Shown here: piece by piece, positions 1 through 64,000 of the stretch | Numbering within the stretch: position 1 is the first letter of the stretch | How the letters are laid out: each line of letters opens with the position of its first letter | DNA from: Euprymna scolopes | Taxonomy: Eukaryota | Reading direction: 5' to 3' (one strand) | NCBI GenBank assembly: GCA_053919585.1 | Contig: CM132818.1 | Length of the DNA: 64,000 nt | The notes under the pieces: model-generated | Databases searched by the model: none | The model's input: the letters and a program-made list of their open reading frames with translations, nothing else | Told to the model about the DNA's origin: nothing | Program-made: the position numbers and the translations under genes

Positions 1-881
1 TATCTTTGTTACAAATGCAGAAGACAGGGTGTTCATGAAGATCAACAATCAAGTATTGACTCTCTGGTGCACATCCACATTAATCCAATTTTATTTGGAT
101 ATATTTTATATCAATTGTGTTGAATGACATGATGAAGTCTTATAATCACTTAAATCGGATGATCAAAAATGTAATTTTGTTTGTTTTTTTTTTTTGAGTA
201 AAATTCAGAATATGATAAAATGAAATAATAGTACCACCGAAACTCATCAAAGCTTATTTTAATCAATTGTATCATTTTAACTATTAATTAAAAAAAAAAA
301 AAAACATTAATAAAATATTAATTTTATTCTTTTGTTCACTCATGTTTTTTTTAACAAAATAAAATTTGGTTTTAATTGTAATACTTAATTTTTAAATTTG
401 GATAATTTAAAATTTTAAAGGGGGGAGTAAGTATTTTAAGATTAATATTTTAACATAGCTTTCTTTACAGCAATGTTTTCGCTTTTATTCAAATATTTCA
501 ATATTTAATTGCATGTATTTTTTTTATTTTTCTAATCTCTGATTTTAATGGGATTAAAATTATAATACTTCTAAAAAAAAATTCTGTTCTACCAAAGCCT
601 TCAAATTAAATTTCAATAGACAAAGCATTTTCTAATCCCATAACTTCAGTTGTGTAATCTGTTCCCACTTATATCATTGTGTCTTTGATTGATTTGAAGT
701 ATTTGTTCCTAGATCTCTGACTTTTTACAGATTTCAAACTTGTCACATTATTAACCAAAATCAAACAATTGTGATGCTTTAAAATAATCTTTTTGATTTG
801 TGAAAATAAATCTTATTTACAATTTAAGCAATATTTATCATGTTTCTCTTATTTATTATATTTATTTATTTATTTTTTTAG

Positions 882-911
882 GACCCTGGTTGAAAAACAT
901 CGATCCAAAAG
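882..911 (+). CDS. 30-nt internal phase-1/phase-1 exon, (G)PWLKNIDPK; probably the last exon of a long N-terminal region of a reticulon-like (RTN1/Rtnl1-type) gene
   Basis: Poly-T tract + AG at 880-881; AAG|GTGAGT donor at 912; length is a multiple of 3 and the frame is open. The peptide resembles, from memory, the segment just before the 'V-x-x-L-x-YWRD' RHD start in invertebrate reticulons (not verified by search). Confidence 0.7.
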
Positions 912-994
912 GTGAGTTATGCCATTCTTGTTCATTCTCTAAAAGTCTCATCCATTTCTTTCCAGCATTTTAATTACGTTTTATTTCTCCACAG

Positions 995-1017
995 ATTTCC
1001 ACAAACAGGAGCAATAA
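995..1017 (+). CDS. Candidate short alternative terminal exon (D)FHKQEQ* after an 83-nt intron
   Basis: ttttatttctccacAG acceptor at 993-994; in frame (phase 1) with exon 882-911; TAA at 1015-1017 overlaps AATAAA at 1013-1018. Confidence 0.45.
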
Positions 1018-2640
1018 AAGAGATCACTTAATAATCACGGGAAATTATTGATTTTGAAAAAGTCACTTTCAACTAAGCTCTTAAGTATTTTAATGAAATT
1101 TTTGTAATCAACAGCTACTTCTTTACAATCACACTGCCATGAAAATATTATTTAAATGTAATTGTTAACAAAAATGCTGTCAACATAAAAGGAAAAATTA
1201 ATCCAGTAAAAAATACATGGGAAAAGGGAGGTATTTACTATATAAAAATGATTTAAAATGTTTATCCAGTTTTTGACTATAACAAAATCAAGAGTCCATG
1301 CCATTTCTTAAATGGCTTTTTCCCCGTTGACTATAACATATTGCTGGTCCAGTGTAGTTCTAGGGGGTTCACTTTGCCAGCTTTTGCCAGGGTTAGTTTG
1401 TTGCTAATTGCCTGAGGCACCTCAGCCTAATTAAGCAGCCCAGACATTTTTGCAGGCCAGAGTGCTCCTTCTCTGGGGCACTGAATCTTCAATTTCACTT
1501 TCCCACCCAAGTATTACATCTTGCTATGGGAGAGAGATAAATACCCAAAACCTTTTTCTATTTCATAAACGGTCACTGTTTTAACTTATTTTATGCAAAA
1601 AAACAAAAAAAAACTTTTTCATTACTATTATTTGTGTTGTCATCTTGCATGTATCTCTGAGACTACAACAACACTCATTTCATGTTTGAGTGCATGAAAT
1701 CTGGATGGATATTAAGATTTTGAAGCACTCAAACATAAAAAATAGTGAGCATTTTGTGCTTCCATAGTATGCAAGGCAAACAACTGATACAAATAGAAAG
1801 TAAAGAAAACCAATTTTTTGTTATCAAAATAACGTATGAAGATTGTTATTGGAGTACCCTTCTCCTCCCCAAAAGCATTCGATTTAAAACCTGAAGCCCT
1901 TTTAATTTTCATGGTTGTGTGATTTGTGAAGAAGTGCAAAACATTGTTTTTTTTTTTATTTTTATAGAATCCATCTTTGGTTTGGAGGGGAAAAAACACC
2001 AGCAAACTTAAACTATAAATGTAAATTTAAATATACTTATCTAGTTTTATTAAACTTTTGATAAATGATTACAAGGCGTGTGAGTATCAAGTATAATTGT
2101 GCTGTGCAGGTAGGCAGACTTAGAATGTTTAAATTATAGTTGGCTTGCGTACTAACCTTAGATTATGACACATGTTCCAAACCTGCGCAGATAATACATA
2201 GTTACACACTACACAACTCTGTATGTATGTGTGTATGCATGTTTTTCTTTCTTTTTTGTTAAAAATGATTTTCTCCACACTGCAAAAGAAAACATTAAAT
2301 AGCCTCGTTGAAAATATAAATCTGTAAATTTTAGATGTTAATGTGATTTTTTAATATTTCCAACAGTCGTCTGTCTTTTTTCAAGAAATTTATTATTTGA
2401 TTAAAAAAAATAATAAATATTGAATACATTTTTTTTCTTTGTTTTTTAAATTATGAACAACTGTCTTTTGATAACACACTCAGGTTTATGTGTGTTTGGC
2501 AGCTTTTTATGTTTTAATTTTCTCCTTTTTATTAAGTCAATGTTAGCATGTTTATTATATTCTTATTAGAAATAAGTAATTTGTTCATAGTTAAAATGAG
2601 ATCTTTCTCAGTTGGTAAAACTGTACATATAGTAAACATG

Positions 2641-2699
<59 letters not shown>

Positions 2700-5224
2700 G
2701 GAAAGCAATTTCTAAAACTACTACACTAATTATTCTTAAATTTTAGAAATAAATTCTCTGCCTATGTAGCTAACCTGGGTGTTGTTTATAAAACTTTAAA
2801 TATATCAATGGAAATAAAAAAATTATTACATATTAAAAATCAGATTTTTGACATCAGACATAAATAGAATTACTTCTGCTAAATCTATATTTTATTTCGC
2901 TTACTCAGTGAAGTATGAATGTTTAAATTTGTGTTATTCACATAATATAAACAAAATTCTAATGTATTTTAGTGATTACATATTACATTCAGCCAGATTA
3001 TATCCTGTTACTACACAATAAACTCTATTTTAAAATTCATAAACTTTACACAATAAAAAATTCTAAATTATTTTATGATCTTTATTTTTTGCATAATGAA
3101 TACTGAATTCCAATTTATTTCATTAATTACATATTGTATTCGGCCAGATATATCCTTTAATAAGAACTACTTCATGATAAACACTATTATTTTTCTATAT
3201 TCATTAGCCAATCACATTGCTGTAACAGATAGAGCAATGTCATTATGTGTGTCTGTTATTTTTGCCCACAGAACATTTTCTTTGGAATACAGTTTCTTTA
3301 CAGAAAGAAGATCCTTTCATAGACTTATTATTTATGAATTATAAAATTACTAGCACGATCCATGGAAATACTACGAAATGAAAAATATATTTAATCAACA
3401 GATCTGTTTTGATAAAACTGATATTTTCCTGGATAGTGCAAAAAAAAAAAAAAGATTAGTATTTTGAGAGAAAAATCAACATGCAGCAAATATGAGTTTA
3501 TTAACATAGCTATGAAAATAGTCTCCATTGTATTTTAAATATAGAATCAACACAAATGGCGATTTAGTTTTAAACAAAATAACTTTGGATACAATAAAAG
3601 AAAATGTCTACAATAAATATAAGATTAGTTTGCATAACAAAAACACGAATACAGATAATACCTGGCAATGCTGTGTAGAAACAGCTAGTGAAATATTTTA
3701 AATCTTATTTTTTTTATGTTTAGATTATGAGGTTATTGTAGTAAAACAAATTTCTCTTTTAAATTTAACATTGGAAAAATCCTAAATATCTTTCAATTCA
3801 ATATCAATGTTTGAAACAAATGCTCTTATCTATAGATGAGCAGTAAAATACATTATTTTACTTTTATGTCATTTTAGACTTATTTCTATTAAACAAATTT
3901 AATCTGTTTGAAAGCAGTAGGCATTTAAATTTCAAAGGACATTTACTATTGACATTTAATCTGTTCATGAAAATTCAAAAATACTTAAAAAAAATTTTAT
4001 TATTAATTCTTTTTTACCCTTATAAATTGTTTAAATATTATAGACCTCATTATAAACCTGTCCTATAAGCAAATATTTACTTATTATAGTTTTAAAGATG
4101 ATCATAAAAATGACCATACTTAAATCTGTATTTGTGGGTTAAATTAAAGAATAGATTTTTTTTTTTATATTTGTCCTTCAGCTTGCAATCATGATCTTTC
4201 AAAAGTTTTTTTCTTACTCTGTACAGACTCACTTCCGCCTACTGTTTTGCATAGCAATGTATATTTGTGTCGATCAGGAATTTTGGATTGTAATGTGAGA
4301 AAGTTTCTAAACATAAGATTCTTGCTTAGAGGATTTTTGCCTGCTGAGTTAGAAAAAAAAAATGCTAAGAACTTTTCTTGGTAGTTCGTCTTCTTTTTTA
4401 CCTATTCTAACGAAAGCTTGATACACTGGCTTTGGTTTTTGAAGGATTGCGTGCAAGAAAAGGTCAAACTAAACCTTTTAGATGCACAGAAATTTAAAAC
4501 TTTAATTTTATTTGTTTAGAAGAAACAGATAGTGAGTGTTTTGTCTTGAAGTATTTTCGTTTGAAGATGAACAGATGCTAATTTAACCAATGAGTAAAGT
4601 TGATATATACAAGATGTGGCTTGGGAAGACTATGGTGAACTAGACCAGACATGATAAGTAATATATATATTAGTTGTACTTACCCAGTCCTTTAGTTTAA
4701 GAATAAATTATCTTTGTTAAAAGAAGTATTTTTTTTTTAAAAAAAAAAGGTATTTAATTGATTTACAATTAATTGATAAAAAAATTTTTTTTTTATTAAT
4801 TTGATTTTTAGCTGATTATCTAAAAATGATTCATATTCTGGGCCAGATGACTCATAAAGTTGTGTTTTTAATTGTAGCGAAGTATGTTATATTGTCAACT
4901 AACATTGATCGGAACAAAAGCATACACGTACAACTCTTATATAATAGATGCCTTGAGGAATTTTTCTTTGCTAATTATTATAGTACATGACATTGAAAAA
5001 CAAATATATTAACTTTGTGGGTATTTGTTTTGTAGTTTTTAACTTTTAACTGCATATACAAACACATGCATGCAGATCGCCCTTTATATAATAGAAGATA
5101 AAGATACTAGGGTACAGCAATAATATGTGCTAGTTAAAAAAGTTAAGTTTTATTTTTCAGCTTAAATACTATTTAGGTCTAATTTTTAAAATTAGATAAT
5201 TTTCTTTCTTTTTTTTTATATATT

Positions 5225-6765
5225 ATATTTTCATCCCAAACAAGGCACAGTGCCTCTTTGATGTAGGGGGTTACTATCTGGGACATAATTTGCAGGAATA
5301 CTATATAGAGGGTTGAGCAGCAAGATGTCTGTTTACATTACACTTGAACTTCTGCATGTCAGTACAGTCGGGGAAGCAGGATCCCACTAGGGAATTGTAA
5401 AGTCCAGCACTTCTGGGGAAGAAACTATCAGAGTAGAAGGCTTTCTGGCATCTGGGTATCTCTAGTGTGTAAGGGTGGGATTTTGCTGCTTGTCAGGTTT
5501 GGCGGAAGAATTTACATCAAGGGCATGTAGCTTGTCGGAGTATCTACCATTAAAATACTTGTAAAACAGGCAGAGGTATGCAACATTTCATCGATGGGAC
5601 AGCAGTTGAAGCCTAGCTGAGAGTTCAGGACCTATTAGGTTGGAAACTCTTTTAAACCCTGTCTAAGAGGAAGAGACTAGTAGCAGATGCACCAGCCCAA
5701 ATGTGACAACAATACTTCATATATGGACGAGTGGTAACCTTGTAGCGGTACAGAATACTCTCAGGTGCAAGTAAATTTCTAACATGGTAAAGAGAGCCCA
5801 CCTTCTTCACAGCAGCCTTGGCAATGCCTTCAATGTATCTGTTCCAACTCCTGTTCCTCATGAACATCAAGCAGAGGAGTTTGAGCAAAGTACTTTCACG
5901 TAATGTATCATTAGCCATAGCTATTGGTGGTTTAGAAGATTTCTTGTAGTTATTAAAGGAAAGGAGCTTAGTCTTGGCAGCATTAAATGTGACCAACCAT
6001 TTTTGTCCCCATTCCACTACAGACTGGAGGTCTTCCTATAGGGTTGATGCCATTGTCATGTGTTAATTAGTTTTTCCTCTTGTGCCTGTTATAGAGCGTG
6101 GTGTCGTCAGAAAATCTCAGAGACAATTTTATCAGGGAGATCATTTATGAATATTAGGAATAATAAAAATCCAAGGATCGACCCCTGAGGTACACCTGCA
6201 TTTATGTCATATTGTTTGGACGTATGACTATCCAGGACAACCTGGATTCTTCTCTTATTTAAGAAGGATTCAATTATGTTAAGTATTTGTCCAGTAATAC
6301 TATATGATCTAATTTTCCTGAGAAGACCATCATGCTATACCCTGTCAAAAGCCTTAGATATATCTAGGGCTACTGCCCTACCTTCTCCTGCTTTATCCAG
6401 TGCATGGTATATGTTTAAAGATTACAGTCAGGATATCTTCAGTAGAACGAGCTTGCCTAAATCCATATTGTTTGGTTGGACAGAAGTTTAGCAATAATAA
6501 GGTGGTGAACTAGAGCTTTAATTATTATCAAATATTTTAGCAAAAAGAGGAAGGTGGCTAATGGAGCAATAGTTTAATGGGTCAGTTCTTTTGCCAGAAT
6601 TCTTGTAAACTGGTACCACAGAAGCAGTGTTCTAGCAGTCAGGAAACAACATTTGTTGAAAAGTTTGGAGAGAACTGGAGTAACCTCAACTGAACATTTT
6701 AATAGTACAGCCAGGATGAGATCAGGTCGACATGTGTTTGAGGTGTTTAGGTTTTTTATGATGCT
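5225..6765 (-). mobile_element. 5'-truncated, degenerate CR1-like LINE (RT C-terminal half + 3'UTR)
   Basis: Minus-strand RT motifs LDISKAFDRV (~6340-6367), GVPQGSILG (~6171-6196), FSDDTTLY (~6091-6114), and ORF 5652-6017 'WGQKWLVTFNAAKTK...RPYMKYCCHIWAGA'; stops and frameshifts; 3' end matches the copies at 21625-21965 and 41621-42313. Confidence 0.9.
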
Positions 6766-8068
6766 ATATTGAAAATGTATGCGAAATTTGTTAAATGAAC
6801 AGTAAAGTGAAATGTTATATCAAAATGACGTTTCTAACTTATTTTATTGTGGTGAACCTTTCAAAGATTCTAAATTATACATAGCATAAGTTTTTCTTGA
6901 CTATAATTTGAGAGCGTATTTTATGAAATAATTTTTCTCAGGCTTATTAATGATTTCACTTATATTTTTTGACGGAAAGCTTGGTTTAATGAAATCAAGA
7001 AAAATTCCATTGGAAGTTCCATCCGATTACTTTCTCACTGAAAATTTATAGTATTCTTATGGAAGACTTGATAGATTTTATATAATAGATAAGTTTAAGT
7101 TTGAAGACATTGTTGTAAATTCTATTCTTTCTTTGGCATTGTTTTTAAAGAAAGCTAATTGGTTTGGAGCTAAAACTCATATACTCATAATAAACAATTT
7201 CTTGATTAGGAAAGAACGTTTTTAAAAGGTTTTAAATATCATAATTAAACCTTCCCCTATTTAATCTGCTAAATCATTATTCAATGAGAATGAAAGCACC
7301 AAACAATATATTAGCATTAATCCGTTGAATTGTTGACGAGATAACACTGCATCAGATTGTGTATAATGATAATGATAATTCTTTATGTACGTGTAAACTT
7401 GATGATGATGCTCATCCATCGCTTGTGAAAATGACCATGATCTTCTGCAATTGTACTTTTAAATTTCTGGTGGAATATCTTGCTTTTTACTTCATTTAAC
7501 ATGCTCATGTTCAGATATTGTTATTCTAGTGAATGAAACACTTTTGACAGGCTTAAACTTGTCTTGCTGAATCCATCCTCTAGAATAAATTCTTATTATG
7601 CTACTTGTGTGTCTCTAACAAACAAAGGCAGATGCATGGTTTGTCTAATTGATATCATTGCTGATTATGGAATTCAAATTCTATCGAGGATCAATTCTAG
7701 TCATTGCTCACTAACACTGTTGGGAAAAATATTAATCTGCACCCCCTCCCTTTCCTCAGAGTTATCATTAAAAATGACAAAGATTTATTGTATAATTAAA
7801 TGAACGTAATAATAGGCTATTTAATGCCAAAACAAAATGCCTGTCTTCTGGTTTAACATCATTACTTGTCCCAAAGTTTGGAAATTTTGGTAGCCTCTTT
7901 GAAAACATTTAGTCAAGGTGTTACATCCAGAGATAGATTTTTATCCGGGATGTAAGCTTCTTAATCGTCCCAAGATTAAATCTCTACTCATTTAACTTAA
8001 CCAAATTGCAAAGAAAAAAAAATTGCCAAATTTGAACATGTAAAACTGATGCATTATCAATCTATCAG

Positions 8069-8163
8069 TTGGTCAAAGATCATTGGCTGGTGATGTCTTT
8101 CAATGTCTTTTAAACCATTTAATGGATTTTCCACGTTTGCATAATGGAGGCTCATGCAGCTGA
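8069..8163 (+). CDS. Weak candidate phase-1 terminal exon GQRSLAGDVFQCLLNHLMDFPRLHNGGSCS*
   Basis: ACTGAT branch-like motif, then tctatcAG acceptor at 8067-8068; open phase-1 frame to TGA 8161-8163; GC-elevated island. Confidence 0.25.
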
Positions 8164-8854
8164 GGAGGGGGCAAATCTGAGTATGATCAACTCTGCTTGA
8201 GTCCGTCAGATGAAGAAGATCTGATATTGAAAGCATCCATTAGCTTAGCTTACGCACATCAGACAACTATTCAAAACTCACTACACTGTATTGTTAGAAT
8301 GCAATTAAATGTTCAAACTGTTTGAAATGTAACATTTTTTAAATGCTAAAATTGAAATTTAACGTTTAAACAAAAATGATTAATAAAGTTATACAAATGC
8401 ATTTTGTCAAAAAGCATAATAATGGCTATCCTAAAAAAAAATGATCGCTTCGAATGGGTGTATCTGTGATGTTCTGATGTTACGCTTAGCTATTTGCTTT
8501 GGATATTTTTGTCTGGCAACTTGCTCACCCTCACCAGTTTTCCTTGTGTTATGGCATCAGTAAGTCAACCCACTTAACAATGCAGCATTCAAATAGAAAA
8601 TATTGTCAAACTCGTTTTTTTTTTCTTTGTTTCTCATTACTGTCACTTCCTTTCCTCTTGGTCCTTTGATGTTCTCTATCAATTTAGTTTTTCAGTGAGC
8701 AATAATTGTTCATATACATTTAAAGTTTCATAGGTGTATAGTATAGATAAATACATAACGACATCTGTATTAATATATAGACTAGCTGAAACTGTAAATT
8801 ACACAATTTTATTTCCATTTTATCTGTATCTGTGTTGTCTTTATTATTTTTTTG

Positions 8855-10100
8855 CCACCCTATGAGGTCAGTTTGATGGGGGAGAGTTATCCAGCTTCCC
8901 TAAAAAGGCGCTCTCCAGATAGAACAAAAATATAATTTCTAACTCAAAAGATTTCTTTTAACTTGCTATGAACAACATATATCTTTTTTATCTGATAGGC
9001 ACAAAATATCTTTTTGTCATGAATGTAGTTATATTTTACAAATTAGACATTTTTGTTCTTATCATGATTTTTAGAATATGACGTTTTTGTTCTGTGACAT
9101 GTACATACATCATAAAGATTTTTTTTGTATTGTTTTTTTTTTTACGTTGAATTCTGGACTTGCACCAATATTTTTCTTGTAATATTTATTTAGTTATTTG
9201 TTTTTGTTTTCTTTTTTACATATTTAGCATATTATTCTGTAATCTAACAAAACGTTTTTTAAGCCACTGAAATAATAAATCTTGATTTCAAATAAGAGGT
9301 AACAGGTGATAATGTTCAAATAATATGTAGATTAATGTAGCATTAAAAATTGATGGCATACTTTTCTTTATTGTTTACCTACATCTAAATTTGCTTTATT
9401 ACTTACCTACATCTAAATTTAAAGTCACTTGGAAAAAAAGCAGTCTTGTTCACAAAAAAATATTAATACTTCAAGTTAGATACTGTTGATGTATAGTATG
9501 CTGTTGCTTGGCAAACCAATATCGACACATCTCAGCATGAACATTTTAGCATTGCAAATACTTATTTAAATAGTGAGTATTGATTTATTGTTTACACAAA
9601 AAATTTTTAGTAAACATTGTGAAACAGTCTTCATAAGTAATCAATGATATTTTAAAGTATTTCAATTTGTTTTCATCTTATTTTTCCACTAATTTTATTA
9701 CTTAATATAGAAAATAAGAAATAAAATCTAAGACAACTTTATACACATGTGTTTTTATTTATTAATCAAATATTTATTAAAATTTTTAAAAATGCAGTTG
9801 CCTGAAATAAAACTAATTTTTTTAAAAAAATTGTATATAAAAAATAATTACGGAATTAAATACATCCTAACTCATTTTTGTTTTTTGTGAACAAGTCAGC
9901 CATTTTAATCTGTTTTTTAATAGTTGAAAAAAAAAAGAATGAATTACTTTATGAGCCTTTTAAAATTTGAAAGCATTTAATCTTTTTGTATTTATTTGCC
10001 TCCCTAGTGGAGTAAAATCAGATAAGCGGTCATTTTTTTATGTAGGAGATATACAGCTTCCCAAAAAGAGCACTCTGGATAGGACAAAAATAAGAATTAC
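8855..10100 (+). repeat. Two diverged copies of an interspersed repeat (~8855-8940 and ~10000-10100)
   Basis: Shared 'ggaga(g/-)(t/-)tat(c/a)cagcttccc-aaaaa-gc(g/a)ctct--ga(ta)g(a/g)acaaaaata' core in both. Confidence 0.6.
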
Positions 10101-10779
10101 CACAATCAGGAATTTCTCTTCTGTAAAGACATAACAAATACTACACTTCAAACCTAGCCCAAAGGCCAGAGATAACCACTTTAAAATCCTGAGCAAATCC
10201 TTATGTCTTGAAAGACTGAAAGAATTTTGGAAACTTATTTACATCTGATAATTTTATAGAGATTAAAGCATTACCTTAATAAAATTATAGTTTTATAACA
10301 ATTTCTTCAATTAATAATTTGATAAACAAATGATATCCTAATTAAATTTAACTTATTTTTAGGAGAAGAATTTTGTTTAAAAAAAATACTCCTGCATAGT
10401 TAAAAGTAAAATGAAAATATAGATTCCCAGACAACATCGGGTATGTAAAGCTAGTTCGTAATAAAAATAAAGTCATTTATTGCTGCAGACTCCTTCCTGT
10501 AACTGAGGAGGACCCCAAATAAGCCATGCCAGTAATAGCTGTTGCTTTTCAGTAGCAAGTAGGTTTAATGGGGTGGTGTTGCTAAAACCTCCCCCCCCCA
10601 CACACACATACACATAAAGCAAGTATGCACTTATATATATTAAGCTTCTCTCGCTTATCAATCAGTTAAACAAATGTTACAGGTTGGCTAGCTTTTTTGG
10701 CAGAACCCCCACAAAAAAAAGTAGGTACTGGTGGTGGAATGCTAATACGCCAAACTTTGTATTTGCCAACATAACAGAT

Positions 10780-11001
10780 TTTTTTATTGGCTTGTCTCGA
10801 ATATCACATCATGTAAGCTATGCTCTTATTGGTGGCTGCCTCTGACTCTTGCTGAAATGCAGCTGGGTTTATGTTTTCACCTGCATTCGAAATTTCCAAC
10901 ACAACTTTACCATTTGCCAGTCAGGCTCTGGTGGCAGAACACAGCACATAACTGCAGTTCTCAAATCTGCTGTTTGTCGACTGGCTAGCTGAACGAGTAA
11001 A
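10780..11001 (+). promoter_or_regulatory. Putative internal promoter / 5'UTR of the 11002 first exon
   Basis: Two ATTGG (reverse CCAAT) at 10786 and 10828; E-boxes CAGCTG (~10860) and CACCTG (~10878); in-frame TGA at 10990-10992 upstream of the ATG. Confidence 0.35.
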
Positions 11002-11872
11002 ATGGAAAATGCCAGTCAAGCAAGCTCTCGCATGCCTTACAGTGTAAGGAAGGAGAGACAACGACAAGCCAAACTAGCAGAAGAGGCTAAACTAGCAGCC
11101 AACAAAGAGGAGGGTCAGGTTGCAAAGAAAAGTGAAGATACCAAGGCTTACGTGGTTGAGGTTCAGATACCCGTGACACCAGAGCCTATAGTCTTGCAGA
11201 GCAAGTCCCCCTTCGAAGAATGTGCAGTGCTGAGCTTCAACCAACCTGCTGCTGTACCAGAGCCTGTCATAGATAATAGACCAGCACAGGCAGTAGACTC
11301 AGTTGAGACAGCCTTAGCTGAAGCGATACAAACCAGTGATCCAGAGCCTGTTGTCGTGAAGGAAGCCCTACCTGCAGAACCTGAGCCTGTTGAAGAAAAA
11401 CTGGTTACAAAAGTGGACTCTACTGTTGTGGAGGCCATACCATCTGCCCAAACAGAAACTGTAGCCATAACGACAGTATCGTCCATTCAGATCGAATCTG
11501 TGGCTGTGGAGGAACCATCACCCATTGTCCAGCCTGTAATCGTGCCCGTGGAAGCACCCCCACGTGTTCAGGCAGAACTCATCATGGCAGCTCCACCCGC
11601 CCAGACAGAACCCATAGCAGTAATGGATATCCCACCTGCCGAACCAGAAGTTGCTTTTGAGCAAGTGGAAAGCCCTGTCCAAGATGAAATTATTCAACCA
11701 ACCGTTAAGGATGAAGTTCTTGCTACTCCTATCATAAGCGAAGAAGTGATTTCTGCCTTACCTACTGTCGTAGCGGAAGAGTCAGCACCTTCTCCAAAGG
11801 TGGAAGAAGCCCCTCCTGCACCTGTTGAGGAAGAAAATATTGAACTTATACCTGCATCAGTTCGACAGAAAG
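11002..11872 (+). CDS. Alternative first coding exon, 290 aa acidic Pro/Glu/Val/Ala-rich low-complexity (likely disordered) N-terminus; probably a reticulon-like isoform N-terminus
   Basis: Long GC-elevated ORF; AAAATGG start with an upstream in-frame stop; composition drops to AT-rich intron right after AAAG|GTATTG (donor 11873), giving phase 1. The ORF-track tail to 11970 is intron read-through. Confidence 0.85.
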
Positions 11873-12620
11873 GTATTGCCTTGACTCCTCTTGCTGTGTT
11901 GATTTTCCGTTTGATAAATTTTGGTTTATTTAAAGGTTATTTTAGAACCTCTTTTTTAAAATCTGATTAATTTTTATAACTTCCTATTATATAATACAGT
12001 ACATTCTTTTTTTTTTATTCTGGTGTATAATACAGAATCTCTTAAAATGTGAGTTTTATTTATTAAGTAAACTTAACTTTTAAAATCCTAATTTATACCG
12101 TTCTATTATATGACCAAAAAACTCTTTAACCTTGATTGTTTTTATATCATTCTATTATTCAACTTAATGTGCTTTTATATTATTTTAGCCATTCATATTT
12201 TTCAGATTTACTTTTACAATTTATATAACTGTCACATTTGTCATCTTATTTGAATTGTCTGCTTAATTAAAGTTGTCATAATTCAAACACTTTTTTTTTT
12301 CTGTTTTATAGATTTTCTACAAACATTTTGAATACACCCATTTATTTTTTTAAAGTACTTTATAACATAATCTTATACCTTTCTCCAGCTCTCCTAAAAA
12401 CTATTCCAGTCTAATGATACTAAACCAGAACTGGTAATGACAAATTATCAATGACCTTTCCTAGTATTTTTCCCTTTCTTTCAGTATTTTTTTTTTTTTT
12501 TTCCTTCTAAAAAAAATTTTTTAGAATCGATGCTATAATCATATTCTGGCTTCCAATATAAGCACGTTATTGAAAACTTTGTAATGGATTTTAAATGTTG
12601 GATAAACTAGAAATTTCCCT

Positions 12621-12658
<38 letters not shown>

Positions 12659-12884
12659 CCAATTTTCCAGAATTTGTTAGATGAGAATTGATAATTTGTA
12701 TGTATATTATTCAGACTACTATTCTATCAAGACGGGAATAATCGTCTGAATAATAGAAAAACAATTTTATTTTAAATCAAAAAATATTCGACATCTGTTT
12801 TTAAGTTGTTACTAAAATCTAATCCCTATTATTCACCATTGACTCTATGCAATTAATCTGACAAGAATTACTATTCAACCAATA

Positions 12885-13025
12885 TTATGGGAGAGAAGGA
12901 TGAAGGGGTTCATAGCTTCCACAATGATCTTAATAGATAAATTATATAATAATCTAATAGGATTTGAAATTGGTATAGCTGATTCCATTGTCTGTTTCAG
13001 TATCCATTAGCCTAAATATGCTCAA
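12885..13025 (-). mobile_element. Degenerate tRNA-type SINE-like repeat (related pieces ~30530-30580 + and ~31920-32060 -)
   Basis: Shared 'ggggttcata(g)cttcc..aa...ataggatttgaa(a/c)tt(g)..atagct' motif; resembles an abundant octopus repeat from memory. Confidence 0.45.
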
Positions 13026-13646
13026 ACCTGTTTTGGTAATTAGATATAATATGTAGAATGCTTTTTGTCTCATTATTCATTATGTCTCATACACTTGTCT
13101 TTCACAGTTAAAAAATATAAAATAACTATCTAGCATATAGTTATTTTGTTGAATTTTTCAAATCAGATCCAAATATTTGATACAATTTTGATTTTGACTA
13201 GCCAATTTTCATTTGTTATTGTTGTATTATGGTATTGACAGTATAACATATTTTGCTACAATTTATTTATTTTTTTTTTAGCTCTGCCCCAACCAATGCT
13301 AATGTAAAACATTTTTAATAATCATCAAAAGAATCCTAACTCATTTTAAATTAAAGAATATAACCATTGTGCATCTTAAATTTAAAAATGTGCAAAAAAA
13401 AAAATTTCATTCCCCAAATCTCTCAAATTTTGATCAATAATTATTTATACGATTCAAGTATTGATGATAAACTTTGGGTCTCTCACCAAGGATAGATGAA
13501 AATGCTCCCCAAATTAACAAAAATTAGAATTTTTGAATATCTATATATAAAATCCTGAATCAACCAAAACTTGTGTTAAATATTTGTGACAATATCCATT
13601 GGGCAATATTATTCGTCAAATCCTCAGTATATATTACTATTTCATA

Positions 13647-14235
13647 TCTATAATATAAAGCTGAATGTCTCTGTGTGTATCTGGTCACGAATAGGCTCCT
13701 ATATAGTTGACTATTATAGAAAACTAATTACATATAATGATAGATTTATTGAGACACAGGAATGGGTATGTTTGATCTGGCATAATGATGATTCATTAAA
13801 ATTGTGGGGTCTGCGTATGCACCTGGTCCACAAAGTATGGAAATAAAAAATTTAAAAATTAAAAAAAAAACGTTTATGAGTGTTTTTTGATATAGATGTA
13901 CATAATAATACTTTGATAAGTATGTTTTAACTTAAATAGGGATGGTATAATAAAATTGTGGGGTCTGCGTTCATGCCTGGCCTCCATAGAATGGAAATAG
14001 GCACAAACTTTAATAAAGACTTTTCATATCTATCTGCGTAAGTATACTTTGATAATTATGTTTCAGTTTGAAGAAATATGGTATAATAAAATTATGGGGT
14101 GTTCATTCGCGCCTGACCTCCATAGAATGTAAATATGTCACAAAGTTTAACAAGGTTTTTTTAATATAGATCCACAGATATTGTGATAAGTGTTTCAGTG
14201 TGAACAGGTATGGTATAATAAATTATGGAGTTTAT
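13647..14235 (+). mobile_element. Non-autonomous Helitron-like element with internal ~135-155 bp tandem units
   Basis: Starts TCTATAATATAAAGCTGAATGTCTCTGTGTG, typical of non-autonomous Helitron 5' ends; 'taaaatt(g/a)tgg(g/a)gt' recurs at ~13797, 13951, 14087 and 14219. Confidence 0.55.
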
Positions 14236-16139
14236 CTTTACTTTCATCATATTTTGCTTTGGTTTTGATACCCCCAAATTCGAAGCTATATCTTTACAAC
14301 CCTTCCTTTTCATAACCTATCATACTTTCAAAAATCAGAGTCTATTTTCTGTAGGCTGTTTTTGAACCCAGTCCACGATCCATCCTTTCTTGCTTGCTTG
14401 AATCTTGTCTTTGACGATCAGATAATTCTATCTTTTAAGAAAGGGATGACAGGTAGATTTTATTTATATATTTACAATTTTTATACTTACAGACACTAGT
14501 GTTTCATGCTTATGTAAGCATCAGTGTAGGAAGTGATAATTACCACTAGTTGGTAGATTCAAACCCAGTCAATAAAGCCAACTTTGGCTTTGCAACTAGT
14601 GCCTTTTCTCCAGATTAAGATTTAAATGGAAGGAAGTTATGAAACCATAATTATTTGTAGGTGACATAACTTTGTACAGATTGATTGCACTCCCTGGTCT
14701 TATTGGCTAGGAGCAATTCTATTCTGATACTACACTTTATATTTTCTTTCCTTCATTGAAAGAAAAATTGTTCCAGACCGAGGTGATTTTAATTTTCATT
14801 TAAATCCACAGTGCCTCTGGATTTCCCTTAAAAATCAATCTTGTGTCCAACTCTGCTCACATGTTGAAGCAAGTAAATAAGAACTTTGCAGGTACAAATG
14901 TATTTTGCCTATTTTTTCTTTCATAGAAAGACCTCCACCTCATTCTCATCAATGTACCTGTAATATCGTTCCCAGTGGATAAATTGGTATAGAACCAATT
15001 GCATATCCATAAAAGTTTGTTAAAATATCTCATGTTAAAGATGGATGAGAAGATTTTTTATTATATTAAACTAAGAGGGAGAAACTATGTTGCTTCGGAT
15101 TGAATGAAAAATCCTATTTCTACCCATAAAATCCTTTTAATTTTCTAATTTATTTTTCACATATTATTTAATTCTCATGCCAAGCTTAATCGACATAAAT
15201 TTTTGTAAATTTATAGTGTTTAACACCTCCAGATACACCTGGTATTTTCTGGGAATCCATAAATACTCCTGTATATTCTTAACTCTTTAAATTTTTAATG
15301 TTTGTTTCTATAATTTTCAAATTATAAAGAAAATGACAATTTTTAATTTCATTATTTATATTGATGTCAAGGATCTCATAATGTTGTATTTCGTTTGATA
15401 AAGATAAAATATACTTTACCATGTACATTGGGTAATGTACTTTCAGAATATGTGGATGTGGTTATGTGATCTATCCTAAAACCCTATGATTTTGTTCAGA
15501 AATTGATAGGATCAACATTCAATTCTTCTTACACTATTAAATTTTTTGTTTTAATTCTTCAATAAAATGTATGAAATCAGATGTTGATTAAAAAAAAAAT
15601 GGTTGAATGACCTTTCAAAATGAGTAGATATTTTTAAAACAATATTTAATGACCTTGAGAATTTGACAAAAGGTAAATATACAATTAGTTATCAGTGTGA
15701 GAGAAATGCGCAAAAATATGTCATCTTATGTTATTTAGTTTTTGATTGATGCACCTTCCTGTCTTGTCAGATGTATGTTTCATCCAATTAGGTTTTTCTT
15801 TTCTTTTTGTATTAACGTTGTTGCTTATTTGCTCATTGTGTACGATGATGCTTATGATGTAGGGATCATTAGTGAAGAGTATTTATATTTGTATATGGCA
15901 AACAAAACTGCTGATGATTCACTTGAGCCTTCAGCCAAAATATAGTTGCAAATTATATCCTCATCCCCTAAATTTAGATAAGATTCTAATTACATCTTTT
16001 GAATATAATTTGTTTGCAATTTGTCATTTTTTAAATTAAGCAAATTTCTTAAACAATCATGGTTTTCTTATGGATTTAATTAGTTTGAACCAGGAAATTA
16101 CTTTTTTTTTTTTATAGCATTAACAAAATTAACTATTTC

Positions 16140-16665
16140 TTAGTGCCATAGTTGGTGCTAGTCTGGTTGCAAGAGTTAAGAGTGAATGGAGTAAGTACAA
16201 GGAACTATCACTAACCAGTAAAGCCTCACTACTGTTGACCAAAGGAATAGTCTATCAGCCATGTGTATCCAATGTGAGGATGTATGGATGTAGGTGAGGA
16301 TATGCTCCATGGTGACACCTGATATGAGAATGATCTGATGGATGCGTCATGTAAAACTTGACCTCAGGGAGCAGGGAGATTAAATCTGGACACTATACAG
16401 ATATGTGCAGAACAGGAAACTTTATTGATTTGGTCACATTGGAACAATAGATGAGTACCCGGCCTAGCCGTAGAACAATTAAGATAGCAGTCAGTTGGTA
16501 GAGAAAGGTAAAGAAAAACAGGGTAGGAAATGATAAGAATTTGTTTAAAAAAAAAAATAGGAATAAAAACTTGGCTAGAGATAGGTTAGTTTGCAAGTCA
16601 GTTTCTAAAAACTATTTAGCACATGCCAACATGGTAAAACAATCTTAAACCAAATAAGATGATTT
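16140..16665 (+). mobile_element. Degenerate RTE-like LINE 3' fragment
   Basis: Translates to SLVARVKSEWSKYKEL..LLTKGIVYQPCVSNVRMYG (RTE C-terminal signature); ends in 'catgccaacatggtaaaac...gatgat'. Confidence 0.65.
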
Positions 16666-17324
16666 TATTTATATTCTCTCCTGAATTGCTTTTAGGACAA
16701 ATCTTTCTGATTATTGTATTTACAAAACAGGTGTTTGACTTAATTTTTGTTTTTATTTTTATTCTGATTTCTCATATAAAACAAGTATTTAAAAAAAAAA
16801 AAATTCAAAAATAAAGTTAATTTTTGTATTTTGAAATAAAATAACCCATTAATATTTTTTTGACTATATTATTATTAAAAGTTATTAACTGTAAAAGAAT
16901 AGTTTTACTAATTTTATGTAAAAAAAAAAAAATGGAATGACCTCTTTTGATCCTTTTTAGATAACTTCATTGAGATTACATTATCTTTTCATTGAAAGTA
17001 TTATGAAAGTTACATGAAATATCTTGTAGAATCTATTGATGAAAAATATTTTGATTAATTAAATCTGAAAACATTGATTACAACTTATTTCAGATTGTTA
17101 ATTAACCAATGAAATTTACATCCTGTAATTACAAACTATTAAGTTTAAATCTCTTATCCATATTTTATGTGAAATTTAATTATACATAAAATCAAGATCA
17201 GAGGTTTTCAGATATGTCCAAGTATTTCTAAAAAAAATCTGTCGGTTACACAAAGGTTTGAAATAATTTCAAGGTTTGTGGCACTTAGTTTTGAAGTAGT
17301 ATTTTTGTTATATCAAATTTTTGT

Positions 17325-17716
17325 GTTTGAAATAGTTATCTGGTCTGTCATGCTTGGGTTTGAAATGGTATCTTGTCTGTCATGCTTAAGTTTGAAATGA
17401 TATCTGGTCTATTATGGTTATGTTTGAAATCGTATCTGGTCATTTAATCTTAGGTTTAAAATCATATGTGGTCTATTATGCTTAGGTTTGAAATCACATC
17501 TGGTCTATTACGCTTAGGTTTGAAATCATATCTGGTCTATTATGCTTAGGTTTGAAATCATATGTGGTCTATTATGCTTAGGTTTGAAATCATATGTGGT
17601 CTATTATGCTTAGGTTTAAAATCATGTGGTCTATTACGCTTAGGTTTGAAATCATATCTGGTCTATTACGCTTAGGTTTGAAATCATATCTGGTCTGTCA
17701 GGTCTAGGTTTTAAAT
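17325..17716 (+). repeat. 32-bp minisatellite, ~12 copies (TCTGGTCTATTATGCTTAGGTTTGAAATCATA)
   Basis: Head-to-tail units with 32-nt period (e.g. 17531, 17563, 17595), no spacers; more diverged at both edges. Confidence 0.95.
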
Positions 17717-18293
17717 TGCTTTTCACAATACGCAAACTGAATGGTTGTAATATTATGAACAGATTTAAAATGCTGTTTATAAGTTTTTTTATGAATCCAT
17801 TAAATATGAACATTGTCATCTTTATTCTTGCTAGCTGCACATCCCTCTTGGAAAAAGTTGTGTGTCTATTTTAAGAACCACAGCACAGGTTGATAATAGA
17901 ACTAAGCTTTTCATAGCTGTGCTTTTCTCAAGGCCATCATACTGCCATACTTCAGAAAGTGGCCTACATAAACGCTTCAGGGCACACTTTTCTATCTTTT
18001 TTCTTCTTCGCATACAACCGATTATTTTTTTAATTTTTATTCTTCCTACCTGTCAGTTTTGTCTCTTAGCTTTCTAAGATTATATTTCTCAGTCTGAGTT
18101 GAAGTAGACGTTTAACATTCAAGCCATTTACTTAGATTAAATAGAATATCAGATATCGTCAGTTGACATCTTTCATTTCTTTTCAGTTACGTGTACCTAC
18201 ACTGCGATGATTATCATTTCTTACTAGTCATTATTGTATTCGAGGCATTGTCTGTAAAGAATTTCAGAAGAGCAATGCCTACTTAGGCAGCAA

Positions 18294-18491
18294 ATGTTGA
18301 ATCGTTTTGTAGCAGGAAGAATGACGGGTGAAGAACTTGAGGAAGTTCATCTTTTTGGCAAGGAAAATAGTGTTGATATATATCCAGTTTACATACCTGA
18401 GATTAAGGAAGAAGAAAGTAAAAATACGTTCTCTTTGATATCTCGGAATTATGTTTCAGGAATGAAGAAGAGGGTGGCTATTTACTTTGAG
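18294..18491 (+). CDS. Candidate ATG-initiated exon, 66 aa (MLNRFVAGRMTGEELEEVHLFG...KKRVAIYFE), phase-0 donor
   Basis: CAAATG start, purine-rich coding-like composition, strong GAG|GTAAGA donor at 18492; upstream acceptor tttcttttcAG at 18185-18186. Confidence 0.45.
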
Positions 18492-21102
18492 GTAAGAAAA
18501 CTTGATGTCCAATTGAAAAGGAAGACTTGCAGTTCATACATTTGTGTACTAGCTAAGATACCTATACCACGGCAGATTCATAATTATTAGATAATCCAAA
18601 CCTTTAATAAGTGCTGTGGCCTTGCAGGCTGGTAAACACAATGGTATAATTAACAAAAATGTATTAACAAAAGTACACGTCATGATTCTGGAACCATAAC
18701 TGCCACAATGTTTAGATGTAACTGTATTTATTGCCTCTGAGTTAGTCCATTTATTCTTAAGCTGGGTAGGTCAGCTTACTACATAATAATACACAAATTT
18801 ATATATTCTATTGCTTTTGATTTTCGCATAGGCTGGTTTCACGCACACACTCGATGATAATTGTAGTGAAGATGCATTGCTATCTTTTCAATGTTTTTCT
18901 TTTTTACATGAAATTCTGAATTTATCTGCTCTACTCTGCTAGTAAAGAAACTGAATATCTGTTTTAGTATTATGGCTGATAAAAAAAAAAGTCTCTGAAA
19001 GATTAAGAGGTACTATCTGAAGAGACTCATCTGTTTTATGGAAATCGTTTTAGACAAGGCGTGAAGCCACTTGATGTAAGGAGTTAAGGAAAGATGATCA
19101 TCAAAAAACTGGAGATATCTTAGTCTTGAAAAGACTGAAGTAGGAGAAAATTCTCAAATCCGTTGGTGGGGGACAATAGTTATTCTTGAATTCTTTATAG
19201 CAATGGTTTAAATGCAAATTGACATTTTCAGATTTTTTGATGCTAAAACCCAACGCCTTTTGTAAACGGTTTATTGTATACAATTATTTGAACACAAGTT
19301 AGGGAATTATCAGTTCATGCCTTTCCTATTAGTATTAGTGCATAATTAAACACAATAGATTGGAAAAGATTTTAGGTTATTAAAGCCGCTTCTATAGTCC
19401 ATGACAGTACTTGTTGCACCAAACATGCCATCCCAAGATCTGTAGATCAAACAAAATTTCTATGAAGGTAGTTTCTTTCCAAGAATTTCCAATTTGCGTT
19501 ATCATAAGATTGCTTACTTGAGGGCTACAACATGATGCTCTTCAAATTCAAACACTTGTCAAAAACTCTCCTCATTAACTGTTATCTTTAAAGTAGTGAT
19601 TCATCAGAAAAATAAAAACCATTCATACAATTATGTGGTAAAAGAATTGATATCCCAAAAGAAGCCAATAATTTACTTATTTAAAAGTTCAACAAAAAAT
19701 TGTTTTATTGTCACACCAAATTTAAATACAGAAATTTCTATGATGACAGATTCATGTTTATTTGTTAAACAAATTTTAAAGTTATGTTCATTTAAGTCTG
19801 GAACCACAGTTCAAAAGAATTTCTTCAAAATTTTACATAAGCGTTGCTTTGATTATGACTCAACTATGTTCCAAACAAATTATGATATTGTCAAAAAATA
19901 GGTATTTACAAGTGGTGTCAGTTTCTGTTGGTGCACTAGATTCTGTTATGTAGGACTTAGATTTGCACTTTTAATTGCTTTTCATTTATACCAAGGTATC
20001 CCAGCAACCCCCCTCCCGAATACCCAACCCCTTTCCTAGATGCATCCTTACATAATAATGTTAGTAGTAGTAGTGAAAATAATTGAATATTCATATACTT
20101 TATTCAACAAAATTCTATGTTGTCGATCAAATTATCCATCAAAGTAACAACTATAAATCAATTGGGTCAGTTAATGTATTGCTAATACAACAATCAATAA
20201 TCAATAAAAATCAAAATAATAATCACAGGAATCACCGATTAATGTGCAGATTGTTGTTGATGATCAGCAACAACTTTTGGAATATTTGGTTCCATATCTG
20301 ATAGAAAAAGTCTTAGATCATCATGTTTCCTGCATCCATTCGGTTTCTATTCGCAGGATCCATTCACTAGATGAGAAAGACTTTTGGAAAATGTGAATCA
20401 CATCAATCAGATTCACAAAACACTTGAGAAGCTTTGTCAACATTACAGAGGTTTGATTCTTGAATTTTTCCAATTAAAAATAATGATGCAATCAATTTCC
20501 ACATGAATTGTGAATCCCAAAGAAAATGGGTTGAGAAACATCTAGTAATGTTACTAGAAACTCTTTCACTGCTCCGTATAGGATATATTTGGCCATCGCC
20601 CACCTGAAGTCTCATAACACCTCCCCCTCTCCCAGTGGGTGGTATGAACCCCATTGAGAAACTCTGATTTATACAAAGCATCAAAAACTAAGATGACTTC
20701 ATTGCATTCCTGGGCAATGTTGGATACATACAGCTAGTTTTATATAATGGGTTATTTGGCTCACATCAACACATCAAGGTTTTTTGTTTTTTGCGACCTC
20801 TTCACATTCAGGGGAAACGTGTAAGATGATGCCTTTTTTTTTTTTTTTTTTTTTCTTTTTTTTTTTTTTTTGCTATCTCATATTGCTTAGGTTGAATCTT
20901 CAGAACATTTGCATTTTTATTGGGAGCAAAATGAATATCTGGTTTCATGATGAAAGGGTGGGGAGAGCATTGATGTGCATTATGCTTAAATGCACGAAAG
21001 CTATAATATAGTTGATGTACACGCTTTGTGTTTTGGCAAACGTTGATATCTTGCTTGGATGGCTTCTTCCACTGCACCTTTTTCTTAAAATTATACTTAA
21101 TA

Positions 21103-21312
21103 CAGGGTGACCCAAAAAAACGGGACCCAACTCTAATTAGGCCCTGTTTCTTAGTGTTTTGTCCGAATGAAATGAAACTTTGGTCATAACTAGTTTATTA
21201 TATTCAAAACATCACATCAAAACAATAGGGTCTTTGGCCTTTTTTCTCCGTTCTACAGCATATGTTCTAGATGGCCTCCGTTTAGCTTTTGTTTTTTGGG
21301 GGGGTCACCCTG
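21103..21312. mobile_element. Tc1/mariner-type MITE, 210 bp
   Basis: TIR CAGGGTGACCC (21103-21113) / GGGTCACCCTG (21302-21312), TA target duplication on both sides. Confidence 0.85.
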
Positions 21313-21624
21313 TATAATAGCTAAATCATATTACTCCTTAACATTAGTAATTAAAAATTATTCTTTTATGCATTGCATATCAATTGAGTTCATTATATTG
21401 TGAGGTTAAAAGATGCAAAAAAGCCGAACAAGAGATTTGGATTGGCCATGTGCTGTTCATACCAAAATTGGTACAGTTTTAATCAATAGTTTTAGAACCT
21501 ATGAGTATTCAGAACTATTATCTGTATTTTGATAATTGTGACTTCATATGGTATATCAGCTAGTTGCCTCAAGAACTAAGTTTAGTGCAATTCTATTGTC
21601 AGTTTGAATAACATACTATATATA

Positions 21625-21965
21625 ACTCTGATGAACCTAGAGCACTTGTACCCTCCTCAACATAAATAATCCCAATTAACCTGACAAGCAGAAAAATCCC
21701 ACCCTTACACTGTAGAGGTTCCTAGATGCCAGAACGCCTTTTACTCTAATAGTTTCTTCCCTCAAACTGCTAGATTTAATTCATTCCCAGTCTCCTGTTT
21801 CCCTAACTGTACTGACATTCAGAATTCAGGTGTGATATGAACAGAAATCTTGCTGCTCAGCTCCCTACATAGCATCCCTGTAGATGTGGTCCTAAATAGT
21901 AGCCCCTTGTATCCAAGTGGCAATATGTCTTGCTTGATGTTAATAAGAATAATAAAAAACAAAAA
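21625..21965 (+). mobile_element. CR1-like LINE 3' end, same family as 5225-6765 and 41621-42313
   Basis: Colinear similarity (aaatcccaccc..cctagatg..aatagtttcttccc..ctgtactgacat..ctccctacatagc..) ending in an A-rich tail. Confidence 0.85.
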
Positions 21966-22049
21966 ATACCAAACAGGACACTACATTGTTGCATATGGTA
22001 TTCCTAAATGATAAATCATCTAAAATATTCACCCAACTAAACATGACGT

Positions 22050-22330
22050 CACCATTTCATCATTTTGTTTTGTTTTTTACATGCTGACACATGGTGGACA
22101 GCTTTTAGAAATTGATTTCCAAACCAACCTATCTCTGGTTAGGTCTTTATTTATCCTTCTTGTCCATTCTTATCACTTCTGTTCATGTTTTCCTTGGCCT
22201 TCTACTGTTAATTGATCTTGCTACTTCAACTGTTCTACATTTACTAACCCAATCACTCTAATCTATTTTTTTTTCAATGTGACTAAACTAGTGAAGTCTC
22301 CTGTTCTTCACACATCTCCATATACTGTCT
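22050..22330 (-). mobile_element. RTE-like LINE 3' fragment, inverted relative to 16140-16665
   Basis: 22071-22141 is the reverse complement of 16571-16642 (agagataggtt.gtttg.aa.tca.tttctaaaa). Confidence 0.65.
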
Positions 22331-25300
22331 AGATTTATTATTAATTGCTTACTATGAGTTAAAAGTCTGTCTAAATGGTGGCTTCTGAACTAACATTTCC
22401 AGAGGGTTTTTGGATTTTTACTTAAGCATCATAATTAATTATTTTTAATTTTATTTCATCCAGCATCCCAAGTAATTATCATCCAAAATTTTGTCCAATT
22501 TTACTCGCTAGTTTTAAAAACCTATTTTTGTTTAAGTGTAAAATCTACTACAATTATAATGAAAAATCCAGCTAAAAAGAATCTGTTTGTATTGGGAGTT
22601 GTCAGCATTGTAGCAGTCGTTATGAAAGCCAATTTTATAGATTAGATCAAGTTGTGCATAAAAAACCTAATTGTATCTGTGGAATGTATTGATTTATTGA
22701 CATGATTCTGCGTCATGGTAAAGGATTAGAATTGACTTTTTCGTTTCCTTTTCAGTCTTCCTCTTATTTAATAAGGATCAGATTATGACATGAAAACAGC
22801 TTAAAGGAAAATCTTTAATCAGTTAACTGTGAAGGCTTTTATAGTTTGTTGAATGAAAGTTTAAATAGAAATAATTTAATAATTGCTTTATTATTTTTAC
22901 TGTTGCTATCACCCCCACCCCATGCCACATATAATGGAATTATTATGAAGATATTTTTGTTTTCTTACCTAGATAGTTTGTTGCCTGTTGCAAAATATAT
23001 TCACATTAGTGTTGGTAACTTATTTGAAAACAGTAATGGAATTTATATTATCTAACATATATACTTGTTAGATTTTAAAAGTTGGACCTAAATAGCATGT
23101 AAGTTGAATGAAATTTTGCTTATGACTAAGCAATTTTCATGTGCTGTTGTTGTACCATATTACTTTGTGAAAATGTATTTGAAATGACAACTGATAAGAT
23201 GAAACATTTTTGATAATCATCTAAAAATAAAAGTTCATGTTCATAATAAAATAAGTTGTTTTTTTAACATTGGATTAATGCAGATTAGTACAAATTTTCC
23301 TCTGTATTACTTTATCAGAACTTTTTCTTTAACATGGCACTACAAATCTGCAAATTTACTTTTGAAATATACAATATCTGAAGACTTAAATTTTGATGTA
23401 AAAAAAAAAAGTCATGTGACACTTCATAAATGGTGTTTTCAATCGTAAGTATAAATCAAATAATGTGAAGTGGTATAACTTGTATCTTAATCTGAAATAT
23501 AGTTGTATCCCATATTATTAAGATTTTATTTCTTTTTCTGTATAAGTTTAAAAATCTGCAAACAAATTAAAATCTAAAATTATTTTATTACGTTCCAGAC
23601 AGAGGAACTTTGCATTGTCCAAGGGCCAGAATGGCATAAGACAAAAGGGAAATACGTCTAGTGCATTGTTATTTTAAATGGGATTATTTTTAATGCACTT
23701 CATGTTTCTTATAGATTTTACTGCAATTTTTTTAAATCAAGCACTGAGATTAAATAATAATTCGCATTATTAGATTCCTTGCACTCGTAATATTGGCTAG
23801 AACAAGCTTGTGATGTAACAAGTAATCTTGTTACATCACGTCTTTGCAAAATGGAAAAGTCATCTTAAAGAAAAAAGGCCACTCGCTAATATGGTACTTT
23901 AAATATGAGGTTTTAAAAGTTGTCCTTCACAAAAAAAAAATCCAAATTGAAAGCTTCAGTAAATGAACTTTTTTCCTCCTTTTAATTGTTTCCAGCTGTT
24001 TTTACAGTGGAAATTTGATTTTTTTTTTTACTGTGCTATGAATTGAGCAGATTCAGTGTTATGTCTTGAAAAAACATTTATATATATGGTCAGAGTTGCA
24101 CTTCTGTGTCATTTTTGAGAGGTAATGGAATTTTGGTGAATGTTTAGGCTGGCTTGTTCTAATAATTATTGTTTTCATTATAGTTAAACTTTTATATTAA
24201 CAAGATGACATTACATTTGTAAGGACTTTTCATTTGTTCAAAGCCTGTATTTTTAGTTATGTACTGAAAATTGGTTTCTGGAACAATGACAAGTTTTCTA
24301 ATTTTCAAGTAACTTTGATAAGTTAATATATCTAATTGTGCTACTAAAATTAATGTGATACTATTGTGTGTTTTGCAAAGATCTATGTGTCTATGTTAAA
24401 CATTTTTAGAGACAATAAAAATAATATTTTAGTTTTGGATAATGAGTATTACTTGTTCCTCTATTTTTATATTTTAGCAGGAGTTAACAAGACTTACAGG
24501 CCACCTTTTTTTAGCAGGGATTAACAAGACTTGTGGGCCACCGTGTATATTTAACTTGAAAAGCATTGCTGCTATGTGATAAATGGAGTTACATGATGTT
24601 TGATCTGACTTTTAATCTTAGCTGTGTGCACTGTTTCCCTTCTCTGTACAAGAAACTGCTGTGAAAATGATCTATGAAATGATTTTGTGATGAAGATGAA
24701 AGATTTGCAATTAGTTTTTGTTTTATCATTCCTGTCAGCTAACTTGCCTTTTTTGTGAATTTTAATAAAGTATTTTAGATCAAATAACTTCAAACGGTTT
24801 TTTAGTTGCCTACATCTACTTTATTGGCGCTCTCTGCTTTGAATGGAAATTCCCCTCGACTCCAAAAAATTATTACTCTGGCCATGTTACATGATCAAAA
24901 AAAAAAGTTGAGTGTATTAAGAGAATTATTTTTCTCGTAACAGATTTTTTTTTTTTTTTTTTTTTAGATGAGCTGTGGTATTTATTGTCCATATGTTTAT
25001 ATATACAAACCTGATTTGGGCCAGATGGAAGCTTGTTACTAACTAAATAGTTTTTTTACGGTCAAAACCAGGAGAATGGAGCAACTTTTTTCTTTTCTTT
25101 TTTTTTGGGTCCTTGCATAGTAGCTTAACACATAATCATATTAAGTCTTGTATCTCATCACCACCACCTCACTATATAAAGAATCTTGAAAAAATAATAT
25201 ATGTATATACTACTATAATTCTGGATCTTGTTTGTCTTTGTGGATACTATATGACTTCATACACTAAATCAGGAAGAGATCCGTTTTAAATGCTGAAGTA

Positions 25301-25756
25301 ACAAAATGATGACATCATTCATTAAAATAAATGCCCCATGACTCTTCGGTCACAGGTTATCAGTGGACATATATATTAAGTTCCTATGAAGTTGAGCCCT
25401 TTTGAAAAATAATAAATTAGCAGTTCAAAATTAGCCATATTGCAGGGTTCTCTCCCTTATGCCATCGGAATTCTCTTTAGAAGCTGAATACTTTTGTTCA
25501 CATTGAAAGATACAAAACATATTTCTTTCATATTTCCAAGCATGATTGTCAGGCCAAACAGTTATGAAACCAGGATTCAAGTTGTCTGATCAGAGTACAC
25601 TTATGTAATCCCATACTAAAGAGTGTAATAGTAAAACATATGTCTGGATATTAATATATATAAAATAAAAATCTTGATATTGAAAATTTATTCAAATTTT
25701 CAAAAAAAAAGCCTTTATAAATCTGTTAGGAAGGTATACAAAATTTTAATTATTCG

Positions 25757-26620
25757 ACAAGGATCTCGAGCGCGTGGTTCAGTGGGGGAAGACATGGCCG
25801 GTTACCTTTAATGCATCTAAAACCAAACTCCTATCTTTACATCATCAACGCTCTGATCCCCATCTGACATCAATTGAAATGGATGGCTCTCGTCTAGGAG
25901 AAGCCCCATGCTTTGACAAGCTTCTGGGTTTGTCCTTTACTCCTGATCTGAAATGGAACACATACATCAAGTCTGTTGCCAAGGTCGCTGGAAAGATGGT
26001 GGGATCCTTCTACCGCTTCAGAAGATATCTCACTACTGATGCAATTCTCTATCTATATAAAAGCCAAGTACGTCCAAGGATGGAATACTGTTGCCACATC
26101 TGGGCAGGAGCTGCTAAAAACAGCCTATCCTGCTTTGACAGAGTACAAAATAGACTTCGTGGCTTAGTGGGGATGCTCTTTTCTCTACCCTGCAACCTCT
26201 CTCCCACAGAAAAGACGTTGCGAGCCTATCCTTGTTTATCGTTATTTCCATGGCAGGTGCTCATCTGAACTCCAATCTCTGGTCCTCCCTCGCCAATCCT
26301 TCACGAAAAACACCCGTCTAGCTGAATCCACTGTGAAAAATTTCCCCCACTCTTTATCTGTGCCTTAATCAAAACGTAGATTCCATGAACAAAGCTTCTT
26401 TTTTAGAACTGCACGCCTGTGGAACTGTTCCGTCTGCCTGCTTCCCACCTGACTACAACTTGGATGTCTTCAAGTCTAATGTTAACAAATTCCTAATGAA
26501 CCGCTCTCTTAAGTAAACACTTCATTAAATCTCCACACTAACGTACTGTACTTGCAATAACCCTTATCCCTGAGTGGCTTCCGGGCCTTAATAAGTGGTG
26601 ACCCCATGTAAAAAAAAAAA
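25757..26620 (+). mobile_element. 5'-truncated CR1-like LINE (second, younger-looking subfamily) with poly(A) tail
   Basis: ORF 25774-26268 'WGKTWPVTFNASKTK...LYKSQVRPRMEYCCHIWAGA'; CpG-rich; 3'UTR and A-run at 26610-26620. Confidence 0.9.
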
Positions 26621-29037
26621 GAGTACAAATAAAACAAGATTCTATCCAAACTTTCTAGACATCCTCTGGGTCTAGTTTTATCCAAAACTCGTAACAACTT
26701 AGATTATTGATACAATTTAAATTGAAAAATAACTTTGATCAATTTAAATTAATGTTTAAACAAAAAAAAACAAAAACAATTGGTACTCCCTTCCCTTCTC
26801 CCTGAATGTTATTCACATGATGTATGCAGATTGGTTTTCTTTTCTTGAGTCTTGTAAAGTTGATAGCATCATATTTTTCTCCACGTTCCATGCCTGTGTG
26901 ATTTCATTTGTAATGAAGTGTTATGAAAACTAATACCTATTGCCATAAGTCATCTATCAGATGTGAAGATAACATCTGTTAAGATCAGAAGTTTCTGTTC
27001 AACTAAGATTAATTGGTTAAAGTTTCTTTTAACATCAATCATTTGCCATTAAGTGTGTGCTTCAGACTACAAACTGGATTGTGTTCGTATCTCATAAATC
27101 TTTCATCTACTTAATTCTATGGTTCTTGACTTGTTTCAGATCCTGTACCACTAAGCTTACGTTTAAAAAATAAATGTTGTGGTCAATAGCATTTTTAATC
27201 AGGATAAATTGAGCATACATTGCAGATGTTTGGGCTTAAAAAAAACAGGATTTTTAAAATTAATTTTAAATATCCAACTAATATTCTGATCTTTAAATCT
27301 TTTTTTTTTTTATAACTGTAATGTTGTTGCAACAGTGTTGACCATCGCCAGATTGAGTTTGCTTATTCCTTGGCCTGTGCCATGTCCTGAACTACATCGA
27401 CCCACGCATGGCACTCCTGAATAAGGTTGCAAATTTGAATTACATGAATATTTATACATTATTTTACTGTAAAATATAAAATAGAAAACAAAATAAAAAT
27501 GAATTCATTCAATAAATGAAAGTTGATAAACTAGGAGGAGCGTGTGTGGCGAAAAGTCTCATTATTTAAAGAATTAGAGTTTAATCTCTGTACTGGCAGT
27601 ATATTTTCATTAGATCTTCAATCACAAGTAAATTTTAATGCTATAGAGTTGAGACCAGCTGTAGCAAAATGTTAATTTTTTTGAAAAAATAATTTTCAAT
27701 TATTTTTTCAAAAGTGCACCAATCTCTGTTTTGTTAAACATCTTATGGTCCATAAAGCAACAGTCTAGAACTGCTTTGTTTTTAGAATTTTTAAAGCTGT
27801 GTCAACTACTTTTCTTCATTTCGATGTTTGCCGCATTTACCCACATTCTTTGTCTCCTTTCATTCTTGTTTATCTGTCCATTGAATTATGTTAATTGATG
27901 TTTGCTGTATGCAATTTCTGGAGTCTGTCCAATTCACATGCTAATTTAAGCCTTTTTTTTTCTTTCACTTGGTTTACATTATCTCTGGCCAAAGTCAATG
28001 GTGGCATGTCCCTTGCTGATTGCCATAAATGATACATAAAAGCAACTGACTCCTTGTCATATGTAGATTAAATATTACACAACTACATTTTCATGAGTTC
28101 TTTCCTTTGACTTCTGAAAAAGATATTTCAAAACCAATGTAGATGCGGCTCCTCAATCAAGTCTATGGCAACCCATCTAAGAGAATGAAACTAATGCAAA
28201 ACCTGTGATTAAAGTGATTAGTATACCTTGGTATGTCGCCAGGTTATAATCATGGCAACTCTGAGGATGGTACTCACGTTGTACAAGTATTTATCACTAG
28301 AATCCAATTATGTATAAATTTGTCTGCAATCTCACCTGTCATCCAAATATATTAAAAGTTCTATGCTGATGAAAAGAGGATTACATGTCTAGATATAATC
28401 TATTAGGGACACAGTTACAATTCTGGCCGATATCAAACTATACAGATCTGAAACTGGTCTAAAAAGCCATCTATGAAATCAGACGAGGAAAGGATGACAG
28501 AAATGTGATGAGATGGCAATGACCTATGAAAATGCATCAAATGTTACGTATTAATTGATAACATATGCAATTGTTAGGATACATGATTACATTTGTGTAT
28601 TAATCTTAGATTTAGAAGCGTTTTTATATTTCAGATTTCAAGAGAATCTGATAGTTCTGAACTGTACAAATTATTTTTAATTCTTGGAGAGATTCTACTA
28701 AACAGCTTTTAAAGAATTACTCATCTGATATTTCAAGATGTTTAAGAAATAGTTTCAATTTGGTAAGTTATTTAGAGCATTTGCATTCAAAATTTAAATG
28801 ACACCTCCATGTTACGCAAAGTTTGCGTTAATGTAAGTACCCTGTGCCTTTTTCGGTGCATGGAACGGGATTTAAGATATCACAGTTCTATTGAAGCCCC
28901 CTTACCTTTGAGAATGCTACTGCAATCATATTGGCCCTGGCCTTATTTAATTGATGTCATGGGGTTAGATGCTGTGAGGAGCTACCACCTGCTAGTTACT
29001 AATTTAAAGATTCTTTTAATAAAAACAGTAAAAACAA

Positions 29038-29187
29038 NNNNNNNNNNNNNNNNNNNNNNNNNNNNNNNNNNNNNNNNNNNNNNNNNNNNNNNNNNNNNNN
29101 NNNNNNNNNNNNNNNNNNNNNNNNNNNNNNNNNNNNNNNNNNNNNNNNNNNNNNNNNNNNNNNNNNNNNNNNNNNNNNNNNNNNNNN
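29038..29187. other. Assembly gap (150 N), followed by (TG)n
   Basis: Run of N. Confidence 1.
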
Positions 29188-29199
29188 TTTTTCTGCTTT

Positions 29200-29233
<34 letters not shown>

Positions 29234-32200
29234 AGGGGGGTTCTCTTGAACTTCCTGTCTTTAATTTTAGATAAATTGTTTTAATCCCATTGATAGAAAT
29301 AGAATCCTTTTAATTGCTAGTTTTCATGTATATTTTAGACTAACAGCAGCCTCTATCTGTTCTCCCCTTGTTCATTGCCTGGAAATGGATTACCTCACTC
29401 CTTGTATTCTTGGCCTGAACCTCATATTACAAAACTGAAATTTTAATCAAAATTTGATCTTAGTATAGAGCTTTAATTTTAATTGCATCCTCAGACAAAC
29501 ACATGACAATTATAATATAGATTAGAACCATTCTAATTGAAAATGCTGTTAGATTAATTTTTTTCAATATTTTCGAACCCTATTAATGCTGTTGATTTAC
29601 TAATTTATTCTTGTTCCTGCAAAATCAATTAATTTCTAGAATATTTCTGCAGGAATATAATTAACATGTCTTTCATTTTTGGCAATTTTTAGGGTGGGGT
29701 TAAATATTTAATGTTTGCTTCTTGTTTGCTGCTGCTGCTTCTATGACTGTTGTTCAAAAATTACCCATATCTACAAAGATGTTATGGTGGATGTGTGTTG
29801 TAAAATCGTTTGAACTGAAACTAAACTTGGCAGGTAAAGCTGATTCTCTTATTTAGGCCTGATTCAGTCAGAGAAAATCAATTGCCCTAGTTACGTCAGT
29901 TTAGTGCATTGCAACCACCCCCACATATGCACACATTTGTTGAACCGATCCAGTTCGCCGAGGATTTTCTTTTTCTACTTCTTGAGACAGCAACATCATA
30001 GACAACATACTTGCATATACATGTTTGTTACACATGTTACATGCACACAGGCTGATGCATACAGATGTGCTTGTGCTTTTATACACATGCCAGAATAATA
30101 CGAATAATATTGTATGATATTCCATAAGAGAAATGTTTTTTTTCTTTTTCTATATAACTTTTTTCCTTGATAAAACAAGATTCTTCTCCATTATTATATG
30201 ATTCATAAAGCTCTTTTTTATGATCATGTAGTTTGAGATGACTGCAGTACCATATCTATAGCTGTAAATATTCCAGCACCAAGATATAACAGATAGCACA
30301 GTTGATGGTAGTATTAATGCTATTGCTATACGGATGGTTGTTCAAGGGGTGGGGAGGTTTCACAAAGATTTGATTCTGGCTTCCCCACCCCAGCTGAAAA
30401 CAAAATCTTGCTCCTGCAACAAAAAATTGCTGCTTACAGATTCCAACTCCCTACCTAATTAGAGTGCATTATTGACTTAATGGATCATTTTGTGAATATG
30501 GAATTGGCTATGCAAAGTTAAAATATCAGATCTGTTTTCAGTTGCATATTAATATCTTTTGGAAAGGTATGAATTTTTCCCTGACCCTCTCGGCATTCCT
30601 GATTCACTATTCAGGGTTTGGTGGTATTGCTTTGGCGTTCTCCGCTTTAGTTGTTCGTGTTGAATGCAATAATTACAGGAGACATTTATTCTCTGCAACT
30701 GAAATGTTGAAACTCTGATTTGAAGGAGAAAAGAATCCAGATTTGGTGAATCACAAAGGAATACTTGTATTGGCTATGTTGTTCACTTGTGGACCTTAGA
30801 GGTCAATCAAGTCCTCCCTGATGCTTGTCGCCTATGTCTTCAACTTTTCACCAATATGCTTGCGCCACCTAGACTGAAAGATAGGGGGGATTAATTATCA
30901 AATTATTTTACTCCTGACTAGTTGCATGTCTGAATAATTGAAAATGTCGCTATAATAAAACAGACAGCAAAAATTTTAACTTAAGGCATTAACAGAAATA
31001 GCAGTTGATGCACAAGCAATACATGATACAATATAGATGTACATGATAATAATGCAGCAAAGATGATGTCAGCTAAGATGCAAGACCTAGATACAGCAAA
31101 GATGTCAGGTAAGATGCAGGAACTAGAATGAAAAACATCAAACTGCAACTTGTGTTTAACAAATTGTATACAAAAGTGATCTGTGAAAATAGGTATTGTG
31201 ACAGCATTAAATTACCCAATGGGGAGTTAGTATGTCCTTAAAAATAACTTTTAAATATATTTTGGCATATAACACCCATAACTTTAATTCTGTTTATATG
31301 CTCACATTCAAAGTTCAACCAAATGTATCAAGTTGTATAAGTATCTATATTGAGTGGAATCTCGGCCACAAATATGCAAGGAAAATAATTGGAGCATTAA
31401 TTATTTTTATTGATCAATATCATCTTATAGAATGACATAAGTTGTGAGAGGAATAATAATATGGTTTGAGTTGTAAGTTTTATGTGTATTAGGTATGAGT
31501 TCACTACTTTCAGGTCCATTCTAACCTGGAATGACAGTGCCTTTCAGATTCTTATTTATGGTTCAAATAGGATCTATAATTTACAGGTTATTTTTTCCGA
31601 AGATATGCATGTCTACAAAACAAACCATTTGTATAGAAAACGTGCAGTTTCAGCATAAAATAACCAACCATAATGTCTGTTTGATGGCAAACCAACTTTT
31701 ATTTTAGTATTATTTAGCATAGAAAGTCTATACCTTTTGAAAACTATACACCAATAGTTGATAGGATAAATAAATAATATAACATTTTTTATTCTTGTTA
31801 TTGCATTACTTAACATATCCAATGACAAAAATAACATATTTCTAATACTTTTCAGGCTTAGTCTATTATTGTTGTGGGGGTGTTTTCACTCTACAATACA
31901 ACTGATTCAGTGAACACAAGTTGCTATCTTACCCATAGCTGGAAAGAGGGAATTGCCAATCGATACCTTTTCCAATGCTATTGAAGTATAAGTAACTCCA
32001 GTAAATTTGATAGGATTTGAACTTTGCATAGCTAATTTTTTGGGCCGCATAAATAGCAATAATGAACACATTTTATATTGTTTTTATTCTAAGTAAATTA
32101 TGTAAGATTTTGTTAAAGGATTAGGGTTGATTGTTGTTGCAGGTGTTTTGCGGATTATTATTTTGTTTCGGGTCTGTAGGTAACAAAAGTGTTTTGTCTT

Positions 32201-33799
32201 CAAGAATGAAAGAATAACTTATTTTGTCTTACTGTTTAACTTTAGCTATGAGATCGTATCCCCTGTAATTTAAGCAGACTGATCTACGTCTCATAAAAGC
32301 AAAACATAATATCAAAGCATATCATTTTACACTGCCTCATCCTTATCACCCCTCCTCCTCCCTAAGAGCTTCAACTTTTCTTGTCCATCTTTTTTACTGT
32401 AGGCAAGTTGACAAGCATTCTCACAAAAATGTCATCTTGTTCTAAATAGATGAATGCCTTTCTGTGATGCCTTTATGTTTGTGTAGCATTTATTTTGGTT
32501 TTTAACTATTCCATTCTCATCAGGAAGAAATCCAATTAGTAATTATATATCTACTCAGCATTGTCCAGCATGCAGTGAAGTGATGTATTTGTTTGCAGGT
32601 TTTTGATTTTTAATTTATGTAGAAACAAAATTTGGTTATTTTTCTATAAAAAAAATGAGTTTCCCATTTAACCTTTTAGATAATAATTGAAAAAATAATT
32701 TACTTACATAAACTATAGTAAATTACATTGTTATATTTGTGCTGTGCGTAAAAGAATGAGACAAACACTGATGTATAAAAATATTTTTTATTGACGGTGA
32801 ACGATTGCGAGTTAATGAGGAAGGAGGATGCGCATATAGGAATTGATGCAGTAATTTTCTTAGAGCTGATCACTAGCTGACTAATCTCAATTTCAGTTTA
32901 GTTTATATAATTGTGCCATCCGTACGTCTACTTGCAAACACTCATTTTGGGATTTCATTTTCGCTGTCAATGTAGCCACATCCTTAGGGCATTTATTTAG
33001 CGACGGGGTATTTCCGTTTGCAGCTAACTTTTTGTATAGCATAATGTTTGTAGATGGTTTTAGATCAATCAACAATTATTTTATTTCTGACAACCGACCG
33101 TGTTTGTTTCCTCCAGCCTTTTGCATGCCTGTCAAGTTTATTTTATTCCTGCTGAGTAACATTTCCCATACACCCACCCTGAATATTCAACAGTTATAGT
33201 GTCAATAACATGGTACAGCAATAACAAATGAAAATTAACTAGTTAATGGTTTAATGTCAGCTTAAATGTTACTTTGGTCCAATGTTAAAAATATCACAAA
33301 AATACAGTGATTGCTTACTGGCAACAACAAGTATTGTTCCATGGAATCTGAGTGACAAATCTCCTCAGGCTCCAGAATTCTCTGCCTCTTTCAGTAACTG
33401 TTAAAAATAATATTGCATTATTACATCAGCCGTTTATCATTGATTTCCCACTGATAATAACCATTGGCTTTCTTTGGAATTTGAGTGGTGATAAGCATCT
33501 GCAAAGATTGAGATTTCTGGTAACTTCAGTTTCCTTGGATCATTAGTGTTGTGTTCTTTGTTTTAAATTAACTGTAGTTGGTTGTTTTGCTGATTATATG
33601 GAATGGTTTCTGCACTTAATGAATTTACTTAATATTTATATATTAATATGACAGCATGTGTATTATTTTCTGTGTCATGCTTACATCCGAGTCATTTAAT
33701 TGTTATGAACTTCTATCTCTTGTAATGAATAATTTTACTAAGAATTCATAAGTTTTGGTTTCAGTTTCGATGATAGCTTGATAGCACTGAATTTATATA

Positions 33800-33849
<50 letters not shown>

Positions 33850-34175
33850 TGCACACACATTTTTTTTCATACGTTTTTGTTTCACTTTCAATTAAAGCTG
33901 ATGCACCAAAGTCATATGGATATATATTTTTTTGGAAATTGCAACTTTTATAACATATGAAAATCGATAGAACATTAACTCTATAATAATATATACTAAA
34001 TCTGCAAGAATTAAAATATCATATTTAAGCGTACTTTACTACCCGGGTGTCTCTGCTAGCTTAGATAAATACTTTTGCAGTTTTAACAAAAGAGTTACAA
34101 TAATATCAGAGTGACACTATTTGCACTGAACATCTACAGAATGCCAACATCAATGTATTACATATGAATGAGTCC

Positions 34176-34203
34176 CCTGTGGAATATCCACAGGTCCCGC
34201 TAG
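34176..34203 (+). mobile_element. Helitron-like 3' terminus
   Basis: Perfect 8-bp hairpin CCTGTGGA-ata-TCCACAGG, then CTAG at 34200-34203 followed by T. Similar ends at ~3660-3690, ~10427-10455, ~34040-34060 and, reversed, at ~42551 and ~43490. Confidence 0.65.
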
Positions 34204-34394
34204 TTTTATATTACTTTGATCGGTGCCAAGTGTTATATAATGTTAATCATACCTTTGATTCTAATTTCTCCTAGTCTTTTTTCCAATTTATCAAAACTAC
34301 TTGGCTCTTTGTTGCTATTAATCTCAAATTGATTCTAATTCAGAGTGGTCTTGTTGGTATTCCTGGTGTTGTAGCATTTAATAAAATAACTAAC

Positions 34395-34555
34395 TGTAAC
34401 CACCTCCGATGATAGGATGCTAGTCTGTTTCAGCTAAATTTCCCAACAAGGCTGGTACTCTGTTTGGTGTAGTGCTTGCTTACATCTTTTATTTCCTAAT
34501 GGTCACCCAACTAAGTACTGATCAGGATCAATGTTAGTGATCGAGTGGAAGTACC
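34395..34555 (-). mobile_element. Degenerate 5S-rRNA-derived SINE fragment
   Basis: 34491-34552 'ttcctaatggtcacccaactaagtactgatcagg...gtgatcgagtggaa' matches the reverse complement of the 5S rRNA body with a deletion; non-5S tail adjacent. Confidence 0.6.
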
Positions 34556-34874
34556 TGTTGCTCCATTTATGAGTCAAATAGAAAAAGGTCTGGGTATCAC
34601 ATTAAACTGCTTTTGGCGAGACATGCATCACAGATAATGCATTAAAGCAAACCCTAATAAATATATTGTAAGATACTAAAAAATTTAAGTAAAAACAATT
34701 ACCAAAATCGCTGGATTCCCTATTAAATGACTTGATATGATGTAAAACAACCCTACAAAATGAACTCTTTTTTCCCATTCTGACAACGATTAAAGAAATG
34801 TTACTTTCTAATAACTATAGACATTCTTGGTAATGTTTTTGTGTAAATAACAGTAGATAAACTATCTATATAAC

Positions 34875-34905
<31 letters not shown>

Positions 34906-34910
<5 letters not shown>

Positions 34911-35077
34911 ATAAATGACAAAGTTATATTCCAAAATTCATGATGTTGACCATCTTATAATTTATTCCTTTAGTTCAGTTGACTTATACAATTCTTGACA
35001 GTCAACTGAATTAAAGGAATAAATAAGATGGTCAACATCATGAATTTTGGAATATAACTTTTTGTCATTTATTCTCT
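34906..35077. repeat. Near-perfect palindrome (~77-bp arms, 17-nt loop), probable MITE
   Basis: 34906-34983 vs 35001-35077: one mismatch and two small indels; TA-rich flanks. Confidence 0.9.
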
Positions 35078-35440
35078 ATATTGCTCTGTAATTACATTGA
35101 GCTTCTTAAATAAGGATTGATACATAATAAGAAAATATATTTCTACAGAAATATATATATATATATGTGTGTGTGTATGTGTAATATTTTGTTCAATCTT
35201 ATACAATTTCATTATTTTATAGATAAAATATGTATTGTGATATTATAAATTTTCTCTTAAATAACCTCAACAAATTTGTATTCTGATGCGACAAGTGTTG
35301 GAGCACTGCAGTAAATCCTGTTGTCTGAAGACTCCACATTAAAAGATGTAGAGAGGGTGTAGGAGTGTACCACTTGTGGAGAGGAGAGGGGTTAACCACA
35401 TCGCTGTTGTTACCGCTGCTGCTTCTGTTGAATTTTCCAG

Positions 35441-35575
35441 CTGTCTGGCGGAGCCATCGAAAAATAGTTGGCAAAGACTCGTGCTACATTAACAGTGACC
35501 ATGGCAACTTTGATGCTGCTATTGTTGCTGCTAACACAACTTTCAAATGCAGTTCTCTCTCTCTTAACCATCTAG
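35441..35575 (+). CDS. Candidate 135-nt phase-1/phase-1 exon VWRSHRKIVGKDSCYINSDHGNFDAAIVAANTTFKCSSLSLNHL
   Basis: aattttccAG acceptor, AG|GTCAGG donor, open frame, GC-elevated island. Confidence 0.3.
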
Positions 35576-35599
35576 GTCAGGCCACATGATGATGATAGG

Positions 35600-35669
35600 C
35601 TATGCGCGCACACACACACACTTGCTCTGTCTATATCTATCTGTACTTATATTTACCTCTCTCTATTTA

Positions 35670-35708
<39 letters not shown>

Positions 35709-36045
35709 CTCTTGCTCTTTCTTTCTCTTTTTCTTACTGTGTCTTTCTCTATGTGTGTCTCTCTTTCTGTGTGTGTGTGTGTGTGTGTGTCTCTCTCTCT
35801 CTGTCTTTCTCTCTGTGTGTGTCTCTCTCTGTCTTCCTCTGTGTGTGTGCGTCTCTCTCTGTCTTTTTTTTTTGTGTATGTGTGTGTGTGTGTGTGCGCC
35901 TCTGTCTTTCTTTCTGTGTATCTCTCTCTGTCTTTCTTTATATGTGTGTCTATGTCTATATGTATGTGCCTCTCTCTCTGTGTATCTCTGTCTGTAGATT
36001 TCTATCTTTGTCTCTGTAGCTCTCTATCTTTCTCTCTGTGGCTCT

Positions 36046-36094
<49 letters not shown>

Positions 36095-36125
36095 GTATGT
36101 GTGTGTTTTTCTCTCTGTCTCTAAT
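35600..36125. repeat. Compound microsatellite (CA/TA/CT/GT)
   Basis: Direct reading. Other microsatellites at ~2641-2696, 33795-33860, 34875-34910, 50546-50586, 50950-50990 (AAT), 51431-51460 and 58051-58094. Confidence 0.95.
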
Positions 36126-38938
36126 TGGTTAGGTGACTTGTATACAATCCTCTGATTAATTCATTGCATATAATTTTCCATATACATTTTCTTATTGATT
36201 ATTGTTCCATTCTGAAGACATTGAATGAACATTGCCTTCATTCTATGGAGTTCCACTTATATATAAAAAAAATCTATTGAAGAATCAGGTTGTCGATGAA
36301 TTATGAATAGAAAAAAAAAAGTAATGTGTTAACACAATGACATAAAAGATGGTTAAAAATGATAAAAAGAAAACAATTTGACAATCATTTCACAAGAATG
36401 AAACTTTCGAATTACAAAGTAAAATTCGTAGATCTTTCTTTTTCGCTCAAGACATCCATATTTTCATTTATTCTATTTTTTAGAATTTGCTCTTTATTAC
36501 GAGATTAGCATCGTTCATGTGATGCACTCATTTCCATACAAAGATATAATGTAAGTGGTTGATGACCTGAACAGAAAATTTTCATGTGCCAAGTTCGAAT
36601 CCAATTTGTTCCACAGAAACACTTTCATCAAACTCATACTTGACCTTGTGTCTCACCTCTTGGAAAGGAGGTAAATGAAATAACTAGGTTATTTCTTTTT
36701 TTTTTGTTGTTGTTTTTTTTTTTTAATGTGTAGTCATCTACAGGCAACTGTTTTGCTGTATCATGGCTACAGTGTAGTAAGACTAGATTTGAAACTAACT
36801 AATATCTTAGTCAGTAGTCTGGATATATTGCCCCTACTCTTTTAGGCTTCCCACAAAATTAAGAGAATTTATTTGTTTACATTACCAACCACCAGGGAGC
36901 TCTACTTTACAAAGAGCAATGTATCTTGTATACTTAGGTAGCACTCAATCTGTCAAGCATATTCTGTTGAATTTGAAATCTTGTGTCAATTAGATCTACT
37001 GGTCTCGCTTGCTAAAATTTGAACAAGCTTTTATAAGTCAGAGTGTAAAATAAAAATACACCCCCCTCCCAAGTCAGATTGAAGATTATTCTGTATTTCT
37101 TTATAAGTATGTTTTACATTTTTTCCTGAATAATTAAAAATTAGTCCAAAGTTTGAGAAATTAAATTTGGTAGTATTTTGAAAAGAATGATCAACACATG
37201 TAATAATACACCGAATATTTATGATCAACAAAATCTGTAGAAAGATGAGCATGCTATATGTTGGATATTGGGTATTATCTTGCTCAACTTCATTATCAAT
37301 GATGCCATTACCATTCATCAATGATAAAGAGTGGCATTAATTGCTGACAAGCTTTGTGAGTTTAAAGATCTTTATGGCATGAACGAGCTTGCCAAGGTGT
37401 AAAACAAACTGACATTTTGTGGTCAGCGAAAAAGTGTTGGCTCTACACACTTCACCAGGACTTGAAAATCGCCATTATACACCTTGATCAGGCACATGAT
37501 CAAAAGAAATAAATGAATAAAATCTGATATAATGCAGGACCACACAACAAAGAAAAAATATCAAAAATATCTGAGAAACATAAATGAAACAAATATATTT
37601 ATATTTTTAGATTTTATTTTTTATTCGTTGGAAAATATGTAATGTTTGTTAAAAAGAAAATTTTCATTGTGTTGAAATTTAGTTTCAAGTTCAACCATGA
37701 TGGAAGTCTTCATTAAATATCAAATTATATTAATATTTTTTGTGAATGCAGGAAAATATTCTGAGTTATTCAGATTTAAGAAGACTAAAGAATGGTGTGC
37801 GTGCCAGCCAAAGTACTCACTACACCAGATTTCTCTAGTTGTCCTGTTTTGTATTTCAACTCGACTGCAAGTAATCCTATTACTTTGAGTGTAACCGAAA
37901 CAATTACAATGATTTAATCTAACCATGTCTGTTAATAAGATGTTACAGAATTCAATCTAGTAACATAAAATCCAAGCAAGGATCGATGGAGTAGCCTTTT
38001 TATGTTAAAGCTAATTATCTTGTTTAAGTTTATTTTTGGAACAAGGTTCCACTTGGATGTGTGCACATATTAGTGTGTGTGTGTGATTATTTGTAAGGCA
38101 TTTGAATCTTAACATGTTTGATTGATTGATCAGCTCTTGATCTTGTTCTCAATCTGAATCCTTCTGCCAAACAAATCTGGGTCACTTGAAAGTTAGCGTT
38201 TTATTTGACTCAAACCCATTCTATTGTATTTGTCTATAAAGCTTGTTTACATCATCATAATTTTGTAATTTCAACTTTCTTTCTATTGACTAATAAATCG
38301 TTCAATTGTTTCAATCAATTTATCAAGTGAATTAAAGGTTCTTTTTAAAATATCTTTGGTGAAGGAGGAAGATGTTTAACACTTAATAAGACAATCAAAT
38401 TTTATTAATATATACAATTATTAAAATATTGGTGGCTTGTGTGGACTCCCAAAATATTTAATTAACTGATTTGACTCCGAACTTACACATAGAAATCAAA
38501 AATCAGTTGTGTTTTTTTAATCAATCTTCAAGTGGGATGTTTTCTTTTCCTAGCGGTCAATTTCATCGCTCTGTAGTTTAAAGTTAGAAATCAACTTTTG
38601 CAAGAGTTGGATATTTTAAAACCTACTCTAGAAAAAATAAATAAGATTTATCTTGGATACAAAAATATCCAGCAAAATTCAAATTTTTATATATATATTT
38701 CCTTATTTTGTTAAAACATAATAATTGTGTTCAAGAGGTTAATACATATTTTCCAAAATGATGGATTAACTCTACAAAGTATGCATATAGTTGCAAAAGT
38801 TTCTATGAAATATAATTTAATAACATTACTGAGTCACTCTGAAAATAAGCTAATTCTGATTATTTTTATTTATTTTTTAAGATTTTTTAGAATGACAACT
38901 TTATTCAGGAATAGCAGATTCTATTTTTGGACATATAA

Positions 38939-38971
<33 letters not shown>

Positions 38972-39479
38972 ACTTGTGGCTCAGAATTAATTTTTTTTTT
39001 TTTTTAATAAATATTAATTAAAGTTACAGTAGAACCCCGGGATACGGCATTAAAAATTAGTAACACAGTACAGTATATAATACACATGTATATAATCAAA
39101 TAACATTATAAATATCACTGTAAATACCATAATTAGGGGCTAGAAAAACATTGTATTCCACATCGTACCTTTTTTTTTCTTTTCTTTTTTTAAGAGTGCA
39201 ACAGAAAAGCCAACAAAAGTTTTATAGGTTTTAATATTATAGACAATAATTAAAAACTTGCTTTTATTCCTCACTTTTTCTTCTTTTTTTATTCCTAAAC
39301 GTTATGAGAACAAGAAATGAGCAGATGGTAGCGTAATTTAATGACACACTTACCTGTCTGCTATTAGATTACCAAATACATACATTCATTGTAAAGTAAC
39401 TTTATAGATCATCTTTCCTTTTTCTTTGAATTGAATATCTATCGTCAGATCTTTTCTCACTTTTTGTCATTTGTCTTCT

Positions 39480-39975
39480 ATCCAATGAGAACCCACAAAT
39501 CTAAAGAATGATTGCTTTGCACCTCGTTCTTAATTCTCTGCCTCGATTACATGCATCACACGGTGTCTCAGTTTGCCACTTTGCTACAGGCTAGCAGCTA
39601 ATCTCCTCCTGCCTGGGTTTCTTGTGTATAGTCTTCATGGTTGCGAGAATTTCCAGTTGACATTTCTTGAATTAGTTGGAATATTATCCAAAGGTATTAA
39701 TTATAATGCCACTACTTGGATTTTGTCCTTCTAACGTCTGAATCAGTGCCTGCATATTGGAGGAAATCAGAGTATTAAGATCTGAAACCTCTTGGCCAGA
39801 TCAGTGTCACATTGACTGACGGAATGACTGTGCATACATTGTGATATGTCAAGCTTCACTTCTTTCACTGGGATTATTACAAAGTCTGAGTTTCAATGAC
39901 TTGTTTGTTCTGATGAACATTTTTGTCAGCATTATTTCTTTATTCTTTTTTGCCTCAAACTAAGCATTTATTGAG
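39480..39975 (+). promoter_or_regulatory. Putative internal promoter and non-coding first exon for the 40067 isoform
   Basis: CCAAT at 39482, Inr-like TCAGTT at 39568-39573, GC-elevated stretch, GAG|GTATAA donor at 39976 with acceptors at 40044 or 40060. Confidence 0.35.
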
Positions 39976-40066
39976 GTATAAAGAGAAGACTCATTGCATA
40001 TTTATATATATATATATAAATATATTGCATATATTCACTTATAGACTCGTGTATTGTCAGACAAAA

Positions 40067-40154
40067 ATGGCTTCAGAAACATCAGAAATTTTTAAAACCG
40101 AAGTTGTTATATCTTCACCAGCTTTAATAGACTTGAACTGGGTCAAAGAGCAAG
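40067..40154 (+). CDS. Short alternative first coding exon MASETSEIFKTEVVISSPALIDLNWVKEQ, phase 1; resembles RTN1-C/RTN4-C-type short N-termini
   Basis: AAAAATGG start; CAAG|GTATGA donor at 40155; 88 nt = 29 codons + 1. NWVKEQ| parallels vertebrate RTN1-C NWKSQ| and RTN4-C NWKDK| before the RHD. Confidence 0.7.
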
Positions 40155-41620
40155 GTATGAATTTTTATATTTTTTATTTAGTTTTCATCTTAACCCACCT
40201 TTCCCTTCTCACTCACAAATTTTAATTCATTTTTTTTTTACTTTTATGCTTTCATTTATATCTTACTATTCTTATCTTTATACTTTTCTATGTAATTCTT
40301 ATTTCTCTTATCCTTGATACCCCAGTTTTTGTGATCCATTCATATACATCAATTGGTCATAAATTTTTTATAAATGTTTGTGTGTTCCACATATTCAACA
40401 TTAGTCAACTGGATGATAGACTTTAGAATATGCTAGTGTTTTTAACCGCTTTTAAATCATCTGTGGACTTAAAACTGGGTGTTTAAAATTTCCTATAATG
40501 GCCTATCTACATGAATGTAAAAATCCTGTTCAAAATCTAAAGTGTATCTCTGTGTACCCCCACCCCCACTATTTCTTGTATTTATACAACACTACAGATT
40601 TGAATGACCAGTGTCTAAGATGAATATGCAGTAACTTTTTTTTTGTTTTTTTGCTTGAGTAAATATCTGGATTAGCTTGATATTTTCATTATATTTTTAA
40701 AATATGACTTTTTTTCATTCAATTCTAAACAACTTTATAAAATCGATAAAAAATGTAAAAAAATTAAAGTGATTACTAAAATCAATGACAAGTATGTTTT
40801 TTTAATGCATCCTAACAAAGTTCAATTTTCTATGTTTAGACATAATTACAAAGATAAACTTTATTAAAGTAGAGTGAGGTTTCTTTTGTTAAACCATAAC
40901 AATGAAATAGGAAATTTAATGGATTTTTTTAAATTTATAAATCACTTTTCTTGATTAAACTGATTTGCTTATTACAACTAGTTGACTTATTTTCATCAAA
41001 TGTCCGGTTAATCTTGCTAACAATTACTGTATTAATCTATTCATGATTTCAAAACCTATTGTTCAATTGCTTGGTCGTGTTTTCGTCTATGAAATGAACT
41101 TTATAGATTTCTATACCCAACAATTTGAAAGTCCATAGGCTTCAGAAGAAGACTTAACCAACTTTATTGCATCTAATTTTTCTTGCACATCTATTCATTT
41201 TTTAAGATGTTTTTTTTTAATAGGATTTTCAACAATAAATTTGTGCCTTTTAACACTTTGTACAATTTTTTTTTTTTTTTAGTTTTGAACTTTTATCGAT
41301 TATTAAATGATTTGTGGTCTACAGAATTTTAACTTTGAAAAAATGCAAGATAAACATTGTTATATATTGAGTTAAAACATCAAAATTGATGGACAAATAG
41401 AAGAAACAAGATTGCAATCTCAATAAATATTTGTTAAATAAAAAGAAAATTTTATTATATGTAGTTAAAATTATTTTTCTTATTCAGGAGGGCCCAAATA
41501 TTACATAACAAATCGGTCCCATGATGATATGCATGTTAGTTTTTTTTTGTTTTTTTTTTAAATTATTATTTATGCCAAAATATCTTATTCAGGGTGCGAG
41601 TAAAGAAATTGAAAAGAAAT

Positions 41621-42313
41621 GAAAGTACTTTGTTCAAACTCCTTGGCTTAACATTCATGGGGAACATGAGTTGAAACAGATACATTGAGGGCATTGCTAA
41701 GGCTGCTGCAAAGAAGGTGGTCTCTCTCTCTCTACTGCGCTAGAAAGTTACTTACGCCTAAAAGTATCTTGGACCTCTACAATGTCACCATTCACCTATG
41801 GTTGGAGCATTGTTGCCACATTTGGGCCGGTGCATCTGCTACTTGTCTCTTACTCTGGGACAGGGTTCAAAAGAGAGTCGCCAACCTGATAGGTCCACAC
41901 TATCAACTAGGCTTCAACATCGATAAAATGTTGCATCCCTCTGCCTGGTTTACAACTATTTTAATGGTGGATGCTCCGACAAACTACAAGCCCTTGGTGC
42001 CCTCTTGACGTAAATACCCCGACAAACTCGGCAAGCAGCAAAATCCCACCCCCAGACAGTAGAAATTCCTAGATGTAAGAAAGCTTTCTACTGTAATAGT
42101 TTCTTCCCTAGGACTGCTAGACTTTGGAATTCCCTTCCAGCTCCCTGCTTCCCTGACTGTACTGACATGCAGAAGTTCAAGTGCAATGTAAACAGACATC
42201 GTGTTGCTCAACTCCCTACATAGTATCCCTGCAACTTATGTCCCAGATAGTAGCCGCTTACATCAAAGTGGGACTCTGCTTTGTTTGGAGTGAAAATGCA
42301 ATAAAAAAAAAAA
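41621..42313 (+). mobile_element. 5'-truncated CR1-like LINE, same family as 5225-6765 but opposite orientation
   Basis: HCCHIWAGASATCLLLWDRVQKR peptide; colinear with the reverse complement of 5225-5900; poly(A) at 42303-42313. Confidence 0.9.
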
Positions 42314-45300
42314 GTTATCTTGATTAAAGTTTTTTGGTTTAATTAGTGAATTCGACGTTTAATTTTTAAATTGTTACTAAAATATTACAATAGTTTTATG
42401 TTGTCATTTATAAAAATTTCTATTTTAATTTTTACACAAAATGTTTGAAAAACAAAAAAAAATTTTGTTAAAGGAAATATGCCAATGAGCAAACTAAACA
42501 TCAGTGAATCGTTGCACTCCTAGTCATCAAGCATTTAAATATTATTAAATACTAGCAGGACCCATGTACTGGCGTTGCCTGGTGGAAGTATGTTCCCACC
42601 CCCATCCGACCTGTATGAAAAAAAAAACAATTAAACTACGGTTGTTAATGTGAGCACTGGCACCTATGGCCAAAATGAATGTACCATGATAAAGTAACAA
42701 CCAAATATGAAAGAAAAAAGGCCAAATTGATAACTATAGCCAGATTTTCCAAAATAAAAAAGCCGAATTGAAAAAACAAAGTGTGTGCATAAATATATAA
42801 ATATTTAAGTATTTTACACGTCAGTATTGTTATTTTTTGTGATGTTTTAAACTGATGCATTTCATATATATTTATATATTGAAGTGTCTAAACTTCCAAA
42901 TAATCTGGTCTTTTTTATTGGTTTCAAAATATTTTTTCCTTCTTTATTGTTGTAGAAAAGCAGTTCTTACAGGCCCTAATATTGAAATGATATATCATTT
43001 TTTTTCTAGCACTAGTATATTCATAATCAGGGTGTGCTGATAAAAAGGGATTCTGTGAACACATCTCAACAATATCTTGATGCCAAAGAAAAGAAAGTAT
43101 GTTTTCATAAGCTATTCCCCTAAATGTTTCCCAAAATAGTGAAGCCTTTACTTTCTTCTCTGGTTACAATTTCTTGAGTGGAAATAACTTTGTGTGATGA
43201 AGTGGGTGCAATCGTAAACCTCTTTACCTGAAGACATGATCGCTTCACCTGAAAAATCTTGCGAGTAGGTGGGCAACATAGACATAATTCACCCATGGGG
43301 ATTTCTCTCAGATTTCCTCATATACTTTTGTGATTTTTATAGAAACAATGTTCCTTTTATATTCTCTTCCTTTCATATTGTTTTTTATGAATGTCGTAAT
43401 TTTTTTCCTTATGTGAAGCTTTGTGATTGCAATAGTTTGGGGATTAGTTGACATCGCCAGTGTTAAACATGTTGAACTTATACATATATACTAGCAGGGA
43501 AACCCAACGTTGCCTGGGATTGAATGGAGATCAACAAATATGCCACACTTCCAATACTTTTATTGTCACTGAAATCTGTGAAATCACCTATTTTTCAGTT
43601 AAATTTGATTGCTTGCCTGTTCTAGTTGAGGACCCACAACAATGCACTAGTAGGAAGCTTCACATGTTTCCTTCAGTGACTTAGTCGACACTACATTGTA
43701 ATCTACATTGCACTGTAAAGAACCTACTGTTGATTTTATAAAATTATTTTTATATAATGGCTTTATTAAATTTAAGTATCTTGATCCAATTGTGCTCTAA
43801 ACAGAAACATAATTTCAAACATTCCCCTATTTTATCAAAGAATTTGCTGTCGCTTTTATACATCGAACCCTTCTGCTTGAGCAGTGATAAAACTTCTCAA
43901 ATGCACTTGTGATGTTGGACTATTTTAAGGGTGTTAACTTTAGTCACAATCAGACCGTTCCTTTTTTTAATTGGATTTTTTCAATTATCGATTTTTGATA
44001 TTTATTAGGTTTCATACCTGAATGACTCTATCTAAGAACGCTCTCAGACTCAAAGTACATTTGTGTGAAAATTTAAAAAAAAATTTTTTTTTTTAAATGG
44101 GCCTAGCTGTTTCGGATTCCACAGGGAACAAATTCTTACACATTGATAAAGTGCATTTTATATATTTTCTTTTACTTTAGTTAGTTTGAAGAGATCAAAG
44201 AGCTCCTTTTTGAAATGAACATTTGATTTCATTAAAATTAGTGTTTTTGTATTCCAGATAAAGTTTTGCTCATAGACAATAAAACAGTATATTTATTTAG
44301 TATGAATTTTTATTTATACAATTATTTTTGGCTACATATGTTCATACATGTTATGGCTGAAACCTCATCAAGTAAAATATCCAACTTGGAATTCAAAAAT
44401 AATTTTTTTTAATTGGTATTCATTTCCCATTCAATATTTGATCTTCCAAGGTTTCTGTTGAAACAGGTATGCACATGTATAATTAGAAATTAAATAAAAA
44501 CGATTCTCTCTATCGGTCTCTTTCCATCTCATGCATATATTTATTTATAAAGACGTGTACAAACTTTGCTACACTGGCATGACAATGTTTTGATCTGTTG
44601 TTATTAATAACTAAGATCCCTTAAGCAAAAAGTCTGTCTTTTCATTTAGATGTTCATCACATTACTGCATATCTATATATATAAATTTGTATTCCTGTCT
44701 ATTTGCTTGTTCACAATTTGATTAATATATACAAAAAGTCTATTACTTTTCTATTTCATTTATTTCTATATATATAGTATGGTTCTTGTAAAATATACGA
44801 CTAAGAGGTAACGTCATTTGCATATTACATTAAGGAAAATTGATTTTATTAATTAGTTGTATGTTAGTTACTGTTTATAGTGAGAGAATTGTTTTAAGTG
44901 TTCTATTAATTATTGTTATTTCAAGTTGATTTATATTGATAATATATTTAATTTAATTTATTTTTACTGACATTGATTTTCTTTAGAAACCGGTTTGAGT
45001 TATTCTCCCTGGGCGCCTACCTTGTTCTTTTTTTTTTTTTTTTTTTTTTTCTTCGGCGGATAACTAAAAACAATTCACTTATTTCGATTTTTTTTTTTTT
45101 ATCAGAAGGTTACTTTTTTTTTCTTTTTTTTCTTAAGAAACAAACAATCCAATCCAATTATGATTCTTTATTTAAAACAACAACAAAAAAAAAACTTCTA
45201 TTTAAATTTTTTTTCAATATTTTTTTTTTTTTTTTTTTGACATTGTAACTGCTTATTTTTTTCTTTTAATCTCGCAATAAGTCCTAACTAATCATTTTTA

Positions 45301-45707
45301 TAACATAAAAATGTTAATTTTGGTTAACACAAATTCTACTTTGGTATTTTTGAAACTGAATTATTTACAGTTTGTTTTCATTGTGACAGACTATAAAGAG
45401 AAATCTTTCTAGACTGAGGAAGCATTAAAGAAATTCGCTTAAATTGGTATAGTCATAAAAAGTTTTCAATATCTGGAGAATAGCTTCTCTTCATATCCTT
45501 TTGCCGAAATATCTGGTGAAGAGGTTGTCATGTACTACTTATTTGGTGGGTGGGTGGGGGGTACATTTTCGTGTTTTTATCCATTCTTTTATTTTTGAAA
45601 TTGTTGTGGAGGTAACAATGGAGTTGACATAATAATGAAAATCTGATCAATATTCTTAGTATAGAAGGTGTGTCCAAACCGAACTTCATGTCGACTCTGG
45701 CAATGCT

Positions 45708-45836
45708 NNNNNNNNNNNNNNNNNNNNNNNNNNNNNNNNNNNNNNNNNNNNNNNNNNNNNNNNNNNNNNNNNNNNNNNNNNNNNNNNNNNNNNNNNNNNN
45801 NNNNNNNNNNNNNNNNNNNNNNNNNNNNNNNNNNNN
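45708..45836. other. Assembly gap (129 N)
   Basis: Run of N. Confidence 1.
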
Positions 45837-46617
45837 TGACTATATATCCCATCAGTATAATGAAATACATATACACTTGTGAAAAAGTAGACATTCACCT
45901 ATAAGTATAATAATTTGACAATAAAAATTTTAAAAATAATAAAAAATAAAAAATGTCATGATTGTGGAATGATTCTGTTTGTTTATTTATTTGCTTTTTG
46001 GTCATTAGAATGTTACACACAGCGCTATATATATATATATAATTACACACACAAAGATTGTAAAAGTTAACCTTTTTACTCTACTATTCTTAACCATCAA
46101 ACACTATTATTTTTAAACTAGATGGAGTTTTTTCTTTGATGTTTGTCGTTTTACTCAAAGAGCTGAGCAAAGTACTCGTTTGTTCTTTGATTGCAATATT
46201 TATAATCTTATCACTGCCAACTACATTACCTAGGTATATCTGCATGCATCTTTATAAAGTATATCTATAAACTGATTTTCAATCTGAATTGAAACTAGCA
46301 AAGTTTTAAAATATTTTTTTATAAAACTCTATCTAAAAGAATATTGAGCCCTTTGTGTGCATGGTATAATCTTGATACAGATCCGTTTTGATTTTGAGTA
46401 AAATTCGATTTTCATGTTATTGCGAAAGAATATCAGAATATTTTTCTTTTTCCATTTTTTTTTTTTTTTTTTTTTTAAGTTTGTCATATGATGAATTTAA
46501 CTTTTAGGTAACAATAAAGTTTAATGGATGCTGGTGTTTGTTAGGAAATAAATGAAATGGGAATATTGTGTTGTGTCAACCATTAATTATTTCTAATTTT
46601 CATTTTGATAAGCAAAG

Positions 46618-46686
46618 AAAAAGAAAACCAACGCATAATCGTGACTTATGGTGACGGTGTTTCCAGTGAATCTCTAAAACCAGCAG
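46618..46686 (+). CDS. Candidate small exon (E)KENQRIIVTYGDGVSSESLKPA; acceptor ambiguous (46613 or 46618)
   Basis: Coding-like, CpG-containing island after a pyrimidine tract; CAG|GTCAAG phase-1 donor; AAG acceptors only. Confidence 0.35.
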
Positions 46687-47104
46687 GTCAAGTCTTCCTG
46701 CAACGATTCTTGGCTCTGTTTGTTATTGCGGCATGGTGCACATTTAAAAATTTTTTTTTTTTTTTTTTTTTGCTTTTTAAATGTACATTTTTGTATTAAT
46801 TGCTTGTATTGTTAATTTTTAAGCTTTTAACTTATTTTTAGTTTATTTTATTGTCAACATGTATTTTTAATTAGGATTTTTATTATGTTGTTTTCTAAAC
46901 AAACTTTATGTATTTATTTTTTAATATTGATGCTGCTAATGAACTTGTGGCTTCTTCCCCACCAAAATTTTTTGAAAAAAACTTATTCATATGAAATAAA
47001 CTCAAAACTGTTAATATTCCACCTTTGTCCTTTTTAAGCTTTTATCTAAAGATCACGGATCATTTTTTTTTTTTAATAAATATGGAGTAGATGTGCATGC
47101 ACTA

Positions 47105-47365
47105 AAGGGTTGCTGATGGAAACTATCATAAGACAAATGACTTTGGACATATTTACCATCAAAGAGGCCTAGAACATCTAGTATTGACTGATAGAAGGCC
47201 AGGATCGAAAAGGCAAGGTCGACCAAGATTTGCTTTGATAGACAACTTCATCAACTGGATGAGAGTATCATTAAAAGCTGAGCTTTTTCAGACTATAGAT
47301 AGCCGACCGTATTGGAAAGCCATGGTCGTCAATGCTGTTAAATGGCAGGGCCAATGACGATGATT
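47105..47365 (+). mobile_element. RTE-like LINE 3' end
   Basis: Frameshifted peptide FGHIY..GLEHLVLT..PGSKRQGRPRFALIDN..WM....DSRPYWKAMVVNA* followed by tgacgatga tail. Confidence 0.75.
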
Positions 47366-49401
47366 AATAAATATAAGGATGAATGAAACTCTTCAGCATG
47401 TATATTAAGATAATTACTGTAGTTGTTGAACGTCATTCATCCATTTCATATTAGATGAGTATTGTTGGCATTTGTTTCCCCAATATTTTTCTTGTTAGAA
47501 TTCGATCTAGAAAGTCATCAGGTACTTATGGGAGGAACCACATAAAGATTGACAACATCCCTAAGAGAAAATGTTTCTGTGGAACAAATTGCCACCGTCA
47601 CTTCCCAGTCGCTGTAGTTAATGTACTGAGATGCTGTGCATTACTTTGCTGTAACGTGAAAGTTGAACATGCATTATAGTCTCATTCGGGAACTTATGTT
47701 TTAAGAGTTTAAACTCACCTATGATATGACATAAGCATCATGCTTCAATGAACAAATACTTCAATAAATGTTGCTCCAGTTGCAATGACATCCATCTGAT
47801 CTAGTACCTTTATGACCCCAACTGTTGCTGAATTATGTGTCATAAATTGTACAAAATCTTTTGACTCCTTGTATGTTCCAATACAATCACATCTGATTTA
47901 CTTGAATTATGCTTGACTCTTTAAACACCATTGATTTTTCTAACTCTTTTTTTCTTTCATGGTGTACATGAGTGTGTATAAAAACCTATCATTCTTCACA
48001 TTTGATTACAGCTGACTTCTATTTTACTATGAGATAAATGGTCCATATGTGTCATCCAAGTTTTCTTTTTAGACTAATTGCCATACAAAGTTTTACGGTC
48101 TCTTCTATTTCATTGAATTATAGAAATTCCTTATAAATCAGTTTTAAATGAAAGCAAAATAAAACAATTTTATATCAAAATCCAGATTCTTAAACTTTGA
48201 CTATTCAATATACCTACTCCATTAATTAAACTATTTAAAAAAATTTGTACAATTTTTTATGGTGTGATTTTAAAAAAGTCTCATAATTTGAAGCCACGTT
48301 TCATTAGTGCTTATTAAATCACTATTTAATTATAATGTTAATGTGAGTCATATTTTTATTTAAGTTTTATGCTTTTGATATTGCATGGATCTCATCTGGC
48401 ATGTACTTCCATAGAAAAAGTTATTTTATTTTTACTACAAAACCATTGTTTTTCTTTTTCATTTGTCTCCTGTACTTTTTTTCTTTTTCATTGTCCGTTT
48501 TTATTTGTAATTTCTTAGTTTAAAGGAGAATTTATTTTGTATTAAAATTAGAATTATGTAATTTTTTTGAATAAAAAAGAACATCACAAATATTAGCTGA
48601 TACTAATTACCTTTAATATTAACTGAAATTCAACATTACATTTTTATGTAGGGACAGATAACTCCAGCTTGGGAATATATCTTTAGGATAATTTCTGGTG
48701 CTTGTAGATTAATAATATTTTAAATCAACACATTTCAGATAAAAACCTTATTACATATTTACATGTTATGTCGAAATTAGTGTAAATTATTAAAAATGAT
48801 CCACTAGAAAAATAACAAGTAAAAATAGAATTTTTCGAATTTTATATTGTATTATTGTATGTTTTAATGTGGTAAAATTGTGCGACCAATTCAGTAGGAC
48901 AAACTAACTTATCTCTCTTGACATAAATTGACTTGAATTAAGGATCTGCCATTTTTAAACGCAAAATGTCAGCAAGCACTTAATTTTCTAGTTTATTAGT
49001 ATAAATTTAAGTTTTGCTGTTAATGTTTTGCAAAACATATTTCAAGCTGAAAATTATTAGTTATTTACTCCACATTATTTTCAGTATTAATATTATGGTA
49101 ATAATTAATATCAACTAATACTTGTTAAGTATCCATTTTTACTCTTGAAAAGGACATAAATCTTGATTTTAGTACAAAACAATTAATTTTGAAGTAATAC
49201 TTTGTCATCTGGAATTTCCTCCTTTCAACTAGGAAATTACCTTTTTATCATGTTTTGTTGCAAACATTAGTTTCGTCTGTGTTCATTTCTTAATTCATTT
49301 TAACCCTTCATAAACGCCACATCTTTTAAAGCTGAATGTGTTTCCACTTTCCAAATCTGACACTTTTTACAATAACCTCGTGCTGATTTTCTACTGTTCA
49401 G

Positions 49402-49452
49402 AAGATGCTGAACCCGAAGTTACTTTACGGGACATACCCGGCTTGAGTACGA
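49402..49452 (+). CDS. 51-nt phase-1/phase-1 exon (E)DAEPEVTLRDIPGLST
   Basis: GCTGAT branch-like motif, ttttctactgttcAG acceptor, GTAAGT donor at 49453; open frame; CpG-rich compared with flanks. Confidence 0.75.
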
Positions 49453-50541
49453 GTAAGTGGCGTTGGCAGAAGGTTGTTGGTGCATGTTCCATCAACTGAA
49501 TGCCGCCTCCTCCTCCCTCTTTGAACTAACCCCCATTGAAAATGTGTGTTGGACGCTCTAATATCTTTTTTCAAATTGCATTGTTGTCATTGTTGTAGAG
49601 AAATTGCTCCAAACTATGTGATCTAAAGATCTAAGTTAGCCGTTATAAATATTCACTGATGTTCCTTCATTTTTAGCGTGACTATTCTCATCTTAAATGA
49701 GTCGATTGTCACTTAGCTTTTGCTTTTACAACTATTTAAGTCATGAATGAAAGCTATGAATGAATGGATGATTTTGACATTTTTGTTTTAAGTCTTTGTA
49801 GAGTCTTCATGTATTCTCTTCTGGTGTTACCAGGAAACAGATTGAATGCGCTGCTTTCTGATTTTAGCATTTATATTTATCAAAAGTTTCACCAAAATAA
49901 TAGCTAACATTTAAAACGTAAATATTGTAATGTTTTCTTTAATGGATCATACAGTTTTCACTTTGGCCAATAAGACCTTCCTCAAAGTACAAAATGTTGA
50001 ATAATGGGAAATGAAAAATGTTATTTTTGAGATTTTTTACACAAAGAAATTTACAATTTTTATGTTAGGATCTATTTAAACCTGCAAGTAATCTTCAGTT
50101 ACATGGTTTATTTTGGGCGCCTCCTACACAAACTATCCTTTCCTCCAATCGCTTGCAGAATAGTTTCTGAATATATGAAAAGATAACTATTCTTTTTAAT
50201 TCAATTTGTATCTGTAATATATAATTAAGTATAATATGTTATGGCTTCAACCATATGCTATCTGTAGAGCTAAATAGTTCTGAAGTTCAAAACCATGTCT
50301 AGCGTTTGTAATAAAATTATAATAACTGCTCTACTTTTTGGAGTATTGAGCACTTTTGAATTAAATACAAACTATTTACCAATTAAAATACCTATTTGGT
50401 AACAATATGGAATATATATATTGCATGATTTCTTCGTATCTCTCTATTTACCTGTCAACATTTTATGCTCTGTAGATAGTTCATTGATCAAATTCTAGAT
50501 TTTATGATACATTAAAGACTGATCAATTAGAATGTTTTTTT

Positions 50542-50588
<47 letters not shown>

Positions 50589-50676
50589 GTGCCTATAAAC
50601 TAAAACATAAATACATATTGACAGCATTATGCATAAATATATCTTGTAAATGTTTAATAGTTTTGCTATATCTCAG

Positions 50677-50787
50677 ATGGTTTAACCCTTATCGGTTTGA
50701 TGACTGCAATAGTTTTGCATGGCTTCAGAGCTTTTGACAGGACTTACCTGAAAAGGTCTTTTTGCTTTATCTTTTTGAATGAGTCTG
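50677..50787 (+). CDS. Candidate 111-nt phase-1/phase-1 exon (D)GLTLIGLMTAIVLHGFRAFDRTYLKRSFCFIFLNES
   Basis: tatatctcAG acceptor, CTG|GTATGT donor; only the phase-1 frame is open across it. Confidence 0.45.
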
Positions 50788-51422
50788 GTATGTTTTTGTT
50801 TGTTTATTTTTTATTATATTTTGTGTATTTTTATTTTATTTTGCATTTTGCTTCTATTATGTTTGATTTTAATTGCCTGAATTATTTATTTTTTTGCATC
50901 TACATTTTTATTTTTATTTTTAACATTTGTTTTTAATAAACATGAAGGTTAATAATAATAATAATAATAATAATAACAACAACAATAACAAACAGTAATA
51001 TTATCTAAATTAATGATCTTAACACCATATCAACTACTTTGACAGTAGTACATGTATTCAAATTGGAACAATATAGAAAAAATAAGCATAATATAAATTT
51101 ATGGTGTTCCAAATTTTAAAATCAAAATGATTTTAAAAATGATAGTATGGACTTACAGAAATTTACATCATGAATAACTGTTTAATGTTTAAAAATATTT
51201 AAATAAACTTGAAATATTTATGAAATAAAAGAACAATTTAATCATTGATTAACTCTAAAAAGTTTGTTATTAAACAATTAAGTCAAGTCACATCTTCAAT
51301 AATTTTCTTGAGAAATAACATTCTTGACAAATAAAACAAGTTTGATAGAATTGAACAGATGGATCCATTTTAAGTATATGAAAACATTTCTTATCTAGGG
51401 AATATTTCTTTCAGTGTACATT

Positions 51423-51467
<45 letters not shown>

Positions 51468-51598
51468 CCTATCCCTACCTACATATTGAGCACTGTTGAA
51501 GTAAATACTTAAAGTTTACACATAAATCTATACCTTCGTATATTAATTTATGTGATTAAATGAAGTAGTCATATATATATATATATATATATATATAT

Positions 51599-51862
51599 GA
51601 CTATGGATACCTATGAAGGGTTGTTTGCGCGTTAAATTTTTGTGGCAGGAGGTGCGTAATCTCCAACCACAGCTCTCCTGGGATAGCATTGTTAAATAGC
51701 AGAGCAAGTGAAGTACAGGACAACTGGAAACAAATGCCGAGATAAGTGAAGAGCACATACAGCACCTAGAATTCACAAATGGTCATGCATCTGATACTAA
51801 TCAGGCTCAACGTTGCTTAACTTCGGTGATCTGACGAGAACCGGTGTGTCAACATGATTATG

Positions 51863-51868
<6 letters not shown>
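51599..51868 (-). mobile_element. 5S-rRNA-derived SINE (SINE3-like): 5S head at 51755-51868 plus ~155-nt tail
   Basis: Minus strand reads ACACCGGTTCTCGTCAGATCACCGAAGTTAAGCAACGTTGAGCCTGATTAGTA..., closely 5S-like with a diverged C-box; no T-run terminator directly after the 5S part; (TA)n on both sides. Confidence 0.8.
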
Positions 51869-51904
<36 letters not shown>

Positions 51905-54129
51905 AAATTACTCTATAATCGTTTTAAGCCTTTTGGTCCTAAATGGGATGATCTCTGTGACTTCCACCTCACCCAGAATTTAATTGTTCTAATTCCAGTT
52001 CTTGTTTGTCTATTATGAAGCAGGTTTATTTACACTATGGGGATAAGCTGATATATCTATTTTAAGAATAATGGACTTACCCAGAAACTATAAATATAGT
52101 CACATTTAACATGTTATCGATTAGCAATGATAATCATGGCCCCCAAAATCATGATGTGCACTTTAATATACTTTTGCTAATTATACTAACCACTGTGTTT
52201 GCCTTGATGATTATTACCAGCCTGCAAGACTATAATACTGACGATGAGGAATTAAAAACTTACACTGCTGTAACAATTATATCTACGTTAACATGTTTAG
52301 TTTTATTTTATTATAATCTCTACCATCTGCAAATTGCTTATCTTGACATTTTAAAATTTATCGTGATATCGCTGTATCAGAAAAGATATTGAACTTTTTA
52401 TAAGATCTCGAGTCATTGAAAGACCTGATTTTGAGATGTTGATTTTAATGTCTTCCACAGTTGTCTGTTTCACCTTATTGTCATTCGATATGGCAAGTGT
52501 TTTCACAACGAGACTCAAAATGTGACCAAACAAATAGCAATTAAGGGCAATGACCACAGCATTCACACTTTGAATTAATTAACTGATGTCTTTTTTTTTT
52601 TTTTTAAGTAATGTTACTGATTTTTAATTTACTAATAATTATAGAAAATTAATGAGATGCGTGTCCCAGCATTACTCACGGAAATTGAGGAAACAGTGAA
52701 TTGATCAGAAAGATTCTTTTCGTTCATCCATAATATAAAAGATTTTCATAAGTAGAACAAAGTGTTATATTAAAACGAAAATAATTATTGAATTAGAAAA
52801 TAATAAAAATAGTGTATTAATGCAATGTCAATTTTAAAAGCAACATGCAAATTAGTTAATTTTATTACATACACATGGTTAGAATATTAGAAAACTGTTC
52901 TGAATATAGCTTTGATATTTTAATCTCACTCTCAGTGCAATAAATGAACCAACTGTATAAATCATCATCCACTTAATCATTTTCCCATGATCATGATTCT
53001 CATGTTTTCTGGAGACCTGCAATCTCAGTCTCCAAACTCAGCAGTCTTGAGGATCGATTCTGTTCAAATTCTATTGTTTATGGTCTGCACCCATTTTCTT
53101 GAAGTCTCACTTTACTCTGGTCTTCCATCTCTGCATTTTCTTATCCAAAAATCGCTTCTCTCAACACGACCAAACCAACCAACATAGCTTACTGAAGAGG
53201 AATTCATTCAGCTTTGGTATATTCCACTTCACCAACAGGGTATCAGAACTAATATGCCAGATGAGATCTAACATTGTATATCCATTTAAGCATTGTTCTG
53301 TTATTGTATTGAAGACAGGCAAGTGAGGACTGAGTCTAGCACTTATCTCGATACAGTATTACATTCCTAACACAGCTGCTATATACCCTCACCTTTATTA
53401 TGGAAGTAAAGCTCATGGTGTCAGGACTGATATGTGGAATTTACCCCATATTGATTTGACCACCTCCCGCATTCAACATATCACCAAGGTAAGAAAAGGA
53501 GTTCATTTCACCTTGGTGCAAGTTGTTCAGCAATCAAGTTAACCTGTCTGACATAGACACCTTAGTTTCAGTTTCTCAAGCATTACATCCTCTTTTCAGA
53601 GTTGGGTTTATTACCTGTACTCTTGGGCATCCTTAATTTTGTAAGCTGACAATTGGAGTAAATTGTTGCCAATTCAGAGTAGCATCATGTCTAATGTTGT
53701 CTCTGTGAAGAGGAAAGTAAATATCAACAATTTATATCCTCTCAAATGTCGGTGCAGAAGTTTAACTACTTTCCAATAATACTTTATAAAATGTTTTCAA
53801 ATATTAAGTTATTGCATTTCTGTTGTTTCTCATAAAATTTAATATTTTTGTAAGTCAAGTCTCATTTTTATTTATTTTTAATAATTTTTCTTAAATCTTT
53901 ATTTTTTCTTTTTTTTTTTCTTTTGGTTATTTCAATTTTCTTATTAGTATATATATAAAGGAATAGGAGGGTTTAAATTTTGGTTATTTACTGCATGACG
54001 CTTAATGCCAATATGCTTTTGTTTTGTTTTTTGTTTTTTTTGTTTTTTTTTGGTGCATTCTTGGAATGTGCGTGTGTTGTGTGTCCAATTGTTTGCTTAT
54101 TTCTTTTATTGAGGCTTAAATCTGCGAAG

Positions 54130-54180
54130 ATAAACTTGATGGATTCGCAGGAAACGATAAGTTGCAACCTGATGTGAAAG
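54130..54180 (+). CDS. 51-nt phase-1/phase-1 exon (D)KLDGFAGNDKLQPDVK
   Basis: Strong AAG|GTATGT donor at 54181; an in-frame TAA upstream forces the AAG acceptor at 54127-54129; open frame. Confidence 0.6.
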
Positions 54181-57100
54181 GTATGTGGTAAAATGGTTGA
54201 TATCTGTCCAAATCTTTTGGTTATATTTAATTGAGAAAAAAAATCCTTACTAAATACAAACTTGTTACCAAAGTTGCAAAATCTTTTATTATTTTTTGTG
54301 CTCACATGAATTAAAAGGATCTTTTTATTGTCACCCGTTGACAAAGCTATTACTATTTTCAACTAAAAATGTTTACTTTTTTGTCACAAAAATTGAATGA
54401 ACACTTAAGATTATTGTTTCTTTTTAATTTGCATTTATTGATAAAAATACTTTCTCAAACTTGATTATGACAGCTGACCGATGAACAGAAAATCTTATTT
54501 TTAGATGCATCCAACAATCTCGATACAATTCATTCTTTTAATCTGCCATTTCACAATGAAATTGACATTTCAAATGGAATCATAACTGACCGACAGACAC
54601 TTGTAAGAATGTGTCTACAAATATCCAACTATTCTTTAATTTTCCAATTATCGTTAATGAATTCTTTCATGTGGTTATTTGTATGGAAGGAAATGTATTG
54701 ATTCACTGAAAAGAAATGATTGTTGATGAAAGTCCTTCCATTTTTTGTTCATCAGCTGTTCTGACGGCTTTATTTTTTGTAGAATTTCAAAACAAATTTA
54801 TATTTAAATTTCATAGAATATGTCTTTTTATGTTTATTTTATTTTTTATGTTTAATAAGGAAGTTCTATTAAAAAGTAAGTCAGTTGGTGTTTACTATTG
54901 TTTGTTTATAGAAATGTCAAACAGACTTCTGTCTTCTGACTAACCTAAAAGACAAATCTTAATGAAAAAGTCTTCACAATATCTGCAGCTGGAAGAGCTT
55001 TTAGGATAAAAATATTGATGTTATGATAATTCAATATGTTTGTTTTTCCATCCATTTCCAAGCCATTTTTCAGTTTCTTTAAATCAATTCCAATATGGTA
55101 TTGTGGTCGCACATAAGTTATATATACCAAAATGCATATACATTTAATTGACATGTGTAATTTAGATCCTGTTCGTTAACTTTTAAGGACAAATTGTGTA
55201 TTAAATTTTATCTCTTTTAGGTTTCCAAAACCTTCAGTATTCTGGATTTTTCTTTGTTGTCTAAAGTATAAAATTGTTTCAGTCTTGATAAGTTGAACAT
55301 CATTCTTAAACTTTTCTAATTTTACAATTTGACCTTTACCAATAAATAGGTGGACAACAATATTCTAATATTTTGCACATCTTTTACTATTGTTTTTCAA
55401 ACAAATTTTACCTTTTTTTTTATTCTAGTTTTAAAAGTTTAAAAGTATGTGAAACTTACATTTTTTTTTAATTTTATTATTTCTGTAAGCTTGTTTGTTA
55501 AATTGATTCTTGATCAGATAATTTAATTCAAATTTATTGGTATTTAATTTCACATTCTAAGCATACAATTTATTTTCTTTGCATAAGGATAGATCGTTTT
55601 ATACAAGGATGTCAATTATTTTCTTTTTATTATTTTGAAATACAGTGTTATAGACACAAGAAAATGTGCCATACTTATGCCGTGAACAGCATTTCAAAAC
55701 CAATTTTTCACGCAGAGTAAGATATCAGTTGTTGCAAGATACATTTTTGATACTTTTTAGCTTATCTTGCCTTGTGTACGGAATGACCCTTGTTTATTTT
55801 TTTCTTGGGGTGGGATCTCCAACTCTTGTACATTCATCAACTCAATTTTAAAGATTGACTACAAACCAAGGTTTTCCAAACCTCTTGGTTGCAGACAAGC
55901 TCCTGCGACTGTCCCCACATACAGCATCCTCTTCACATCTGCCTCCAGATCACAATACAGAGAGTTCCTTAATCGACCTTTCTTTTTTCTTGTTCATTTC
56001 AAACGATGGCTAATATCGTACAAGATGGAGGCCAATTCATCTATGCATTACATGTTATATGTTCCAATTAAACAACAAAACAAACTTTATTATTAAATGA
56101 CCCACAAATGTGTTTATATGTCAAAAGAATAAAGATTTGCAAATCCAATGCAAATCAAAATGGTGATATTTGAGTAGGGATGTTTTGTTCTTGTATTTTT
56201 GCTGTTACCAATATTCATGTATCCTGTTGTTGCTGCTTTCTCTAGTTCTTTTCCTATCTGTTATTCTGTGTCATCTGATCTGCTCCTCCTCCTCTTTTTT
56301 TCTGTTTTTGTTTTGTTTTTAATGTGTCTGTCCGTCAAGTTTCTCAGCATGTCTCTCCATGTTGTCAGTGTCTGTTCAATTTGTCATGTTGTTCATTTGT
56401 TTAACTTGTTTTCGGTTTTTCTTTTTTATTCATTATTTCTCTACTAAACAACCTAATAAATTTCAATTTTTATTTTTGCTTTTGGATACTTGTATAGACC
56501 ACTATCCTTGGCTAACTCTAGAGAAATTACCAAAAAAAAAATAAATAAATAAATAAATAAAACGGTAAAAACCTTACTATATTAGTTTTAGTATGTATCC
56601 ATTGTTTCAAATTGACAAAATGAATGTCATTGTGCTGTTTGTAGAAACCATTAATGTAACACGGTAATTGAATCTTTGCATAATTTCGATACTGGTACCA
56701 AGGCTAAATATGCTGCCATTTTCATAATTTCTCAAGTTACATGAGTCAACCATTGATAGTACTCTTCATAAGTATTTGTTTTTATTCAGAACCATATATT
56801 CCATGTCTTTTTTTTTTTTTATCGCTCATACCCTTTTGATTTGTTTATGGAAAAAAAAAGAAGGGACTGTATATGATTTAATTTTGATTTTTTAATAAGA
56901 CGTGGAGGGAGTCATTACGTAATGTCTTATTCTAGGATCAGCTTTGAGTGACTCTGACTTGATCTTATTAGAATAAATCAAGTCACATACTGATAGACGT
57001 TCAGAAATAAGGATGTAAAAAAACAAAGAATTTCAAATGAGCAGAATATCATCATCTTATGATTATGTCTGAGATTCAACTGCCTTGCTTATCCTTTCTC

Positions 57101-57858
57101 CTCAAGATAACTAAAGTTAAGTAACAATGAAGATTTCATTGGATGTAAATAATTAAACAAGAAAACATTAATTCTAATGTGATTGCATCTTTGTAACAAT
57201 ATAATTTTTATAAGATTGTATGATGGCAATTGAGTTGCGCTTGAATACGGCAACTTCTTGGACAAATAAATATGTTGTCTGTATTTTCACTATTTCTGCA
57301 TTCATCTGAAGTATTGTTTTGTTGTGTCATGGCTTTTCAGTATGGCTAGACATAATGAGTGTTTCAAGAAGAGATTCCAAACCTAATTTTTTGGTCAAAA
57401 GGAAAATTCTTAATGTTTGTTACCTTTGCATTACTGTTCATTTTTTAAGGAGTACTATGGGAGCTCAACCCAAAGTTGGGGGCGAATATATATGTAGTTA
57501 AAAATTTTAACAATCTGCTAAAAAACGAAAGAAATAGAACTGCAAAATATCAAAGTGCTTAATGCACTGTAGAGCCAATATAAATACAAATATTTATTTG
57601 AACTTAGACTTTGCAAACAAGGATTGTCAGGTAAAGTTTACGTACCAATCTTCATTTGGTGAGACCCCAGATAGTAAACTGCTTATTTATTTCAAAATAT
57701 TTAATCTTTAAAAGTAATTGATATTGCCCTTTAATTCCAAGGTCATCTTTACTCTTACTATTATTATTATTTTAATTTTTTTTTTTTCAAGCTTTTTAAT
57801 TAAATTTCTTTCCTGGAAAGCATACAGTCCCTTCTATTCTTTTCCTAAATAGTTGTTG

Positions 57859-57889
<31 letters not shown>

Positions 57890-58050
57890 AATCAATTCTA
57901 TGATTTTGATTTGTTTATTCCATGCTATACCTCATCCAATACTTTTTATCTGTTTGATTTTTAATATGCTGCTCTTTTTCATGGTTGGCTTTATTTCCTT
58001 TCTCTTAGCTCTTTTCCATATGTCTTCCCACTTTTGTAATTTCCCTCTTG

Positions 58051-58094
<44 letters not shown>

Positions 58095-59030
58095 TTCTGT
58101 TTGTTTGATTTTTGTCCAGTGTTTTTTTTATGTATCTGCAGCTGCTTTCAATTAAAAAAAAAATATTTAGCTTATTAGATTTTCCGCTGTAATTTTGTGT
58201 GATATTTTTAGTGACAGGTGTAACTTGTTTCAGAGGCTGGGAAAAATCTGACTCTTGACTTCCAGAATCGTTTTAGAAAATCTGATTCCAGACTCTTCCA
58301 AAAATTGCATTAACATAATGAAGTGTGTTATTCATTTTTCGCTTTAATTTGCGTAAGTTGGAATTTTTAAAAGATTGATCAATGGATTAAATAGACATAG
58401 TGTTTAGCATTTTCAACAAAACCTGTTTGAATGCTGACAAAATAAATAGAAGTTTGGAGATGGTCAGCCAGACTCTGGTACATTTCTCTCCAAACAGATC
58501 TACATAAGCTTTATCACAGATATTGAGCACTCTTTTATATACAGATACTAATAATACAACTGTATATCATATCAATATCTGCTTAGAACATATCGAAAAA
58601 TTGTGTGAAAGCTTAAAATGACTATCATGAGAAGTTGAAGTATCATGTATATCCATTTCTAAATGTACACTCTACAAAGAATATGAAGCACTCTGTATAG
58701 ATATGATTAAGTTTTGTTTTTTTCATTCCTCTTGATAGAGTCTCTTATGTTTTGGGTTTTATCATTCTAACATTTTATACTTCTTCCAATTCTTGCCCAT
58801 TTCTGGGGTTTTATTTCATTTTCTTATTTTAGCATTTCTCATACTTGATTTTCTTTCTGGGCAGTTCTTGCTGCTTATTTCCAAGCTAACCAGTAGCTAC
58901 TTTGACTTTTCTTCCAAAATCTGTTATTTCACTCATTTCCAATCCTGTATATTCCCCCCTTCCATTATTTTTTAGTCAACTTCCAGAATTATTTTTCTTA
59001 AAAAAAAAAATATGGTTCTTTTTTTATAAG

Positions 59031-59159
59031 CCTTAAGCGACTTAGATGATGACTTAGATGAATATTTACGCAAGGAATTGTACAGACATTTACACGGACA
59101 TTTAGACACTTACTTAGAGGACGGCTTTTTGGAATTTACCGGTGCTGAATATTATGAGT
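59031..59159 (+). CDS. 129-nt phase-1/phase-1 exon LSDLDDDLDEYLRKELYRHLHGHLDTYLEDGFLEFTGAEYYE
   Basis: ttctttttttataAG acceptor, GTAAGT donor at 59160, 43 codons open, coding-like composition. Confidence 0.7.
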
Positions 59160-59388
59160 GTAAGTTTTTTTTAATTTTTTTTCATTCTTATTGCATCTTG
59201 TAGCAAAGAATATTTCTTGTAGGGTTGGCCAACCTTTTTATCCAATTCTTATTTTACATTCAATTTAGAAATACACTGCACAAAATTGTACGCCATTTTA
59301 GTTCCTTAACAAAAACAAGATGAACTTTGCTTATTTAATGACAACTTTGAATTTACATTTCTGAAATTTTGAGCTGAGGATTGATTAC

Positions 59389-62300
59389 TCATATTATTTA
59401 AATTCTCCGGACTACTGTTTTCATCTTGAGTGTCATTTTCACAACATTTCGGTCGATGTAACCTCTGAACTTCTTCGGGTATATCTTGTCAAATTCCTTA
59501 ATCTTTCTGTCGAACTTGGAAATTATTGCTGTTTTCCACATGGAGACAATTCGCTTGCTTCTTGTGGTTTTGTAAATATTTTGCCACAGCTTTTCTACAT
59601 TGATTTTTTTAATAGGACTTAAAAATTTAAATTAATTGCATTTTTTTTAATTAATGATTTAAACAAATTGTACAGAAACTCGTAGCTTACCTGACTAGCA
59701 TGGGTGTCGTGTTCATTTGCTTAAAGACAAAAAAAAAGATAAAATAGTGATGTCGCTTTTGTATTTGACAATCACATGTGAGTAACACAAACTATGCAAA
59801 TTAGTTTATGCAAGATGCATAAAAGAAGGGGTAAAAGGAATGACCCATGAGTTCAAAGACAATGTGTTATGCGAACGGATGTGTGTATTATCAGGATTAT
59901 TGAAGGGGGACTCAAAAAATTATAGGTGGGACAGAACACAACTTTAAAACTCCATTGAAATCAATTTTCAAATTACAAGCTATTTCGGCTTTATATTGCC
60001 TTTCGGCGATGGAGAGCAAGATTTTTGATGTCTGGTTGATTCCAAAGTTTAGTGGTGCTGCAGCTGGTATGCCCATTATCGAGTGAATCGAAAATGTGGA
60101 AGTTCTAACAGCTGACAGAAGGACATTCAATTGCTGAAGATATGACAGTATAAATGTAGAGGTTGGCCAAGTTCCAGCTGTCGACATTGAGGCATTGGTC
60201 ATGGATAAACAATTGTTGGGCTTCAGTGCGATCAAGAAACCCTGTAGAGTTTATTTCACAGAATTAAGTGAAGCATGTTTCAGAGGCCTAAACTGATGTA
60301 CTGCTATCTCGATCGATGAACCAGACTTTAGCATGACTTATGATCACAGTAACCATGAATGGACTGCATTGTGGAAATGGGCAAATGGTTCCTCTCTCTG
60401 TGAATTGAGTATCAGTGTGCAAGAATACACAGTGCCTTATCATGTCAGGGATGCCTATGAGAACGACCTTCAATAGTGCCAGCAGAATGGATGGTTGGTG
60501 CCGTATTCAGAAGAACTTGACCCACTCAAGGGTCTAATTTCCTTAATGATGGTCATGCAAGAACGGAAGCAAAAGGTGCGTCCAGTGCTTGACTACCGAG
60601 AATTGAATGAGATTATAAATGCTTTCACAGCCAATGCAGAAGTATGCGTGCAGAAACTAAAAGTGGTGGCGACAATGAGTCAGTGTGTCGCTTATGGAGC
60701 TACGGAATGCATATCTTCAAGTCCATGTTGGCAAGGTGCTATGGCCATTTCAAACAGTTATTTCAGGGGCCAGCATTTCTGTCTTACACGGTTGGGATTT
60801 GGGCTGAATGTGGTACCACTTATTATGAAGTCTGTTATAGACATTATAGTATCTTAAGACTATGCAATGTTGATGACATTTTCATTAATGAAAGTGTAGT
60901 TCCTGTGTTGCGTGCGCAACAACATTTTTTAGCCTATGGTTTGGTTTCCAAGGATCTGGGACTGAGAGATGGAGCCAGAGTTCTTGGTTTGCAAGTCTGG
61001 GAAAAAGATGGCACTCTTAAATGGAAAAGAGGAAGTCCAATTCTGGAAATCCCTGATGAATTGACCCGTCGACATGTATTTTCTCTCTGCGAGGAAATTT
61101 GTTGGTCATTTTCACGTATGTAGATAGCTCTGAGTGGCAGTTGCATTTATCAAGCACCTAGCAACTGCAGTAACAAAGGGCTGGGATGAGAGAATCAAAA
61201 ACACGTCTGTCACATATTGGCAGAAACTTTGAGCAAAGTACAAGAAGCTGATCTCATTGGAGGAGATTGGTGTATGGATGGTAAAGAAACTAGTCCGGTG
61301 GTTGCGAGTTGCATAGGCACAGGAGTGCCATTGAAAATGAATGGAATGATCATTAAAGATATCAACACATCAATCTAACTGAACTCTGTGTGGTACTCAA
61401 AGGAGTCAATTTGACCCTTCAGTGGGAAGTGATAGTATCACACTTGGTCACTGATTCAGTGTGCATACACCAGTAGGTTTCTGACACTTTAACTGGAAAA
61501 ACAAGTGCGAATATGAGAGCAGCTAGTGAGATGCTCATCAGTCAACGGTTAAAAACATTGCAATCGCTGGTGAAAGAATATGGATTGACCATCGATGTAA
61601 AACTCATGAAGTTCTGTCAAAACCACACAAATAGTCTCACCAGAGGACCATGTAGGTGGATGAATCTACTCAAGGAAGGAAGAGAGCCAGTGCTCAGGAG
61701 TTGCACAACAGGAAGACAACTGGATGAGGACCAGGTGACTGATGGTTGACCTCCATCATCAAAGTGGACATACAGGTGTGAAACAAACTTTATATTTTGC
61801 CAGGTCGGTTGACCCGCAAATGTCCAAAGAGACTGCCAAATCTGTTGGGAAAGCCTGCAAAATCTGTCAATCAATAGATCTGATACCTGTTCGCTGGATA
61901 AAAAGGAATCCTCGGCGTGAAGAACAACTAGAGCAGATTAGTGATGTATATAACCCATCACAATAGAATTTCCTAACCATCATCGATTGTGGTCTCTCTA
62001 GATTTGCAATATTGAGGCCACTGCATTGGACAGATGTGATTACTGTTATCCAACAGTTGGCGAATATTTTTCTTGAGCAAGGTCCATCGATGGAAATACT
62101 GACCGATAACGCCATTGCTTCACTGCACCAGCTGACATGCTACATAGATATCATGTTCGAATCAAAGGTGTTGAAGCTAATCCACTGCCTAAACCAGAAG
62201 TGACTAAAGGGAAGTATGAAAGAGGAGACATCATTTGGGTGGCAGGTGCACAATAAAATATAACACGGGTCGCATTACTGAAGTGATCAGCCCACAGTCT

Positions 62301-63134
62301 GAAAATTGATGGGGTGCCTCAGCACATAAAAGACCTTCGACCAGTAATACGGACACACTTATCAAGTGACGAAAGTGATTCTAAGGATTCTGTGACTAAC
62401 CTATCTTAATTCAGGTCTGCTTGACAGTTATTCTGATGCTAGTCACCTCCCAACTGATGAGGTGTCTATTGAAAACCGACCCATAGATGAGAGTATGCAT
62501 GAGTGAAGCCCACATCATTCCTCTTCGAAGAAGTAACCGACAAAGATGAATGCTACCTCTCTGCCCTGTTTGTGATCATGAGATCAGGGGGGGAGTGTAG
62601 GTATCTTACCTGACTAGCGTGTGTATCGTGTTCATTCGAATCAAGAAAAAAAAAAAAAACAGCCATCGAGTTGAAAGACAACGCGTTATGCAAACGGACG
62701 TGTGTATTATCAAGATTATTGAAGCTGACTCAAAAGATTGTAGGCGGGAAAGGACACAACTGTTAAAGTACTGAAATCAATTTTCAAACTAGACAAATTA
62801 TTAATTAATTTTAATTTTTTTTTTTACTCCTACAAAATATACTTGTTTGTAGATACACATGATATTCTGTTTCAAAATCTTAGAATTATTTCTGTAAACG
62901 GTTCTTGCTCTTCTAAAATAATTTTATTTTTTCGCTGATTTATTCGGGAAAGGAAAACTAAAAAACAAGTGAATCGTGTCCACGTAGAAAACAGTAATGA
63001 TTCCTGAGGCCAACAAAAAGATTCACAAATGTAATAAGATACATTTGAAGAAGGTCAGAGGTTACATTGACCAAAATGTTATGAAAATAACACTTAAAAT
63101 GAGAACAGTAGTCTGAAGAATCCAAATAATATGA
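59389..63134. repeat. ~175-bp diverged inverted repeat pair (59389-59565 / 62960-63134) bracketing the Gypsy element; Penelope pLTR-like
   Basis: tcatattattt..attct.c.gactactgtt.tcat.tt.agtgt.attttca.aacattt.ggtc.atgtaacctctga.cttcttc... is present on opposite strands at both sites. Confidence 0.8.
59669..62795 (+). mobile_element. Decayed, internally deleted Ty3/Gypsy LTR retrotransposon
   Basis: LTRs 59669-~59977 and 62596-62795 (TG...CA; shared cttacctgactagc...gaaatcaattttcaaa); PPT AGGGGGGGAG before 62596; gag start MESKIFDVWLIPKFSG at 60009; RT (VRPVLDYRELN, LTRLGFGLN, NVDD), RNase H, integrase HHCC (HHQSGHTG...CKIC) and core (FLTIIDCG, ILTDN) in Gypsy order; many stops and frameshifts. 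Confidence 0.93.
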
Positions 63135-63339
63135 ACTTTGAATTGGTGTTAATAATTAGTAACAAAGTTAAGAAGCAGTGAAGGTTTTTAATGTGCAAAT
63201 TCATAGCATATTTATTGATTGATGCATATGAAACAATAAAATTAATAAAAATAAAGTAGAATTAGTTTTAAATTTTCGTGTAGCCTTGACTTGGAACTCT
63301 ATTGTGTTCCTTTTTTTTTTTTTTTTTAATGAAACTAAT

Positions 63340-63445
63340 GTAAAAGATTGTCTTTGTATGAGCAGACATGTTTTTAGTACTTTTATCTCTGGAGTTCCGC
63401 GAGCCATTTGTAATTGTACAATGCGCCATAGGTTGGCCATCCCTG
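63340..63445 (-). mobile_element. hAT-like terminal fragment
   Basis: Minus strand begins CAGGGATGGCCAACCTATGGCGC, typical of hAT/Charlie-type TIRs; similar TAGGGTTGGCCAACC on + at 59220. Confidence 0.5.
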
Positions 63446-64000
63446 GTCTTTGGTTGTTTCACCACTCTTATTGCTGTGCATGTTATTTAAAATAAATCTT
63501 TATATTAGACAACTGTTTTATTTTTCAACGGTTTAACTACTTCAAATATTATGTAAATGTTTGAAGGATTTGCTTTAACTTTTTATTTCTGTACAAGAGA
63601 TCTGATGTTCATAAACACTTGAAATTATTTTTTTATTTTTTCACTAAAATCTATTTAACTAATACAATTAAGTATTTACCGGTTTCATCATTGTTCTTCA
63701 TTGTTACACATAAAAAAAACACTACATGCTGTGCTTATAAAAATATAACTGCATTAAAATTATGTCCACATATCTGAAATATTCAACCTGTGTCACAATT
63801 TTTTTTGCTGGATCAAGATATGAAAGAACAAACTTGCGAAAGAAGGGTTATATGTTACAGAATTTGTCTATGCAAATGAATATTTTTACGAGAGTGGGGA
63901 TAGGGGCAAAAAAATTAGGAAAAGATGCTCTTTACTAGTGAGTCATACTATTTTTTTTATATATCAGTGACCCACATGACTGAATCAATCATAGTTGACT

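What the first reader, a model, noticed from the sequence alone, without database searches (positions are those of the whole stretch)
882..59159. Modular phase-1 exon array: several alternative N-termini plus interchangeable cassette exons of one gene, probably a reticulon
Seen: almost every well-supported exon across 58 kb ends in phase 1, and the internal ones are frame-preserving (30, 51, 51, 129 nt; weaker 135, 69, 111 nt), so they could be combined freely. Two exons start with a good ATG context (11002, 40067). Known: reticulon genes (vertebrate RTN1/RTN4, Drosophila Rtnl1) use alternative promoters to put variable N-termini on a shared RHD. Inferred: NIDPK|, SVRQK| and NWVKEQ| are three alternative lead-ins to an RHD exon downstream of the window. 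The additional short cassettes would be an unusually rich, possibly lineage-specific isoform repertoire, mostly invisible to the ORF track.
Basis: partly seen in the sequence, partly recalled or inferred. Interest (0 to 1): 0.75.

Follow-up and report, generated by a model that had tools for sequence, protein, structure and literature searches.

The report
Cephalopod reticulon gene, alternative N-terminal exons
The window lies inside one huge intron of an ordinary reticulon (ER-shaping protein) gene and holds a micro-exon, an alternative first exon and two optional cassette exons that all splice in the same reading phase onto the shared reticulon domain, an arrangement already annotated in octopus and other molluscs.

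Summary
The gene is a reticulon.

**Shared domain exon.** The first reticulon-domain (RHD) exon lies 44 kb past the window end, on the same strand. Its phase-1 acceptor encodes (V)LDLIYWRD, as predicted.

**Four window exons are real:**
- The 30-nt micro-exon 882-911 is joined exon1-microexon-RHD in two RNA contigs that match this genome 100%.
- The ATG exon 11002-11872 is joined to the RHD in transcripts of related cephalopods, and 19 small runs of this organism hold it in full.
- The 51-nt cassette 49402-49452 is orthologous to cassettes in a relative's transcript and in Octopus bimaculoides reticulon-1-A.
- The 129-nt cassette 59031-59159 matches the acidic cassette of Octopus isoform X2.

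**Junction residues.** The predicted junction residues (V, I, F, E) match those relatives.

**A further first exon.** It encodes MEARVKA and lies 17 kb beyond the window.

**Not supported:**
- A second 51-nt exon and the 135/69/111-nt candidates have no support.

**Not lineage-specific.** The repertoire is not unusually rich. RefSeq lists up to 15 isoforms for mollusc orthologues.

**Gaps.** Both assembly gaps lie in introns.

The parts
882..911 (+). 30-nt micro-exon (phase 1 in, phase 1 out) encoding (G)PWLKNIDPK. It is exon 2 of the canonical reticulon isoform.
   Evidence: RNA contigs L020 and L021 from two runs are 100% identical to the genome and join L009:1379-1792, window 882-911 and RHD exon 108241-108449. 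GPWLKNIDPK is identical in P0006, P0007 and P0009.
10891..11001 (+). 5' untranslated part of the alternative first exon (exon B). The transcription start is at or upstream of about 10890.
   Evidence: The 5'UTR of a relative's mRNA (L022:13-101) aligns to 10891-10976 at 81%. There is an in-frame TGA upstream of the ATG and a good ATG context.
11002..11872 (+). Coding part of alternative first exon B: 290 aa, P/E/V-rich, probably disordered, ending ...SVRQK + G (phase 1).
   Evidence: Homologous N-termini are joined directly to VLDLIYWRD in P0004, P0005 and P0133, and through the cassette in P0127. All sampled words are held in 19 runs from 8 studies, whose contig totals (14-135 Mb in 18 of them, 1411 Mb in X14) are mostly far too small to be assemblies of a 5.9-Gb genome.
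49402..49452 (+). 51-nt cassette exon (phase 1-1) encoding (E)DAEPEVTLRDIPGLST. Its last base A gives Ile with the RHD exon.
   Evidence: P0127 has ...GLK-EDAEPEITLQDFPT-I-LDLIYWRD. Smith-Waterman score is 58 against 27 for the next best over 110 kb in six frames. BLASTP gives 1e-6 and nucleotide identity to L022 is 85%. Octopus X4 has EQEPEVSVKDLHGYRL-I. GC is 0.52 against about 0.28 around it.
59031..59159 (+). 129-nt acidic cassette exon (phase 1-1) encoding LSDLDDDLDEYLRKELYRHLHGHLDTYLEDGFLEFTGAEYYE. Its last base T gives Phe with the RHD exon.
   Evidence: It is homologous to the cassette of Octopus bimaculoides reticulon-1-A isoform X2 (P0134...LRRELYRGLRGELEHYLEE...AVYYD-F-LDLIYWRD). 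Smith-Waterman score is 75 against 36 for the next best of 7342 segments. BLASTP gives 5e-6 and tblastn 3e-4. It is single copy in the genome. The order after the 51-nt cassette and the junction Phe are the same as in Octopus.
40067..40154 (+). Candidate ATG first exon 'C' (MASETSEIFKTEVVISSPALIDLNWVKEQ + G, phase 1). UNVERIFIED, and possibly a chance ORF.
   Evidence: The sequence is single copy. Its ATG context and donor are good, but about one such site per strand is expected by chance. GC is 0.34 and the codon score is neutral. There is no Pfam match.
29038..29187 (.). Assembly gap 1, inside the intron.
   Evidence: The ORF 28809-29249 that crosses it is an artefact of the N run. No exon lies nearby.
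45708..45836 (.). Assembly gap 2, inside the intron.
   Evidence: It lies 3.5 kb upstream of the 51-nt cassette and 5.5 kb downstream of candidate exon C.

Best explanation
The window (contig C36:12524001-12588000, + strand, of a 5.9-Gb cephalopod-type genome) lies inside a single reticulon gene of at least 220 kb.

**Layout**
- The canonical ATG exon is 91 kb upstream of the window (C36:12432763-12433054).
- It splices to the micro-exon at 882-911.
- A 107-kb phase-1 intron follows, ending at the first RHD exon (C36:12632241-12632449, window-equivalent 108241-108449).
- Nested in that intron are two internal promoters with their own ATG first exons: exon B at 11002-11872, and exon D at window-equivalent 81000-81021, outside the window.
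- Also nested there are two symmetric cassettes of 51 nt (49402) and 129 nt (59031).

**Why any combination stays in frame**
- Every upstream exon ends one base into a codon, and the RHD exon begins with the remaining two bases (TT).
- Only the junction residue changes: G/A/T + TT gives V/I/F. Entering the cassettes, N + AA gives E or K and N + CC gives A or T.

**Result**
- A set of isoforms shares the membrane-shaping RHD and a KxKxx C-terminus.
- The isoforms differ in disordered cytosolic N-terminal modules.

**Shown versus inferred**
- Shown in this species: exon1 to micro-exon to RHD, as RNA contigs.
- Shown in relatives: B to RHD, B to 51 to RHD, D to RHD, micro to 51 to RHD, and micro to 51 to 129 to RHD.
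- Inferred: that this species uses the same combinations, and that choice is by tissue-specific promoter use and cassette inclusion, as in vertebrate RTN genes.
For: - **RHD exons downstream.** They lie on the same strand at 95% identity to P0004's RHD, with acceptor ccttacag|TTTTGGATCTCATATACTGG in phase 1.
- **Pfam.** Reticulon PF02453 scores 150 bits on P0009, starting exactly at the junction residue 108, and 55 bits on the genomic exon alone.
- **Topology.** Two hydrophobic segments of about 35 aa are separated by a loop of about 64 aa, and the C-terminus is KAKAQ.
- **RNA contigs.** L020 and L021 are 100% identical to the genome across exon1, 882-911 and four further exons, the RHD exons among them.
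- **Exon B.** Its homologues are fused to the RHD in P0004, P0005, P0127 and P0133, its 5'UTR is conserved, and it is held whole in 19 small runs.
- **Cassettes.**
- **Exon D.** The 5'UTR of three metatranscriptome contigs maps colinearly at about 79% to 80621-81009, and the genome reads ATGGAAGCCAGAGTAAAAGCAG|gtaggg.
- **Junction residues.** The predicted E, I, F and V equal those seen in P0127, P0010 and P0134.
- **Octopus isoforms.** X3, X4, X5 and P0129 show two cassettes used together, singly or not at all.
Against: - There are no junction reads from this species for exon B, the 51-nt cassette or the 129-nt cassette. Their use here therefore rests on orthology and on k-mer presence in runs that the tool only guesses to be RNA.
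- The Octopus isoforms are RefSeq models, not experimentally characterised proteins.
- The two assembly gaps could hide further small exons.
- Candidate exon C and the weaker cassettes are unsupported.
Confidence: 0.9

Rival explanations
1. Candidate exon C (40067-40154) is a genuine additional, lineage-specific first exon driven by a promoter near the GC-richer island at 39535-39648. This would give a further short N-terminus (MASETSE...NWVKEQ-V-LDLIYWRD).
For: It has a good ATG context, a 29-codon open frame and a strong donor AAG|gtatga in phase 1 ending in G, like the verified lead-ins. It is single copy. A possible non-coding exon and donor lie at about 39694, and an acceptor-like ttgtcag lies just before the ATG region. 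It is the only such site on the + strand under strict criteria.
Against: The - strand gives three independent sites of the same quality by chance, one of them in phase 1. GC is 0.34 and the codon score is neutral, unlike the verified 51-nt cassette and exon B. No relative carries it among the reticulon isoforms collected. The exhaustive search returned only a bacterial repeat protein. No read evidence could be obtained.
Confidence: 0.17
2. Exon B (11002-11872) is a separate gene nested in the reticulon intron, as the Acanthosepion pharaonis annotation treats it ('unnamed protein product'), and not a reticulon N-terminus.
For: P0001 and P0131 are annotated as stand-alone proteins in A. pharaonis, next to RTN1. 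The ORF reads on past the donor for 32 codons.
Against: Transcript-derived proteins from three sources join the homologous sequence exactly at ...K| to VLDLIYWRD or to the cassette (P0004, P0005, P0127, P0133). Similarity between species stops at the donor and the read-through tails differ.
Confidence: 0.03
3. Apart from the conserved exons, the 'array' is largely chance. The second 51-nt exon and the 135-, 69- and 111-nt candidates are open AG...GT segments of an AT-rich intron.
For: Candidates of similar quality occur on the non-coding strand. Acceptors are poor or composition is intron-like. None matches any mollusc reticulon isoform. One 135-nt candidate lies in a microsatellite-like stretch.
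Against: Rarely used or species-specific micro-exons cannot be excluded without reads. 54130-54180 has a good donor and the highest codon score of the untested set.
Confidence: 0.8

Closest known systems
Octopus bimaculoides reticulon-1-A, RefSeq isoforms X2-X5 (isoform names for P0134, P0130, P0010 and P0011; accessions given there for X3-X5: XP_052827638.1, XP_052827639.1, XP_052827640.1)
   Same: The layout is the same: MAD... first exon, then the GPWLK(N/K)IDPK micro-exon, then optional cassettes, then (V/I/F)LDLIYWRD and the RHD. The E(D/Q)(A/E)PEV... cassette and the acidic LR(K/R)ELYR...YY(E/D) cassette are orthologous, in the same order and with the same junction residues (E, I, F). 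RHD identity is about 85-90%.
   Different: Octopus has a further 39-nt cassette (DVGASNEELDNSL) for which I found no counterpart in the 110 kb examined. The acidic cassette is 43 aa here and about 52 aa in Octopus. No octopus counterpart of exon B or exon D appeared in my searches, which were limited by length and word sharing, so absence is not shown.
Acanthosepion (Sepia) pharaonis RTN1 (CAE1312689.1) with neighbouring 'unnamed protein products' CAE1312687.1 and CAE1312688.1
   Same: It is the same gene in a cuttlefish. The exon-B homologue is 47% identical and the RHD is on the same contig. Transcript P0133 joins them.
   Different: There the exon-B ORF is annotated as a separate gene and the RTN1 model is truncated. 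Here the evidence places all of it in one gene.
Vertebrate RTN1, RTN3 and RTN4/Nogo
   Same: A common C-terminal RHD carries N-termini that differ in length and sequence, produced by differential promoters and alternative splicing (review PMC8125174). Short isoforms of the Nogo-C/RTN1-C type resemble the exon-D isoform (from my own knowledge).
   Different: The N-terminal exons are not homologous. I did not test whether vertebrate genes share the phase-1 hub.
Reticulon-1-A-like genes of other molluscs (Ostrea edulis up to X15, Littorina saxatilis up to X14, Crassostrea, Mytilus, Haliotis)
   Same: The WLKNVDPR micro-exon directly precedes the RHD. Optional inserts sit between it and (V/L/M/F)L(D/E)LIYWRD, and the junction residue changes as expected for a phase-1 hub.
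   Different: The insert sequences are not recognisably homologous to the cephalopod cassettes.

Membership tests
Reticulon family (RTN/RTNL, Pfam PF02453) | C-terminal reticulon homology domain scoring above the curated threshold | tested here: met
   P0009, a transcript-derived protein identical to this genome's exons, scores 150.3 bits against a cut-off of 31.8, covering profile positions 1-156 of 157. The genomic RHD exon 1 alone scores 55 bits.
Reticulon family (RTN/RTNL, Pfam PF02453) | Two long (about 30-40 aa) hydrophobic hairpin segments separated by a hydrophilic loop of about 60-70 aa | tested here: met
   A Kyte-Doolittle scan of P0009 gives hydrophobic stretches at about 121-157 and 222-256, with a loop of about 64 aa between them.
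Reticulon family (RTN/RTNL, Pfam PF02453) | Variable N-termini placed on common RHD exons by alternative promoters or splicing | tested here: met
   Canonical isoform in this species. Exon-B, exon-B+cassette and exon-D isoforms in relatives. Family property as stated in PMC8125174.
Reticulon family (RTN/RTNL, Pfam PF02453) | ER membrane localisation and tubule shaping | not testable with these tools
   Only the C-terminal KAKAQ (KxKxx-type retrieval signal, established knowledge) can be read from the sequence.
Orthologue of Octopus bimaculoides reticulon-1-A | Same exon order, homologous cassettes and same junction codons | tested here: met
   P0009 is the best decapodiform-type match to P0130 together with P0006 (70% identity over the full length).
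Orthologue of Octopus bimaculoides reticulon-1-A | Single-copy locus (no paralogue that could confuse the assignment) | tested here: inconclusive
   The own-genome search with the RHD found only this locus at E below 0.05, and other hits have E above 1. However, the tool scores only the best candidates, exon by exon.

The most novel reading that the evidence does not exclude
The 43-aa acidic cassette (59031-59159) has been conserved since the octopus/decapodiform split. At its splice junction with the RHD exon it creates a conserved Y-[E/D]-F-L motif preceded by acidic residues (AEYYE-F-LDL here, AVYYD-F-LDL in Octopus). This could be an isoform-specific LC3-interacting (LIR-type) or similar short linear motif, making the cassette-bearing isoform an ER-phagy receptor in the manner of vertebrate RTN3L. 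The idea rests only on reading the sequences and on my own knowledge of LIR motifs. Nothing here tests it.
Probability: 0.07. Interest if true: 0.45.

Novelty: already known. Interest (0 to 1): 0.15.

Why it matters
Mostly as annotation. The analysis shows that in this large cephalopod genome one reticulon gene spans more than 220 kb. It also shows that an ORF which another cuttlefish annotation treats as a separate gene is in fact an alternative reticulon N-terminus. Several tiny exons (22, 30, 51 and 129 nt) that ORF-based tracks miss are real. The phase-1 hub explains how mollusc reticulon genes generate many N-terminal variants without touching the membrane-shaping domain. None of this is surprising for the reticulon family, and it opens no long-standing question.

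Tried and rejected
2. **The look-up of encoding contigs** for P0010 found no record. For P0003, P0131 and P0001 it returned places without DNA, so the orthologous introns of other cephalopods could not be compared.
3. **The metagenome scan** with a 25-nt RHD pattern returned only an unrelated, GC-rich reticulon transcript, L023.
4. **The exhaustive protein search** with the exon-C peptide returned only P0169, a bacterial beta-propeller repeat protein. It matched through three copies of FKTG..SSPALADLNGDG, which I read as chance.
5. **The codon-usage log-odds score** had too little power. The verified micro-exon ranks at the 74th percentile and untested candidates at the 84th-94th.
6. **P0126 N-terminus.** I first read its MEANIKT as read-through of the RHD acceptor. 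Mapping its 5'UTR to 80621-81009 showed it is a real first exon, so I withdrew that idea. The Octopus 'MST' start of P0008 may still be such an artefact.
7. **The alignment** used wrong locus coordinates and is void.
8. **Apparent matches to other molluscs' inserts** at 8200-8229 and 41139-41165 lack usable splice sites or the right phase.
9. **The search of earlier findings** had nothing for this place or for 'reticulon'.
10. **Spliced models.** Exons were searched one by one by reference, and the joined step was left out.


Full report
**What the window is**

The window is AT-rich (about 30% G+C) eukaryotic DNA. It is contig C36:12524001-12588000, + strand, of a 5.9-Gb assembly. The closest proteins are cephalopod proteins, from Octopus bimaculoides and Acanthosepion pharaonis.

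**The gaps first**

- The N runs are at 29038-29187 and 45708-45836.
- No exon discussed here touches them. The nearest are the candidate exon at 40067-40154 and the cassette at 49402-49452.
- The only ORFs crossing them are artefacts of the N runs.
- A relative's mRNA (L022) joins the homologue of exon 11002-11872, which lies before both gaps, to the homologue of cassette 49402-49452, which lies after both gaps, and then to the RHD. Order and orientation across the gaps are therefore consistent with a real transcript.
Small exons hidden in them cannot be excluded.

**Identity of the gene**

- The 290-aa ATG exon (11002-11871) has no Pfam match. The word search found five homologues.
- Three are ORF-like read-throughs from other cephalopod assemblies.
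- Two (P0004, P0005) carry Pfam Reticulon. In them the homologous region ends ...AAIGLK and continues directly VLDLIYWRDVKKTG....
- A search of the window's own genome with that RHD found four exons on the same strand of the same contig, the first at 95% identity.
- The first RHD exon has the acceptor ccttacag|TT TTG GAT CTC ATA TAC TGG AGA GAT.
- Pfam PF02453 scores 150 bits on P0009 and 55 bits on the genomic exon alone. The domain begins at the junction residue.
- P0009 has the two long hydrophobic segments, a loop of about 64 aa and a KAKAQ C-terminus.

**The micro-exon, 882-911**

- GPWLKNIDPK is identical in P0006, P0007 and P0009.
- P0009's N-terminus is encoded 91 kb upstream of the window (L009:1501-1792).
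- Two Logan RNA contigs from different runs (L020, L021) are 100% identical to the genome.
- Their pieces are L009:1379-1792, window 882-911, 108241-108449, L002:1503-1641, L003:1517-1590 and L004:1508-1569.
- This is direct transcript evidence from the same organism for both borders of the 30-nt exon.
- The exon is therefore exon 2 of the canonical isoform, not an N-terminus of its own.
- The intron that follows it is 107 kb long and contains everything else in the finding.

**Exon B, 11002-11872**

- Transcript-derived proteins of three origins join its homologue to the RHD:
  - P0004, P0005 and P0127 come from ocean metatranscriptomes.
  - P0133 belongs to the cluster of A. pharaonis proteins.
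- L022's 5'UTR aligns to 10891-10976 at 81%.
- An in-frame TGA precedes the ATG.
- All sampled words of the exon are present in 19 runs from 8 studies of 'organism A'. Contig totals are 14-135 Mb in 18 of them (1411 Mb in X14), mostly far too small to be assemblies of a 5.9-Gb genome. The tool's label 'RNA?' is a guess, so I count this as good but not conclusive evidence of expression here.

**The 51-nt cassette, 49402-49452**

- It encodes (E)DAEPEVTLRDIPGLST and ends with A.
- P0127 reads ...GLK-EDAEPEITLQDFPT-I-LDLIYWRD.
- Octopus X4 reads ...IDPK-EQEPEVSVKDLHGYRL-I-LDLIYWRD.
- P0127's insert scores 58 at this place, against 27 for the next best over 110 kb in six frames.
- Pairwise BLASTP gives 1e-6, and nucleotide identity to L022 is 85%.
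- The cassette is joined to exon B in one relative and to the micro-exon in Octopus.

**The 129-nt cassette, 59031-59159**

- Octopus isoform X2 (P0134) carries, after the first cassette...LNDDLRRELYRGLRGELEHYLEE...AVYYD-F-LDLIYWRD.
- The window exon reads ...LDEYLRKELYRHLHGHLDTYLED...AEYYE and ends in T, which gives TTT = Phe with the RHD exon.
- The Smith-Waterman score is 75, against 36 for the next best of 7342 segments.
- BLASTP gives 5e-6.
- The sequence is single copy.

**A further first exon, outside the window**

- P0126 (MEANIKT-V-LDLIYWRD) is carried by three contigs.
- Its 5'UTR maps colinearly at about 79% to window-equivalent 80621-81009.
- There the genome reads ATG GAA GCC AGA GTA AAA GCA G|gtaggg. 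That is MEARVKA, 22 coding nt, phase 1, ending in G.

**How it works**

- Exon 1, the micro-exon, exon B and exon D all end one base into a codon, with G.
- The cassettes are multiples of three and end with A or T.
- The RHD exon supplies TT. Every combination therefore stays in frame, and only the junction residue changes to V, I or F.
- Entering the cassettes, the junction residue is E or K for the 51-nt cassette and A or T for the 129-nt cassette.
- Octopus X3, X4, X5 and P0129 show two cassettes used together, singly or not at all.
- I infer that promoter choice and cassette inclusion are tissue-regulated, as described for vertebrate RTN genes (PMC8125174).

**What is not supported**

- *Candidate exon C (40067-40154).*
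  - It is single copy and well formed.
  - The opposite strand yields three independent sites of equal quality by chance.
  - Its composition is intron-like.
  - No reticulon isoform carries it.
  - The exhaustive search returned only a bacterial repeat protein.
I worked beside those places afterwards.
- *The other candidates.* A second 51-nt exon and the 135/69/111-nt candidates have no support.

**Novelty**

- The repertoire is not unusual. RefSeq names isoforms up to X15 in Ostrea edulis and X14 in Littorina saxatilis. The same insertion point between WLKNVDPR and the RHD is used across molluscs.
- The two cassettes are shared with Octopus, so they are old, not lineage-specific.
- The arrangement is a known property of reticulon genes. 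Here it is documented for one more genome.

I filled no gaps.

Noticed in passing
L009:1501-3261 (C36:12432763-12434523), 91 kb upstream of the window: The canonical first exon's reading frame stays open for 586 codons beyond the donor used in the RNA contigs (L009:1792). The extension is very acidic and His-rich. Further donor-like sites in phase 1 occur at L009:1891 and 3142, the latter ending in G like the other lead-ins. A long, Nogo-A-like isoform made by an alternative 5' splice site is possible.
   Followed up: partly
window-equivalent 80621-81021 (C36:12604621-12605021; L013): This is an alternative first exon D (MEARVKA, phase 1) with a 5'UTR conserved at about 79% with transcripts of a related cephalopod. 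GC-richer islands lie at 80467-80924.
   Followed up: yes
window 5652-6017 (-), 25774-26268 (+), 41685-42008 (+): These are three copies of one intronic ORF family (WG.KW.VTFNA.KTKLLS...CCHIWAGA). Two of them are 48% identical (E = 9e-37). There is no Pfam match. From memory they look like the C-terminal part of non-LTR retrotransposon reverse transcriptases.
   Followed up: partly
window 60400-62650: This is a GC-richer block (0.42) with several overlapping ORFs on both strands and no significant Pfam hit. It is probably a decayed retroelement in the intron.
   Followed up: no
window 35586-36155: A microsatellite-like TC/TG/TA-rich stretch produces long spurious ORFs and one of the 135-nt 'phase 1-1' candidates (35998-36132).
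   Followed up: partly
L020:864-906: 43 nt of the RNA contig, between the pieces in L003 and L004, were not located in the loci I fetched. A small RHD exon between C36:12649520 and 12653307 remains unplaced.
   Followed up: no
P0001, P0131, P0128 (Acanthosepion pharaonis CAE1312687-9): The public cuttlefish annotation splits the exon-B homologue off as 'unnamed protein product' genes and truncates RTN1. Transcript P0133 shows they belong to one gene.
   Followed up: partly
window 40091-40138: The peptide FKTEVVISSPALIDLN of candidate exon C resembles the repeat unit FKTG..SSPALADLNGDG of a bacterial beta-propeller protein (P0169, 75% over 16 aa, three repeats). I take this as chance.
   Followed up: yes
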